Below are positions 1 to 48,152 of a stretch of DNA of 48,152 bases, one piece after another. Origin of the DNA: a virus (lineage: Duplodnaviria; Caudoviricetes); IMG/VR virus record IMGVR_UViG_3300049926_000016, positions 1 to 48,152 of that record, one strand, 5' to 3'. Positions within the stretch are counted from its first letter, which is position 1; every line of letters begins with the position of its first letter. The translations under genes and the position numbers were made by a program. The notes under the pieces were generated by a model that searched no databases, had not been told where the DNA came from, and saw only the letters and a program-made list of their open reading frames with translations.

Positions 1-3000
1 GTCATCTGCTCCTCCAGCCACGGCAGGTCGTGCTCGCCCTTGACGACGGTGAAGGACCCGTTGACCTTCTCGACGTGGCCCATGACGTCCCGGCGGAGGG
101 CGGCGGAGTCGGCGTACTTCGAGCCAATCTCCTGAGCGAGGCTGTCCGGGTGGATGGTGCCAATCTCGCCGATGGAGTTCGGCGTGGTCCACGCTCCCTC
201 ATGGAGGAGCTTCACGTTGTCGAGCGTGCCATCGGCGTTGACGACCTGACGGCGCCAGCCGGACAGCATGTCCTGCACGTACTGGACGCCGACCTCGTTG
301 TCGGTGAGCGTCCGGCCCGCCAGCTCATTGTAATGCGCGGCGATGGCGCTGAACGAGGTCTGGAAGCGGTCCCCGGCGGCCAGCAACTCGGCCTTCATGG
401 CCGGGTCGGCACGCTCGGCAGCGGTCGCAAGGTTCTCCAGCGCGCCCTTGACAATGTCGCCCATCCGTGCGTGGAGCATGTTCGTCATGTTGGCCGCGAT
501 GATGCCGTCCGGCGCCCCGGCAATCTGGCTGAGCCGGTGGCCGAGGAGCCCCGACTGCTGGAGCCCGTTGCGGATGCCCTCGGTGAAGTTCGAGCGCGTC
601 GCGTACTCGGGCATGTCCATGCTGAAATGGCGCGCGAGGCCCGTCCGGCCCATGTTCTCGGTGATGGCGGCCAGTGCCTTGTTGGCGTCGGAGAGGACGC
701 TCTTGCCCACCGGCATGACCCCGTACAGGATGGAGTAGTACGGCGCGTCGGTGATGCGCTGGATGACGAACATCGGGTTGAAGGCGTACCGCAGCTTGTT
801 ATACATGCCGACCGTCATCTGCCCACTCACGTTGGACCCGTCGCCCAGCTTGCGGAGCGCGACGCGCGCCTGCTGCGACAGCTTCGAGGTCACGCCCATG
901 ATGCGGAAGTCGCCCTCGGCGGCCTGCAACAGGTGGTCCATGACAATGTGGATGTTCAGCGTCGAGCCATCGGCGAGGCGCAGGTCGTTCGGGATGACCT
1001 CGGCCATGGACTTCCACAGGTTGTCGGGCTTGATGCCGCGCACATTGGAATAGTCGAGTCCGGCGACCTCCTTGGCCCGCTTCATAATCTCCTTCGAGAT
1101 GGGCTTCGGGATGCCAGCCTCGAACGTGCTGCGCTCGAACCGCTGGTCGATGTTGCGGACGAGCCGCTGGCCCGTCACGCCGTCGCGGAGGGTGTTGATG
1201 AGGGCTTCGCCCGACTCGATGGGCTTGGTCAGGCTCTCGGCCTTGGACGGGCCGATGACCTGCCCGAGGATGTTGCGGGTCGTGTCGCTGAACCGCTGGC
1301 GCCCGAAGGGAACGGAGTCCACGACGTGGCTGAATGTCGGCGCGCGGTCGATGGTGTAGCGGCCGGTGGAGGCGTCACGCTTCAGGCCCCATGCGACGTC
1401 CTCGCTCGGCTTGAACCCGACCTTCCAGAGGGGCTTCTGCGCGGCCTCGATGACCGGACCAACGGGCGCGCCGGGGTGCTCCATGTAGACGACGTCCGGC
1501 TTGCCGCCGGTCCACCCGGGCGGGGCGTATTGGTCGTCCCACGGCACGCGGCTAGTCTCTTGGAACCCGCCCTTGCCGTACAGCTCCGGGAGGCGCCCGG
1601 CCTCATCGAAGGCGTCGAGCTTGGTGGCGCCCAGCGCGTGAAGGTGCGGGATGAGGTCGGCGATGGCGCCCTTCTCGCCGACGTTGAAGACGGACACGAG
1701 GTCGCCGTCGGGCTTGATGGCGAACCCGGTCTTGCCGTCGGCCGACAGGAACGTCCGCATCCCCCGATACTCGCCCTTGCCGTAGACGTAGAGCGTGTCG
1801 GATACCGCACGCCCGTTCGATTTCGTGACCTTCGCGGCCTTCCGCACGGCGGCGAAGAACTTGTCCCCGGAGACGGGCGCGATGCCCTTCTGCGTCAGGG
1901 CGTGCTCGGCGTCGAGGACGGCCTGCTTGGACCGGACGGCCAGCTCCTCGGGCGGGACGACGCGCGGGTCGCCGATGATGCTGTTGCGGTCAAGGAAGTC
2001 GCGCACGGGGCGCAGGGCCGGGTGGGCCAGCTCGGAGTCGAGCGCGACCCGCGTGATGCCGCCGCGCTCCAGCTCCTTCTCCAGCTCCTTGACCAGCTCC
2101 TCCAGTTGGACCTTGCCGCCCGTCGCGTAGCCCATGTTGGCCAGCGTCGGGTACCGCTTGGCCAGCGCGTTCCACTCGGACGTGGCGGTCTCGATGGGCA
2201 TTTCAATTGTCTTGGCCTCATTCTTCAGCGCGCCACGGATGTTGGCGATGATGGCCTCGGCCGTGACGTTGTCCAGCGTCTCCGGCGCCATGAGGACGAG
2301 GTCCTTCAGGGGGAGCGCGCCGTCATACGCTGCGGCGTCCACCTTGGCCAGTGCACCTGCCATGCCCCGGTCGGCGTTCTTGTAGGTGATGGCGTGGAGC
2401 GCGGACTGCATGTCGTGGTTCATGGTCCCGAGGCGCTTGGTCCAGTAGGGCACGTCGTTGCCGAAGACGGTCGTCATCCGGGCGGCGAGGTCGGCCTTCT
2501 CCTCGACGGTGAAGGTGTTTTTGGAGACCTTCTGCATGTGGTCCGTCAGCTCGGTGACGGCATCGCGCGTGCCGTTCTCCATCAGGGTCGGGGCGATGTC
2601 ATCCGGGTGCGTGTGGACCAGCTCCTCCGCGAGCCCTTCGTTGAGCACGTCGTGCTGGGCCTGAATGAGGACGTACTCGTTGGTCTTGTCGAGCGCGTAG
2701 CTGCCGATGGCGCTGTCAACCTCGGGGCCGACGTGGAACTCCCGCGCGAGCGCCCGGATGTCCTTGACGTTGAAGGCCCCGTAGCTCCGCTGGAACGCCT
2801 CGGCCGCGACGGCGTTCTTCATCTCGGTGACGGCCCGGGCGACACTCGACGGCTTGTAGACGGCGAGCGGGTCAATCATGCCGCGCATAGTGCGGGCGAC
2901 CGGACCCATGACTGAGTCGGCCTGAACGGTCTGCACGAGCACCGCCAGCTTCTCCGTGTTGGATACGGCCATGTCGAGTTTCTGGGCGATGGACGCGCCC

Positions 3001-4256
3001 TCTCCGGCCAGCTCCGCCACGCGGACGCCGGTCGTGACGCCTAGCTTCGCGACAGACCCGACGCCGATAGTGGCGTAGGTCAGCGGGTCCGTGACGGCCG
3101 CGCCGAGGACCTGTCCGATGGGGTTGCGGGTGATGCCCTGCCCGTGGGAGACGATGTAGTCCATGGCGTGCTGGTCGGACCACGCGCCCGACTTGACGGC
3201 CTCGACGGCCTTCTTCTCGACGTCGCTCACTTCGAGCCCGGCGTCATATCGGGCGGTGGCCTCCACGATGCGGTTACGACCGGCGCCGACGTTGGCGCGG
3301 ACGTACGCCTTGGCCTGCTCCTCCGTCATCTTGCCCGCCTTCATCTGCTCGATGGCGTAGGTGGCCTCGTCGCCGGTCTTACGCCCGGCCGCGATGTCAG
3401 CCTGCGCGCCGGACCAGTAGCCCTCGAAGTTGGTGAACCCGCCCATGCCGCCCGGGTCGAAGACGCCTGCGCCGCCGAGCCCGCGCTGGACCTCCGCGCC
3501 CGGCAGCCCGAGGAAGGACTGCACGGCCTGACTGAAGGCCCCGCCGAGGGAGCCCGTCGTGGTGCGACCCGTGACGAGGCCCGGCACTGACCCGAGGAAG
3601 CTGTCGTGCTGCATGTCGTCCAGCATCTTCAGGTACTCCATATTGAAATCGGCCTTCAGGTTCCCACCGCCGAGGACGTCCTTGTCGGCGTTCGTCTTCA
3701 GGATGAGCCAGTCGGCGTACATCGGGTCGTTGCCCGCCTTCAGCTTGGCGCCGATGCTGTCGAACGTCTCGTCGGACCCGCCCGGCAGGTAGCCGAGGGG
3801 CACGTGCGAGGCGACGGTGGCGACGGCCTCGACGGGCTTGACGACGGTCCAGTCCCCGATGCCGTGAGCGATTGCGCCGAGCCCACCGGCCGCGCGTCCG
3901 AGGTCGCCGATGACCGGAGCGCCGCCGAGGACGGAGCCGTTGCCCTGCCCGAACAGTGCGTGCCCGAGGTTGTCGAGACCCTTGCCGAAGCGGTCCCACG
4001 GCATCATGCCGTCAATCTCCGCCTGCGTCGCCTCGTGCCACGAGCCGTCCGGGTTGACGGAGCCGGACGGATATGCGCCACCCGCCGCCGGGCCGGTCGC
4101 AGCGGGAGCTACGCCGAGACCGGCCAGTGAACCAGCGGTCGCGGGCGCGGCGGGGGTGGCCAGACTCCCCGGCTGAGCCGGGGCGATGGGGGCCGTGGTG
4201 GCGGGAGCCGTCGGCGCTGGCGTGTTGCCGGGGCCGAGCTTGGAATAGTCCAGCAT
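1..4256 (-). CDS. Giant internal virion/ejection (polyvalent-type) protein, N-terminal >1400 aa; runs off the left edge
   Basis: ATG at 4256 directly follows the TAG of the upstream gene (MLDYSKLGPGNTPAPTAP...). The segments I translated have no stops, and the ORF track has no closed ORF in this frame. Contains a GNAT-like segment at ~1476-1800. Confidence 0.85.
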   Translation of the reverse strand, partial: MLDYSKLGPGNTPAPTAPATTAPIAPAQPGSLATPAAPATAGSLAGLGVAPAATGPAAGGAYPSGSVNPDGSWHEATQAEIDGMMPWDRFGKGLDNLGHALFGQGNGSVLGGAPVIGDLGRAAGGLGAIAHGIGDWTVVKPVEAVATVASHVPLGYLPGGSDETFDSIGAKLKAGNDPMYADWLILKTNADKDVLGGGNLKADFNMEYLKMLDDMQHDSFLGSVPGLVTGRTTTGSLGGAFSQAVQSFLGLPGAEVQRGLGGAGVFDPGGMGGFTNFEGYWSGAQADIAAGRKTGDEATYAIEQMKAGKMTEEQAKAYVRANVGAGRNRIVEATARYDAGLEVSDVEKKAVEAVKSGAWSDQHAMDYIVSHGQGITRNPIGQVLGAAVTDPLTYATIGVGSVAKLGVTTGVRVAELAGEGASIAQKLDMAVSNTEKLAVLVQTVQADSVMGPVARTMRGMIDPLAVYKPSSVARAVTEMKNAVAAEAFQRSYGAFNVKDIRALAREFHVGPEVDSAIGSYALDKTNEYVLIQAQHDVLNEGLAEELVHTHPDDIAPTLMENGTRDAVTELTDHMQKVSKNTFTVEEKADLAARMTTVFGNDVPYWTKRLGTMNHDMQSALHAITYKNADRGMAGALAKVDAAAYDGALPLKDLVLMAPETLDNVTAEAIIANIRGALKNEAKTIEMPIETATSEWNALAKRYPTLANMGYATGGKVQLEELVKELEKELERGGITRVALDSELAHPALRPVRDFLDRNSIIGDPRVVPPEELAVRSKQAVLDAEHALTQKGIAPVSGDKFFAAVRKAAKVTKSNGRAVSDTLYVYGKGEYRGMRTFLSADGKTGFAIKPDGDLVSVFNVGEKGAIADLIPHLHALGATKLDAFDEAGRLPELYGKGGFQETSRVPWDDQYAPPGWTGGKPDVVYMEHPGAPVGPVIEAAQKPLWKVGFKPSEDVAWGLKRDASTGRYTIDRAPTFSHVVDSVPFGRQRFSDTTRNILGQVIGPSKAESLTKPIESGEALINTLRDGVTGQRLVRNIDQRFERSTFEAGIPKPISKEIMKRAKEVAGLDYSNVRGIKPDNLWKSMAEVIPNDLRLADGSTLNIHIVMDHLLQAAEGDFRIMGVTSKLSQQARVALRKLGDGSNVSGQMTVGMYNKLRYAFNPMFVIQRITDAPYYSILYGVMPVGKSVLSDANKALAAITENMGRTGLARHFSMDMPEYATRSNFTEGIRNGLQQSGLLGHRLSQIAGAPDGIIAANMTNMLHARMGDIVKGALENLATAAERADPAMKAELLAAGDRFQTSFSAIAAHYNELAGRTLTDNEVGVQYVQDMLSGWRRQVVNADGTLDNVKLLHEGAWTTPNSIGEIGTIHPDSLAQEIGSKYADSAALRRDVMGHVEKVNGSFTVVKGEHDLPWLEEQM

Positions 4257-6767
4257 CTACTTGCCGTGATTGTACGCGAAGGAGTCGTCCGCTGTCTTCC
4301 CCGGGAAGGGGTCAACGTAGGCGGTCGGCGCCGGGGTGGGTGCCGGGGTCGGCCCGGGCAGGTTCGACGGGGCCGGGGTGGCGGTCGGCGCGACGCCGGT
4401 CGGGTTCTGCGGGGTGATGACCGGATTGGGCTGCGTGGGCGGCTGCATGGCGCCGACGAGACCGGCCCACGGGGCGTTGGTGGCCCAGCCAGCGGCGCTG
4501 CCGCCCTGTCCGATTGCGCCGGTCATGCCGGGCTGGCCCTGAAGGTAGCTCGGGAGCCCCGGGATTGTAATGTTCTGCCCGCCGAAGTTGACCTGCACCT
4601 TGCCCTGCGTGGCCTCGGGCACCTGCGCCATGCCGGGGTACTGGAGGTCGGCCCGCATGGCCGGGTTCATGTTGCTCGCGCGCACCGCGCTGTCGAGGCT
4701 GTTGTCCTTGACCGACGTGGCGGTCTTCCACGCATCGGCGATGCGCTGGTCGTACGGATTGGTGATGCCCAGCACGTGCATCGTCTGCGCGAGGAACTGC
4801 TGCTGGAAGTTGGGGTCCGCCGCGAACTTGGAGACTTGGTCGGCGGTCTGCGTGGCGGCCGAAGCCGTGACGGACGCGGAGAGCGGCGAGCTGAAGGTCG
4901 TGCCCGGGATGTCCCCGGCCTGAAGGCGCGAGTTGCTGAACGCCTCCGCCGACGGGGTCGAGCCCGCGAGCTGGATGGGGGTCGTGACGGAGGAGGTCAC
5001 GTGGCCCTTGTCGTCCACCTGACTGTTGACGGTCGAGGACTGGAGCCAGCCGTTCTTGACGGAGACCGTGATGCTCGACTCGACGCCAGCCTTGCCCTTC
5101 TCGACAGTGCTGGTCTTGGTGTTGATGGTGCCGCCCGCGATGAGGGCGTTCTTCTGCTCGTCCGTCAGGGTGATGGCGTTCCCCTGAGAGTCCTTCAGGT
5201 TCGCAATCTGGGACCCGACGTCCACGGCGGTCGCGGCAGCCGGGGTGACGTACGTGTCGCCCTTGTTGTCAACCTGCGTGGTGGCGCCCTCGGCGAGCGG
5301 GGACGTGACGGACCACTGGTTCTGGCCGTGGTTGTCCTGATACGACCAGAGCGTCGTGGGCTTGCCGCCGACGTTGTACGTGATGTTGTAGCCCGCGAGC
5401 CGGGGCGAGCCGTTCGGGTCGTTCGGGTCGGAGACGTAGACGGCGTGCGACGGGACCATGGCCATGACGGCCTTGCCGTCCGAGCCCGGGACCATGACGG
5501 CCTGCGCGCCCTGCCCGATGGCGCCCGCCGGGACGATGCCGAGATGGCCCTGCCCGGTCGGGTCGTAGTTGCCGTTGGCATCGACTGTGGTGTAGGCGAA
5601 CGCGGCCGGATTGGCCGCCATGTCGGCTGCCTTCTGCTGGAGCCCAGACAGGACCATGGAGGTCTGCGGGTCCACGCCCGGGCGCCCGAGCATCGTGGTG
5701 CCGAAGGACGGGGCGTCACCGCCCGGCTGTCCGAGGAGGCGCAGCGCGTCAGCGTCAATCATGGCCTTCGACCCGGCGTCGATGCCGGGCGTGCCGCTGA
5801 GCGTCTGGAGCTGTTGCGCGTACATGTTCGAGGCGTTGGTCTTGTCCATGTCGGACGCGGCGGGGTCCTGCATGACCTTCATCCACGCGGTCTCGAAGGT
5901 GGTGTAGGACTGCGCGACCGGCCAGACCTTGGTGTTCTGAGCCCAGCCCGCCATGGCGCTCATGCCCTGCGTCGCGTTTGCGTACGCGGAGACGTACCCG
6001 GCCTTCTGAGCCCGGTCAGCGATGAGCGAGTAGCCCTGCGTCGCGGCGCTGATGTGCTGATTGAAATAGCCCTCGGTGAGCTGGCCGTCCCAGTGCGGGT
6101 CGGACTTGTGGATGGTGTCGAGAAGGGCCTTGTACTTGTCCGGGAACTGCGCGACGTCGGTGGTCAGCTTGGCCAGCAGCTCGTCGCCGTTGCCGGTGAC
6201 GCTCATGCCGGTGGTCTTCGACAGGTCGGACAGCGCCTTGGTCATGGCGTCACCAATTGCAATGTCCTTGTCGGTGGTGGAGGTCACGAACGCATTGAAA
6301 GCGTCGGACTTGGCCTTGTCGGCGGCAGCCCGGCCCTTGGCCTTGGCCCCCTCGATGAGCTGCGCCGCGTCCTTCTGGAGGGTGCGGTAGAACTCGCTGT
6401 TCTTCGGGACCTTGTTGGCCCACTTCAGGAAGAACCCGGCGTAGGCCGTGTCGCTCATCTTGCCCTGAAGGTGCAGGACGTCGGCCTTCGACTGGGCGAT
6501 GCCGTATTCGAGCTGCATGATTTGGTTGTTGGACGACTCGTAGTCCGGGTCGCCCTTATCGAGACCCTTCTCCCGGTCCTTCCAGTAGGCGAGCGCCATC
6601 TCGTCCGTCACCTTCTTACCCTCGAAGGTGCCGCCGTTCTTCCACGCGTCCATGATGAGGCTGTCGCGCTTGGCGACGTACTCGCGCGCAAGCGCGATGA
6701 TTTGGGCCGAGACGTTCGGCGCGACACGGGGCTGGAGGCCGAACGAGCCCCTGCGACTCCGTGCCAC
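4257..6767 (-). CDS. Putative internal virion (ejection) protein, 836 aa
   Basis: Large A/G/Q/T-rich ORF right after the portal; helical N-half and Pro-rich tail. Function inferred from position only. Confidence 0.65.
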   Translation of the reverse strand: MARSRRGSFGLQPRVAPNVSAQIIALAREYVAKRDSLIMDAWKNGGTFEGKKVTDEMALAYWKDREKGLDKGDPDYESSNNQIMQLEYGIAQSKADVLHLQGKMSDTAYAGFFLKWANKVPKNSEFYRTLQKDAAQLIEGAKAKGRAAADKAKSDAFNAFVTSTTDKDIAIGDAMTKALSDLSKTTGMSVTGNGDELLAKLTTDVAQFPDKYKALLDTIHKSDPHWDGQLTEGYFNQHISAATQGYSLIADRAQKAGYVSAYANATQGMSAMAGWAQNTKVWPVAQSYTTFETAWMKVMQDPAASDMDKTNASNMYAQQLQTLSGTPGIDAGSKAMIDADALRLLGQPGGDAPSFGTTMLGRPGVDPQTSMVLSGLQQKAADMAANPAAFAYTTVDANGNYDPTGQGHLGIVPAGAIGQGAQAVMVPGSDGKAVMAMVPSHAVYVSDPNDPNGSPRLAGYNITYNVGGKPTTLWSYQDNHGQNQWSVTSPLAEGATTQVDNKGDTYVTPAAATAVDVGSQIANLKDSQGNAITLTDEQKNALIAGGTINTKTSTVEKGKAGVESSITVSVKNGWLQSSTVNSQVDDKGHVTSSVTTPIQLAGSTPSAEAFSNSRLQAGDIPGTTFSSPLSASVTASAATQTADQVSKFAADPNFQQQFLAQTMHVLGITNPYDQRIADAWKTATSVKDNSLDSAVRASNMNPAMRADLQYPGMAQVPEATQGKVQVNFGGQNITIPGLPSYLQGQPGMTGAIGQGGSAAGWATNAPWAGLVGAMQPPTQPNPVITPQNPTGVAPTATPAPSNLPGPTPAPTPAPTAYVDPFPGKTADDSFAYNHGK

Positions 6768-8728
6768 TACTTCCGCCCGTACTTGGTGTTGTTCAGGATG
6801 CGACCGCTGAGCTTACCACCCGCAATCATCGACTGGACCTGCGTGGACTGCGGCCCGTTGGCCTGCGCCGTGGCCCCGTTGGGACCCTGCGCGAAGGGGC
6901 TGGAGTTGCCGCCCGCGACGTCGGGAGTGGCCTGCTGGTCGTACTCGCCCGCACCGTTCGGCGAGGTCGTCGGCGTGCCCTGCCCGAGGGCGGTCTGGAG
7001 GGCGGCGGCGCCGGAGGCCGCCTGACCCTGTGCTTGGTTCTGCACGCCCTGCGGCGCCTGAGCGTTGGCCGCGTTGAGCGCCGACATGAGCTGGACCATC
7101 AGGTTGACCCGGTCCGGCCAGAGCGTCGCGTCCGTGGACTCGCGGCGGATGATGTTCTGCTCCTGCTCGGGGTCATCGACACCGACGGCATCCATGCCTC
7201 GGGCCTGCGACCAGAGCTTCGCGTTGACGAGGCTGGCGGCTCGGTTGGCCGTCTCCATCTCGTCGCGCGGGGAGAGCGACGGGTCTTCCATGTCCAGCCG
7301 AGGCATCCCGTGAGAGATGACCCGCTTGACGAACTTGGCGTTCTCGCCCTTCATGTTGGCCCAGACGCGGCAGACCAGCTCCCACGTCTTGCGGTCCCAC
7401 TCGTAGAACAGCAGGCGCCGCATTGCAATGCGCGACTCGTAGTTCGCGAGGAGAGCGTTGATAGCCTTCGAGGAGTTCAGGACCGCGCTCGGGGCGAGCC
7501 CCAGCAGCAGGTCGTTCAGGCCGGAGATGATGGCCATTTCCCGGTCGATGCGGCCGAGGAACTGCTCCAATTGGAATTCCGCGATGTACGGGGCGATGGC
7601 CTCGAAGCGGTTGCCGGGTCCCGGGGACACGGTCTGGTTGAGCATGGGCTTCACGGCAGCGGCGCCGCGCGCCGGGGCGTTCTCGCCCGTAATCTGCCAG
7701 TAGTCGCCAGCGGTGGCCTTCTGTATCATCTGCGCGCCAGCCGTGATGCGCGTCATCTTCTCGCGGATAAGCTGCTCCATGTCGTGCAGCTCGGACCGGC
7801 CGGTGGGGGTGCCCGGGATGAAGGTGTTGAACAGGGGCACGTACGGGACGACCCCCTCGTAGTAGTCGTACTTCACGTCGCGGACGACCTCGTTGCCGAC
7901 GACGATGCAGTTCCACGTCTCCATCTTGGCGGGCTGGCCCTTTTTGCCGGGCTTGCCGACCTTGCGGTACCAGTAGTCCCAGACCTCGATGCGGGCGGGA
8001 CCCCAGTTCAGCTCGGGGCGAGGGATGTCGGCGTAGGCCGAGTCGATGGCACCCGTGACCCACGGGACTATGGTGCCGGACGTGCCGGAGAGGTCCTTGG
8101 CCGTGACCTCGACGCTGTATCGCTCCATCGCCGCGTTCGGGTCGATGAGCGTGACCTGCGCGGCCCACTCCAGCGAGTCGTAATTGTCATCCTTGAACCC
8201 GAGGTACAGGTTGCGGGGGTTGATGACGGGCTCGGCGCACGGGTAGCCCTTCATGCTGTCGGGGTAGACGAAGGAGGCGGTCCGGCCGTAAAGGCCCTTG
8301 ACCACGGCGGCCTTGTGGCGCTTCAACTGCCACTGCTCGTCCACGGTCCACGACTCACGGATGCGCTCCAGAGCGTTCGCGTCGTCGCGAGCCTCCTCGC
8401 TGTCCGCGATGGCGACCATGTTCTCGATGGGGGCCACGGACTGGAGCGCGGCTGGGACCTCGACGTAGACCTGCGGGTTGTTCAGTGAGACGTGGCTGCG
8501 GCCATCGACCTTCAGATTGGGGTCGTCGGGCCACAAATCGGCGCCGAACTGGGTATAGGTGGTCGAATAGAACAGCTTGTCGTTGCGCTTGCACTCGTCC
8601 GCGAAGGCGTCGTGCTCCAGCTTGATGCCCTGAATACGGCCCTGCAACTGGCGCTGGAGGACCATGTTGTCCTTCTCGCCCATGGTGAGCCCGATGGCCA
8701 GCGTCAGGTCTTGGTACTTGGGTTCCAC
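6767..8728 (-). CDS. Portal protein
   Basis: Follows TerL; ~650 aa with portal-like motifs (VPYVPLFN..PG...GRSELHD) and a Q/A/G-rich C-terminal tail. GTG start at 8728 chosen. Confidence 0.85.
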   Translation of the reverse strand: MEPKYQDLTLAIGLTMGEKDNMVLQRQLQGRIQGIKLEHDAFADECKRNDKLFYSTTYTQFGADLWPDDPNLKVDGRSHVSLNNPQVYVEVPAALQSVAPIENMVAIADSEEARDDANALERIRESWTVDEQWQLKRHKAAVVKGLYGRTASFVYPDSMKGYPCAEPVINPRNLYLGFKDDNYDSLEWAAQVTLIDPNAAMERYSVEVTAKDLSGTSGTIVPWVTGAIDSAYADIPRPELNWGPARIEVWDYWYRKVGKPGKKGQPAKMETWNCIVVGNEVVRDVKYDYYEGVVPYVPLFNTFIPGTPTGRSELHDMEQLIREKMTRITAGAQMIQKATAGDYWQITGENAPARGAAAVKPMLNQTVSPGPGNRFEAIAPYIAEFQLEQFLGRIDREMAIISGLNDLLLGLAPSAVLNSSKAINALLANYESRIAMRRLLFYEWDRKTWELVCRVWANMKGENAKFVKRVISHGMPRLDMEDPSLSPRDEMETANRAASLVNAKLWSQARGMDAVGVDDPEQEQNIIRRESTDATLWPDRVNLMVQLMSALNAANAQAPQGVQNQAQGQAASGAAALQTALGQGTPTTSPNGAGEYDQQATPDVAGGNSSPFAQGPNGATAQANGPQSTQVQSMIAGGKLSGRILNNTKYGRK

Positions 8729-8741
8729 TGTGCTGCCTATC

Positions 8742-10388
8742 CTACGCGGGTCGCTTGAAAGATGCAACTGTCGTCTGAGACATGTCCTGCCCGGCAAACA
8801 GCTTCTCGGCCGCCGTCATCAGACGCTCCGCGTCGGGGTCCCCGTAGACGAACCCGCCAGCCTTAGCCGCGCCCGGCCGGGGGAGCGAGCGGGACAGCTT
8901 CACGATGATAGCGAGGCACATCACGAGGTCCTGCTCCTGCTGGCGGTCGGCCAGCTTGTAGTTGAGGCACTGCTTCTGGACCTCGGACCAGAACCCGCCG
9001 ACGGGCAGCTTCAGGTTGCCTTCATCGAACGCGGTCCGGAGGTCGGAGAGGAGCTGCCGCTTGGTCTTGATGACGCCGCCGAACTCGATGGTCCGGACGA
9101 CCGGGATGGCCTCCTCCAACAGCTCCTTGAACATGTGCCCTCCGAGCGCGGTGTGGTCCACGCCGGTCTCGATGTCGGCCCCGTCCTTGGCGTACCGCTT
9201 GTGGTCGCGGGCGCCCAGCGCGACGATGCCGCGCGTGGTCTGCTTGCCCTCCTGCCGGTCCAGTGAGACGCCGGTCAGACGACCATCGCCATCCATCTCG
9301 CAGACGAGGGACCAGCACTTATCCTTCAGGCCCGGGTCGAGCGCGTGGGCGTAGACGTGCCCGGCGCCGCCGGGCTCCGTGCTCTCGGGCAGCCCCTCGA
9401 TGAAGGCCGCGCGCACCGACGCCGCGTTGAACCAGACCCCCATCGCTTGGATGAACATGCCCTCGATGTTCTGGTCAATCCAAGCCTGCGGCTGGTGCAG
9501 GATGAGGGCGTCGAAGGACTCGCGGTCGATGCCGAACCCGATGTTGTCGCGGGTGGACATTCTCATGCTGAAGGCGCGCGGGTCGCGGAACGGGTCCTCG
9601 GGGTCGCCCGTGAACCACAGGTCCTCGAACTCGGTGGACGTGTCGGCTGACGGGGTCGAGATGAGGAAGAACTGCCCGCCGGTCGAGAGGCGCCGGGCGT
9701 GCATGATTTCCTTGACGAGGTACACGAGGCTCGGGCTCTCCTGAAGGCCCGCCTCATCGAATGACAATCCGTGCATGTTCTGACCGATGGCCGACAGGGC
9801 CTTGGCCTTGGTGCTGCGGAAGTGGACCTGCGCTCCGCCCAGCTCCCCGGCGAAGGCAATCCACGCGTACTCGCCGCGCTCCTTCGGCCCCTCGGTCCAC
9901 TCGACGCCCTCGGTCTGCGTGGCCTTGGCGACCTTCCGGGCGCCGACGACCTCGCTGCCGCCACCGATGGCCTTGGTCCACGGGCAGCCCGCCTTCTGCG
10001 CCGCGTGCGAGCCGCCCAGCAGGTTGATGACCTCGCTGAAGACCTGCTCGGCCGGAGCCTGCTCGACGGCGAAGTGCCACCAGTGATACGGAAGCGAGCC
10101 GAACCGGCGCAGCTCCTCGGCAGTGGCCCCAGCCTTGGGCGGCTCCAGTCCGGTGCGGTAGATGCAGGAGTGCAGGATGATAATGGCGAGCGCCATGGTC
10201 TTGCCCGCGCGGTTCCCGGCGGCCACCATGACCCAGTAGTAGAACGCGCGCCATCGGCTGTCGGTGCGTTTGATGTACGCCTCCACCATCCGGCGCTGGC
10301 CCGGGTGCAGCTTGACGCCGAGGAAGATGCGGGCGAACCGCTCGGGGTCCCAGCGGCACCGCTCGAACTCCTTGACCCAATCAATCAC
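8742..10388 (-). CDS. terL: Terminase large subunit
   Basis: Walker A AAGNRAGKT, Walker B LSFDEAG, motif III LISTP, RNase H-like ALDPG and DLVMCLA. Confidence 0.93.
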   Translation of the reverse strand: MIDWVKEFERCRWDPERFARIFLGVKLHPGQRRMVEAYIKRTDSRWRAFYYWVMVAAGNRAGKTMALAIIILHSCIYRTGLEPPKAGATAEELRRFGSLPYHWWHFAVEQAPAEQVFSEVINLLGGSHAAQKAGCPWTKAIGGGSEVVGARKVAKATQTEGVEWTEGPKERGEYAWIAFAGELGGAQVHFRSTKAKALSAIGQNMHGLSFDEAGLQESPSLVYLVKEIMHARRLSTGGQFFLISTPSADTSTEFEDLWFTGDPEDPFRDPRAFSMRMSTRDNIGFGIDRESFDALILHQPQAWIDQNIEGMFIQAMGVWFNAASVRAAFIEGLPESTEPGGAGHVYAHALDPGLKDKCWSLVCEMDGDGRLTGVSLDRQEGKQTTRGIVALGARDHKRYAKDGADIETGVDHTALGGHMFKELLEEAIPVVRTIEFGGVIKTKRQLLSDLRTAFDEGNLKLPVGGFWSEVQKQCLNYKLADRQQEQDLVMCLAIIVKLSRSLPRPGAAKAGGFVYGDPDAERLMTAAEKLFAGQDMSQTTVASFKRPA

Positions 10389-11005
10389 TTCGCACCGATG
10401 TCGTCGGGGTAGGTGGCCTCGGCGACGGCGTCGTCATCGTTCTCGACCGGCGCCATGAGCCGCTTGGGTTCCTTACCGCCCGAGATGGCGACCGGCGCCA
10501 GCCCGGCGGCGGTCATTGCCTCGAACAGGCCCAGTTTCAGCTCACCCTGCACCTTCTCCCGCCGGTCGCTGAGACCCTGTGTCTTCAGGATGGAGGAGAT
10601 GGCGGACTGGAGGTCCTTGCCGAGGATGTCGTGGAACTCCGACCAGTCGTGGCGCGGGTAGGTGTCGGCGCCCTCCACCCCGGCCTCCTCGGCCTTATCA
10701 AGGGCCTCGTTCAGCTCCTCGGCGCGGGCCTTGGCCAGCTCGATGCGCCGCTCGATTTCGTCCAATTGCAATCGCTGGAGGGCGAGCACGCGCTCGCGCA
10801 CCGGCAGGTCGGGCTGGACGTTGACGTCGCGGAGGTTGCCCCCGGCGACGTGGTCCTTCAGGTGCGTGAGGATGGCCTTCGAGGACGGCGAGCCGCCGAG
10901 CACCGATGAGATGGTGCTGGCGTTCATGCCGTCGTTCCACATGGAGGCGATGGCGCGCTTCTGGTCCGTGGTCTTGCAGATGGCGCAGCGCGTTGAAATT
11001 GTCAT
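10385..11005 (-). CDS. Probable terminase small subunit
   Basis: Immediately upstream of terL; N-terminal CxxC and HTH-like segment followed by a coiled coil. Confidence 0.65.
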   Translation of the reverse strand: MTISTRCAICKTTDQKRAIASMWNDGMNASTISSVLGGSPSSKAILTHLKDHVAGGNLRDVNVQPDLPVRERVLALQRLQLDEIERRIELAKARAEELNEALDKAEEAGVEGADTYPRHDWSEFHDILGKDLQSAISSILKTQGLSDRREKVQGELKLGLFEAMTAAGLAPVAISGGKEPKRLMAPVENDDDAVAEATYPDDIGAK

Positions 11006-11511
11006 TGGGCACCAAGGATGGCATTGAGGACGCCGTTGCGCAAATCGACCGGCCGGATGACGACCGCCGGGATGCCGCAGAGGTTGAGGAGCTGGAGGTA
11101 TTCGAGCTGGCCCGGCTCGAAGGTCCCGTTCATCCGCTTCAGCTCGATGGCGAGGCTCCGGCGCTGGCGCTCGTGCAGGAGGAACAGGTCGGGGAAGGAC
11201 TTGGCCGTGGAGACGAAGATGGGGTTCCCGGCGCCGTCAAATGCGGCGATGCCCTTGCCGACGTGCTTCACATCCCACCCCCGGGACTTCGCGCGCGCCA
11301 TCGCCCGGGCTTGGAGCGTCTTCTCGGACATTTTGGAGTCCTTGCACCACTCAACGCCCTCTTTGTGGGTGATGAACTTGCTGCACGAGGGGCAATACGC
11401 CTTTGCGGCCTCCTTGAAGGCCAATTTGGCGGCTTTCGGGTCAGATTTCACCATCTCAACGCTCCGGCGGAGCCCGAATTCAGTTGAGTCATGTAGAGTA
11501 GTGTCATTCAT
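11002..11511 (-). CDS. VRR-NUC / PD-(D/E)XK nuclease (resolvase-like)
   Basis: FPDLFLL...IELKR...GQLEYLQLL...GIPAVVIRP pattern. Confidence 0.8.
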   Translation of the reverse strand: MNDTTLHDSTEFGLRRSVEMVKSDPKAAKLAFKEAAKAYCPSCSKFITHKEGVEWCKDSKMSEKTLQARAMARAKSRGWDVKHVGKGIAAFDGAGNPIFVSTAKSFPDLFLLHERQRRSLAIELKRMNGTFEPGQLEYLQLLNLCGIPAVVIRPVDLRNGVLNAILGAQ

Positions 11512-12949
11512 TGTCGTCCTGCGCGTCCGTCATGTTGCGCAGCCGCAGCCCGGGGTAGAACTTGCCCGTCGCGCGGACCTTCTTCCCGTACTTCCGGCTC
11601 ATCGCGAGCCCGAACCCGGTCTGGGTCATGCGCTCGATGCCGTTCCGCTCGGCCCAGCCCTCAAACGCCTTCCAGACCTGCCCCGCCGGGGCCTCGGCCT
11701 TCGGGTCAAGGATGGTCAGCTCGGCCTCGAACGCCGACAGGGGGTCATTCTCCGAAATGTAGTCGGCCGACCAGTTCGTCACCTTCTGGGGTTCGGGCAG
11801 GCCCAGCGTCAGGTACTCCTGAGCGGCGATGGCCATGACCCGGAGCGCGCCTTGGAGGCTCGCGGTCTCCTTCAGCCGGTCTTCCAGCTCCTTGTCATCG
11901 CGCTTCGGGTCCCGGTAGTCCTGCTCGAACCACAGGATGCGCACGCGGCGCTGCATCGACGGGCCGACGTCGTCCGTCCGAGGCGGGTTGTTGGTCAGGA
12001 AGACGATGGTGTGCGTCGGGCTGAACGTCTTGAAGGTCTTGGCATAGAGGGTCCGGCCCTCGATGGGGTCGTTGCCGGTATGGGCCTTCAGCATCTCCTC
12101 GTTGAACTGGCCGCCCTGCGGCTCGGACATGTAGGTGAACCGCGCCCCCTCCAATTTCAATAGCTCCGGCCGGGGCTTGTCGCTCGACGCCGACCCGAAC
12201 TTGGTCCGCATGTAGAGCGTGTCCGGTGGGGTCGCGGCGTAGTCGCCCAGCGCCTTCGTGACCGTCCGGGCCAGTACGCCCTTGCCGTTCTGACCCTGCC
12301 CGACCCACATCCAGAACTTCTGCTCGCGGTTGGTGCCGAGCATCGAGTACCCGAGCACCCGGAGGAGGTAGTCGCGGAGGTCCACGTCGTGGCCCATGAT
12401 GTCGTCCACGAACGCGGTGAACGGCTGGATGTTGGCGGCCGGGTCCCAGTCCACTCCGGTCGAGCGCGAGATGAGGAGTGCCGGGTCTGGCGAGGTATCG
12501 AGGTTGAGGGTCCGGAGGTCGAGCACCCCGTTACTGAACCCCAGCAGCTCCGGGTGCTGGTCCCACTCCTCGCCCGACATTGCAATCTCGGGCATCGAGG
12601 CCAGCGTCTTCAGCACGGCCACTTTCTTCCCGTAGTCCAGCAGCGTCGAGTAGACCTTCATGCTGTCCGGGCTCGGGTTGATGGCCGTGCTCGGCAGCCA
12701 CGTGCGCACCAACTTCTCGCGGACGAGGTCGAAGACCTCCGTCGTGCGGTCGGGCGCCCAGCGGATGCCATTCCAGATGTGCCACAGGGAGGTCGAGTGG
12801 TCGTACCGGACCCGGTCGCCGATGCCGAGGGGGCTCGGCTGAGCGAGCATCGTGGCGAAGTAGTCGTCGCGGCTGGTCAGATGGACGGCCTGCTGAAGGG
12901 CGTCCCACTGGTCATCCGCGCTAGGCACGCGGGGCTCGCTTGTACGCAC
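11504..12949 (-). CDS. D5/P4-family SF3 helicase (primase C-terminal type)
   Basis: D5_N-like WNGIRW and NGVLDL; Walker A GQGQNGKG; TGNDPIEGRTLY; TNNPP...RRV. An alternative GTG start exists at 12928. Confidence 0.9.
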   Translation of the reverse strand: MRTSEPRVPSADDQWDALQQAVHLTSRDDYFATMLAQPSPLGIGDRVRYDHSTSLWHIWNGIRWAPDRTTEVFDLVREKLVRTWLPSTAINPSPDSMKVYSTLLDYGKKVAVLKTLASMPEIAMSGEEWDQHPELLGFSNGVLDLRTLNLDTSPDPALLISRSTGVDWDPAANIQPFTAFVDDIMGHDVDLRDYLLRVLGYSMLGTNREQKFWMWVGQGQNGKGVLARTVTKALGDYAATPPDTLYMRTKFGSASSDKPRPELLKLEGARFTYMSEPQGGQFNEEMLKAHTGNDPIEGRTLYAKTFKTFSPTHTIVFLTNNPPRTDDVGPSMQRRVRILWFEQDYRDPKRDDKELEDRLKETASLQGALRVMAIAAQEYLTLGLPEPQKVTNWSADYISENDPLSAFEAELTILDPKAEAPAGQVWKAFEGWAERNGIERMTQTGFGLAMSRKYGKKVRATGKFYPGLRLRNMTDAQDDNE

Positions 12950-13943
12950 CCTTGATGGTGTCTCGGGCGCGGGAACGGGGGTGGCCTCCCTTGATGGCAG
13001 CGGCGAGGAGTCGTGTCATTGCGTCCGCCAATGGTACACCCTCCTCCATCGCGGTCATAGCCGCCCAGTGGATGACGTTGTTCTGGTTGCCGTCGGCGGC
13101 GTTCTCGATGGCCTTCTCCAGACCCTCCAGCCCGTAGGTCCACGTCTTCGGCCACTCCCACCACGGGACGCCCTCGACGTAGGTCTGGGTGAACGAGGTC
13201 ATCGACTTCTTCTCTGGCTTGCCGTCAAGGAACTGGTCCTCGGCCGCGAACCTCTCGCGGACCTTCTCCGGCAGGATGTCGGGCATGTAGGTTGTCGCGT
13301 CCGGCGACACCAACGGGAAGACCCATTCGTAGGTCCCGTCAACGGTGCCGTCGGACGCGAAGTGGAGCGAGGGAGGCGCGACGACGTATCCGCCGAGCCC
13401 CTTGAAAAGGAGGGTACGCGTAGGGTCCGGTTGCTGGCCGTCCCCCAGCCATCGGTTCTTGTCCGCGCCGGGCATCAAGAACCACACGTGGAGTCCATTC
13501 TTGGTCTTCGCGACGACGCTCTCGCCCGCCTCGACCTTCCAGCCGAGTTCGAGCATGAGGTTGGCCGCGCGGTCGGTGTCGATGTCCGCCACGTAGTAGC
13601 CGGGCGGGATGAGGATTGCAATGCCGGTGGTCCCGTGGTCCTCGCTGAAGGCGGCCAGTACGGCCTCGACCTCGGCGGGCGTCTCGGGGTCCCCGTTGAA
13701 GGAGTCGTCCCACGACCAGCTCTCACCGTGGACGCGGCCGTTCGGCTTCTTCCCGGTGAGGGCGAGGATGTGGAGCCCGGCCGACACGTAGTCGAGCGCG
13801 GCCTGCTGGAGAGGGGTCAAGGTGCTCCTTTCAGGAGATGCAGGCCCGGCACCGGCCGCAGTAGGAGGACCGAAGTCCATTCCTGCGGGAGTGGTGCCGG
13901 GCAGGTCCCGCGTCGTGGTCTGCCGGGTAGCTACGTCCGACAT
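12921..13943 (-). CDS. Bifunctional DNA primase/polymerase (prim-pol)
   Basis: VADIDTD, TKNGLHVWF and GGYVVAPPSLH motifs; start taken at MSDVATRQ. Confidence 0.88.
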   Translation of the reverse strand: MSDVATRQTTTRDLPGTTPAGMDFGPPTAAGAGPASPERSTLTPLQQAALDYVSAGLHILALTGKKPNGRVHGESWSWDDSFNGDPETPAEVEAVLAAFSEDHGTTGIAILIPPGYYVADIDTDRAANLMLELGWKVEAGESVVAKTKNGLHVWFLMPGADKNRWLGDGQQPDPTRTLLFKGLGGYVVAPPSLHFASDGTVDGTYEWVFPLVSPDATTYMPDILPEKVRERFAAEDQFLDGKPEKKSMTSFTQTYVEGVPWWEWPKTWTYGLEGLEKAIENAADGNQNNVIHWAAMTAMEEGVPLADAMTRLLAAAIKGGHPRSRARDTIKGAYKRAPRA

Positions 13944-13966
13944 TGCCGCATCGCGAGCCGATGTGG

Positions 13967-14155
13967 TTAGCCGAGGCGCCGCTTCTGGACCCACGCGTTG
14001 AGGTCCACAGCGAGGATGAGGTACGACCTCCCCCGCTTGGTGGGCTCGCGCGTGGCAAGCAGCTCGTGCTTTCGGATGGCGCGCCGAAGGGTCTCGACGT
14101 TGCATCCGACCAGTTCAGCCGCCTCGGCCGTGGTGAACTTCCGGGCGGCCACCAT
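13967..14155 (-). CDS. Excisionase/MerR-like HTH DNA-binding protein
   Basis: FTTAEAAELVGCNVETLRRAIRKHEL...YLILAVDL matches the HTH_17-type pattern. Confidence 0.85.
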   Translation of the reverse strand: MVAARKFTTAEAAELVGCNVETLRRAIRKHELLATREPTKRGRSYLILAVDLNAWVQKRRLG

Positions 14156-14337
14156 CAGCGAACGCCCATCTGGTTGAGGGCCGCCCCCACCCGCGCGTCG
14201 ATGCCCTTGCGGACCTCGGCCCGAGTCAGTCGGCGCGGCTTGTTCTGGACCCAGCGGGACCCATTGCCGTATGACTCGGTGCGGGTGAGAACGGTGCCGT
14301 CATCGCGCTTGACGGTGACGGCGACCGTGACGTCCAT
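14155..14337 (-). CDS. Hypothetical protein, 60 aa
   Basis: Fills the operon gap, overlapping the next start; typical codon usage. Confidence 0.65.
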   Translation of the reverse strand: MDVTVAVTVKRDDGTVLTRTESYGNGSRWVQNKPRRLTRAEVRKGIDARVGAALNQMGVR

Positions 14338-14340
14338 GGC

Positions 14341-14820
14341 CTACTTGGCCTTCGCGAGCGGCTTGGCCGGGCCGAGGAACGCCTCGATTTGCGGCCAGCC
14401 CTTGTCGTTGTGCGTGACCTGCACCATGACCTCGCGACCCTGCACCTTGGACAGGTCCACGGGGTTCTCGGCGGTGCTGGCCAGCCAGAGCTGGAACTCG
14501 GCCGGGGTGAGGAGGCCCTTCAGGTAGAAGTACGAGTTGCTGCGCTCGTCCGAGCTGAAGACCTTGACCGACTTGGCCTGCCGGAGGTCCAGCGTGTCGT
14601 CCGGGCTCTCGGCCTCGGGCAACATGACCGGCTTCCGCTCCTCATCGAGGATGGTCGCGCCGAAGTCGAACCGACCTCCGTCATCGACCTTGCCGAACTT
14701 GTCCTTGTCGGTCTTGAACTGCTCGACCACTCGGTAGTCGATGTCATTGAACCGAGCGACGTAGATGCCGTCCTCGATTTCGGGCGCTGAGCCCGAGGCT
14801 GCCGGGGCGGGGATGTTCAT
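14341..14820 (-). CDS. Putative phage ssDNA-binding (OB-fold) protein
   Basis: SD GAAAGGAG before the ATG at 14820; EDGIYVARF...GREVMVQVTH pattern typical of phage SSB-like proteins; first gene of the replication operon. Confidence 0.6.
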   Translation of the reverse strand: MNIPAPAASGSAPEIEDGIYVARFNDIDYRVVEQFKTDKDKFGKVDDGGRFDFGATILDEERKPVMLPEAESPDDTLDLRQAKSVKVFSSDERSNSYFYLKGLLTPAEFQLWLASTAENPVDLSKVQGREVMVQVTHNDKGWPQIEAFLGPAKPLAKAK

Positions 14821-14867
14821 GCGTGCTCCTTTCGAGCAATCCCGACCAGAGCGTCGGGTGAGTCCCA

Positions 14868-14897
14868 ACTATACCTCCACTGCTCAACACCTGTCAA
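14868..14897 (-). promoter_or_regulatory. Sigma70-type promoter driving the leftward operon
   Basis: TTGACA-18 bp-TATAGT on the minus strand. Confidence 0.8.
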
Positions 14898-14914
14898 CCC
14901 CTCTATGGGACCCT

Positions 14915-15311
14915 CGATTTTTGGATTGTGGCGGGTATGACGAGTTGAGCCTTTTGGGGACAAACTACTAGCTGGAGTTCTTCACGAGGGGCTTTCCTCG
15001 GCAACCCGGCACAACCCGTCATTTTGGGCCAAACCCGTCATTTTTGGGGCGATTTTGGGTCCCCGGGGGGCTGCATGTCCGTCCGCCGCCCTTCCGCCCC
15101 GAAAGACCCCCCACCCCGGCGGGTCTCCGCAAGTCGCCGCAACCGGCCGACCGCGCGCTCGTGGACGGTGGCACGGTGGCTCGTGGACATGCTCGACATC
15201 ACGACACCAGTGCACAAAACGAACACCCGTACTACAAGCGGTGCCAACACGCACCATCCAGTCTCGGCCGATACCCCCCGGGGGTATTGCATTGCCATTG
15301 CCCGGGGGTAT
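14915..15311. repeat. Non-coding repeat/palindrome region (candidate origin or genome terminus)
   Basis: TTTTGG x5; AACCCGTCATTTT at 15013 and 15032; GCTCGTGGAC x2 (~15157, ~15179); palindrome ATACCCCC-C-GGGGGTAT at 15271-15287; CCCGGGGGTAT again at 15301. Confidence 0.6.
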
Positions 15312-15376
15312 GCTGGACGCAGTCCAGCCGTCCGGAACAACCGGCCGGTGGGCGGAGCACGGAAGGGGTAGCCAAG

Positions 15377-15778
15377 ATGGCCACCAGCACCAGCACCCGG
15401 AAGCGCGCCACGGCAGCCGACATCGCAGCGGCCGTGAAACTGGGCAGCATCGCACCCGATGCCGAAGTCGTGACGGCCGACGAACTGGCCGAGCGGGATG
15501 CCGAAACCCGCGCCACCGTAACGGCCGAGCGGCCGAGCCCGAGCCTGTCGGCAGCCGAGCACCAGTGCGGCATCGTCGGATGCCGTCATGGCAGCGCGCA
15601 TCCGGTCGTCTCGCAGCCGGACCGTCAGGTCAAATTGCAATGCCCGGGATGCGGCGCAGTCGCCCGCATGACGGCAGCGGCCATCGCCCGGACGGCCGGG
15701 GCGGGCATCACCTGCAATGGTGACGGCCAGACATTCACAGTGGCAGCGCGGCGCACCTACTCCCGGAAGTCGGCATGA
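15377..15778 (+). CDS. Zn-binding hypothetical protein
   Basis: SD GGAAGGGG; MATSTSTRKR...; CGIVGCxH and CPGC..C motifs. Confidence 0.75.
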   Translation: MATSTSTRKRATAADIAAAVKLGSIAPDAEVVTADELAERDAETRATVTAERPSPSLSAAEHQCGIVGCRHGSAHPVVSQPDRQVKLQCPGCGAVARMTAAAIARTAGAGITCNGDGQTFTVAARRTYSRKSA

Positions 15779-16863
15779 CTGCGAGCGCGCAGCCGAGCAC
15801 CGGGACGTCCAGCACCAGCACCGACAGCACGAAAGGGACACCGACCGTGGACACGAGCACCCCTGCGGGCAAACTGGCGGCGGCCATCGACGCGAACATC
15901 CCGGCCCTACTGATGGGCGCACCCGGGACGGCCAAGACGGCCACCATCGAAGCAATTGCAATCGCCCGGGGGGCGTATCTCGAAGTCGTCATCGCGTCGG
16001 CCCAAGACCCGACGACAATCCTCGGCATCCCGATGCCGACCGAAGACCGGAAGTACACCGAACCGACCATGCCCGGGTGGGCGCGGCGCATCAACGCAGC
16101 GCATGACGCGGGACGGCCGACCATCCTGTTTCTGGACGAACTGACGACGGTCCCGCCGTCGGTGGCGGCGCCATTGCTGGGCATCGTCCAGTCCCGTCGG
16201 TCTGACGGCTGGACACTCCCGGCCGATACTCGCATCGTGGCAGCGGCCAACCCGCCAGACCTAGCGGTCGGTGGCTGGGCAATCGAGCCCGCCATGGCCA
16301 ACCGCTGGACGCATATCGACTGGCCGAGCCCGGTGGCCGACTGGACAGCATGGGCGGCGGCGCAGTCCAGCCCGACGCTCCGGTTGCTGGCCGACTACAT
16401 CCGGACCGTCCCGGAGCAATTGCTCGCAGTCCCGACCGACATCCGGAAGCGGTCGGGCGCATGGCCGAGCCCGCGCTCGTGGACGAACGCAGCCCGGCTC
16501 GTGGACACGACGGGCGACTACCTGATGGCCGCGCTGGCCGTCGGCGATGCCGCTGCGGCGACGTTCGCGAACTGGGCATCGAAGCGTGACGTTCCATCGG
16601 TGGCCGACATGCTCGCCGGGACGGTCCCGCTGCCCGAACGGCATGACGCGTTCGTCACGTCATTGCAATCCCTGACGGAAGCGGTGACGGCCGAGACGCT
16701 GGGCCGAACGCTCGACATCCTGACGGCCGCCGTGGCCGTTGACGCGAGCGTCGTGGCCATCGTCACCCGGAAGATGGCGCAGCGCGGTTTCGTCGTCGGT
16801 CTGGCCGGTCTCGTGGCCACCATCGAAGCGGCCGGAATTGACTTCGGGTCGGTGGCGGCATGA
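15775..16863 (+). CDS. MoxR-type AAA+ ATPase
   Basis: Walker A GAPGTAKT, Walker B LFLDE, sensor AANP, EPAMANRW arginine finger, PSPRSW. Confidence 0.92.
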   Translation: MTASAQPSTGTSSTSTDSTKGTPTVDTSTPAGKLAAAIDANIPALLMGAPGTAKTATIEAIAIARGAYLEVVIASAQDPTTILGIPMPTEDRKYTEPTMPGWARRINAAHDAGRPTILFLDELTTVPPSVAAPLLGIVQSRRSDGWTLPADTRIVAAANPPDLAVGGWAIEPAMANRWTHIDWPSPVADWTAWAAAQSSPTLRLLADYIRTVPEQLLAVPTDIRKRSGAWPSPRSWTNAARLVDTTGDYLMAALAVGDAAAATFANWASKRDVPSVADMLAGTVPLPERHDAFVTSLQSLTEAVTAETLGRTLDILTAAVAVDASVVAIVTRKMAQRGFVVGLAGLVATIEAAGIDFGSVAA

Positions 16864-18074
16864 CGGCCGGACGGTTCAACGTAGACCCCCGCATCAACGC
16901 TGCAATCGAACGCACGTTCGAGACGCACCCCTACTACGCGACGGCCGTTACCCGGTTGCGCATCACCCCGGATGCCAACGTCCCGACGATGGCCACGAGC
17001 GCGGAATGGGTCACGCATTACAATCCGGCGACGGTCGCCGGGTGGACGCGTGACGAGACGGCCGCCGTCATCGTCCACGAACTGGAACACCTACTCCGGG
17101 ACCATAACGGCCGCTGCGGCGACCGCGACCATGGCCAGTGGAACGTCACGGCCGACGCGGAAATCAATCAACGGCTGCCCGGTCTCCCGGCCGGAGCGGT
17201 GTACCCGTCCACATTGTCATTGCCCGAGCGTCTGACGGCCGAGACGATGTACGCGTTGAACGGTGGGAAGCGCGGCGAGCCCGAGCCCGAGCCCGGAGCG
17301 GGTGACGGTGACGGTGGTAGCGGCGAGGGTTCCGGCGATGGCGCCGGAGCACCCGGCGACGGTCCCGACTGCGGCAGCGCGGCCGGTGGCGCCACCCGAC
17401 CATGGGAAGCCAACGACGAACGGCAGCCGGGCGCCGGAGCGGCCAACGGCGGCGACGATGCCCGGAAGGATGTTGCCCGGTCCATCATGGGCGGAGCGGC
17501 AGCCGGAACGGCCGATGCTGACGAACTGCGCGAGTGGGCCGAGACGGAACTGGGCATCGACCGCGCGGGATGGTACCGCGCGCTGGCGGCGGCCGTCGGT
17601 CATACGATGGCACCGTTCGGTGCACCGACCCGCTGGGTCTGGCCGGGGCGCCGGGACATCCGGGACATGGGCGGGGCGATGGTCCCGCGCTGGACCGGCG
17701 AACGGCCGTCATGCGCAGTCGTCATTGACACCAGCGGCAGCATCACCCAACTGGACATTGAAATGGCAGTGGCAGCAGCCCACTACATCGGCCGCATGGC
17801 CGACATCCGGGTCTACGGCTGCAACACCCAAGTCGTGGACTACGGGACCACTGTACCCGAGCGCATCCGGGGCGGCGGCGGGACGAACATGGGGGTCGGC
17901 ATCGGACGGGCCATCGCGGACGGTGCCAAGGCTGTCGTCGTCATCACCGACTGCGAGACCCCGTGGCCGGAGAACGCGGGGGTCGCGGTCATCATCGGAG
18001 CCAACGCGAGCGCGAGCACCTACGGTGTCCCGGACTGGATGACGGTCCTCCCCATCATGGCCGAGACCGACTGA
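16860..18074 (+). CDS. DUF2201-like metallopeptidase + VWA domain protein
   Basis: HELEH zincin motif, WNVTADAEIN, acidic/Gly linker, MIDAS DTSGS, GGGGT, VITD. Confidence 0.92.
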   Translation: MTAGRFNVDPRINAAIERTFETHPYYATAVTRLRITPDANVPTMATSAEWVTHYNPATVAGWTRDETAAVIVHELEHLLRDHNGRCGDRDHGQWNVTADAEINQRLPGLPAGAVYPSTLSLPERLTAETMYALNGGKRGEPEPEPGAGDGDGGSGEGSGDGAGAPGDGPDCGSAAGGATRPWEANDERQPGAGAANGGDDARKDVARSIMGGAAAGTADADELREWAETELGIDRAGWYRALAAAVGHTMAPFGAPTRWVWPGRRDIRDMGGAMVPRWTGERPSCAVVIDTSGSITQLDIEMAVAAAHYIGRMADIRVYGCNTQVVDYGTTVPERIRGGGGTNMGVGIGRAIADGAKAVVVITDCETPWPENAGVAVIIGANASASTYGVPDWMTVLPIMAETD

Positions 18075-18098
18075 CGGCCACCGGCCGCCAGCACCGGA

Positions 18099-18126
18099 GC
18101 GCCCGGGCCGAAAGGTCCGGGCGTTT
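18099..18126 (+). terminator. Putative intrinsic terminator
   Basis: GCGCCCGGGCC-GAAA-GGTCCGGGCGT hairpin followed by a short T run, after the VWA gene. Confidence 0.65.
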
Positions 18127-18223
18127 CCATGTCCGGAAGAACTTGCGCGCCCGCGACGCCACTCCTCCGGGCATGACAATGTCGCCTGCGGCTCGAACTT
18201 CAGAGACATTGCAATGGCGCCTG

Positions 18224-18265
18224 CCAGCTCCAGCTCCAGCTCCTCCAGCTCCAGCTCGCCAAGCT
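18224..18265. repeat. CCAGCT tandem repeat (5 copies plus 1 variant)
   Basis: CCAGCT at 18224, 18230, 18236, 18245, 18251; CAAGCT at 18260; intergenic. Confidence 0.85.
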
Positions 18266-18325
18266 GCTGAAGCAACATTGCAATTGCCTTATCCGGTGGC
18301 TGCCCACGGGCCTGAAGATTGGGGG

Positions 18326-18355
18326 TTGACAGGTGTCGAGTAGTGGGCGCATAAT
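18326..18355 (+). promoter_or_regulatory. Sigma70-type promoter driving the rightward early operon
   Basis: TTGACA-18 bp-CATAAT; SD GGAGG before the ATG at 18406. Confidence 0.8.
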
Positions 18356-18405
18356 CGCGCGCACACGGTCCTACTAAGTGGGCCGACCAGACCCGGAGGC
18401 ATCTC

Positions 18406-18657
18406 ATGGCAGAGTCCCTGCACCAGTCACCGCAAACGGTGGCCACGGCTGATAGCGGCGTGACCGTGTCAGTCGGGCGAGTCGTCTTCACCGACGACAC
18501 CGTCATGCTGAGCGGTAGTCACAACGGGCTCGTGGGCAACCTGCCCGCCCAGTCCGCCCGGCTGCTGGCGGCGGCGCTCATCGCTGCTGCTGACGTCATC
18601 GACCCGAGCGGCGCCCGCCCGGTCATCATCCATCGGGGCGGAGGGTACGCCGGATGA
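18406..18657 (+). CDS. Hypothetical protein
   Basis: Strong SD; C-terminal ARLLAAALIAAAD helix common in small phage proteins. Confidence 0.75.
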   Translation: MAESLHQSPQTVATADSGVTVSVGRVVFTDDTVMLSGSHNGLVGNLPAQSARLLAAALIAAADVIDPSGARPVIIHRGGGYAG

Positions 18658-18842
18658 ACCAGCCCGTCCTGCTGGACCTCGCCCGAGCGGCTGAGTCCGG
18701 CATCGTCCTGAGCCTGTCGGAAGACATGGACCGGGTTCCCGAGGATGGTCGAGGGCCGAACGCGTGCCCCATGTGCGACGATGGCATCCTCACCATCACC
18801 CATCCCGTGCGCTGCAAGGCGTGCATCGCGGAGGGATTGTAA
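18654..18842 (+). CDS. Small Zn-finger protein
   Basis: CPMC...CKAC; ATGA overlap with the previous gene. Confidence 0.7.
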   Translation: MNQPVLLDLARAAESGIVLSLSEDMDRVPEDGRGPNACPMCDDGILTITHPVRCKACIAEGL

Positions 18843-19225
18843 TGTCGGCCAACGCACCGAGCGCCGAAGACCTCGCGGCGGTCGCCCGTCTGCTGGGACT
18901 CCCGGCCGAGGCCCCGACCACCATCACCGAATGGAAGATGCTGGGCTCATCGGGCAAGCACTACGTCATCACCAACCGCATCAACACGAAGCACGGCGGG
19001 ACCTACCTGCACTGCACGTGCCCGGGCTGGGCTTTCCAGTTCAACAAGGGCCGGGACTGCAAGCACGTCGCCGAAATCCGGTACGACCTGAGCCGCAAAG
19101 AGACAGCCGACCAGTATCCGGGGACCTGCGTCGAGTGCTTGGGCGTCGTCCGGGACATCAACGACCTGTCCGCTCATGCCGTCCGACACCAAGTCGGTAC
19201 CGGCGCCCTGCTGCGGAGGGCGTAA
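18842..19225 (+). CDS. SWIM zinc-finger protein
   Basis: HCTCPGW...DCKHV (CxC-CxH); TAATG overlap start. Confidence 0.8.
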   Translation: MSANAPSAEDLAAVARLLGLPAEAPTTITEWKMLGSSGKHYVITNRINTKHGGTYLHCTCPGWAFQFNKGRDCKHVAEIRYDLSRKETADQYPGTCVECLGVVRDINDLSAHAVRHQVGTGALLRRA

Positions 19226-19539
19226 TGCTCGTCCACCGCCACGCTGAGAAGTCGCTCGTCGCGCTGACCCAGAAGTTGCCGGTCCCGGCGAGCGTCATCA
19301 TCAACACCCTTCAACGAGCACCAGAGCCGACGAAGAAGTTGGCGGTCACATTGTCATTGGGGCAGAGCCACGGGGTTCCGTTCCAAGGCTCGAACGGGGA
19401 CACGCTCGTCCTCATCATCGCCGACGGCATGACCATCACGGCCTACCTCCGGCGCAGCGTCCAGTCATTCGACCCGGCGACGCTCCGGGTGGACCACGTC
19501 ATCACGTGGGCCGAGTACGCGGAAGGAGTCACCCAGTGA
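19225..19539 (+). CDS. Hypothetical protein
   Basis: TAATG overlap start MLVHRHAEKS. Confidence 0.7.
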   Translation: MLVHRHAEKSLVALTQKLPVPASVIINTLQRAPEPTKKLAVTLSLGQSHGVPFQGSNGDTLVLIIADGMTITAYLRRSVQSFDPATLRVDHVITWAEYAEGVTQ

Positions 19540-20186
19540 GCCTCTACCAGACCAACCACTTGACGTCAAGCGAGCAGGTGAACCTAGTCGCCGATGGCAT
19601 GTTCAAGGGTTCGCCCGCGTGCCAGAGCACCGAGAACCACTACAAGCCGGGCGTGTCCCGAGGGTACCGCTGGCGCGAGACCCCCGAGCCCGCCCCTGTC
19701 GCGTCGGGCGTGTTCATCGAGTGGCGCTCGCGTGACAAGAAATCCATCGACTACATCACGTTCCTGTGCCCCAAGCACGGTGGACCTGTCAAGTCCATCA
19801 TCACCCGGTCCTCGTGGCGCGCGGGCGACATCGAGTACCTGCCTGACGTCACCCCTGACGACGTCATGCGCGTCGGAGTCGAGCAGTTCATCGCGCAGTT
19901 GGTCCAGATGGCCAAGTACGAGCGCGACGCCGCGAAGGCTGGCGAGGAAGCCCGCATCCTTGCAATCCGCCGGGACGGCTGGAAGGAGAACCGGGACAAT
20001 TATCATTCGCGCAGCCAACGCCACCCGGCCCTGCTGACCAACGTCGCTGACGACTACTTCGGTCGCGTGTTCGTCGTCACGACCCGAGCCGACATGACCC
20101 CCAACGAAGCGCGCGAGTACGCGCACCGGCTGCTGGCCATGGCCGACGAAGCGGCTGACCTGACGGCGGTCGCGGTCAAGCCATGA
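19536..20186 (+). CDS. Hypothetical protein
   Basis: SD GGAAGGAG; GTG start overlapping the previous stop. Confidence 0.7.
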   Translation: MSLYQTNHLTSSEQVNLVADGMFKGSPACQSTENHYKPGVSRGYRWRETPEPAPVASGVFIEWRSRDKKSIDYITFLCPKHGGPVKSIITRSSWRAGDIEYLPDVTPDDVMRVGVEQFIAQLVQMAKYERDAAKAGEEARILAIRRDGWKENRDNYHSRSQRHPALLTNVADDYFGRVFVVTTRADMTPNEAREYAHRLLAMADEAADLTAVAVKP

Positions 20187-20791
20187 CCACCCAGTTTGAG
20201 CGAGACCAGATGCGCCGGGGCAAGGAGGCCCGGCGCATGTTGGCGCTGTTGGAGGCCGGAGCCGCCCAGCCTGACCCGAGCCCGGCGCTCATCGAGGCAC
20301 TGGCCGCATATCGCATCGAGGACTACCGGAGCAGTGTTTCGTGGGCCGACCGAGAGGACGCCCATCGAGCCGCCGCCGAGGCTAAGGTCGCCGAGGGCGA
20401 GCGGCGGTTCGCCGAGCTACCCGACGCGCCGCCCCGGATGCAATGCGGCGCGGCGGTCGCCCGTGACCAAGGGCGCTGGACCGAGTTCGGCCGGTGCGAG
20501 AAGGTCGCCAACCGAATTGTAATGGACTACGACAATCATCGAGAGCGGGTCCTGTGCTCCGGCCACGCGCGGGAGTTCGTGACCACCGGCAAGGCGCCCG
20601 GCATCGGCTGGGCGGACGCCGCTCACAACGGGAAGTACGGTGGCGTGACGCACGAGTCGTGGTACCGTATCAAGGGCTGGTGCATGGAGCCAGACCCGAG
20701 GCCGGACCCGAGGAAGCCAACCCGGTATTGCACAGTCAAGGTGGACAAGGGTCGAGGGACCCACCCAGAGAAGGAGCACAAATTTCAATGA
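20183..20791 (+). CDS. Hypothetical Cys/His-containing protein
   Basis: ATGA overlap; C...C...CSGH pattern. Confidence 0.7.
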   Translation: MTTQFERDQMRRGKEARRMLALLEAGAAQPDPSPALIEALAAYRIEDYRSSVSWADREDAHRAAAEAKVAEGERRFAELPDAPPRMQCGAAVARDQGRWTEFGRCEKVANRIVMDYDNHRERVLCSGHAREFVTTGKAPGIGWADAAHNGKYGGVTHESWYRIKGWCMEPDPRPDPRKPTRYCTVKVDKGRGTHPEKEHKFQ

Positions 20792-21147
20792 ACGCGACGG
20801 AGGCCAACTCCCTCGTTCGCGGGCTGGTGTTCATCAGTCAGAAGACGAGGTCCGACCTGTCCGAGGCGCTGGGCGACGTGCCCGAAATCCTAGAGGACCT
20901 GAACCCGCTGTTCTTCGGCCCGAAGGCGGTGCTCCCGCACCTGCTGGACTGGCAGAAGCGGGCGGAGCAGACCGGCATCATCGCCGGGCAAGACCTGTTC
21001 AACTTCGTGAAGTTCCTCGACATGGACCAGTCCGGTCACATCGCGCTGGGGCTGCTGGCCATCTATGGCTACACCGAGGTCCCGCTCGACGGTCCGCCCA
21101 TCGAGTGGATGACAACGAGCTGGCCCTACCTCACGGCGGGATTGTAA
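20788..21147 (+). CDS. Hypothetical protein
   Basis: SD AAGGAG; MNATEANSL start. Confidence 0.7.
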   Translation: MNATEANSLVRGLVFISQKTRSDLSEALGDVPEILEDLNPLFFGPKAVLPHLLDWQKRAEQTGIIAGQDLFNFVKFLDMDQSGHIALGLLAIYGYTEVPLDGPPIEWMTTSWPYLTAGL

Positions 21148-21386
21148 TGCAGGTCAAGGTCGGCAAGGCGTGGAGCACCAACGACCCGCGACCGGCGGAC
21201 TCGTTCCACGTCGGGGCGCTCGACCCCATCGAGCAGTTCCTACACGGCGGCCCCATCATGCCGCACCAGTTCACCCGAGGGCAGGTGGCCGAGCCCGACA
21301 ACGGCCACCGGGGCATGGACCCCGATTACGTCAACACCGACCGACAGATGACCCTTGCAAATCCTGGGTCGAGAGGAGTAGAGTAG
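21147..21386 (+). CDS. Hypothetical protein
   Basis: TAATG overlap start MQVKVGK. Confidence 0.6.
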   Translation: MQVKVGKAWSTNDPRPADSFHVGALDPIEQFLHGGPIMPHQFTRGQVAEPDNGHRGMDPDYVNTDRQMTLANPGSRGVE

Positions 21387-21390
21387 ACAC

Positions 21391-21690
21391 ATGGCAACCC
21401 ATCGCAGCCTCCCCGAGAAGGTGGAGGACGTCAAGACCACCTACGAGCAGTTCAAGGAATTGCTCACCACCCCCAACATGCGCTCCGTGCTGGAGAACAT
21501 GACCGGCGCGCAGATGGCGGCGACCGCGCAGTCCGGGGACATCCAAGCGTACGCCGCGCTGGTCGAAGCCAGCCTCCGCCTCAACTCGCTGGTCTCGGCC
21601 AACGACCGGGCGGCGCTCATGGCCGCAGTGATGGCCACGCAGTCGGGCGTCTCCCGGCCACAGCTCGAAGTCATCGAGGGCGGGGAGTAA
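21391..21690 (+). CDS. Hypothetical protein
   Basis: SD GAGGAG; helical 99-aa ORF. Confidence 0.7.
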   Translation: MATHRSLPEKVEDVKTTYEQFKELLTTPNMRSVLENMTGAQMAATAQSGDIQAYAALVEASLRLNSLVSANDRAALMAAVMATQSGVSRPQLEVIEGGE

Positions 21691-21695
21691 TTCCA

Positions 21696-22127
21696 ATGTC
21701 GAGTCTCGAAGGCGAGGTCAGCACCGACACGTCGCTGTACCAGATGAAGGAGAAGCATCCTTCGTGGCGCTGCCTCGCCGCGCTCGACCAGAGCGAGTCG
21801 TACGAGACGGACGTGACCGAGGTCTGGCTCGACACCCTCACCGGCAAGTTCCACGTCGCCACCGCGAGCGGATGCTCATGCTGGGACGGGGAGTTCGACT
21901 CGACCGAGTACGACACCATGGAGGAGCTGGCCCACAGCCTGATGACCGAGGACCAGCCCAATTACAATCCGTCGGTCGTCGGCGCTGTTCGCCTCATCGA
22001 GATGGCCCGCGACAACTATCCCAAGCTGATGCTCGACATCCCCCTCCACGAGCCGGTCAAGGTTCGGCTCGCCGGGGCGTCAGAGGCGGACCTCGAAGCC
22101 GCCCGGAAGCTGGGCGTCGTCCACTGA
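21696..22127 (+). CDS. Hypothetical protein (SGCSC motif)
   Basis: SYETD...ASGCSCWDG motif, which I recall from small proteins of high-GC phages. Confidence 0.75.
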   Translation: MSSLEGEVSTDTSLYQMKEKHPSWRCLAALDQSESYETDVTEVWLDTLTGKFHVATASGCSCWDGEFDSTEYDTMEELAHSLMTEDQPNYNPSVVGAVRLIEMARDNYPKLMLDIPLHEPVKVRLAGASEADLEAARKLGVVH

Positions 22128-22384
22128 TGGCAGAGAAGCCAATCGACGGAGATGTGGGCGGGGCGCGTGCGCGTCTCGCTCGCACCATGCAGCCCTCGGG
22201 CAAGACGTTCCGGCGCACGAGCGACTACCACGACCTCGGCGACGGCGACCAGTGTAAGGACGCGGACGGGGCATTGACAGGGCATGGTAGGATGTATCAC
22301 ACATCGGGCGGCAAGCAGTATTGCCCCCACCAGTCACACGACAGCGAGCGCATCAAGCCGCCGAAGGAGAGAGACAATGGGTGA
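22127..22384 (+). CDS. Hypothetical protein
   Basis: TGATG overlap; YCPHQSH motif. Confidence 0.65.
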   Translation: MAEKPIDGDVGGARARLARTMQPSGKTFRRTSDYHDLGDGDQCKDADGALTGHGRMYHTSGGKQYCPHQSHDSERIKPPKERDNG

Positions 22385-22628
22385 CGTACACATCCCGGCC
22401 CCACCGCAGAACGCGGTCGGAGCCCGGGTCCACGAACTCGTGGAGTCAGGGCATGAACTCTACGCGACCGCCGTGACGGGGTCCTCATCGGGCCGGGTCC
22501 GGCGTCCCTCGCTGTTCGCCCTCGCCGTCCTCGGGGTGGCCCTCGGAACGGTGACGCTCATCGGGACGGCCATCGCCGTCATTGCAATCGTGCTGCTCGC
22601 CATCACCGACAACGTGGTGGAGCTGTGA
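22377..22628 (+). CDS. Small membrane protein
   Basis: SD AAGGAG; ~30-aa hydrophobic C-terminal stretch. Confidence 0.7.
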   Translation: MGDVHIPAPPQNAVGARVHELVESGHELYATAVTGSSSGRVRRPSLFALAVLGVALGTVTLIGTAIAVIAIVLLAITDNVVEL

Positions 22629-22744
22629 AGTACGAGGTCAACTGCGGCCCCTGTGGCTGCATCATCCTCATCCTCATCCTCGCGGCGCTGGTCCTCGGAG
22701 CGAGCGACCTGCTGCACACGCTGTTCGCCGCCATCCATGCCTGA
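22625..22744 (+). CDS. 39-aa membrane peptide (not in the ORF track)
   Basis: GTGA overlap; MKYEVNCGPCGCIILILILAALVLGASDLLHTLFAAIHA; fills the gap between its neighbours. Confidence 0.6.
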   Translation: MKYEVNCGPCGCIILILILAALVLGASDLLHTLFAAIHA

Positions 22745-23825
22745 GAACGCAAGCCTCAACTCCGCCGGGTTCCGCATGTACGCATGGCCCGGCGGCGATA
22801 CCCCGCTCCACCACGAATACAACGCGACCCAGCCCGCGCTGGTCATCTCGGTGACGGCAGCCCGCTCGGTCGTCGGCATCCCGTGGCAGCTCCAGCGGTG
22901 GCAGAACAACAACCTCACGAACCTCGCCACCGGCCAGCGCCGGGCGGAGTGGCGCGACTACTCGAAGTCCACCCGTGGGCGGCTCGTGAAGGGCTACAAG
23001 AAAGACGGCCCGTTCCCCGGTGAGTTCGTCACCCGGATGCTTGCCACCAATGGCGACGAGGACCAACTCCGCGCGTTGCGCGCATGGTTCCAATCCACTG
23101 CCGACGAGCCGCGCGACATCGCTGCGGTCCGAGGCTCGGTGGTCCACAAGCTCATTGAAATTCGGGCGCCGTTGAAGTCGCTGTCCGAGGACGTCATCCG
23201 CTGGTACATGGACGAGCAGTGGTCGAAGGAGGGTCGCAAAGTCCTCCCCACCGTGACCGACGAGGACATCGACTTCGTCGGCAACTGCATGGCCAACTAC
23301 TGGGCTATGCGCGACGCCACCCCGTTCGTCATCATCGCGCAGGAGCCGCAGGTCTGGAACCTCCGTGTCGGGTATGCCGGGTCCGCCGACGTCCTGCTGT
23401 GGTTCCTGCCGGAGGGCGAGTCGGTCGAGTTCTGGCAGAAGGAAGCTAACGCCAAGCGCATCACGGTCGAGACCATCGCCCGGGTGGGCGGGGTGCTCGG
23501 GCTCGGCGACTGGAAGACCAGCCCCGACGTCTACACCGGCCACGTCATCCAAGGCACGGCCTACATGGCGGGCGACTTCATCGGCTCGGGCGACGTCATC
23601 GACGGGCGCCTGTCGAAGCTGCTGAAGGCCACCATGCAGGGGCTCATCCTCAAAATCCGGCCGGACGGCTGGGAGGTTGACACGTTCGAGTACACTGAGG
23701 ACACAAGCCGCGCGTTCTTCGGCGAGATTGCGCTCGCGCGGTTCCTCTTGACACACGAGAAGCCCGCCGCACTGTTCACGTCAAGCACCAGCGGCCAAGC
23801 TGCCGCAGACTGGAGAACCGAATGA
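22737..23825 (+). CDS. PD-(D/E)XK (Cas4/RecB-like) exonuclease
   Basis: ISVT, RGSVVH, EPQVW...GYAGSAD, GDWKTS, QGTAY motifs. Confidence 0.85.
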   Translation: MPENASLNSAGFRMYAWPGGDTPLHHEYNATQPALVISVTAARSVVGIPWQLQRWQNNNLTNLATGQRRAEWRDYSKSTRGRLVKGYKKDGPFPGEFVTRMLATNGDEDQLRALRAWFQSTADEPRDIAAVRGSVVHKLIEIRAPLKSLSEDVIRWYMDEQWSKEGRKVLPTVTDEDIDFVGNCMANYWAMRDATPFVIIAQEPQVWNLRVGYAGSADVLLWFLPEGESVEFWQKEANAKRITVETIARVGGVLGLGDWKTSPDVYTGHVIQGTAYMAGDFIGSGDVIDGRLSKLLKATMQGLILKIRPDGWEVDTFEYTEDTSRAFFGEIALARFLLTHEKPAALFTSSTSGQAAADWRTE

Positions 23826-24406
23826 CCACCGCAGCAAAGGAGGGCCGGACCAGCGTCCTCGCATCACTGACCGCCGAGGTCATGGGCGAGAAGACCAAGG
23901 CCGCCAAGGCCACCCTGACCCCCGTCGCCGGGGAGTCCACGTTCCCGCTGGAGAGGGCGCTCATCCCCAACGACACGGGGACGTTCATGTCGAACGAGGG
24001 CCTGCACGACCACGCGAAGAACCTCCGCAAATTCGCATCCGAGGCAATTGCAATTGCCGATGGGCTCGACGCAATTCTTCAGGAGTCCAGCTCGGACGAG
24101 AAGGTCGTAGACCTCGACGCCGCGCGCAAGGCCAAGGAGGCCGAGGGCGACGCGAAGGCCGAGGCCGCCAAGGCCCCGAAGCCGGTCGAGCCGGAGCCCG
24201 AGAACAATGGCGACGGGGACCCGGAGACCAGCGGGTTCGCCGCCGACTTCGCCGCCAAGCAGGCCGCCGCACAGGCCGCCACGTTCAGTGCCCCGACCGG
24301 CAAGGGCTGGCACTGCCCCGTCCACAACAAGCCGGGAGTCCCGAAGGTCAGCGGCAAGGGTCGCGACTTCATCGGGTGCCCCGACTGCAATCAGTTCCAA
24401 GGGTAG
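23822..24406 (+). CDS. Hypothetical protein with C-terminal Zn ribbon
   Basis: WHCPVH...FIGCPDC; coupled to the exonuclease gene. Confidence 0.75.
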   Translation: MTTAAKEGRTSVLASLTAEVMGEKTKAAKATLTPVAGESTFPLERALIPNDTGTFMSNEGLHDHAKNLRKFASEAIAIADGLDAILQESSSDEKVVDLDAARKAKEAEGDAKAEAAKAPKPVEPEPENNGDGDPETSGFAADFAAKQAAAQAATFSAPTGKGWHCPVHNKPGVPKVSGKGRDFIGCPDCNQFQG

Positions 24407-24412
24407 GTCCTC

Positions 24413-25486
24413 GTGACCCTCAACGCGGTCGCCCATTCAGGCAACCTGTGCTCTGGTCTATGCCGCCCGCCGTGCAGTCACATCGACTGCTGGCAGTGCG
24501 GCGAGATGTCTGACTCGCAGGCCATCGCGGCCGAGACCAAGTCGGCCAAGGAGCGCATTGCCAAGCTGGCCGCCCTCACTGACCCGAAGCCCGCGAAGGC
24601 GAGCATCCTGTCGGCCATGTCGGGCAAGCCGTCGGCCGAGGTCCAGAAGACCACCATCACGCGAGCCGCCCTCGAAGGGCTGTGCGAGAAGGCTGGCATT
24701 ACAATGGACTGGAACTACGGCAACCCCATCTTCAAGGACTCGGGCGTCCGTCAGGACATCGCCGACTTGGAGAAGCGGTATGCGCAGGCCGAGCGCGCGG
24801 TGCTGGAGGAGAAGGTCAAGGAACTCCAGCGCATCGCCGACCAGCAGCGGCAGGGCGTGCTGTCCACGCAGGCCGCGAACTCGATGGCCAAGGCCGCTGC
24901 CCAGCAGATGGACACCATGGCCAACGACGTCATCAAGGAGAAGGTCGAGGCCCAGATGCGGGCGGACGCCATCGCCAACGAGGCCCGCATCCGCGCCGAC
25001 ATGAAGGCCAAGGGTGCGACTGACGCGGACATCGACGCCGCCGTCACACTGCTCGGGTGGAAGCCTGACCAGTCGTTGCCGGAGCCGCCCAAGTTCCTGA
25101 TGGGCGTGGACCTCGCACGGGACCCGGAAGACTGGACGGCCGACGACATGGCGGCCTACTTCGCCAAGCTGGACGCCGGGCTCATGTCCGTGTCCGGGCT
25201 CAACGACCTACTCTCGGGGTCAGCCCCGGCGCAGGTGACGTCGGGGGATGCGCTCACCGCGCAGCAGGTCCAGACGATGGTCGCCGCGCTGAAGGCCAAC
25301 AACACAATCTACCCCGGGGCCGGAGCTGGCATTGCAATTGTGCACCCGTCCACCGTGTTCCAATCTGAAATCAGCGACCTCATCAACCGCAAGATGCAGG
25401 AGACCCTGCGGGCGCCGCTCCCCCACCTGATGCCCGACCAGCACATCGGCTGGAAGGCCCGCATCAAGGGCGTGCTCGATGCCTGA
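24413..25486 (+). CDS. Coiled-coil protein with capsid-protein-like C-terminal mosaic
   Basis: Helical middle; the C-terminus shares LRAPLPHL, AIVHP and IGWK with the major capsid protein. Start uncertain (24413 or 24506). Confidence 0.8.
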   Translation: MTLNAVAHSGNLCSGLCRPPCSHIDCWQCGEMSDSQAIAAETKSAKERIAKLAALTDPKPAKASILSAMSGKPSAEVQKTTITRAALEGLCEKAGITMDWNYGNPIFKDSGVRQDIADLEKRYAQAERAVLEEKVKELQRIADQQRQGVLSTQAANSMAKAAAQQMDTMANDVIKEKVEAQMRADAIANEARIRADMKAKGATDADIDAAVTLLGWKPDQSLPEPPKFLMGVDLARDPEDWTADDMAAYFAKLDAGLMSVSGLNDLLSGSAPAQVTSGDALTAQQVQTMVAALKANNTIYPGAGAGIAIVHPSTVFQSEISDLINRKMQETLRAPLPHLMPDQHIGWKARIKGVLDA

Positions 25487-25643
25487 ATGGCTCGACCGCC
25501 TCGCCGCCCGGCCGCCTCTGGCGGACCACTGGCGCCGCCGCCACCACTGCACCGACGTCGTGCTGGGGGAGTCTAGTGATGTTGACAAGCCATGCTACAC
25601 TGGTCCACAGGAGCAGTCAGCTCCAGAAAGAAAGGAACCGCCC

Positions 25644-26330
25644 ATGAAGCTCATCCGTATCGCGGCACTCATCGGAGCCCTCGCCGCCGTCGCCCTCGCG
25701 GGCGGCAGTCCCGCCGTCGCCCACAACGACACCGGGGACAAGGTCTACGTCTGCAAGTACACCGGGCAGCCCGGCGTGGACGAGGTCCTTCAGTTCGGCC
25801 AGAACCCCATCGAGGTTAGCGTCAACGCCATCGCGGAGCCGGTCGTCGTCGGCGCCTATTTCAATGACGCGCACGGCCGCTCGTTCGTCCTCGGCTTCGT
25901 CCCCATGAGCCCGGAGCCCAACCGCTTCGACTGCCCGGAAGGAGTTGGCCCATCACCCAGCCCGTCAGTTTCGCCGGAGCCGTCCTCGGAACCTTCGGTC
26001 GAACCCACACCATCGACCTACCCTTCGCCCCAGCCGTCGGCAACCCCGTCACCGACGCCGTCAGTGACGCCGACGCCTTCGCCTACGCCAAGCTCGTCGC
26101 CGACACCATCCACGGAGCCGACACCTGTCCCCTCTGCCTCGCCGACCGCCCCGGTCGTCACCCCGACTCCAGTGGTTCCCACCGTAACGGCGCCGCCGAC
26201 CGACACCGATGGCCTCGTGGCCCAGTCGGCCCCGAAGTCTGAACCGTCGGTCCTGTTCATCATCCTCGCTGCCGCCATCGGTGGTATGCTTGGAGCCCTC
26301 GCAACCTCTCGGCCACGCCGAGCCAAGTAG
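25644..26330 (+). CDS. Secreted, surface-anchored Pro/Ser/Thr-rich protein
   Basis: SD AAAGGA; signal peptide MKLIRIAALIGALAAVALAGGSPAVA; small Cys-pair domain; (PS/PT)n stalk; PPTDT; TM helix; basic tail RPRRAK. Confidence 0.85.
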   Translation: MKLIRIAALIGALAAVALAGGSPAVAHNDTGDKVYVCKYTGQPGVDEVLQFGQNPIEVSVNAIAEPVVVGAYFNDAHGRSFVLGFVPMSPEPNRFDCPEGVGPSPSPSVSPEPSSEPSVEPTPSTYPSPQPSATPSPTPSVTPTPSPTPSSSPTPSTEPTPVPSASPTAPVVTPTPVVPTVTAPPTDTDGLVAQSAPKSEPSVLFIILAAAIGGMLGALATSRPRRAK

Positions 26331-26441
26331 TCCCCTTTCCCCGGAGCTTCGCCGCTCCGGCTGGCCCTCCCACCCCTGCCTCCTCCCGGGGGCGCGGAAG
26401 GCCAACCAGACCGGCGAACCGCCAGTCACAGGAGGTACCAA

Positions 26442-26696
26442 ATGACCGAGTCCGAGTTCCCCGAGGTCCCCGAGACAGCCGACCAGATGGTCGCTCGATG
26501 GGCCGAACGTGACGCAGCCTACGCCAAGCTGCGTACCCCGATGGCCCCCGACGCCGTCGCCGCCATCCGCACTGGCCGGATGCGCGAGGCGAGCCTGTTG
26601 CCCGTCGCCGACCGAGCCCGTATGTGGGCCAAGGTGCAGACGTGGCAGCCGCCCGTTCACCCGGACTTCGGGTCGATGAAGGACTGGCTCAATTGA
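26442..26696 (+). CDS. Hypothetical protein
   Basis: SD AGGAGG. Confidence 0.75.
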   Translation: MTESEFPEVPETADQMVARWAERDAAYAKLRTPMAPDAVAAIRTGRMREASLLPVADRARMWAKVQTWQPPVHPDFGSMKDWLN

Positions 26697-26995
26697 GCAC
26701 CGACGTCGAGACCCTGAAGGCCGAGTCGGTCAGCGAGGACGTGGACCTCGGCCGCGCCGTCCGGGTCCGCTGGATTGACAGCGGGCTCGCGGCACATGAC
26801 GGCTGGATGCTGCGCTCCGACATCCCAGACAACGTGGCCACCGTCGAGACCGTTGGGCTCTGGCTCGGCGAGAATGACAATGTGGTCATGGTGGCCGGGA
26901 CCCGGGCCACCGCCGAGTCGATGGGCTCGGAGCAGTACCTCAACGCGCAGGTCATCTACAAGCCGTGCATCGTGTCGAAGGAGTGGCTGTCGTGA
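26693..26995 (+). CDS. Hypothetical protein
   Basis: TTGA overlap; VRVRWIDS...GW...ETVGLW pattern seen in small phage proteins. Confidence 0.7.
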   Translation: MSTDVETLKAESVSEDVDLGRAVRVRWIDSGLAAHDGWMLRSDIPDNVATVETVGLWLGENDNVVMVAGTRATAESMGSEQYLNAQVIYKPCIVSKEWLS

Positions 26996-27312
26996 AGCTG
27001 AACATCCGCAACCCGTTCGCCAAGTCCGAGACGGCCCCGGCCGTGCCGGTCCAGCCAAAGGGCCTGACCCCGCAGGAAGTTTGGGAGGCCCCGGCCACCT
27101 TCAATCGCGCCACCCGGCGCTGGGCTCGACTCTGGGGCTCGGTCTGGCGCTGGGACCCGCGTGCGCTCGGCATCCCGGCCGACCTCCCGGCGCGCTACGT
27201 GCGGCGCCACTTCGTCCCCGCCCAGTTCCTCAACCCCAAGACCCGGCGCCAGCGTCGCCACCGGGCTCGGGTCATCCGCTCGCTCCAGCAGAAAGGACAG
27301 TACCCCCGATGA
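26992..27312 (+). CDS. Basic hypothetical protein
   Basis: SD AAGGAG, GTGA overlap; Arg-rich, NRATRR. Confidence 0.65.
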   Translation: MKLNIRNPFAKSETAPAVPVQPKGLTPQEVWEAPATFNRATRRWARLWGSVWRWDPRALGIPADLPARYVRRHFVPAQFLNPKTRRQRRHRARVIRSLQQKGQYPR

Positions 27313-27971
27313 GTGAAGACCCTCGCACCAACGACTTCAAGCCGCTGGCCGGAGCGCCAGTCTTCAAGCCGTGGCCCAAGCTGCCCCGGCTGAACCGTGA
27401 CATTGTCATCACGGAGAAGGTGGACGGCACCAACGCCGCCATCGGCATCATCGACCACGACCCGACGTCCGTCGCCGACGGCGGCGCTCCGGTCATCGAG
27501 GTCTACGCCCAGTCCCGCACCCGCATCATCACCCCGGAGAAAGACAACTTCGGGTTCGCCGCGTGGGTCGCCAGCAAGGCCGACCTCCTCATCGCGGCGC
27601 TCGGGCCGGGCCTCCACTTCGGCGAGTGGTACGGCAAGGGCATCCAGCGAGGCTACGGTCTGGACGAGCGGCGCTTCGCCCTGTTCAACACCGCCCGCTA
27701 CGCGCCCATCCCGTTCGCGGAGCTAGGGCTGCCCGAGGTCAACGCCGTCCCCGTCCTGTACGAGGGGCCGTTCGGCGAGAAGTACATCAAGGCGGCGCTC
27801 GAAGTGCTGCGCCAGTACGGCTCGAACGTCGGGGCCAAGGGCGACGAGCCCGCCGAGGGCATCGTGGTCTTCCACGAGGCCGGTGGCACCATGTTCAAGG
27901 TCACGCTCGAAGGCGATGGAGAGCCCAAGTCAGTGCGGGAAGCCCGCATTGCAATGGAGGCCACCGCATGA
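27309..27971 (+). CDS. RNA ligase (Rnl2-like nucleotidyltransferase domain)
   Basis: Motif I EKVDGTN, QSR, FGEWYG.GIQ, RFALF, EGIV, FK. Confidence 0.9.
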   Translation: MSEDPRTNDFKPLAGAPVFKPWPKLPRLNRDIVITEKVDGTNAAIGIIDHDPTSVADGGAPVIEVYAQSRTRIITPEKDNFGFAAWVASKADLLIAALGPGLHFGEWYGKGIQRGYGLDERRFALFNTARYAPIPFAELGLPEVNAVPVLYEGPFGEKYIKAALEVLRQYGSNVGAKGDEPAEGIVVFHEAGGTMFKVTLEGDGEPKSVREARIAMEATA

Positions 27972-28342
27972 GCGGCACCGGCCGGTTCAGCACCGAGGCC
28001 CCCGCCAGCACCGAGTCCGTGCTGGCCGAGGTCGGTGAGGAGCGGGAGCGGCAGTACGCCAAGTGGGGGCCGCAGCACCACCCGGACGGCACTGCCCTTG
28101 ACGGCGCCAAGTACCTCGCCGACAAGGCGCGTGAGCGTTGCGACGAGGCCGCCCGTGAGGGCCGGGTGGACTGGAACTACATCCTGACCGAGGAGTTTCT
28201 GGAGGCCCGGGCTGAAGACCCGGACACCGCCGGGCTCCGAAAGGAACTGCTGCAAGTCGCAGCGGTCTGCGTCGCGTGGGTCGAGGACATCGACTCACGA
28301 CCACAACATGCCGACGTCCATGACCTCGGCGGAGAGGGCTAA
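27968..28342 (+). CDS. MazG-like nucleotide pyrophosphohydrolase
   Basis: ERERQYAKWG.Q...ILTEEFLE...KELLQVAAV. Confidence 0.8.
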   Translation: MSGTGRFSTEAPASTESVLAEVGEERERQYAKWGPQHHPDGTALDGAKYLADKARERCDEAAREGRVDWNYILTEEFLEARAEDPDTAGLRKELLQVAAVCVAWVEDIDSRPQHADVHDLGGEG

Positions 28343-28347
28343 GGCCA

Positions 28348-28797
28348 ATGCTCGTTTACATCGCCGGTCCAATGACCGGCATCCCCCAGTTCAACTTCCC
28401 CGCGTTCGACGCGCTCGCGGCCAGCCTCCGGGCTGGCGGGTTCGACGTCAAGAGCCCGGCGGAGATGGACGACCCAGTCACCCGCGCCGCCGCGCTGGCG
28501 TCCCCTGACGGGGCACCGGGCTCGGGCTCGGCCAATGGCGAGACGTGGGGCGACTTCCTCGCCCGTGACGTCAAGCTCCTGTCGGACGGTGGCATCGAGG
28601 CCATCGTCGTCCTGCCGAACTGGCATCGCTCTCGCGGCGCTCGTCTGGAGACGTTCGTGGCCAGCGCCATGAACGGCAAGACCATCTACACGTGGGATGC
28701 CACGTACCAAGAGCTGACCCCCGTCCCGTTCATCGACCTCGTTCGCGCGTGGGCCGGTAAGCAGGACATCAGCTTCCACACGGTGGTCACGGCATGA
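28348..28797 (+). CDS. DUF4406 / nucleoside deoxyribosyltransferase-fold protein
   Basis: VYIAGPMTG...NFPAF...LPNW.RSRGARLE. Confidence 0.88.
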   Translation: MLVYIAGPMTGIPQFNFPAFDALAASLRAGGFDVKSPAEMDDPVTRAAALASPDGAPGSGSANGETWGDFLARDVKLLSDGGIEAIVVLPNWHRSRGARLETFVASAMNGKTIYTWDATYQELTPVPFIDLVRAWAGKQDISFHTVVTA

Positions 28798-29066
28798 AGA
28801 CCTTTGGCCGTGCCATTGCAATTCAGACCGAGGGCCTTGACGCGGTCGAGGACTTCGACAAATCCCTCGCGCAGGCGCGCGACATGCTGGCGAAGAACAT
28901 CTCCGAGAGCATGAGGGCCTGCCACTACCTCGGCTACGACATCGACGCCGCGTCGGTCGTCGTGGACGAGGAGCAGCGGGGGGACGTCTACGTCCTCTCG
29001 TACACGATGAAGGGCCGACAGCGGGTCCGTCTGCTGCGGCGCCTATGGAAGGCGGTTCGCGCATGA
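28794..29066 (+). CDS. Hypothetical protein
   Basis: ATGA overlaps at both ends. Confidence 0.7.
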   Translation: MKTFGRAIAIQTEGLDAVEDFDKSLAQARDMLAKNISESMRACHYLGYDIDAASVVVDEEQRGDVYVLSYTMKGRQRVRLLRRLWKAVRA

Positions 29067-29854
29067 GCAATCCGAAGGACCTCGTCGGGGCGAAGAAAGC
29101 CCCGATGGACCTCGTCCCGGCGGCGGGCGCCATCATGTCCGCTCCGGCCCACAAGAACGGCGCCGACAAGTACGGCCCGTTCAACTGGCGCCTCAACCCT
29201 GTCCAGATGATGACGTACCTCGCGGCCATGCGCCGCCACATGGACGCCCTCATCGACGGTCAGGACTTCGCCGAGGACACCGGCATCCACCACCTGAGCC
29301 ACATCCTCGCCGGGGCCAACATCCTCGCCGATGCCATGGGGCTCGGGAACCTCATCGACAACCGCCCGCCCAAGGGACCGGCGGCCGACATGCTCCGGGC
29401 ACAGGACCACTCGGCCCCGCTGAACCCCGACGGCGTGCCGGGCAAGCTGACCACGGAGGCCGAGGACTCTATCCTCCCTGCCATGTTCAAGGCTGACCCG
29501 GGCTGGTTCAACTGCGGCGACCCCGAGTGCGGGGCCTGCCCTCGCCCGTCCGACGACGAGCACCACGCCCTGATGAAGGCGCGTCGTGAGACCGTGGCCG
29601 CTGCCCGGGCTGACGAGGATGCGCCGACGACGGTCTTCTGGTGCGGCCACAAGTTCGGTGAGGAACCCATCACCGACGAGTCGAAGGGTCCGCTCTGCGG
29701 CACCGCCATCCACTGGTCGCGGGTCAACGGTGTCGCCGACACCACCCCGTTCCGTGAGGCCGCCGCCATGGTGCCAGCCGAGCTGGCCGTGTGCGAGGAC
29801 TCGGGCAACCACATCCCGGGCCGCCACCTACTGACCTGCCCCGACTTCAGCTAG
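29063..29854 (+). CDS. dATP/dGTP diphosphohydrolase-domain (DUF5664-like) protein with Cys-rich extension
   Basis: NPKD..G..K...LVP...GADKYG.FNWR...AMRRH...DTGIHHL.H. Confidence 0.87.
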   Translation: MSNPKDLVGAKKAPMDLVPAAGAIMSAPAHKNGADKYGPFNWRLNPVQMMTYLAAMRRHMDALIDGQDFAEDTGIHHLSHILAGANILADAMGLGNLIDNRPPKGPAADMLRAQDHSAPLNPDGVPGKLTTEAEDSILPAMFKADPGWFNCGDPECGACPRPSDDEHHALMKARRETVAAARADEDAPTTVFWCGHKFGEEPITDESKGPLCGTAIHWSRVNGVADTTPFREAAAMVPAELAVCEDSGNHIPGRHLLTCPDFS

Positions 29855-30246
29855 TGCGCCAATTGCAATGCCCCCAGTGTGGGGCGCCGATGTGGGAAGG
29901 CGGCCGATGCCCTTGGGACCGAGGTTCCGGGTGTATCGGCCGCTCACTCGTCGTATCTCCTGCCCCCCGTAGACGGCCTGAGAGCGTCGCAGCGCCCAAA
30001 GTGGCGCGCGTGTCCACGCCACGGCCGCAACGGGCAGCTACCCCCCGCGCTCGTCGGCTGGCAAAGCGGACGCCCGAGATGAAGCAGGCATACAACCTCG
30101 CCTACCTGCGCGAGCGCCGGGGACCCATCCCGCCGGGCCGCTGCGTCCAGTGCGCGGAGGCCATCGTGTGCCACAACCCCACGCGCCGTCGCTACTGCTC
30201 GCCCCGGTGCCGGGGCCGGTGGGAGAGGGCGCATCGTGGCGCGTAG
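29854..30246 (+). CDS. Cys-rich, basic Zn-finger protein
   Basis: GTG start at the previous stop; CPQC, CVQC, YCSPRC. Confidence 0.6.
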   Translation: MRQLQCPQCGAPMWEGGRCPWDRGSGCIGRSLVVSPAPRRRPESVAAPKVARVSTPRPQRAATPRARRLAKRTPEMKQAYNLAYLRERRGPIPPGRCVQCAEAIVCHNPTRRRYCSPRCRGRWERAHRGA

Positions 30247-30775
30247 GCCCGCCCACAAGACGGCCCACGTGCCGTGCCCGAACGGAGCCGCCAACTGGGC
30301 GGACTGTGACGAGGCCGTCGCTCACTCGTGGGGTCCGTGCAAGGCCATCGTCGGCAAGCATGAGCCCGAGCCCTGCTCGCGCTGGGCTTTCGATGACAAG
30401 GGCTACTGCGGCCAGCACTACGTGGCCAAGGTCGAGGGGGAGCGGGAGGCCGAGCGCATTGCAATTGCCAAGGCGGCGCTGGCGCAGCGGATTGACGAGT
30501 ACATCGCGTGGACTGCCGAGCATCCGTCGGTCTGGGACTCGCGCCTCGCGCCGAGGGTGGCTGCGGGGGCAGGGCTCGAACCTGCGACCAACCGGGTAAC
30601 AACCGGCCGCTCTACCACTGAGCTACCCCGCAAGGGTCCGCATCGGATTGTGGTGGAGCCGGAGGGAGTCGAACCCTCGTCGGTGGTCTCGCCCGAGCCC
30701 GAGGGCCTGAGCGCCGCCACCCGCACCAATCGGCCCCACAGGCTAACCGAGCTGGAATTAGCTGCCGACGGCTGA
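30236..30775 (+). CDS. Hypothetical Zn-binding protein; C-terminus runs antisense through the RNA genes
   Basis: First ~105 aa have typical codon usage and C..C..YCGQH; the last ~70 codons overlap the tRNA and TLD antisense. Confidence 0.55.
   Translation: MARRPAHKTAHVPCPNGAANWADCDEAVAHSWGPCKAIVGKHEPEPCSRWAFDDKGYCGQHYVAKVEGEREAERIAIAKAALAQRIDEYIAWTAEHPSVWDSRLAPRVAAGAGLEPATNRVTTGRSTTELPRKGPHRIVVEPEGVEPSSVVSPEPEGLSAATRTNRPHRLTELELAADG
30558..30632 (-). tRNA. tRNA-Asn (GTT)
   Basis: TGCGGGG TA GCTC AGTGGTA GAGC G GCCGG TTGTTAC CCGGT TGGTC GCAGG TTCGAGC CCTGC CCCCGCA G CCA: full cloverleaf, G73, encoded CCA. Confidence 0.96.
30651..30737 (-). ncRNA. Mini-tmRNA: tRNA-like domain only (87 nt)
   Basis: GGGGCCG/CGGCTCC acceptor with G3:U70, A73, CCA; stemless D-loop; long P2-like helix capped by a tetraloop; GAC linker; T-arm GAGGG-TTCGACT-CCCTC; no anticodon loop or tag ORF. 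Confidence 0.85.
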
Positions 30776-31062
30776 CCGTCCATCGCATCCGGCTGGTTCC
30801 ACTTCACCCCGGGCTAACACTCCGGGACTACTGCTGGGCTGGTCGGGCTGGTTAGTTCTAGGACAGCTTACCGTCGGCCCCGCCATCATACCACCACCCC
30901 GGACAATCAGAAAGACCCGGTCTCGATAACCGGGCCTAACCTTCGTCGCCGGGTGGTACAGCCGCTTGGTCTTACCACAGAACCATTGAGCTACCGGAAA
31001 TGCCTCGCTCACTTGGTCCTGACTTCCGGCTTCCCTGTCCACCCGAGAGGGGCTTCCAGCTC
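30749..31062 (-). ncRNA. Putative structured ncRNA (~310 nt), family unidentified
   Basis: Terminal 9-bp inverted repeat encloses several nested helices; lies between a promoter and the TLD/tRNA; no credible ORF. Confidence 0.65.
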
Positions 31063-31110
31063 CACCATCTATCCGAACCGCTGAGAGCATCAGCAACAAC
31101 TAATGTCTGA

Positions 31111-31138
31111 ACTATACACCCGCCGCGACGGTTGTCAA
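31111..31138 (-). promoter_or_regulatory. Sigma70-type promoter for the RNA operon
   Basis: TTGACA-16 bp-TATAGT on the minus strand. Confidence 0.75.
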
Positions 31139-31154
31139 GCGTTTTCCGCAGGCC

Positions 31155-31277
31155 CTATTGCAATTTGCGGAACGCGCACTCTTGGCACCACAGGCCGGGC
31201 ACGGCCCAGACTGGCCAGTGGCCGAAGGTGAGAATGTGGGCGGCCACGGCGTAGGCCCAGTAGAGGCGCTGCATCAT
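31155..31277 (-). CDS. 40-aa hydrophobic peptide (not in the ORF track)
   Basis: ATGA overlap; MMQRLYWAYAVAAHILTFGHWPVWAVPGLWCQECAFRKLQ. Confidence 0.5.
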   Translation of the reverse strand: MMQRLYWAYAVAAHILTFGHWPVWAVPGLWCQECAFRKLQ

Positions 31278-31480
31278 CGGTAGCCCCTCCGCCGCTCCAG
31301 CTCCACGACGTTGATGGCCAGCCGGAATAGCTCGTCTGCGGTGAGGTCCCAGTCCTGCGAGAGGAGCGGACGGTCGGCCCGGAGAGGGTCGATGCAGCGG
31401 GGCTCGATACGAATATCGGCGGTGGCAGCGTCGAGCCCCAAGGAGCGAAGCCGTGCCTCAATCTCCTCGGGGCTCATCAT
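31274..31480 (-). CDS. Hypothetical protein
   Basis: Follows the phosphoesterase gene in the operon. Confidence 0.65.
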   Translation of the reverse strand: MMSPEEIEARLRSLGLDAATADIRIEPRCIDPLRADRPLLSQDWDLTADELFRLAINVVELERRRGYR

Positions 31481-31486
31481 GGCGTG

Positions 31487-32758
31487 CTACAACTCGATGG
31501 CTGGGGTGGGCTTGCGGGTCTGGGCGTTCGGGGTCAGCACGATACGTGACTGCCACGTGATGCCGTTCTCCGGGTGGACGCCGAAGGCCCACTGGATGGG
31601 GTCGCTGGCCGCCTTGATGCCGTTGACCGAGTAGTCGTCACCGCCGTCCCACGCCCCGTTCATAATCTCCCGGCCGGTCTGGAACGTGACGTCCTGCGGC
31701 GTGTGGAAGTGGGCGACCAGATGGAGGTCGAATAGCTGCTTGTGCAGGCCGGTGTCCTTGGCGGCTCCACGGGCCATGCCGTTGATGGGGAGGCCGGAGA
31801 ACCCGTCCCCGCCCTTGATGGCGTCGTTGTGGCTGGAGTAGACGCGCAGCGGCCCGAGCTGGGTCACGCTGTACTTCAGGGTGTCGGCGTGGAGCTTGAC
31901 CTTGCCGTCGGCGATGAGGTCCCGGAGTCCGATGGCGAGCACCTGTCCGGCCACGTAGTCCCAGTTGTCGGCGGGGAGGTTGACCCCGAAGTCGCCGACC
32001 CGGCCGTGATTGCCGAACTCCCAGACAATGGCAATTTCAATGCCAAGGTTGGCCTCCAGCTCACGGACCATGCGCTCGAACTCGGTGACGAGCAGGAGCA
32101 TTTGGGCGCTGGCCGTGTTGATGTCCGTGCGGGCCTGATGGCCGCGCCGCATGTCCACCCCATCGACGCCGTCGCCGAGGAAGTAGATGACCAGCTTGGT
32201 GATGGGGGACGTTTTGGAGTGGAGCCCGTACAGCCGCAAGATGCGGTTCTTCAGGCGCGCGAGGCGCTGCTCGAAGATGGGCAGGCCGTAGCCGAACTCG
32301 CTGCCGACCACGGTGGGGTCAGCCAGCTTGCCGATGTGGATGTCACCGATGAGGACCACCATGGTCTCCGGCGTGCCGCTGCCCTGCGGGATGACGAGCT
32401 GCTGGACGAGGTCCGCGCGAGGCGTCAGTGCGAAGGCGTCGCGGGCGATGTCAAGGAACTCGTCCCACCGGGCCTGCTGCTTGGCCGCGCTGGCCATCTC
32501 GCGGGCGATGGCGAGGTCCATAGCCTTGTCGCGCTCCCGCCGGACCTGTGCCTCGAAGCGGTCCTCCGGGCTGGCCTCGATGTCGCCGAGCGACTTGAAG
32601 GCCCGGGTGCGCATCCGGGACGTGACCATGTCTGAATTGAAATTGACGCCGAACGTGGCGGTCAGCTCCTCCGCGACCTGCTTGGAATTGAGGCCCCGAG
32701 CGACGCCACCTTGGATGGTGGCGTCGTGCTCGGGGCGGTAGATGAACCGCTCCGTCAT
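31487..32758 (-). CDS. Calcineurin-like metallophosphoesterase with N-terminal HTH
   Basis: GDIHIG, LGDGVDG, GNHG, H, AHFH motifs; start MTERFIY. Confidence 0.88.
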   Translation of the reverse strand: MTERFIYRPEHDATIQGGVARGLNSKQVAEELTATFGVNFNSDMVTSRMRTRAFKSLGDIEASPEDRFEAQVRRERDKAMDLAIAREMASAAKQQARWDEFLDIARDAFALTPRADLVQQLVIPQGSGTPETMVVLIGDIHIGKLADPTVVGSEFGYGLPIFEQRLARLKNRILRLYGLHSKTSPITKLVIYFLGDGVDGVDMRRGHQARTDINTASAQMLLLVTEFERMVRELEANLGIEIAIVWEFGNHGRVGDFGVNLPADNWDYVAGQVLAIGLRDLIADGKVKLHADTLKYSVTQLGPLRVYSSHNDAIKGGDGFSGLPINGMARGAAKDTGLHKQLFDLHLVAHFHTPQDVTFQTGREIMNGAWDGGDDYSVNGIKAASDPIQWAFGVHPENGITWQSRIVLTPNAQTRKPTPAIEL

Positions 32759-32762
32759 GGTG

Positions 32763-33206
32763 CTACTGGACCTTGTCGGTCTGGATGGAGACGGCGCCCT
32801 TGACGGCCTCGGGCTCCGGGTCGGACTTGGGCTGGATGTTGCGGGCACGCACGGCGTCGAGCCACTTCTGCATGTCCTCCTCCAGATGGGCTGCCTCGTG
32901 GGCCGCCTGCGCCTCGTCCGACAGGTTCTCGATGTAGGTCTGCGGCGAGAAGACGAACCGACGGATGGACTCCACGAGGATGACGAGCGTCGCGATGGCC
33001 GCGAACGCGTCACCGATGGCGTCCTCGAAGGACAGGGCGGGGAGCAGGCCCGGCTTCACGATGCCGAGGAGCTGCACGACGAGGAAGACGACCACGGCGG
33101 CGCCGTAGCCGATGAGCCGAGCGGGCTCGGTGGTGAGGAACGAGTCCACCTTCGCAAGGAGGGCAGAGACGAACGCGCGGATGTTGTTCACGGAGACTCC
33201 TTTCAC
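32763..33206 (-). CDS. Holin-like two-TM protein
   Basis: EPARLIG..., two hydrophobic helices, RRFVFSP; next to the endolysin. Confidence 0.65.
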   Translation of the reverse strand: MKGVSVNNIRAFVSALLAKVDSFLTTEPARLIGYGAAVVVFLVVQLLGIVKPGLLPALSFEDAIGDAFAAIATLVILVESIRRFVFSPQTYIENLSDEAQAAHEAAHLEEDMQKWLDAVRARNIQPKSDPEPEAVKGAVSIQTDKVQ

Positions 33207-34225
33207 GAGTTCCTGACCTTGTCTGCTTCCGCCTTACCCAGCGACAGCGCGAGACGTTCGCGCTCGATGGCCGGAGCTGCGGCGGCTTCCGCTGCGGACT
33301 TCGCAGCGGCCGTGTTGGCGGCCGTGATGGCCGCTTGGTCGGCGTTCTTCTGGGCGAGCACGGCTGCGTCCTGCGTCGCCTTGGTGAACCCATCGTCGGC
33401 AGTTGCCGCCGGGGGCGTGATGGACTTGATGTTGTCGATGGCCGTGTACCGCCACTTGCCAGCCTCCAGCCACGCCAGCCAGTCGGTCTTGCCGTTGGCC
33501 GGGTCCTTGTCGCCGGTCACGTAACCGATGACGTTGTGGACGGTCTCGTCCGTGGCCGTGGTGCGAACTTTGGCGGCGGCGATGAGGGGGTCAACCCGGA
33601 TGTTCGACTGCGCCTTGACGACGGCGGTCGAGTTCAGGACGACGACTGGGATGAGGTTGATGGGATACACGGTTGGGGCTCCTGCCGGGGCGACCGGCCA
33701 TTTCAATGCTGGGGCGACGATGGCCTCCCCGGCGAACGAGTTGACGAACTTCTGCAAGTCCGACGGGCTGATGATGACCGGAACGTCGGCCGTAGTCGGC
33801 GCCTCGGGGTCACACCACAGTAGCACACCGTCGGGCGTTCGGGCAACCCACGCGGAGTGGCCACCGTCGAAGTTCCTGTCCCACTTGGACAGGGGATTGG
33901 TCGGGCCGAAGGCCGACATGGAACCCTGCACGATGCCGACCATGCCGGGCTTCAGGATGGTGAGGATGGTCTTGTTGCTCGTCGCGGCTGGTAGCGTGTG
34001 GTGGTACCGGGCGGCCACGCCGCGCCGGAAGTCGCCGTAGTTCGAGCCGCCGGTCGGGGGCTCTCCACTGGCCGCCCGGAGGAGCTGCGACTCCGTATGG
34101 GTGGCAGGCTTCGACGGGTCGATTGCGTCGCGGTAGAACTCCAGCCCGGAGTCCCACGTGCAGTCCTCGAAGCTGCCGTCAGCCTCGCGCTCGCTGATGT
34201 GCTTGTGGGTGGTGGGCTCAGTCAT
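33203..34225 (-). CDS. Putative endolysin (C39/papain-like peptidase + SH3-like domain)
   Basis: DCTWDS (Cys), GGHS (His), WCDP (Asp); NIRVDP...WLAW cell-wall-binding-like segment; lysis context. Confidence 0.65.
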   Translation of the reverse strand: MTEPTTHKHISEREADGSFEDCTWDSGLEFYRDAIDPSKPATHTESQLLRAASGEPPTGGSNYGDFRRGVAARYHHTLPAATSNKTILTILKPGMVGIVQGSMSAFGPTNPLSKWDRNFDGGHSAWVARTPDGVLLWCDPEAPTTADVPVIISPSDLQKFVNSFAGEAIVAPALKWPVAPAGAPTVYPINLIPVVVLNSTAVVKAQSNIRVDPLIAAAKVRTTATDETVHNVIGYVTGDKDPANGKTDWLAWLEAGKWRYTAIDNIKSITPPAATADDGFTKATQDAAVLAQKNADQAAITAANTAAAKSAAEAAAAPAIERERLALSLGKAEADKVRNS

Positions 34226-34578
34226 GGCTTGTCCGGGTCATCGACGTCGAACAGCTCGGCCTTGGCGTAATAGCCGAGGCCCGTGAACAGGATGACGTCG
34301 GACTGGAGCGTGAAGATGAGGCGCAGGATGGGGTCGTCAGCGAGGCTGATGCCCAGCACCCGGAGGATGGCGGTCTCGCCGCCCATCACGGCCAGCGCCG
34401 CGAACAAGACGAACCCTCGCTTCAGCAGCACGGGCACCGGCAGCTTGGCGAGGCGGTAATCGTGAAGACGCCGGGCCATCGAGAACAGGATGGCGCCCAG
34501 CAGCGCGAGGAAGAAGACGAACGCGACGAAGTTGACGACCGTCAGCGCCGCGATTGCAATGTCGTTGAGGTCGCTCAT
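34222..34578 (-). CDS. Three-TM membrane protein (lysis cassette)
   Basis: Three hydrophobic segments. Confidence 0.7.
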   Translation of the reverse strand: MSDLNDIAIAALTVVNFVAFVFFLALLGAILFSMARRLHDYRLAKLPVPVLLKRGFVLFAALAVMGGETAILRVLGISLADDPILRLIFTLQSDVILFTGLGYYAKAELFDVDDPDKP

Positions 34579-34736
34579 GCGTGGCTCACCGGGTTCTTCC
34601 GGGCATAGGTCGTGAACTTGCGGTCGGCAGCCGCGACCCGCTTGCGTGCGGCGAGGATGCGGAGGGTCGCGACGTCCTGAACGATGGTCGCGGCCTCGAT
34701 TTTGGTCTTGTCGTCCTGCACGTCAATGGCCTCCAC
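34575..34736 (-). CDS. Small hypothetical protein
   Basis: GTG start inferred; coupled to its neighbours. Confidence 0.5.
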   Translation of the reverse strand: MEAIDVQDDKTKIEAATIVQDVATLRILAARKRVAAADRKFTTYARKNPVSHA

Positions 34737-35025
34737 TTCGGGGGAGGCGGTCGATGAGCTTTTCGGTGAGGGCGACCGAAGTGTCCATGATGGCCGTCGC
34801 ATCTTTCAGCAACCCTCCGAGGACATCGAGCTTTTCCTCGGCCCGCTCGGTGCGGGACCGCTCGAACGCGATGTCTGCGTCCTTCGAGACGATGAGGTCG
34901 GCGAACAGTTTGTCCTTGGCGAGGAGGTCCTTGCGACCCTGACGCCAGAGAGCGCCGACGCCGAGGACAGCGAGAACGAGCGCACCTTCCGGGCCGAGGA
35001 TGTGCGGGAGCAACTGTTCAAGCAC
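34723..35025 (-). CDS. TM + coiled-coil protein (holin/lysis accessory)
   Basis: N-terminal TM helix followed by a coiled coil. Confidence 0.65.
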   Translation of the reverse strand: MLEQLLPHILGPEGALVLAVLGVGALWRQGRKDLLAKDKLFADLIVSKDADIAFERSRTERAEEKLDVLGGLLKDATAIMDTSVALTEKLIDRLPRSGGH

Positions 35026-35057
35026 ACGGGCACTCGCTCACGTTCATGCCACACAGT

Positions 35058-35753
35058 TTACCTCCGTTTCACTCCGGCGTCTACCGCTTGACGTCGGCCA
35101 CGCGAGACGTAGCGGTCGCGAGCGGCCCACGGGTCGAGATAGTTCCGGACGACCACCTTGTAATTGAAATCCTGCGGGAGGGGCGGCGGCTCCTTCTTAG
35201 GCTTGGGGTGCGGGTCCTTGGTCTGGACGTACTTCCAGCCCATGTAGACGCGCAGCAGGTGGTTCTTCTTCGGGTCGTAAGCGTCCGCCCACGTCGCCGC
35301 GCCATAGTGCGCCGCATCCCACTTCGACATCGCGAGTGCGGCGAGGAAGTCGTTGGCCGCCTGATTGCCGCCGTGCTTCAGGGCGTTCAGTGCGAGCCGG
35401 TAGCCGTAGCTGTCGAGGTCCTTGGCCCCGGCGCCGTGGCCGCCGTGCATGAGGAGGTAGGCGGCAGCCTCGAAGCCCTTGGCCATGGAGGCGAAGACCG
35501 CGAAGTGGCCGTTGCCCTTGGACTTGCGGGTCCCCGATTGCAATGGCGAGGTCCGGATGTTGAACGGGTTGTTGCCGATGACGCGGCTCAGCCCGCCGGA
35601 CTCCTGATGGAACCACGACGCGACCGCGAGGATGAGAAACTGGTCCTTGGCGTTGATGCTCTTGGAGTAGTTCTTGTGGAGATACCCGAGAAACGCCTCG
35701 ATGGCCAGCGTCTCGGCGTACGAGACTGTGTTCGTGCCGGTGCTGGAGGCCAT
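35058..35753 (-). CDS. Lysozyme-fold (glucosaminidase-like) muralytic protein
   Basis: QESGG...GNNPFNI...FAVFAS...G pattern. Confidence 0.65.
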   Translation of the reverse strand: MASSTGTNTVSYAETLAIEAFLGYLHKNYSKSINAKDQFLILAVASWFHQESGGLSRVIGNNPFNIRTSPLQSGTRKSKGNGHFAVFASMAKGFEAAAYLLMHGGHGAGAKDLDSYGYRLALNALKHGGNQAANDFLAALAMSKWDAAHYGAATWADAYDPKKNHLLRVYMGWKYVQTKDPHPKPKKEPPPLPQDFNYKVVVRNYLDPWAARDRYVSRGRRQAVDAGVKRR

Positions 35754-35756
35754 GGC

Positions 35757-38700
35757 CTAGACCGCGATGAACCTATACGACAGGGTCGAGCCCGGAGTCA
35801 GGTTGCCCGGCGTCCCGGTCTTCGTCCACAGCATGTCGAGCGTCACGTCGTTGGTGGCGTCGTACGGGATGACAATGTTCAGTACGGTCGAGAAGTGCTT
35901 GAACAGGGTTGAGGCGCCCGAGTTGATGGTATGCGTGGCCCACGTCGTATGGACAGCCGAGGCGGCCGTCACGGTGACGAGTGTGCCGACCCACTGGTGG
36001 GTCCCGGCGGCCAGTGCGGTACCGCCGCCAGCGACGAACGCCTCCGTAACCAGTTTCTCCGCCCAGATGCCAGCCGTCCCCTCCTGAAGGGCATTGTCCG
36101 GGCCGAACCACGCGCTGATGGACGCCGCCTGATTGGCTAGAATGGCCGACGTGGTATGACGGCAGGTGCAGAGCCAACGGGTCCCGTCGTAGCGGAACTC
36201 CATGCCGATGTCCGAGCGGTAGAAGTGGTCGCCCGTCACCGGACTGGCCGGGAACGCCGCGCCCGTGCGGTTGATGACACCATTGCCCTTCAGGGTGAAG
36301 CCCGTGCCAGCCGATTTCAATTGGGCGGGGGTGCCCGCCGGGAACGCCGTGCCTGTGCCGTCGTGGGTCCCCGACCCCGTGTAGTCGGTGAACACGCGGG
36401 ACGTGAACAGGCCCGTGGCTTGCAGCCAGTAGGTCCCGGCCCCGGTATCCGTGGCGTTCATCAGGAAGTAGGCGCGTCGGTTGTCCGGGTCGTCCGTGCC
36501 ACCGACCGGGATGGCCGGGTTGCCGAACGTGACCTGCTCGCGCCGACGAATGACCAAGCTGGTGCGCGGGCTGACGGCGGTCTCGTGCGTGCCGCCAGTG
36601 GCGTTAGAGTCGTACCACGAGTAGGCACCCCAGAGGGTCGAGCTGGCCGTCGTCCAGTCCCATGCGCTGAACTTCCAGACCTTGGTCGGGGTGCCGATGG
36701 CGAAGCCCCGGAAGACGGTGCCGTCGTGGGTGAGTCCGGAGCCAATTGTAATTGCCTGCCCAAAGTCTCGGTTGGCCGTGTTCGTTAGAGTCGAGCCTGA
36801 CCACGTGTAGCCGTAGACCGCCGAGGTCGTGGCAATCCAGTAGGTAGCCGCGCTCGCATTGAGCGGGTCGTTGAGGCGGGCGCCTCCCCGGAACGTGTCG
36901 GTCGTGCCGCTGAAGGTGGGGCCAGCGACGGCCGTGGCGGTCGTGGCACTGACGGCCAGCGTGCTCGGCGTGACCCAGACCACCTTCATAAACACCCCGG
37001 CCCCGGTGCCGGTCGTGGTCGTGATGACGAGGAGGGTGGACCCGGCGTCGTAGAACAGGCCAGCCTGCGCCTTGGTCCCAGAGATGGCTGTCTGGACGCC
37101 CGAGTTCGTCACCCACGCCAGCGTGGTGCGGTCGTACTTCCAGACGACGCCGTTCGTGTCGAGGGTGTAGATGTAGGTCCCGTCGGTGCAGACGCCAATC
37201 ATCTTGGCGGTCTCCTTGCGGGTGTCCACGTCGTACGTGTAGGTGAAATAGACGTTTGGCTTGCCCGCCGTGTCGCGCGTGCCCCAGCCCGTGCCGTCGG
37301 CAGTGGTCCCGTCGCCCGAGTAGGTGGTCTTTCCGGAGCCGTCATCCTTGTCGTGCTGGCTGCCATCCGTCGAGTTGACGCGGCGGAAGCCGACGCGGTA
37401 GGTCGTCCCACCCGTGACGGCGAGGGCCGATGACAATGTGGCGTTGTGCAGGTCCGAGGCTCCAACGGTCGTCACGCCACCGGAGGCCGCCGTGTAGGTG
37501 GCGCTCTCACGAAGGTTGACGTTCGAGGTATTCCAGACACCGTTGCGCGTCGAGCACGTGCCCGAGCGGCCCGCCATGTAGACGGCGACCTTGGTGATTT
37601 TCAGGTTGGTGGCACCAGCCGGGTTCGGCATGACCATCGGCGTCGTGATGTGCGAGTCGGTCGAGCCGACCAGTCCGTCAGCGGTATCGGAGATGTGTGA
37701 GGTCGAGCCCGAGGTCGTGGTGAACGAGGCGATAGACCCGGTCGCACCGATTGACCGGACGAGCGCGCCCGTCGTCGCGTTGAACTCCTGCGCCACGTAG
37801 AAGGGCGAGACGGTCGGGTCACAGGCGACCCAGAAGGTCCCAGCCCCGGAGTCGTACCCGATGCCCGCACCGATGTTCGTCGGCGTGGCGCCGAGGGTCA
37901 GGCTGTCCACGCCAGCCACCATCGTTGGCGCCGTGCTTGGAGTGGCGACGCCATTCTGGAGGGTGCCGACGAGGCCCGACTCCAATGACAATGCGGTGCG
38001 CAGCGCCGTGGCGGACTGGACCGTCAGGGTGTCGGCGTCCACCTTGCCACGGAAGTAGACCGGGTCGCCGTTCGTCGGGATGTTGACGATGAGGCTGTCG
38101 TCAGTGTCCATGAGCCGGATGCCCGCTGTGTCAATCTCCACGCGCCGGGTGCCGGACTGGCCGGTCTTGATGAGCGACGACAGGACGATGGTGGCGGCGA
38201 GGATGTCGGCCGTCACGGCGCCCGCGTGGAGGAGCGGCGTGGTGATGGAGCCCGGCAGGATTTTCGACTCGGTGATGATGCCGTCCTGCACGTCGTTGGC
38301 CAGCAGGGCGATGCTCGCGGAGAGGCTGTCGTTGCCCGCGATGGTGGTGACGGTAGCCTCGGTGCAGTACGGCCCGGCGTTACCGTAGACGTCCCACTCC
38401 CGGACGCGGACATTGTAATTGGTGGAGCCGAGGCACGGGATGCTCAGCTCAGTCGAGCCCTCCGGCATGTTGTAGATGAGGGGGGACGTCCAGTCGGCGA
38501 CGGTCGTGATGACCTTGACGATGGTGGCCGCCGAGATGTCGGACGTGAAGTCCACGGCCGCGCCGCCGAGCGTCAGGCTCACCTTGAAGTCGTTGGCCGT
38601 CAGGCCGGTCGCGATGACGAAGTAGTCTGGCGACGCGATGGTCAGACCGGCGCCACCCGCCAGTGACATGAACCGGACCTTGTCGTTGGCGATGAGCCCG

Positions 38701-39194
38701 TGGGCGGCCAGCGTTATGAGGTCGGTTGCCGCGACGCCCGTGGCGGTCCCGGGGATGGCCTGCTGGTCCGTGTACTTGTGGGTGATTTGGACCTCCCACG
38801 CGCGGACCTTCGCCTCGGCCGTGTCGTTGAGATGGACGATGAGTCGGGCGATGCCCGACACCATGAGGCTCGACACCGTCGGCAGGCTCGGGGTGGGCAC
38901 GGCGGCAGGCGGCGCCATGGGTTCGGTCGGGTCCGTGATTTGGCTGTACGTGGCGTTGGCCGGGTCCGTGTCCGTGGTCTCCACGACGACCTGCATCGTG
39001 GCCGACGTCAGGGTGGCGAACGTCAGCGGGGTCCCCGCGTCTGTCTCGCTGATTTGGAAGGCGTCAGCGGTCAGCCCGGCGGCCAGCACGTAGTAGACGG
39101 TATCGACGTCGATGGGTGCGCCGCCCACGAGGTTGCTGAAGACGATGCGCTGCGAGGCCGTCAGGCCGTGCGCGACTCGGTTGATGGTGCTCAT
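35757..39194 (-). CDS. Tail fibre / receptor-binding protein (~1145 aa)
   Basis: Start MSTINRVAHG; two AHGL domains, Fn3-like region, ITESKI..GSIT repeats, T/G-rich beta region, FPASPVTGDHFYRSD...YDGTRW. Confidence 0.85.
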   Translation of the reverse strand: MSTINRVAHGLTASQRIVFSNLVGGAPIDVDTVYYVLAAGLTADAFQISETDAGTPLTFATLTSATMQVVVETTDTDPANATYSQITDPTEPMAPPAAVPTPSLPTVSSLMVSGIARLIVHLNDTAEAKVRAWEVQITHKYTDQQAIPGTATGVAATDLITLAAHGLIANDKVRFMSLAGGAGLTIASPDYFVIATGLTANDFKVSLTLGGAAVDFTSDISAATIVKVITTVADWTSPLIYNMPEGSTELSIPCLGSTNYNVRVREWDVYGNAGPYCTEATVTTIAGNDSLSASIALLANDVQDGIITESKILPGSITTPLLHAGAVTADILAATIVLSSLIKTGQSGTRRVEIDTAGIRLMDTDDSLIVNIPTNGDPVYFRGKVDADTLTVQSATALRTALSLESGLVGTLQNGVATPSTAPTMVAGVDSLTLGATPTNIGAGIGYDSGAGTFWVACDPTVSPFYVAQEFNATTGALVRSIGATGSIASFTTTSGSTSHISDTADGLVGSTDSHITTPMVMPNPAGATNLKITKVAVYMAGRSGTCSTRNGVWNTSNVNLRESATYTAASGGVTTVGASDLHNATLSSALAVTGGTTYRVGFRRVNSTDGSQHDKDDGSGKTTYSGDGTTADGTGWGTRDTAGKPNVYFTYTYDVDTRKETAKMIGVCTDGTYIYTLDTNGVVWKYDRTTLAWVTNSGVQTAISGTKAQAGLFYDAGSTLLVITTTTGTGAGVFMKVVWVTPSTLAVSATTATAVAGPTFSGTTDTFRGGARLNDPLNASAATYWIATTSAVYGYTWSGSTLTNTANRDFGQAITIGSGLTHDGTVFRGFAIGTPTKVWKFSAWDWTTASSTLWGAYSWYDSNATGGTHETAVSPRTSLVIRRREQVTFGNPAIPVGGTDDPDNRRAYFLMNATDTGAGTYWLQATGLFTSRVFTDYTGSGTHDGTGTAFPAGTPAQLKSAGTGFTLKGNGVINRTGAAFPASPVTGDHFYRSDIGMEFRYDGTRWLCTCRHTTSAILANQAASISAWFGPDNALQEGTAGIWAEKLVTEAFVAGGGTALAAGTHQWVGTLVTVTAASAVHTTWATHTINSGASTLFKHFSTVLNIVIPYDATNDVTLDMLWTKTGTPGNLTPGSTLSYRFIAV

Positions 39195-42094
39195 GCGGTT
39201 CCCGTCACAGGCACGAGTGTACCATTCGAGTCCACCCGCTTGTAGACCTTGCCGGTCGTGCCGTCGTACCAGTAGAGGCTCGACGCCTTCAGCGGGTCCG
39301 GCGGGGTCCAGCCGAGCTGCCACTCGGGCTGCGGGCTGATGGGGTGCGACGGGATGAGCGCCGGGTCCGGGGCCGAGCTGTCCTCGCGCGGCAGCAGGGT
39401 GATGACGACCGACTGCTCGCCGATGTCCGTGGCCTCCCACGCGCAGGCGTAGGCCGCCCAGTAGCCGGAGCCGTAGGCGTCGGTGTTCACGGCGCCGTCG
39501 AGGATGTGGACCGGGAAGACGTCGCACACGTCCCAGCCTTGGAGCGGCTGGAGGAACAGAGTCCGGATGCCAATTGCAATGTTCTTTCCGAGCTTCGCCG
39601 ATTGCATTGCCGCCTGAAGGCCGCGCCGGTTCAGGTCGGCTTGGTCTTCGACCCCGTCCATGACGGCGACCGTGGCGATGCGACCATACAGGCTGGTCGA
39701 GGGCTGGAACGCCTGACCCTTGATGGTCTTGTAGACGACCTTGACGCCGTCACGGTTGCGGCCGACGACGTGCTGCACGTTCGCCCAGTCCTGCCCGAAG
39801 ATGATGACCCGGTAGCCCTGCACCAACTCGCCGTAGTAGAGTGCGAGGTCGGCCTTGATGCTCCCCGGGTTGTCGATAATCTGGAGCTGGTACGTCCCCG
39901 TCGTGGTCTTCACGACCTTCATGCGGGTCCGGATGCCCTGCCCTTGGCGGTGGCTGTCGAGGAGCCCGCCGATGAAGGACAGCGTCGGCTGCATGGTCGA
40001 GTAGACCGAGACCTTCTCGTTCATCGTGGCGATGGCGCCAATTGCAATGAACCCGACCCAGCCGTCCGTCTGCTTCTTTGCGTAGTTGAGCTGGTCGAGG
40101 ACGATGTTGCGGATTGTCACCTTCTCGTAGTAGGACCCGTTGCTCTTGTAGCTCTTGTTCGGCTTCAGTGGGTCGTACCGCTCGTCAATGATGGTGTCGT
40201 ACAGGGCGAGGTAGTCCACGCCCTTGAAGACGACGTCGGTCTCGGTGGCATCCACGTCCCAGATGACGCCCGCGAACTTCTCCTGCCAGCCGTCGCCCGA
40301 GTAGAACTCGACCGCGTAGTGGACCTGCTTCGGCTGGACGGCCGCGAGCTGCTGGTCGTCCTTCAGGAGGGTGAAGTGGATTTCGCCCGGGCTGTTGTAG
40401 ACGAGGCTGGCCCCGACGTTCTTCGCCTCCTCGAACACGGCGACCAGTCGCCCCGGCGCGCGGCCCACGGTGGGGGTGACGCCGTCGGCCTGAAGGAGGT
40501 CGCGGATGAGGATGCGCCACGGCGCCTTCGGGTTGATTTGGACCGCGTCATAGCTGCCCGGGTCCGGATTGAAGTCCTGCGTCAGGACGATGGTGGCGTA
40601 TGTCCACGCGGAGACGCCTTGCTTCTGGTCCCACTGCCGCGCGCGCCAGTAGTACGTCCCGGCGGCGAGCGCCCGGCCGCTGTAATACTCCGTCCAGTCG
40701 GTGGCACCGAGCGGGTCCGAGGTCTGCCCCGAGTCCCACAGGATGCCGTCCGGCTCGTTCCACGACGACGAGCCCGGGAGGAACGGGCTGAGCTGGACCT
40801 GATGCGAGTCGAGATGGTCTCCCGCGTCCGAGTCACTGAATGTGCCGCCTTGGAACTTGACGAGGTTCAGGCTGGCGAACGATGCGCCACTGACGGGGAG
40901 AAGGGTCGGCGCGTTGGGCGGGGTGTCCGTCAGGCTGATGGTGACGAGCCCGGACCACGGCGACGTCTGGCCCTCTTGGTCCTTGTACTGGGCGCGCCAG
41001 CGGTAGTTGACACCGGCCTGCATGTTGAACCCGTAGTTGCGCATGTCCACTTGGAACCGGGCGTTGGTCCGCTCGGTGTTAGTGGCGACCTGCGTGGCGG
41101 TGGCGATGACCTTCGAGTAGGTCAGGGCCGAGTAGTTCGTGGTGATGGCCACGATGCCCGCGCCGTTCGGGACGGTCCGCAGCTTGAACGCGTTGGCGGT
41201 CAGGCCCGAGGAGTGGACGTAGTAGGTGGCGAACGCCGTCAGCCCGGCGCCGCCCGTCAGGCTGGTGAACCGAATGAGGTCGTTGGCGTGGAGCCCATGC
41301 GCCGTCTTGTTGATGAGGTCAGACGAGGCCGTCGCCGTGCCCGCGACGCCGTTGTCGTAGATTTCAATGTTGGTGGATTGCAATGTGTCGGTGGCTCGGA
41401 TGTCGCTGAAGTCACCGCCGAAGTCCACCACGGACGCCTGCGCCCCGACCGGCACCATGTTCTGCGGGACGTTCGGGATGGTCGGCCCCAGCGTGTAGGT
41501 GATGGTGAGGACCGGCCGCTCCGACACGTTGCCGTGCTCGCGCGACCATGCCGACCAGTTCTGCTTCGAGTCGCTGTACCCGTACAGGCCGAACCCGTGG
41601 TTGCTCGCCTTGCCGCCGCCGGACACGGACGACGGAGCCCACGCCTTGACGATGGTCAGGACGTCGAGCTGGTGCAGAAGGGCGGAGCCCTTGGGCAGGA
41701 CGGTCGGGGTCTTCTGGCCCGACGTGGTGTAGCTCGGGTTGACGTAGTCCGTCGAGTCGAAGTGACCGTCGGCGTTGTTGCCCTCGGTGAAGGCGGACGT
41801 CAGCCGCCGAATGACAATCTTCGGGGTGTCGGTGCTGCCCGGCGCGGTCATAATCCCGGGCTCGCCGGAGGCGCCGAAGCTGTCGTACTCGTCGGTGTAG
41901 ATGTCCAGCGTGGCGGCCGTGATGGTGGCCATGCCCGTGAACGAGATGGGGAAGTGGAGGAACGAGTCGTAGTCCCGGGAGCCTTGGCGCCCGATGTAGA
42001 GATGCTTCGACTTGCCGCAGCCCTGACCGCTGCCACCGCTCGTGCTGTTGGACCGGACCGTGTCCCTGTCTGGGGAGAAGGTGATGACCGGCAC
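39191..42094 (-). CDS. Multidomain tail/baseplate protein (DNRLRE/CBM-like, AHGL domain, Fn3-like, hub-like C-terminus)
   Basis: ITAATLDIY...NHGF...RPVLTITY; YRWRAQ..D and YYWRAR..D Fn3-type strands; C-terminal minor-tail-like region. Confidence 0.8.
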   Translation of the reverse strand: MPVITFSPDRDTVRSNSTSGGSGQGCGKSKHLYIGRQGSRDYDSFLHFPISFTGMATITAATLDIYTDEYDSFGASGEPGIMTAPGSTDTPKIVIRRLTSAFTEGNNADGHFDSTDYVNPSYTTSGQKTPTVLPKGSALLHQLDVLTIVKAWAPSSVSGGGKASNHGFGLYGYSDSKQNWSAWSREHGNVSERPVLTITYTLGPTIPNVPQNMVPVGAQASVVDFGGDFSDIRATDTLQSTNIEIYDNGVAGTATASSDLINKTAHGLHANDLIRFTSLTGGAGLTAFATYYVHSSGLTANAFKLRTVPNGAGIVAITTNYSALTYSKVIATATQVATNTERTNARFQVDMRNYGFNMQAGVNYRWRAQYKDQEGQTSPWSGLVTISLTDTPPNAPTLLPVSGASFASLNLVKFQGGTFSDSDAGDHLDSHQVQLSPFLPGSSSWNEPDGILWDSGQTSDPLGATDWTEYYSGRALAAGTYYWRARQWDQKQGVSAWTYATIVLTQDFNPDPGSYDAVQINPKAPWRILIRDLLQADGVTPTVGRAPGRLVAVFEEAKNVGASLVYNSPGEIHFTLLKDDQQLAAVQPKQVHYAVEFYSGDGWQEKFAGVIWDVDATETDVVFKGVDYLALYDTIIDERYDPLKPNKSYKSNGSYYEKVTIRNIVLDQLNYAKKQTDGWVGFIAIGAIATMNEKVSVYSTMQPTLSFIGGLLDSHRQGQGIRTRMKVVKTTTGTYQLQIIDNPGSIKADLALYYGELVQGYRVIIFGQDWANVQHVVGRNRDGVKVVYKTIKGQAFQPSTSLYGRIATVAVMDGVEDQADLNRRGLQAAMQSAKLGKNIAIGIRTLFLQPLQGWDVCDVFPVHILDGAVNTDAYGSGYWAAYACAWEATDIGEQSVVITLLPREDSSAPDPALIPSHPISPQPEWQLGWTPPDPLKASSLYWYDGTTGKVYKRVDSNGTLVPVTGTA

Positions 42095-42097
42095 GGT

Positions 42098-42763
42098 CTA
42101 GTCCGGGTTCTGCTCGGGCACCTTCAGTGCACGGCTCAGCTTACGCCACTCCTCCTCGGCCACCTGAAGGTCGCTGTTCAGCATCCCGAGGGTGACGTCC
42201 GAGTTGTTGGACCGGGTCTGCCACTGCTTGAACAGGACGCGGGAGCTGGTGAGTCGCTTCAGACCCTCTACTCGGCAGAAGGTGCGGAGCGCCAGCTCCA
42301 GCTCAGCACTCACCGGCACCACGTCAGCATCGTCAGAGATGGGCGCGTAGGGCGAGTAGCCCCACACGCGAATGAGGTCGGTCGTGTAGATGAGGTCGGC
42401 GATGTAGTCCGGGATTTCGAGCTTGCCGTTCCAGACCTCCCACCCGGCGATGCTGTCACGGGCTGTCTGCCCGGCCTTGGCCTTGACCTTGAAGGCGAAG
42501 CGGGCGGGCGTCCCGCGCCAGACCTCCACCCGGACCAGCCGGATTTCGGGGACGGCGACGGGGAAGTCCGCCGACCGCAGCGGGTAGACGAACTGGCCGG
42601 AGACCGGGTCGATGTCCTCTTGGAACTGGTCCGGCGCCACGCGCGCGATGGCGGCGAGGCCCTGCTGGATGAAGTCCCTGACCGCATCGACGTCAAACGT
42701 CTGCTGCGAGGGGTCAGCGAGGTCTCGCGAGACGAGAGCCTGAAGGGCCGAGTATGCCGTCAA
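42098..42763 (-). CDS. Putative head-tail adaptor
   Basis: LQALVSRDLAD...VRDFIQQGL N-terminus typical of adaptors; size and position fit. Confidence 0.6.
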   Translation of the reverse strand: MTAYSALQALVSRDLADPSQQTFDVDAVRDFIQQGLAAIARVAPDQFQEDIDPVSGQFVYPLRSADFPVAVPEIRLVRVEVWRGTPARFAFKVKAKAGQTARDSIAGWEVWNGKLEIPDYIADLIYTTDLIRVWGYSPYAPISDDADVVPVSAELELALRTFCRVEGLKRLTSSRVLFKQWQTRSNNSDVTLGMLNSDLQVAEEEWRKLSRALKVPEQNPD

Positions 42764-42766
42764 GGC

Positions 42767-42961
42767 TTACCCCGGCTTGACTTCGTGGGTGTCCTGCACG
42801 ACGCAAGCGCACTTGGTGCACTGGCGCATGGTCTCATCGACGTGGTCGGACATGAGATGGACCGGCCCGTTGGCCCCGGTGCGGCAACCGCGAGGGCAGG
42901 GGTCGGAACTGGTCAGGACTGTACGTCCCTTTTTGGCGACGGGAGTGCTCATGGTCGCCAT
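42767..42961 (-). CDS. Small Zn-binding protein
   Basis: CPRGC...CTKC. Confidence 0.55.
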   Translation of the reverse strand: MATMSTPVAKKGRTVLTSSDPCPRGCRTGANGPVHLMSDHVDETMRQCTKCACVVQDTHEVKPG

Positions 42962-42964
42962 AGT

Positions 42965-43147
42965 CTACTCCCTCACGTCCCGGGACACAAGGTCCCCGGC
43001 GAGGTACCGCTCGTAGTTGAGCGCGATGTCGGCGTCACGGGCGACGCGGTCGTTGGCCCAGACGCAGACGGCGCATGGGCAGCCATCGAGGGGGGCCGGT
43101 CGGCCGTCGTGGGCGGGGGCAGCGGGGGCAGCGTTCGCGGTCTTCAT
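42965..43147 (-). CDS. Small hypothetical protein
   Basis: ATGA overlap start MKTANAAP; CPCAVC. Confidence 0.55.
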   Translation of the reverse strand: MKTANAAPAAPAHDGRPAPLDGCPCAVCVWANDRVARDADIALNYERYLAGDLVSRDVRE

Positions 43148-44562
43148 GCGTAGGACTCCCAAAACCACATGTGGCTTCCATCGACGGACCCCGGGTCGAG
43201 GACCGTTCCAGTCAGAGTGACAGTATACGCGCTGGACCCGGCGGGCACAAGCGGCCACGTCGTAGCGTTGGTGAAGGTGAGCCAGCTCCGGCGAAGCTGC
43301 TCGACGCCGTTCTCCTCCACCGTAAAGACCTTCTCCCGCTTGAACCGCAGGAGACGCCGCGACACCTTCGAGTACGAGACCACGGTGTAGTTGACCGTGA
43401 TGTTGATGGCGGCGCCACCGGCCGTCAGGGAGACAGCGAAGGCGTTGGCGGTGAGCCCGGTGGCGATGACGTAGTAGTTCGTGTTCAGGGCCAGTCCGGT
43501 CCCCGCCGTCAGGGTCGTGAAGTAGACCCGGTCTCCGGCGACCAGCCCGTGAGCGGTCTTCGTGACGAGGTCCGTACCGGCGTCCGCCGTGGCCCCGGTG
43601 TAGGCCGGGTCGGTGGTGGCCGGAATTGCAATGGTGTAGTTCGAGGCGCCCGCGACGACGGTGATGACCCCCGCCTGTGCGCCGACCGCCATGAGCATGT
43701 TGAGCGGGGCGTTGTACGTGCCCCGGTTCAGGAAGGTGCCGCTGAAGGTCTGGTACTTGGCGGCCTCGACCCGGGTGTAGAGAACCGTGATGTCCACGAT
43801 GGCCCCGCCGTTGGTCAGGGAGACCTTGAAGTCGTTGGCCGTCAGCCCGGTGGCGCTCACGTAGTACGACGTGTTCAGCGCGAGCCCGGTGCCCGCCACG
43901 AGACGGGTGAAGTAGATGCGGTCGCCAGCGACAAGCCCGTGCGCCGTAATTGTAATGAGGTCCGACGTCGCGGCCGTGCCGTTGACGAGGACGACGGTGT
44001 CGGCGAAGGCCACGTCCTGTGGCACGACGCCCTCGAAGGTAGGGTCGCGCATGGCGAACATGCCGGACCACGTCATGGCCATCGCGTCTCCATCCACGCC
44101 GCCGTGGCTGTCCCGGCTGACGGGGGCGTGGAACCCCTTGGGCATCACGAGCGCGCGCATGTCGATGGTGCCGCTCGGGTAGTTCGCTTGGTCGTTGGTC
44201 GGGACGCTGAAGTACAGGGGCAGGTAGCCCTTGTCGCCCGGGATTTCGCGGGCCGCAAGCACGGGGCTCATCGTCGCCCGGAGCTGCCACAGGATGTCGT
44301 AGCACAGGGCTCGGGTCTTGCCGTACACCGTGCCGCCGAGCCGGATGCGCCGCCCGCCGAGGAACGGGTTGCCGACGTCCATGCCGTCCGCCTCCGCGCG
44401 CTTCTCGCTGAACTGGACGATGTCCACGTCATCGGGGTCGAAGGTGTCGATGACCGACCCGGCGATGCCCTTGCCCAGACCATCCGTGCTGTCAACGGCG
44501 TCGGCGACCGCCGAGTCGTTCAGCTTGAAGTTCCGGTAGATGATGTCCCGAGTCGTATCCAT
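43144..44562 (-). CDS. Distal-tail (Dit)-like protein with two AHGL domains
   Basis: SD GGAGG before MDTTRD; GRRIRLGGTV...LRATMSP and NRGTYNAP motifs resemble Dit proteins. Confidence 0.7.
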   Translation of the reverse strand: MDTTRDIIYRNFKLNDSAVADAVDSTDGLGKGIAGSVIDTFDPDDVDIVQFSEKRAEADGMDVGNPFLGGRRIRLGGTVYGKTRALCYDILWQLRATMSPVLAAREIPGDKGYLPLYFSVPTNDQANYPSGTIDMRALVMPKGFHAPVSRDSHGGVDGDAMAMTWSGMFAMRDPTFEGVVPQDVAFADTVVLVNGTAATSDLITITAHGLVAGDRIYFTRLVAGTGLALNTSYYVSATGLTANDFKVSLTNGGAIVDITVLYTRVEAAKYQTFSGTFLNRGTYNAPLNMLMAVGAQAGVITVVAGASNYTIAIPATTDPAYTGATADAGTDLVTKTAHGLVAGDRVYFTTLTAGTGLALNTNYYVIATGLTANAFAVSLTAGGAAINITVNYTVVSYSKVSRRLLRFKREKVFTVEENGVEQLRRSWLTFTNATTWPLVPAGSSAYTVTLTGTVLDPGSVDGSHMWFWESYA

Positions 44563-44581
44563 TGGCCTCCCATGGTACATG

Positions 44582-44616
44582 AACAGGCCCCCTGCCGCAA
44601 TGGCAAGGGGCCTGTT
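44582..44616 (-). terminator. Hairpin after the capsid gene
   Basis: AACAGGCCCC.TGCC-loop-GGCA.GGGGCCTGTT long stem; weak U-tract. Confidence 0.65.
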
Positions 44617-44650
44617 GTTGGTCCGCTAGGGGAGCTTCACGCTCCAGCCG

Positions 44651-45883
44651 CTAGAGCTGGGACGTGTGCTCGATGCGCCGGTACCGGGCGGGGGTGACGC
44701 CAGTGGCGTTGGCACCCTCTCCCATGATGACGGCCCCGAACATGCCCTTCCACCCAATCTGGGTGAGCTGATGCAGCGGGTCCGTGGTCCCACCCGGCTG
44801 GGTGAGGTACGTCTGGATGCTGCCCCAGTCGCCGAAGGCGTACGCCTCCGGTCCGAAGATGACCGCATTGAGCACGTCGTTGACCACGTTGGCCGTGAAG
44901 GCCGAGCTGTCCGACGTGATGTCGATGGCCGCGCCGTTGAGCGTTGCCGACAGCTTGAAGGTCGTCGCCGTGACAGGCGCCACGACGAAGTACGTGTTGC
45001 CTGCGGTCAGGCCCGCACCGCCCGTGATGGCGGTGATTTTGATGCGGTTCCCCGCCACCAGACCCAGAGGGGCCGAGTAGGTGATGAGGTCTGTGGCCGC
45101 GATGGCCGCCGCACCCGCGTTCGTCAGGACCGGGCCGTTGACAGCCGCGAAGCTGACAGCCGCCGGGGACTCGATGAACCGGACGCCTGCGTACCGGCCG
45201 ACTTCCCCTGTGAACAGGGCAGCCGAACCCGCGTAACGCTGGGCGTCAATCCACCCGCCGACCGCCGTGTCGCTTTCGAGGTCGAAGGTCGAACCCGGGT
45301 GCACGATGGCGCGGTAGGTGCCGTCCGAGAAGGTCGGGACCGCAGCAGCCTTCAGGCGAGCGACGGTGAGCTTCACGAGCGCGCCCGTGAGGGCGGAGTT
45401 GCTGTTGATGGTCGCACGGGAGGTTGCCCCACCCGCATACGTGACCTGCGCACCAGCCGACAGGACCTCGGCGACCCTGCGGTCGGCCGTGGCGATGGCG
45501 TTGCGTGCGACTCGGTCGGCGGCCTCGCTCAGGAGGTCGAAGGGCGACTCCATGAGACCGATGTCCGAGAGCTTGATGACGCGGCCTGCCTGATTGGCAG
45601 AGAATTCCTCGTAGCCGATGGCGAGGTCTTCCGTGGTGTTCGGCGCGCCCTCGTTGAGCCACGGGAGCGTGCCCGGGGTCGGCGTACCGGCCACGACGGA
45701 CATGTCCGCGATGTTGATGAACCGCATGACGTTGTTCGTCCCCTTGACGAACGCGGCCTCACGGAAGTTGCCCGGAAGAAGGTGCGGGAGCGGTGCTCGG
45801 AGCAGTTCCTCCAGACGCTTGTTCACCAGAGCGACAACCGTCTGGTTGAAGTTCGTGGTGGCGGTGGAAACGATGGTACCCAT
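44651..45883 (-). CDS. Major capsid protein, N4-gp56 family, with an inserted AHGL-type domain
   Basis: LNEG, AIVHP...DL, W..AQRY, GEVGRYAGVRFIES, FGPEAY, DPLHQ...GWK motifs; SD GGAG. Confidence 0.93.
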   Translation of the reverse strand: MGTIVSTATTNFNQTVVALVNKRLEELLRAPLPHLLPGNFREAAFVKGTNNVMRFINIADMSVVAGTPTPGTLPWLNEGAPNTTEDLAIGYEEFSANQAGRVIKLSDIGLMESPFDLLSEAADRVARNAIATADRRVAEVLSAGAQVTYAGGATSRATINSNSALTGALVKLTVARLKAAAVPTFSDGTYRAIVHPGSTFDLESDTAVGGWIDAQRYAGSAALFTGEVGRYAGVRFIESPAAVSFAAVNGPVLTNAGAAAIAATDLITYSAPLGLVAGNRIKITAITGGAGLTAGNTYFVVAPVTATTFKLSATLNGAAIDITSDSSAFTANVVNDVLNAVIFGPEAYAFGDWGSIQTYLTQPGGTTDPLHQLTQIGWKGMFGAVIMGEGANATGVTPARYRRIEHTSQL

Positions 45884-45918
45884 TGGGGGTGTTTAGCTTT
45901 CTCCGGTCTTGCCGGTGT

Positions 45919-46470
45919 CTAGTCCCAGCTCGGCGTCATGGCCTTCAGTCGAGCCTTGATGTCCTCGGACGTCTCGGGCTTGACTTCGGTGCCGACTGCG
46001 CTTCCGCTGGCGGCGCGATTGCTCGCGTTGGGGTTCTGTGGCGCCGGGGGTTCTGCCCCGGGGACCTCGGCGAACAGGACCTCGAACTCGGCGAGCCGGA
46101 CCTCATCGGTGATTTCCGGGAGTTTGGCTCGGGCGTTCGGGAACTTGATGTCGAGGATTTTGGCGTTGGCGTTGACGTCCGCGTCGGTTGCTCGCTTCTC
46201 AGCGGCCTCCAACTTGGCTTGAAGGGTGGCGATGTCCGCTGCCTTCTGGCCTTCTGCATCGAGGTCGGCCTTCTCGTACTTGACGAGCTTGTCCTGTGCC
46301 TCTTTGAGCTGGCGAGCGGCTTCTGAACGAGCTGCCTCGGCTCCTGCTTGACGCTTCCGTGCGAGGGCCAATTCGGTCTGCTCCGGCGAGCCTGTCGGGT
46401 CCGGGGTCGCTGTCGAGCCCTCGCCTTCTGGGGTCGTGGTGGCGGCCGTGCCGTCTGCGGTTTCTGTCAT
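45919..46470 (-). CDS. Capsid scaffolding protein
   Basis: Acidic N-terminus, coiled coil, directly upstream of the capsid gene. Confidence 0.8.
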   Translation of the reverse strand: MTETADGTAATTTPEGEGSTATPDPTGSPEQTELALARKRQAGAEAARSEAARQLKEAQDKLVKYEKADLDAEGQKAADIATLQAKLEAAEKRATDADVNANAKILDIKFPNARAKLPEITDEVRLAEFEVLFAEVPGAEPPAPQNPNASNRAASGSAVGTEVKPETSEDIKARLKAMTPSWD

Positions 46471-46524
46471 GTCGGGAACTGTACTACCTTTCTGCGGCGA
46501 TTGCAATAGCAAGCCGCACTACCG

Positions 46525-48152
46525 TCACTGTGATGTGACGAAAAGCTCTTGCAACCGGGCGAGGTCATCCTTCAGGATGGGCGCCAGTGCTGCCGCCGGG
46601 GTGGGTCCGGAGATACTGGATGAGGTTCCGCTGGCCGGTGCACCGCCACCGGACGGGGCCGCGCCGGACGGAGCGCCGAGCCCCGACAGCGATTGCAATG
46701 CGGGGTCGAGCTGGGGCTGGTCCCCGCCAGTGATGGTGTCCACGGCGCCCGGGACCTCGTTGAGGGTGGAGACGACCTGCTTGACCCACCGCTGCGGGCT
46801 GATGGTGGACAGCTCGTCGGCGAACATGGTACCGAGGTCCTTGCCTCCGAGAACGTCCTTGAACATGGGCGACATCCGCGCCGAATGGTCGGACCAAGGC
46901 AGCGACGGCGTCAGGTAGTCGGCGAGGAACGCCCCGGCGGACTTGTCCACCGAGTGCATCTTCGAGTCGAAGTCGGTGTCGTACTCGCGCTGGAGGGCGA
47001 TGGCGCGCTGGACGTCGTTGATGATGTAGGTCGCGGCGTAGGGGTTCTTCGCGAGGAACTTGACGCTCTCCGGGAGGACCTTGCCCCACATGTAGCTCGA
47101 CGGGTAGAGGCCGAACAGGGGGTGGTTCAGACTGCGCTCCAGCACGTTCCGCTTGGTCTGCATCTCGGCGAGCCGGAAGACGTCCTGCTGCGCGTCCTGA
47201 ATTTTGTTCTTCAGCAGGCTCACGACCAGTGCGTGGGTCCGATTGAACGGCGTGGCCTGCGCGGTCGGCACCTTCTCCACGAGGTCGCGGAGGTCGGAGC
47301 GGGTGCGCGAGCCCAGCTCGGCGCCGATGTTGTCGCTGACCCAGCGCGAGAGGGACTGCATGTAGCCTTCAACCTCGGGGTTCGGGTGCGGCTTGCCGGA
47401 CGCGATGCGCTCCTTCACCATCTCGGGGAAGTTGTTGCCGAAGAAATTGTCATAGGGGTCGGCTTCGAGCGCGTGCCACTGGCCGTCGGCGCCCAGCATC
47501 TCCGTCTTCTCGGGCGGGATATGGCCGACCGTCAGCCGGTCCTCGCCGCCGACGTGGCGCCCCGGGCCAATCTGCCCGGGCACGTCGGCCTCCTTGACGC
47601 GGAAGATGGCCTCCCCCTCGTTGCGGTTGTAGAACGAGGTCGGCTTGCCGGTGGTCAGGCCGATATGGTCCGGGATGCCGCCAGCAGCGGCTCCGGGCTT
47701 CTCGACGCGGTAGGCGTAGCCGGGCTCGACCTTGAAGGACTTGGGCAGGCTGGCGACGGCCGGGCGCGGCGCGGCGCCGGGCGCCGACTTCGGCACGACA
47801 TAGTCGAACGAGGCGGGCTCGATGTGCGGGTTGACCGCGCCGGTCGCGGCCTCGAACTCCTGCATGAGGGTGTCCTGCGCCGAGACGTCAAGGTGCGAGC
47901 GCCAGACCTTGGTCCACTCCTCCAACGGCTGGCTGGCCTTCCCGGCCTTCAGGAATTGAAGGAGCTGGCCCATGTGCGTGTTGATGTCCTTGCCGCCAAT
48001 GTTCGACGCCATGGTCCCGGACAGGTACTCCCACGGGTCCATGCCACGGTTCCGGGCCTCCATTGCAATGAGGTCCTGCGCCTCCTTGGCGTAGTGGGCG
48101 CTGATGTCGAGGCCGCCTTGGTCGATGGGGCGGGCGAGGTTCTGCCAGTAGC
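46525..48152 (-). CDS. C-terminal part of a large virion protein; open at the right edge
   Basis: The frame of ORF 46525..48063 stays open to the window edge (...YWQNLARPIDQGGLDISAHYAKEAQDLIAMEARN...); probably the same gene as 1-4256. Confidence 0.8.
   Translation of the reverse strand, partial: YWQNLARPIDQGGLDISAHYAKEAQDLIAMEARNRGMDPWEYLSGTMASNIGGKDINTHMGQLLQFLKAGKASQPLEEWTKVWRSHLDVSAQDTLMQEFEAATGAVNPHIEPASFDYVVPKSAPGAAPRPAVASLPKSFKVEPGYAYRVEKPGAAAGGIPDHIGLTTGKPTSFYNRNEGEAIFRVKEADVPGQIGPGRHVGGEDRLTVGHIPPEKTEMLGADGQWHALEADPYDNFFGNNFPEMVKERIASGKPHPNPEVEGYMQSLSRWVSDNIGAELGSRTRSDLRDLVEKVPTAQATPFNRTHALVVSLLKNKIQDAQQDVFRLAEMQTKRNVLERSLNHPLFGLYPSSYMWGKVLPESVKFLAKNPYAATYIINDVQRAIALQREYDTDFDSKMHSVDKSAGAFLADYLTPSLPWSDHSARMSPMFKDVLGGKDLGTMFADELSTISPQRWVKQVVSTLNEVPGAVDTITGGDQPQLDPALQSLSGLGAPSGAAPSGGGAPASGTSSSISGPTPAAALAPILKDDLARLQELFVTSQ

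Follow-up and report, generated by a model that had tools for sequence, protein, structure and literature searches.

What reads an AT-rich palindromic octamer that recurs throughout a GC-rich phage genome, and what would the phage gain from carrying it? The window (the whole stretch of 48,152 nucleotides analysed here) is a near-complete phage genome of ~48 kb with a GC content of 66.6%. Its site family comprises ATTGCAAT and the variants ATTGAAAT, ATTGTCAT, ATTGTAAT and ATTGGAAT; the words ATTGCCAT and ATTGACAT are outside the family.

The octamer array

The original prediction listed 27 copies of ATTGCAAT and about 42 variant copies, some 0.7 kb apart, where chance would give ~0.1 ATTGCAAT per window. 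Every one of the 27 coordinates proved exact, the family counted on both strands amounts to 69 sites (Table 1), the mean gap is 698 bp, and the chance expectation is 0.11 (order-2 Markov model) or 0.12 (base composition). The sites were also said to occupy several reading frames and to force rare codons: 61 of the 69 lie wholly within called genes (frames 31/13/17), and 43 of the 91 ATT codons of the window fall in family sites. The claim that did not hold is that the flanks extend the symmetry. At the ATTGCAAT sites of seven genomes the first flanking pair is complementary in 23 of 113 cases against 35.8 expected, and a hairpin or extended palindrome was rejected on this lack of complementarity. 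The widest site-free stretches are 43949-46500, with the capsid and scaffold genes, and 13615-15634, a control region.

Table 1. Features of the window referred to in the text
Feature	Position	Strand	Remarks
Octamer array	327..48069	either orientation	69 sites
Make-up of the array		both strands	ATTGCAAT 27, ATTGAAAT 14, ATTGTCAT 14, ATTGTAAT 11, ATTGGAAT 3
Promoter-like region ahead of the ribbon gene	15271..15314	+	Read from sequence
Ribbon gene, first early gene, likely word reader	15377..15778	+	133 aa; N-terminal helices, His/Cys cluster, C-terminal SprT-type zinc ribbon
MoxR-type AAA+ ATPase, second operon gene, predicted partner	15775..16863	+	Pfam AAA_5
DUF2201 protein, predicted peptidase source in trans	16860..18074	+	Pfam DUF2201_N, DUF2201; motifs, synteny
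Three-site cluster (18173, 18208, 18277)	18173..18355	+	Upstream of sigma-70-type promoter 18326-18355
Site 31157	31111..31164	-	Just upstream of sigma-70-type promoter 31138-31111, which faces tRNA region
Site 46500, -35 hexamer of predicted scaffold-capsid promoter	46471..46507	-	TTGCAA-17-TACAGT

Selection and spacing of the sites

Gene interiors hold 22 copies of ATTGCAAT and 58 family sites, compared with means of 0.48 (maximum 3) and 2.3 (maximum 7) in 1000 protein-preserving synonymous shuffles. The family gaps are more even than uniform placement would give (CV 0.68, P=0.0005), the regularity of ATTGCAAT alone being not significant (CV 0.81, P=0.19), and the sites are conserved in relatives, with turnover. 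Shuffles, spacing, conservation and turnover together back the earlier proposal of a selected, orientation-independent site at the DNA level, one that is also evenly spaced along the phage genome. Beyond synonymous choice, the sites also alter amino acids. The tripeptide Ile-Ala-Ile/Met occurs 17 times (5.7 expected) and is encoded with the word in 16 of 17 cases in the window and 17 of 17 in the relative G001, against ~1% from codon use.

Use of a site depends on its distance from the next one. In 11 related genomes, which are not independent, a word was written at 22 of 89 weak opportunities lying no more than 100 bp from another site, and at 26 of 37 lying more than 800 bp away. Regularity exceeds that given by the opportunities in the window (P 0.043), G001 (P 0.0008) and G008 (P 0.018), with P 0.22 in G004. 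Copies of the same variant avoid each other in either orientation (within 500 bp, 3 against 9.3 in the same and 1 against 9.4 in the opposite orientation), which argues that duplex DNA is being read. Likewise the asymmetric variants are found on the coding strands of seven genomes in both orientations (ATTGAAAT 27 and ATTTCAAT 22; ATTGTCAT 24 and ATGACAAT 28), and per-strand spacing is no better than in label shuffles (pooled P 0.61). One pooled logistic fit gave repulsion between opposite orientations only, a result not upheld in the two complete genomes. Sites are enriched in non-coding DNA in eight of nine genomes, the window being the exception (6 of 69 sites, P 0.20). Twelve capsid genes hold no site; each offers only 0-2 weak opportunities, so this need not mean that sites are excluded from the gene.

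Sites at promoters

A family word stands at the scaffold-capsid promoter in 12 of 14 contigs (the other two gave no pattern match and were not inspected), while a sister word, GT(G/T)TAAAC, is present there in the spacer in G002 and over the -10 element in G006:C4. At the place of the three-site cluster G001 likewise has three sites, and G008 has two. Ahead of the ribbon gene, an inverted repeat (15271-15287) is found together with the near-variants ATTGCATT (15286) and ATTGCCAT (15291) over a TTGCAT-16-TATGCT element; the spacer of this promoter contains ATTGTCAT in G001 and near-variants in two more relatives. That all sites are -35 elements was rejected, TAnnnT lying 16-18 bp on at only 9 of 421 oriented sites (2.0 expected), six of the nine being one late promoter.

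The candidate reader and its operon

The zinc ribbon of the first early gene is probably the reader, binding the word directly, because ribbon and word match across genomes for both word types. Profile alignment (hhalign) and cross-profile searches place in this protein a C-terminal ribbon with a Q-x-x-R arm (Q80-P-D82-R83-Q84-V-K86 ... R97-M-T99) that shares its ancestry with the ribbon in phage SprT-like proteases (hhalign 96.8%, E 2e-10), and the gene is also retrieved, at E 6e-4, by a profile made from SprT ribbons only. It has 34 homologues, and the arm residues are invariant in the 32 aligned. The AlphaFold model has a pLDDT of 81, a fold search with the ribbon model returned generic zinc ribbons only (best Z 3.4), and the predicted ribbon homodimer scored 0.30 against a mark of 0.42, which counts neither for nor against a dimer. 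The gene itself contains an array site (15634). Among the 13 family genomes holding the early region, an SprT-type ribbon is encoded in all five that bear a word and in none of the eight without one. For ATTGCAAT itself the ribbon evidence is from one clade of five contigs. The deep-branching fragments L025, L066 and L067, which are without the early region, carry the ATTGCAAT word too. No isolate phage with a window-type ribbon was found.

No HExxH or peptidase domain was found in the protein of the window. The motif is present in 15 of 15 SprT-type proteins and missing from the same chain in all five window-type proteins and two longer homologues; the five are each followed by the AAA+/peptidase pair. 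The AAA+ gene comes after the ribbon gene in all four related contigs that hold the latter, and the DUF2201 protein combines an N-terminal metallopeptidase domain (HELEH, 73-77) with a vWA domain (DTSGS, 290-294). The pair is missing from 11 of 14 compared genomes, the same ones that lack the ATTGCAAT family, and tracks the word as well as the ribbon does. For MoxR-vWA-peptidase pairs a role in virion assembly has been proposed (PMC7824862).

SprT-type ribbons and the sister word

The sister word accompanies SprT-fused homologues of the ribbon in all 11 genomes whose arm is intact and in none of the four whose arm has decayed, an association that spans unrelated hosts and virion types. Thirteen SprT-bearing records were hand-picked from 164 phage and 73 plasmid records, and three of the four word-negative ones are related Microbacterium phages. 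As a test of prediction, GTGTAAAC was counted in Maureen (17 vs 0.19), Zeta1847 (22 vs 0.08), 4A (13 vs 0.22) and Stuff (34 vs 0.04), and GTTTAAAC or both words in Venkman (34 vs 1.7), a Sphingobium plasmid (8 vs 0.04), Arya (7), Pan1 (16) and R26L (21); where the arm lacks Q-x-T-R the word has no copy (Brahms, Katzastrophic, Dismas) or one (CN1). Proteins with a decayed arm retain HExxH in genomes without the word, so the peptidase can exist without tags. In eight of nine genomes a site lies in the SprT gene or within 150 bp of it. G006:C4 and G578 have GTGTAAAC and a 50%-identical SprT-ribbon gene in common, their terminases being 38% identical; the terminase tree does not resolve its base. 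In the bin holding a sister phage, 12 of 36 copies of GTGTAAAC are on the phage contig. At the arm position occupied by D82 in the window type, the SprT type has T, and this residue may help to switch the word from GT(G/T)TAAAC to ATTGCAAT.

Proposed function and its alternatives

The most likely function, put forward tentatively and at somewhat less than even chances, is that of a self-tag tethering proteolysis to the phage's own DNA. The ribbon would read the octamer on duplex phage DNA and hold on it the AAA+ ATPase and the HExxH/vWA peptidase encoded in the same operon, the peptidase that is fused in SprT proteins thus being supplied in trans, and proteins loading onto the tagged DNA would be cut or stripped. 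The targets may be host proteins on the DNA (silencers, defence motors or trapped enzymes). With a reach of a few hundred bases per tag, a new site beside an old one would be worth little, and the promoter sites would give the ribbon protein a second, regulatory role. A wider proposal is more speculative: a family of mobile-element zinc ribbons may read eight-letter self-tags spread over the whole genome and deliver to the DNA of the element a Spartan-like protease, either fused to the ribbon or acting in trans with an AAA+ motor, that destroys bound host proteins. Such a code could be re-programmed, one arm change from T to D going with the switch from GT(G/T)TAAAC to ATTGCAAT and the rewriting of ~70 coding sites.

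The same reader could instead act as a stoperator-like repressor or roadblock, timing late genes or governing immunity or a carrier state, with the peptidase as an induction switch or unrelated. We consider this unlikely, although the word forms the -35 element of the scaffold-capsid promoter in the clade, the sister word varies in position there as operators typically do, the gene of the reader has sites on its flanks, and sites are enriched in non-coding DNA in eight of nine genomes. Moreover, the available text of a preprint on cluster AZ identifies no repressor for this cluster and describes clear plaques for Liebe, which has a truncated SprT protein, and turbid ones for Maureen (10.1101/2025.05.26.655371). 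The two phages differ by three further changes, however, and the truncation in Liebe hits protease sequence and spares the ribbon. Also against repression, the window gave no match to integrase, partition or repressor families, its sites lie mostly within genes in either orientation, and their spacing follows distance rather than transcription units. Less probable still is that the reader serves another task of coverage, whether it condenses or coats the genome during replication, keeps nucleases off by occupancy alone, or labels the DNA for packaging. Any coat would fit the even, orientation-blind spacing, and among candidate hosts the word reaches no more than ~74 per Mb (301 Chloroflexota genomes) against 561 per Mb in the window, but the conserved HExxH of the fused forms and the peptidase operon would be left unexplained; TerS does not co-vary with the word, and was rejected as a reader on the same ground. 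Marking for nicking or modification, as originally suggested, is unsupported, no methyltransferase or nickase family being matched among the scanned genes.

That another protein reads the word is improbable as well, if a shade less so than a task of coverage. The original candidates were the helix-turn-helix protein at 13967-14155, an ejected virion protein and a host protein. The first (HTH_17), the sole HTH match in the window, does not track the word: it is absent from the word-bearing G578, and its recognition helix is near-identical in L064, which has mostly the other word, and divergent in L067, which has the same one. Virion and primase genes are the same in close relatives that have no word at all. 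A host reader is unlikely, given that the related word goes with a phage gene, that of the SprT ribbon, in hosts and virion types that are unrelated. Host copies of the word look random, and a host word was unsupported in the 301 Chloroflexota genomes (a tally that includes the unpublished G183, G282, G048, G155 and G237, used nowhere else), in 20 samples of up to 20 kb and in host contexts; prophage relatives occurred in one of the 301, the known bin. In favour of a different reader, the AAA+/vWA pair likewise tracks ATTGCAAT, and an 836-aa protein has 12 clade-invariant columns common to L025 only, against 7 and 7 for two other outgroups; its best ESM Atlas match (0.86) is a lead only, and its 369 relatives have no informative names. 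Priming by the primase-polymerase was suggested by NrS-1 (PMC8718748, PMC12205980), whose PrimPol reads an 8-nt template word (PMC8718748), and was rejected since the spacing is not strand-specific; three residues are shared only with L067, no more than for other outgroups, and a search for a mosaic genome found none. Far less probable than any of these is that the word has no reader and results from codon bias, GATC avoidance or mutational drive. GATC is indeed avoided in the window (0 against 198 expected), which pushes some ATC codons to ATT. Relatives that keep GATC carry the same array, though, the shuffles retain codon use and yield 2.3 sites rather than 58, and distance-dependent use together with the link to one gene requires a reader; an artefact of codons or composition was rejected on shuffle counts and spacing.

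Comparison with known systems

In the temperate cluster A mycobacteriophages, an HTH immunity repressor of the phage (L5 gp71, Bxb1 gp69) reads stoperators and operators, and bound stoperators stop transcription. These sites resemble the array in their many copies genome-wide, some over promoters (site 46500 overlaps a predicted, conserved one), and in a reader encoded by the phage, as the candidate is here. They are asymmetric and oriented with transcription (PMC4351075), whereas the window has a palindromic 8-mer in either orientation, mostly in genes and evenly spaced, a zinc ribbon as candidate reader, and no integrase or repressor family found. Cluster O mycobacteriophages, not obviously temperate, have a 17-bp palindromic repeat at ~34 orientation-free sites, of 7-3-7 form, with 14 of 34 intergenic, denser at one end, and with no reader identified in the accessible part of the source (PMC4351075). 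Their sites are, like ours, palindromic and orientation-free, and differ in the 7-3-7 form and end-biased density. D29 Gp36 is no match either, since it binds direct repeats that are GC-rich (PMC12266134).

HIP1 and DUS/USS are short words driven into coding DNA against codon use; like Chi, which is polar, they are read by the host and abundant in it. The word of the window, in contrast, goes with a gene of the phage, and the candidate hosts tested have few copies of it. Chi-rich lambdoid phages are a further case of coding DNA in which codon preference yields to a short word (PMC12315714). The homologous ribbon links the window to phage and plasmid SprT-like proteases such as Lizalica gp46 and Maureen gp49 of Arthrobacter cluster AZ, for which a C-terminal domain that binds DNA and a part in lysogeny were predicted; the preprint text available names no binding site, with 0 occurrences of TGTAAAC or GTTTACA (10.1101/2025.05.26.655371). 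The protein of the window differs from them in missing the HExxH domain, in carrying D instead of T in its arm, in the word that it accompanies, and in being encoded first in an operon with the AAA+ and vWA-peptidase genes. The proposed function is modelled on the DNA-dependent metalloproteases SPRTN/Spartan and Wss1, in which a small zinc-binding domain brings a zincin peptidase to DNA. Both read DNA structure at crosslinks rather than a sequence word, and we know of no genome-wide tag of any kind for either.

Meaning for phage biology

In the open-licence literature, to which our search was limited, we found no earlier description of the link between ribbon and word. Iterated words without an explanation are already on record in phages (Cluster O), and genes are commonly annotated 'SprT-like protease' with neither substrate nor site attached. 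Once linked, word and protease each gain a function that can be tested in cultured phages whose laboratory hosts are harmless (Maureen, Liebe, Stuff and Zeta1847). With the window come a second specificity and a split form, which point to the word-reading residues and test the part of the peptidase. Should the ribbon protein be only a repressor, the system would belong with the stoperators, and the repressor missing from cluster AZ may thereby be named. If the tethered-protease reading holds, it would be a novel form of self/non-self marking in the conflict of phage and host, and a sequence-specific DNA-binding module of 50 residues.

The octamer array

All 27 copies of the palindromic octamer ATTGCAAT named in the original prediction were found at their positions in the window, where the recomputed chance expectation is indeed about 0.1, and with four variants (some 42 further copies had been claimed) the family amounts to 69 sites. 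Its boundary is sharp: ATTGNAAT and ATTGTCAT belong to it, ATTGACAT (0 copies) and ATTGCCAT (2 copies) do not. The predicted placement in coding DNA holds, with 61 of the 69 sites within called genes and all three frames in use; the proposed extension of the symmetry into the flanks does not (23 of 113 versus 35.8 expected). The codon-preserving shuffle that had been suggested as a check (1000 shuffles keeping each protein and its codon use) gave 0.48 copies of ATTGCAAT and 2.3 family sites for the gene interiors, far below the 22 and 58 present. The tripeptide Ile-Ala-Ile/Met occurs 17 times where 5.7 would be expected, a threefold excess, and the word encodes 16 of these 17 occurrences in the window and 17 of 17 in the related phage genome G001. 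GATC, CCWGG and TTAA are nearly missing from the window's genes (0, 1 and 0 versus 198, 213 and 16 in shuffles); across the phage family avoidance of CCWGG is almost general and that of GATC patchy, which suggests host restriction systems.

The octamer is present in 23 of 23 loci (some near-duplicates) with terminases 76-90% identical, GATC-avoiding or not; G001 carries 32 copies and 69 family sites. Codon alignments of relatives, which address another of the suggested checks, show part of the sites conserved at synonymous positions (20 of 22 helicase genes, 17 of 24 terminase genes). Many are confined to particular lineages, and some accompany amino-acid changes, e.g. IAM for VAK. Overlapping fragments (14.7 kb, lacking the early region) of a deep branch, L025, L066 and L067, with a terminase about 58% identical, hold six copies of ATTGCAAT and five of ATTGTAAT. 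The spacing check showed regular gaps in the window (CV 0.68, P 0.0005) and in G001 (CV 0.60, 0 of 5000 simulations). In 11 related genomes, 22 of 89 weak opportunities ≤100 bp from another site are taken up, compared with 26 of 37 at >800 bp. Copies of the same asymmetric variant avoid one another in either orientation, spacing per strand is no better than in label shuffles, and both orientations repel under every labelling in two complete genomes; one pooled fit showed repulsion for opposite orientations only. From the spacing, the distance-dependent use and the two-way repulsion we infer that the array signals coverage of duplex DNA, each site reaching over a few hundred bases.

Sites and features of the window

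A family word occupies the position of the late (scaffold-capsid) promoter in 12 of the 14 contigs examined. Non-coding DNA is touched by just 6 of the window's 69 sites (P 0.20); sites were enriched in non-coding DNA in 8 of 9 genomes tested.

Features of the window, with their coordinates
Position	Strand	Feature	Observation
3-4256 and 46525-48150	-	Giant gene, roughly 2000 codons	Divided between the two ends of the window
10998, 18836, 20782, 21141		Family sites	Formed where the stop codon of one gene overlaps the start codon of the next
15271-15287		Inverted repeat containing runs of C and of G, directly upstream of the early promoter	Conserved in G001 and L248, a related contig; reminiscent of CsoR/RcnR-type operators
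15377-15778	+	Ribbon gene	Site(s) near the promoter ahead of it
18326		Promoter	Preceded by a site cluster
24506-25486	+	Early gene	Relatives found solely via a 29-39 residue match, in genomes otherwise without the gene; C-terminal stretch resembles the N-terminus of the major capsid protein
30561-30737	-	tRNA-Asn and an 87-nt element	The element precedes the tRNA
31138		Promoter	Site(s) nearby
44651-46470		Capsid and scaffold genes	0 sites in any of 12 relatives; few opportunities there
46500		Family site	-35 of a TTGCAA-17-TACAGT element, a predicted promoter, ahead of scaffold and capsid

Gene calls and family scans mark the window as a phage (terminase, capsid, Prim-Pol, D5 helicase, exonuclease, tRNA-Asn); the scans gave no integrase, repressor or methyltransferase match. 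Two very large genes probably encode internal virion proteins, to judge from where they lie and how long they are. Because the giant gene spans both ends with about 24 codons absent compared to a relative, the window is a circular genome that is all but complete; G001, at 48,198 bp with terminal repeats, is similar. Residues 793-928 of this gene match phrog_2563, a GNAT-like domain known from polyvalent proteins. The 87-nt element is a putative tRNA-like RNA that matches the ends of the tmRNA model, with the body missing (45.2 bits, under the 47-bit threshold). A sister phage was binned in a Dehalococcoidia assembly.

A second word and the zinc ribbon found with it

Deeper branches (G002, G006:C4, L054 and L064) are without an array of the ATTGCAAT type but carry GTGTAAAC, 23 copies versus 0.26 expected in 94 kb; this word also occurs in the late promoter that holds the family word of the window. 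G578, on a separate branch, has 12 copies; there (with L157 and L213-L215) a further word, ATTGAGAC, is enriched (6 versus 0.18). Eight near-complete relatives have no word except one relic. This patchy distribution made a gene-content search possible. Common to G006:C4 and G578 (terminases 38% identical) is an SprT-like HExxH peptidase, 50% identical, whose C-terminal zinc ribbon shares homology with the C-terminal portion of the window's ribbon protein (hhalign 96.8%, E 2e-10). A profile built from the SprT ribbons alone and run against 14 genomes in six frames matched only these two genes and the corresponding ribbon genes of the window, G001 and G008; the ribbon is thus present in 5 of 5 word-bearing genomes holding the early region and in 0 of 8 word-less ones. 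The fragment G002 gave no ribbon match.

The window's ribbon protein (133 aa) keeps Q80, R83, R97 and T99, while D82 replaces the T of SprT ribbons; Q-x-D-R-Q occurs in 34 of 34 homologues, and none of the isolate phages has a D82-type protein. Its structure model (pLDDT 81) matches generic zinc ribbons only. It has no HExxH. In all four related contigs found, each word-rich, its gene is followed first by that of an AAA+ ATPase and then by that of a DUF2201 protein containing HELEH and a vWA motif, a pair missing in the other 11 genomes compared.

Records with an SprT-ribbon gene number 164 from phages and 73 from plasmids, and 13 of them were chosen to span hosts. GTGTAAAC is the top 8-mer in the first three: Maureen (17; 0.19 expected), Zeta1847 (22; 0.08) and 4A (13; 0.22). 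Stuff holds 34 copies versus 0.04 expected (CV 0.45, in 40 kb of its genome), Venkman 34 of GTTTAAAC versus 1.7, a Sphingobium plasmid 8 versus 0.04, Arya 7, Pan1 16 and R26L 21 (reversed control 0). Brahms, Katzastrophic and Dismas have none and CN1 one: exactly those whose ribbon arm is without Q-x-T-R. With G578 and G006:C4 included, the word accompanies 11 of 11 intact arms and 0 of 4 without Q-x-T-R (Fisher P 0.0007, overstated because three negatives are related). In 8 of 9 genomes a site falls inside the SprT-ribbon gene or ≤150 bp from it.

What the array may do

The ribbon probably attaches to duplex DNA at the octamer. It would carry a zincin peptidase onto the phage genome at intervals, fused in the SprT proteins and in trans, with an AAA+ motor, in the window, and the peptidase would cut or strip proteins loading onto that genome. 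This whole sequence of steps is the most likely mechanism, put forward tentatively; it would explain why the spacing is even, why orientation does not matter, why the gene is expressed early and why the catalytic motif is conserved. The HExxH retained by SprT proteins with decayed arms speaks against it, as does the virion-assembly role proposed for the AAA+/vWA pair in PMC7824862. The main rival, repression by the ribbon protein at the word sites, draws on sites that overlap promoters and adjoin the reader's own gene, and on plaques clear in Liebe and turbid in Maureen, as described in a preprint on Arthrobacter cluster AZ (10.1101/2025.05.26.655371). Delivery of a peptidase and repression are not mutually exclusive.

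Relation to known systems

The array shares with stoperators genome-wide sites and a phage-encoded reader, here a candidate; it differs in that the window shows neither their asymmetric, oriented sites nor the HTH repressor of a temperate phage. From an SprT protease proper the window's protein differs in having no peptidase on its chain. A host word of the Chi, uptake or HIP1 type is not what the array represents, as far as tested (for Chi, see PMC12315714). Neither word, nor a sequence-reading SprT ribbon, was found described in the available portions of the open-licence literature, and the word is absent from the accessible text of the AZ preprint. If repression is the true explanation, the array would be a further form of stoperator-type system.

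Follow-up and report, generated by a model that had tools for sequence, protein, structure and literature searches.

For a virion protein, it is not easy to change in ways that evade bacterial sensors, and capsid, portal and terminase have each been named as a trigger of such sensors (bioRxiv 10.64898/2026.01.04.697583; here and below, statements on cited papers refer to the covered sections of each source). A predicted CapRel complex places contacts at the capsid spine helix and at A-domain loops (PMC9712102), and an A-domain interface is reported for Avs7/8/10 (bioRxiv 10.64898/2026.01.04.697583). The same source describes Avs sensors as recognizing monomers in their folded state through extensive surfaces matched in shape, and some sensors have been modeled or seen binding partly unfolded targets (bioRxiv 10.64898/2026.04.30.721860), so that short buried motifs can matter as well. 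On the phage side, DSAD1 of SPbeta-like phages is an anti-DSR2 protein that competes with the tail tube protein trigger (PMC11263360). Ccm of SaPIbov5 is a capsid-protein homologue used in conflict that acts on assembly (PMC8569155), and T4 vs.8 is a non-structural phage gene, its function left open, that is homologous to part of a sensed protein, the terminase ATPase (bioRxiv 10.64898/2026.04.30.721860). Here, we describe a phage protein, P0001, that resembles each of these systems in part and joins short pieces of two virion proteins on a single chain.

The P0001 gene lies on the + strand at 24413..25486 of the window, by which we mean the whole stretch of 48,152 nucleotides that was analyzed, and it encodes 357 aa from a GTG start. 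This open reading frame (ORF) is a real gene, with a GC content of 0.90 at the third codon position and 0.45 at the second, and its Cys/His motif is likewise the starting point of 12 homologues found in other assemblies. In run X1, which may be the source sample, one contig spans the gene with 0 differences. The phage genome encodes its own capsid, portal and terminase, and its scaffold lies at 45919-46512. Its major capsid protein, of the N4-gp56 family with the HK97 fold (44651..45883, − strand; TIGR04387, E 1e-29), yielded a model (pLDDT 82.5) that matches the Sf6, P22 and N4 capsids; the pieces of this gene matched by P0001 lie, on the same strand, at 45764-45850 (N-arm), 45458-45544 (spine), 45284-45406 (A-domain) and 44741-44758 (C-terminal strand). 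Capsid residues ~250-330 form an inserted beta domain that recurs in the neighboring virion proteins 43144-44580, 39191-42094 and 35757-39749, and some capsid homologues are ~80 residues shorter. We call the ORF at 6767..8797 (− strand; matched piece 7475-7564) the portal because it adjoins the terminase gene and because PF05133 occurs on 7/120 portal homologues among the matches listed; the ORF itself gave no direct Pfam, PHROG or PDB match.

Along P0001, three motifs make up what we hereafter call the frame (counts refer to the 67-protein set defined below). The Cys/His-rich head (24428..24499), with columns invariant in 18/18 rows and found in 45/67 proteins, is likely metal-binding. A helix plus WNxGxP hairpin unit (24650..24733; 56/67 proteins) for which no donor was found forms a small helix/strand unit in the P0001 model, and a short helical tag of the DxxAAxxLLG type (25001..25066) occurs in 52/67. 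Between these last two lies a core helix (24866..24928) whose resemblance to the capsid spine helix emerges at the family level: in P0001 itself it is not significant (3.0 bits; 352/5000 shuffles as high), the same stretch of P0013 reaches 22.1 bits, and the spine motif passes in 16/67. The tail then carries a possible but weak terminase-nuclease-like motif (25091..25126; 3/67 proteins against a shuffle mean of 0.17), matched to a pattern that was chosen post hoc and that we presume to represent such nucleases. It is followed by a portal-derived motif (25154..25243; 19/67 proteins, up to 62 bits), a capsid A-domain helix plus IVHP strand motif (25241..25363), a capsid N-arm helix motif (25358..25444) and a capsid C-terminal strand motif, IGWK (25445..25462), all on the + strand.

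The sequence-only reading had described the ORF as ending in three capsid-like segments, and both its coordinates and the three pairings hold. In fixed-segment shuffles against the window capsid, the N-arm piece scored 81 (0/5000 as high) and the A-domain piece 59 (2/5000), whereas the C-terminal piece scored 29 (101/5000) and so stands not by itself but across the family, where 12/67 proteins exceed the 99th shuffle percentile and 0 reversed sequences do. BLASTP against the capsid gave E 1e-8 for the N-arm piece and E 7e-4 for the A-domain piece. Motif profiles were further compared with a six-frame background of 935,129 residues from which true donors had been removed: the N-arm piece reached 32.1 bits against a best background of 7.2, the portal piece 20.8 against 8.2 and the A-domain piece 13.0 against 6.2, while the C-terminal piece, at 2.6 bits against 5.5, is not significant alone. 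The eight-residue identity with the capsid noted earlier, within the N-arm motif, is exact, with 3/8 codons the same and 5/8 differing. The mosaic had, however, been confined to 25235-25486, and it is wider: the portal-derived piece at 25154-25243 had been overlooked, and against the portal ORF 6767-8797 it scored higher than all shuffles (0/5000 as high).

These pieces do not add up to a second capsid or portal. P0001 shows short, separate matches in non-colinear order instead of colinear homology to most of the capsid, and no TIGR04387 or Pfam match; its likeness to the portal amounts to one 30-residue match, and in the family to at most ~85 profile positions, instead of full-length homology. 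Beyond a weak capsid match (phrog_1357 at E 0.0086 for P0001 and E 1.2e-4 for P0013), no informative Pfam, PHROG or NCBIfam family was found, and PADLOC assigned 0 defense families to 9/9 proteins. The P0001 model (pLDDT 71, pTM 0.34) strings together separate helices, each corresponding to a motif; it does not show the HK97 fold and returned no match at E 0.001 in Foldseek searches of PDB and BFVD, comparisons that the low pTM limits. Judged by this model, the pieces do not rebuild the capsid fold. A fixed permuted mini-capsid is ruled out by the changing motif order, the helix-string model and the lack of a fold match.

P0001 belongs, by sequence, to an unnamed family of ~64 proteins. An 18-row profile retrieved 56 proteins among 1.84 billion representatives, and the family comprised 64 proteins after the removal of 5 duplicate loci, with some near-copies left; adding 3 small ORFs from G001 and G005, chosen for carrying motifs, gave the 67-protein set. 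Family proportions are biased upward by these near-copies and chosen ORFs, and by the inclusion of motif columns in the search profile. We compared the 64 proteins with 26 gene profiles of the phage group, built from 120 homologues each for capsid and portal and from 2-23 sequences for the other 24. The capsid profile gave 25 matches of at least 5 bits against 0 in reversed sequences, the portal profile 15 against 1, and shuffled sets 0.1 matches per set for these two profiles. Each of the other 24 profiles gave 0-3 matches; hence, of the 26 profiles, only capsid and portal match the family at the sequence level, and further donors may be missed because the other profiles rest on so few sequences. 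Scaffold, adaptor, tail, ejection, primase, helicase and small-terminase donors did not rise above controls, and isolated 14-residue matches to a helicase and an AAA protein were treated as chance. For terminase, the full profile found no match in the family; a Walker A model exceeded the null maximum in 2/67 proteins and Walker B in 0/67, and post hoc patterns found 2, 4 and 3 of 67, a weak signal. Pfam PF17289 had no match in the window genome.

Motif-sized models located the copied parts more finely. Counting first proteins above the 99th shuffle percentile and then those above the shuffle maximum (n = 67), we found the N-arm motif in 23 and 11 proteins, the spine helix in 16 and 9, the A-domain motif in 15 and 8, the C-terminal strand in 12 and 2, and the main portal motif in 19 and 18; two further portal motifs gave 3 and 1, and 3 and 2, with 0-1 in reversed controls. 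Capsid and portal motifs occurred together in 14/67 proteins and no motif was found in another 14/67; at a strict cut above every shuffled control, 38/67 proteins carried a motif, with 29 layouts among them. Depending on the member, the N-arm motif was placed before, within or after the frame. The family is thus best described, from these alignments, as a fixed frame of Cys/His head, WNxGxP unit and short helical tag, with capsid and portal motifs whose sets and orders change. A mosaic of capsid motifs, as first proposed, stands, but its description as a permutation of the capsid alone does not, since portal motifs are equally common and the order varies by member. Conservation of the tail among homologues, which had been set as a test, was borne out: throughout the family, these capsid motifs are found again in the correct reading frame, with third positions saturated. 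On a tree of the frame motifs (27/67 rows), the portal motif needs ~6 changes, with weak support, and a single origin is possible.

The third codon positions bear on the age of the pieces. At identical residues of four-fold type, the third base agreed with the genome's own donor in 26/66 cases, where chance is 0.42; this pool combines nine pairings, of which two were aligned to the wrong place, and leaving them out gives 23/57. The same comparison between the capsid genes of the window and G001 gave 141/235. Because their third positions are at chance, the pieces are not recent copies from the phage's own group. Third bases would likewise be at chance (72/166) for a donor at the distance of G002, and the codon data are thus compatible with capture from a farther phage. 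We rejected an origin of the pieces by recent duplication of the phage's genes at the DNA level, the longest exact shared DNA being 10-13 bases with third positions at chance. No piece was identical over its length to any donor among those listed, where the best identities for P0001 pieces were 15/29, 21/49 and 19/29. Retention of residues followed donor conservation for three motifs (rho 0.54-0.72), and not clearly for the portal motif (0.24), a correlation that is partly circular because the profiles weight conserved columns. Tails were less alike than head plus core in 10/10 pairs, e.g., 55% against 96%; an arms race and relaxed selection would explain such rapid turnover of the tail equally well.

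The gene is part of a + strand cluster preceded by a sigma-70-like promoter (18326..18355, +) that matches 11/12 consensus positions, a consensus match only, and no + strand terminator-like site is listed in the window. From this position, opposite in strand to the virion genes, P0001 would be expressed early. Two conserved neighbors of 390 and 194 aa, without a Pfam family, lie upstream (22653..24406, +); both were found just upstream in 5/6 family loci, sometimes with one small gene between, and the sixth locus was too short to tell. In 3/3 whole sister-group contigs, the neighbors were kept and the family gene was missing, with no motif above background. The helical tag is common to several unrelated early proteins, some without capsid or portal motifs, including 3 window ORFs besides P0001 (14972-15775, given as a reading frame, 18839-19225 and 21696-22127) and ORFs at L016:2309-2593 and L028:55-420. 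In two further small genes of G001 and one of G005, the tag is combined with a motif of the capsid or the portal; such small early ORFs, carrying the capsid N-arm, portal or capsid A-domain motif, lie at L017:7361-7777, L017:7774-8130 and L016:4554-4775. Relatives occur in bins or records labeled Dehalococcoidia, Anaeromyxobacter, Chloroflexota and Nocardioides, and there was no match among 50,697 GenBank phages.

Some further features of the locus were observed alongside these. At the head of the + strand cluster, a MoxR-like AAA+ ATPase stands beside a VWA/metallopeptidase gene (DUF2201; 15775-18074), an arrangement conserved in relatives. Downstream of the mosaic gene, 26775-27971 encodes an RNA ligase domain (PF09414) that is present in L017 and was not found in L016, L028 or L029. 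The palindrome ATTGCAAT has 27 copies in the window, where 0.13 are expected, spread over both gene blocks (e.g., at 6256, 25331 and 48062); it is common in close relatives (L016, L017, L028 and L029), and three sister-group genomes lack it. One copy falls inside the A-domain piece and sets three codons there.

We tentatively favor, at somewhat less than an even chance, the reading that P0001 acts early, through its several motifs, as a decoy for, or an antagonist of, the host sensors that detect virion proteins. Under this reading, gene pieces would have been captured long ago by recombination, with selection then acting on the peptide. A host-type promoter would drive the gene early and so supply a protein whose fixed frame, a chain of helices, presents conserved motifs of capsid and portal as short, reshuffled copies; this mosaic would bind and occupy a host immune sensor without setting it off, as each piece is too small to rebuild a fold. 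In favor of the decoy, both proven donors are recognized as triggers, and the parts copied from them overlap sites where sensors are reported to make contact. It also counts that a target need not be fully folded for some sensors to engage it, and that the gene is an accessory one that changes quickly. Several points weigh against it: helices of 15-50 residues cannot rebuild the large shape-matched surfaces that Avs sensors read, a binding piece might activate the sensor, and conserved motifs are in any case the easiest to detect. A broader version is possible but more doubtful, namely, that the motifs form a modular set of epitopes that recombine, drawn from the virion proteins capsid, portal and probably also terminase, and carried on the frame or on the shared tag across several early genes, with which one protein would neutralize several host sensors at once and whose motifs would list the peptides read by the immunity of the uncultured soil host. 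If the decoy reading is true, copying and reshuffling conserved virion pieces would be a general counter-strategy for which we found no printed description. Irrespective of its target, each motif offers a short probe that is ready for use, and about 60 natural variants are at hand for screening against known sensors of capsid, among them Avs7, Avs8, Avs10 and CapRel, and of portal, among them Avs4, Avs11 and RAZR, and against assembly; such screening would reveal the surfaces that matter in conflict and could bait unknown sensors.

The N-arm, spine and A-domain helices copied in the family are subunit-contact elements in HK97-type shells, which suits equally well a rival in which the pieces dock on capsid and portal subunits that a related phage infecting the same cell has not yet assembled, and cap the shells and rings of that phage. 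Interference with a helper's assembly and packaging is known from satellites, through Ccm (PMC8569155) and Gpi (bioRxiv 10.1101/2024.04.22.590561), and the window portal piece is closer to another phage's portal (19/29 identical) than to its own, which ranks 94/120. Yet there is no systematic tilt away from self: only 2/24 capsid pieces and 8/15 portal pieces were closer to the sister group, whose mean score is lowered because that group is more varied. Pieces aimed at the sister phage group are thus unsupported by the own-versus-sister scores, and the eight-residue capsid motif identical to the phage's own would lead one to expect self-poisoning. We therefore regard such jamming of assembly as unlikely, though the most serious of the rivals.

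The same scores would suit a protein that helps its own phage, either by keeping hold of capsid and portal subunits or setting their timing, or as a component packaged in the head, since capsid pieces averaged higher against the own group in 22/24 cases and the gene's position is conserved. The motif sets, however, differ widely between the window and G001, whose capsids are 86% identical, and the gene lies outside the virion operon and is absent from three sister-group genomes; we give such a helper role little credence. Only slightly less improbable is that the frame alone works and the tail gathers virion-gene fragments by recombination, with no selection on the motifs. Whole pieces are gained and lost between close relatives (P0006 and P0011, P0012 and L028), 14/67 proteins lack any motif, and the junction between pieces often falls on a residue that both share, as expected of joining by microhomology. 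Against such debris, all pieces keep the donor's reading frame and orientation, residues persist while their third positions are at chance, there are just two donors among 26 profiles, and the same motifs recur in the separate small genes of G001 and G005. Explanations that we did not consider keep a share about as small as that of the helper role. Set beside these, the early decoy remains our preferred reading.

In the largely open-access literature searched, no shuffled multi-donor mosaic is described; the covered parts of 10.64898/2026.01.04.697583, 10.64898/2026.04.30.721860, PMC9712102, PMC11263360, PMC10981675, PMC13017515, PMC13728456, PMC12409349, 10.1101/2024.04.22.590561 and PMC8569155 contain none. 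The mosaic family to which the soil phage's gene belongs is to this extent undescribed, and its function is a proposal from sequence. Its motifs come from the N4-gp56 capsid (TIGR04387; phrog_1357) and the SPP1-type portal (PF05133), but unlike these sources, the family holds only pieces of 15-50 residues, out of order and with donors mixed. T4 vs.8, by comparison, corresponds to one complete folded domain of a single donor and, being toxic with EcAvs2, is an activator. Ccm is a satellite-encoded capsid homologue, whereas P0001 belongs to an autonomous phage, takes short pieces of two proteins and shows no HK97 fold in its model. DSAD1 is one folded protein acting on one sensor, with neither trigger-copied pieces nor a shuffled multi-donor layout reported in the covered sections; it nevertheless embodies the principle proposed for P0001, competition between an accessory phage protein and a structural trigger over a bacterial sensor. 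Neither a capsid paralogue nor a portal by the comparisons above, P0001 may, by analogy, work like DSAD1.

What the first reader, a model, noticed from the sequence alone, without database searches (positions are those of the whole stretch)
30651..30737. 87-nt tmRNA tRNA-like domain with no mRNA domain: candidate SmpB sponge or tag-free ribosome rescue RNA
Seen (minus strand): GGGGCCG ATTGGTGCG GGTGG CGG CGCTC A GGCC CTCG GGCT C GGGCG AGA CCACC GAC GAGGG TTCGACT CCCTC CGGCTCC A CCA. It has Ala identity (G3:U70, A73), no D-stem, the GAC linker before the T-arm and an interrupted P2-like helix, all tmRNA hallmarks. The pseudoknots and tag ORF are replaced by a tetraloop. Both ends are intact and pair, so it is not an att-site remnant. 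Established: the TLD binds SmpB, AlaRS and EF-Tu; MLD-less forms are known in some mitochondria and, as I recall, rarely in phage. Inference: it blocks host trans-translation by titrating SmpB, or releases stalled ribosomes without adding a degradation tag.
Basis: partly seen in the sequence, partly recalled or inferred. Interest (0 to 1): 0.8.

Follow-up and report, generated by a model that had tools for sequence, protein, structure and literature searches.

The report
Phage mini-tmRNA with a shortened elbow
This soil phage carries a conserved 87-base RNA gene that copies only the tRNA-like head of the bacterial ribosome-rescue RNA (tmRNA), a form already reported from one phage, and this copy belongs to a small subgroup missing a base that every sampled host tmRNA keeps, so it likely competes with the host's rescue-and-tag system, though binding to the rescue protein SmpB is untested.

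Summary
The element is real: 87 nt at 30651-30737(-), 7/7 acceptor pairs with G3·U70 and A73-CCA, no D-stem, GAC linker, T-arm. It scores 45.2 bits as tmRNA and 17.4 as tRNA. It sits beside tRNA-Asn in a phage genome with no integrase or SmpB found.

A related phage keeps it at 4 differences in 89 nt while both flanks are replaced; another relative lacks it. One soil RNA contig covers it (weak hint).

The kind is published: mycobacteriophage DS6A's TLD-only tmRNA, reported to inhibit host tmRNA. This scan also found the kind repeatedly on other phages. I recover 66 viral homologues with strong covariation.

Particular here: the D-loop ends GG-UG-CG with helix P2a starting at once, so A20 is missing. 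All 200 host tmRNAs sampled keep it. Eight other high-GC elements share this A20-less loop.

Best reading: a competitor of host trans-translation (0.5). SmpB binding is the least secure step for this variant. New variant of a known kind.

The parts
30651..30737 (-). TLD-only tmRNA-like gene, 87 nt, CCA encoded
   Evidence: Sequence; RF00023 45.2 bits vs tRNA 17.4; kept in a related phage with 4 differences in 89 nt
30731..30737 (-). Acceptor stem 5' strand; G3 at 30735
   Evidence: Pairs 7/7 with 30655-30661
30722..30730 (-). Stemless 9-nt D-loop ending GG-UG-CG; keeps GG and a CG step (C18/G19-like), lacks A20 and U17 (E. coli numbering)
   Evidence: Sequence; contrast with 200 of 200 host tmRNAs that keep A20
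30682..30721 (-). P2-like arm: 5 bp (30721-30717 with 30686-30682), 3x3 loop, 5 bp, 1x1 loop, 4 bp, CUCG tetraloop (30703-30700); replaces pseudoknots and tag frame
   Evidence: Fold; no room for a reading frame
30679..30681 (-). GAC connector
   Evidence: Sequence; aligned to the tmRNA GAC by RF00023
30662..30678 (-). T-arm, 5 bp with 7-nt loop
30651..30661 (-). Acceptor 3' strand with U70 (30657), discriminator A73 (30654) and CCA
   Evidence: Sequence
30558..30632 (-). tRNA-Asn(GUU), 18 nt downstream, likely co-transcribed
   Evidence: ARAGORN; RF00005 69.1 bits
30764..30878 (-). Upstream ~115-nt hairpin with central bubble; likely leader or separate RNA on the same precursor
   Evidence: Fold (not better than shuffles); covered with the TLD by one RNA contig; replaced in run X3's phage
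30885..30893 (-). Extended -10-like site (TGnTATGAT), candidate promoter of the precursor
   Evidence: Read by eye; not listed by the promoter scan

Best explanation
It is a phage gene for a message-less copy of tmRNA's tRNA-like domain that is likely transcribed with the tRNA cassette, likely trimmed and alanylated by host enzymes, and likely competes with host tmRNA for SmpB and stalled ribosomes, which would lower ssrA tagging during infection. Shown: anatomy, alanine identity elements, absence of a tag frame, selection to the gene's ends, patchy presence among related phages, and no SmpB found in the phage. Inferred: expression and processing (one weak RNA contig), charging (from G3·U70/A73), SmpB binding (published for canonical TLDs; uncertain for this A20-less loop) and inhibition (by analogy with DS6A).
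For: The DS6A RNA (83 nt, 43.2 bits) has the same plan. PMC11915505 says it inhibits endogenous tmRNA in E. coli; PMC4131195 says a similar molecule inhibits whether or not chargeable, perhaps by titrating SmpB (passages read). In 66 viral homologues chosen by D-loop motif alone, P2a pairs in 301 of 330 cells against 156±8 shuffled, and both free acceptor pairs are Watson-Crick in 60 of 66 against 6 of 29 motif-less hits. So the SmpB-facing elbow and P2 helix are kept while the message is lost. No SmpB match in this genome or in 30 of 30 TLD-bearing viral records (11 near-complete), so any SmpB partner would be the host's. This copy keeps GG, a CG step and GAC; G19, C18 and A334 are SmpB contacts (PMC8363625). 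Purifying selection in a relative: 4 of 89 differences in the gene against about 128 in the 872 nt beside it, with both flanks replaced.
Against: A20 and U17 are missing, while A20 is kept in 200 of 200 sampled host tmRNAs. If the loop is registered from P2a rather than by the CG step, C falls at position 19, and G19C is reported to abolish SmpB binding. A model of 11 canonical phage TLDs scores it only 45.8 bits; canonical members score about 50-84 and false positives 43-47. One of two visible changes in the relative (C55 to G) breaks a P2a pair unless an unlisted change compensates. Mao et al. 2009 was not available. Host unknown.
Confidence: 0.5

Rival explanations
1. Tag-free rescue: the Ala-charged RNA with SmpB and EF-Tu would enter stalled ribosomes, accept the peptide and eject the broken mRNA. 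The peptide would then be released without the ssrA tag, possibly after repeated rounds that add an alanine tail.
For: G3·U70, A73 and T-arm are kept, which a pure sponge need not keep (but the G3·U70 letters were fixed in my search patterns, so their constancy in homologues is not evidence). An alanyl-TLD·SmpB·EF-Tu complex binds stalled ribosomes (PMC3968760). CDS-less organellar tmRNAs persist with SmpB (PMC11915505).
Against: There is no stop codon to recruit RF1/RF2. No release factor, Pth or SmpB family appeared among 150 of 197 neighbour ORFs scanned. The published effect of the DS6A-like RNA is inhibition, with or without charging.
Confidence: 0.2
2. The A20-less subgroup has left SmpB and works as an anticodon-free, alanine-marked decoy or donor, for example bait for defence RNases or SmpB-like domains that target tmRNA/tRNA, or a sink for AlaRS/EF-Tu.
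For: The A20 loss recurs in 9 distinct sequences with intact P2a (45 of 45 cells paired; 12-22 of 45 when slid), so it looks selected rather than decayed. It sits in a tRNA cassette where a relative carries tRNA-Met and tRNA-Trp instead. CoCoNuT systems carry SmpB-like domains predicted to bind tmRNA (PMC11090510, passages).
Against: GG, CG and the P2a geometry are kept, which suits SmpB (GG..CG and GAC were fixed in the patterns; P2a position was not). No link to any defence system was tested.
Confidence: 0.22
3. It is a non-functional remnant: an att-site piece, a decayed tmRNA, or a by-product of the overlapping + strand ORF 30236-30775.
For: Score is below the Rfam cut-off and near false positives. 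It is absent from 4 of 4 near-complete related phage records. An ORF overlaps it antisense.
Against: No integrase or resolvase found. Both ends pair. It is more conserved than the coding DNA beside it in a relative. The overlapping ORF tail has GC3 0.73 against 0.87 for its N-terminal part, and similarity to the relative's ORF stops where the RNA begins.
Confidence: 0.08

Closest known systems
TLD-only tmRNA of mycobacteriophage DS6A (tmRNA Website tmID 11587; JN698994 28478-28560; PMC4131195, PMC11915505)
   Same: Phage-encoded, 83-87 nt, G3·U70/A73 acceptor, stemless D-loop, P2 arm closed by a hairpin, T-arm, no tag frame.
   Different: DS6A keeps the UCGA D-loop (with CAC for GAC and no encoded CCA). 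This copy has GAC and CCA but a 9-nt D-loop without A20, a three-segment arm, and lies in a tRNA cassette.
Standard bacterial tmRNA (ssrA, Rfam RF00023)
   Same: TLD anatomy and alanine identity elements.
   Different: No pseudoknots, no mRNA-like domain, no tag; lacks A20, which 200 of 200 sampled host tmRNAs keep.
CDS-less organellar tmRNAs (jakobid mitochondria; Mallomonadaceae plastids, about 65 nt; PMC11915505, PMC3985003)
   Same: TLD without a tag frame.
   Different: Those are the organelle's own gene; here it is an extra, phage-borne copy beside a presumably intact host system. Their sequences were not compared here.
tRNA-Ala (RF00005)
   Same: Acceptor identity and T-arm.
   Different: No D-stem or anticodon arm; 17.4 bits against the 29 cut-off.

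Membership tests
TLD-only (CDS-less) tmRNA, DS6A kind | 7-bp acceptor with G3·U70, A73, CCA | tested here: met
TLD-only (CDS-less) tmRNA, DS6A kind | Stemless D-loop, P2a helix, GAC-type connector, T-arm | tested here: met
TLD-only (CDS-less) tmRNA, DS6A kind | No tag frame or pseudoknot ring; both gene ends present | tested here: met
   87 nt end to end
TLD-only (CDS-less) tmRNA, DS6A kind | UCGA D-loop motif (U17 C18 G19 A20) | tested here: not met
   Reads GCG then P2a; shared with 8 other elements; hence filed as a variant, not a plain member
TLD-only (CDS-less) tmRNA, DS6A kind | Expressed as a discrete RNA | tested here: inconclusive
   One 207-nt metatranscriptome contig, depth 2.7, 30660-30866
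TLD-only (CDS-less) tmRNA, DS6A kind | Binds SmpB, is alanylated, inhibits tagging | not testable with these tools
   Needs bench assays
Standard tmRNA (RF00023) | mRNA-like domain with resume codon, tag and stop | tested here: not met
   About 300 model positions are matched by 34 nt; 45.2 bits, under 47
tRNA (RF00005) | Cloverleaf with D-stem and anticodon arm | tested here: not met
   17.4 bits; not called by ARAGORN
att-site tmRNA fragment | One gene end only, with an integrase in the element | tested here: not met
   Both ends pair; PF00589 and PF00239 not found in the genome
Permuted two-piece tmRNA (RF04321) | Acceptor piece precedes the 5' piece and a coding region follows | tested here: not met
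   Order is standard; 23.3 bits, E 0.09

The most novel reading that the evidence does not exclude
The A20-less mini-tmRNAs are a separate functional class: phage RNAs with a re-engineered elbow that either free stalled ribosomes with no tag (or an alanine tail), or act as SmpB-independent bait for tmRNA-targeting defence proteins. That would be an RNA-only counter-measure at the ribosome-rescue step.
Probability: 0.25. Interest if true: 0.75.

Novelty: new variant of a known kind. Interest (0 to 1): 0.43.

Why it matters
Trans-translation is essential in many bacteria and is an antibiotic target. Natural RNAs that block or bypass it would show that phages manipulate ribosome rescue, and they give ready test molecules. 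The A20-less group is a natural experiment on which D-loop bases SmpB needs. These genes are missed by ARAGORN and fall below the Rfam cut-off, so they go unannotated. The general idea is in print for DS6A, which limits the surprise.

Tried and rejected
BLAST of the locus and of the 87-mer against GenBank phages gave only tRNA-Asn or T-arm matches among the rows listed (40 of 1344 and 60 of 547).

The genome contigs pattern scan was unspecific: 100 of the 120 loci shown held clean full-length host tmRNAs, and only L135 (a 1.6-kb MAG contig) was a clear TLD-only gene. It cannot size the family in cellular genomes.

Model R1 (65 sequences, including the window's) was mis-aligned at the 5' end and left out the acceptor stem; I replaced it with R2.

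Host assignment failed. The terminase has a 62% partial match to a Chloroflexota MAG protein and the capsid a 52% match to a Nocardioides MAG protein. The terminase hit 0 of 401 genomes of G001's phylum (actinobacterial by its tmRNA tags), and the capsid hit 1 of 401 genomes in G495's phylum at 44%. The idea that a host lineage has an A20-less tmRNA found no support (0 of 200). That sample is biased to canonical genes because ARAGORN and RF00023 found them.

The loose pattern search was uninformative. No recurrent partner protein was found: neighbour ORFs cluster only among close relatives, and Pfam hits for 150 of 197 ORFs are generic phage genes.

Folding the 321-nt precursor whole loses the TLD fold; I treat this as uninformative because such precursors fold while being made and are processed.

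Runs X2 and X6 gave only short or tRNA-type matches over the gene. Seven literature searches listed no paper describing a widespread phage TLD-only family or an A20-less form. Subscription papers, including Mao et al. 2009, are not held, and the supplements of PMC11915505, which may list more viral entries, were not opened.

Full report
Observation. It folds into a 7-bp acceptor stem, a 9-nt unpaired D-loop, a three-segment arm (5 bp, 5 bp, 4 bp, CUCG loop), a GAC connector, a 5-bp T-arm and ACCA. Folding energy is not exceptional (z -1.37), but a TLD descriptor matched 0 of 300 shuffled windows. Rfam gives tmRNA 45.2 bits (cut-off 47) and tRNA 17.4 bits (cut-off 29). An ordinary tRNA-Ala reaches 42 bits on the tmRNA model, so the low tRNA score and the anatomy matter more than the tmRNA score.

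Setting. The window is a 48-kb phage record, rated 100% complete, with terminase, major capsid and primase genes. No tyrosine integrase, resolvase or SmpB was found. The RNA lies 18 nt upstream of tRNA-Asn. An extended -10-like site at 30893-30885 (read by eye) and a 115-nt hairpin precede it. The host could not be assigned.

Relatives of this phage. A complete syntenic relative (L121, G003) has tRNA-Met, tRNA-Trp and tRNA-Asn here and no TLD anywhere. Of 25 records found by capsid similarity, none had a canonical hit; one had a weak 24-bit element elsewhere, and 0 of 4 near-complete records had any. Most of these records are fragments.

Selection. In contigs of runs X3 and X4 (one other soil study) the gene is kept from 30650 to 30738 with 4 differences. 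In X3 the 872 nt beside it differ at about 128 places, the downstream spacer differs and the upstream 162 nt are replaced by 198 others. Two of the four differences are listed: position 50, in a loop, and position 55, which would break a P2a pair unless one of the two unlisted changes is its partner. I could not see that.

Expression. A metatranscriptome contig from a further study covers 30660-30866 with one change that keeps a pair as U·G. Its ends lie 9 and 12 nt inside the predicted precursor ends. It is a single contig at depth 2.7 and may be DNA, so it is a weak hint.

The wider family. A pattern scan of IMG/VR showed 119 loci of about 220 estimated, giving 95 distinct sequences besides this one. 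I chose 66 of them by D-loop motif alone (51 clusters at about 85%, 69-88 nt). Both unconstrained acceptor pairs are Watson-Crick in 60 of 66, against 6 of 29 without the motif, which by eye are mostly tmRNA 3' ends. P2a pairs 2-6 form in 301 of 330 cells, against 156±8 shuffled and 110-145 slid. A model-fitted alignment of 70 hits gives covariation 0.70 against 0.14 (it leans to the model). Twelve of 46 viral loci have another tRNA within 1.5 kb. No partner protein recurs, and 0 of 30 records match SmpB.

What is particular here. Host tmRNAs end the D-loop in UCGA or UUGA before P2a: 100 of 100 (20 of 120 loci had no clean call), 31 of 31 actinobacterial-type (one is a repeat) and 70 of 70 from G495's phylum, including the 40 lowest scoring. 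That is 200 distinct genes, biased to canonical ones by the finders. This RNA ends GG-UG-CG and P2a follows at once.

The A20-less group. Scans for GG-NN-CG loops returned 10 distinct hits with a 7/7 acceptor. In 8 of them P2a starts right after CG, which the pattern did not demand; one has C at position 20 and one is the 3' end of a full tmRNA. The other hits of those scans (1 of 5, 12 of 18) had imperfect acceptors in the register tested and were dropped. With the window, the 9 sequences pair in 45 of 45 P2a cells (12-22 when slid), have 9-10-nt D-loops and 29-55-nt arms, and lie in 61-71% GC DNA. Of these, the five that were tested score 43.7-45.8 on a model of 11 canonical TLDs, level with false positives, so routine searches would lose them.

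Known precedent. PMC4131195 (passages read) lists DS6A as 'TLD only' and says a similar molecule, chargeable or not, strongly inhibits tmRNA, perhaps by titrating SmpB. PMC11915505 (passages) says the DS6A form inhibits endogenous tmRNA in E. coli and surveys only RefSeq viruses. The primary paper was not available. I located the DS6A RNA: 83 nt, 43.2 bits, UCGA loop retained. PMC8363625 (passages) places SmpB Trp122 in a pocket of A15, U17 and A334, with G19 stacked on C18, and reports that G19C abolishes binding. PMC3968760, PMC3985003, PMC11090510 and PMC9004378 were read as passages; PMC4174442 gave no matching passage. This scan's earlier notes report the same kind on at least seven other genomes, two with off-type elbows; none concerns this place or sequence.

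Mechanism. Most likely (0.5) the RNA is made with the tRNA cassette, matured and charged by host enzymes, and competes with host tmRNA for SmpB and stalled ribosomes, cutting ssrA tagging. By the CG register it keeps C18, G19 and A334 and loses A20 and U17; by the P2a register it would carry C at 19, the change that kills binding. So binding is the open step. Rivals are tag-free rescue (0.2), an SmpB-independent decoy or alanine donor (0.22) and a remnant (0.08). The first two readings are not exclusive.

Verdict. A real, selected RNA gene of a published kind, in a recurrent variant with a shortened elbow that I did not find described in the papers searched. Interest 0.43.

Noticed in passing
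window 30940-30998 (-): A ~60-nt RNA motif conserved in L121 and in contigs of runs X3, X5 (RNA) and X6, with compensatory changes in two crossing pairings. It lies between a strong sigma-70 site (31138-31111) and a terminator-like hairpin (30937-30913), so it may be the 3' part of a ~200-nt small RNA. No Rfam match. A few words recall pistol/twister ribozymes (from memory), but the topology differs. Only L121 was found in IMG/VR.
   Followed up: partly
window 30764-30878 (-): Long hairpin with a central bubble, 6S-like in outline (recalled), on the same RNA contig as the TLD. It is replaced in run X3's phage; the loose end at the same place in run X4 resembles its 3' end. Folding is not better than shuffles.
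   Followed up: partly
L318:1501-1572 (-), G906: A related phage (capsid 85% identical) carries, at another site, a 72-nt element with a 7/7 acceptor, G3·U70 and T-arm but a diverged D-loop and connector; 24 bits on model R2.
   Followed up: partly
L289 (G059:C13:64027-64107): A genome with an ordinary tmRNA also holds a canonical 81-nt TLD-only gene, 56.8 bits on RF00023; whether it lies in a prophage was not checked.
   Followed up: no
window 30745-30760 (-): A short motif just upstream of the TLD recurs upstream of tRNA-Asn in L121 and in a contig of run X1; it may be a decayed tRNA D-arm or a processing signal.
   Followed up: no
window 44651-45883, 43144-44580, 35757-39527 (-): The major capsid protein and two other structural proteins share an inserted domain matching PHROG 4711; two of the three also match tail-fibre PHROG 9370.
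   Followed up: no
L129: A MAG titled Limnocylindrales has an actinobacterial-type tmRNA, and its class relatives carry actinobacterial-type tags; the title may be wrong.
   Followed up: no
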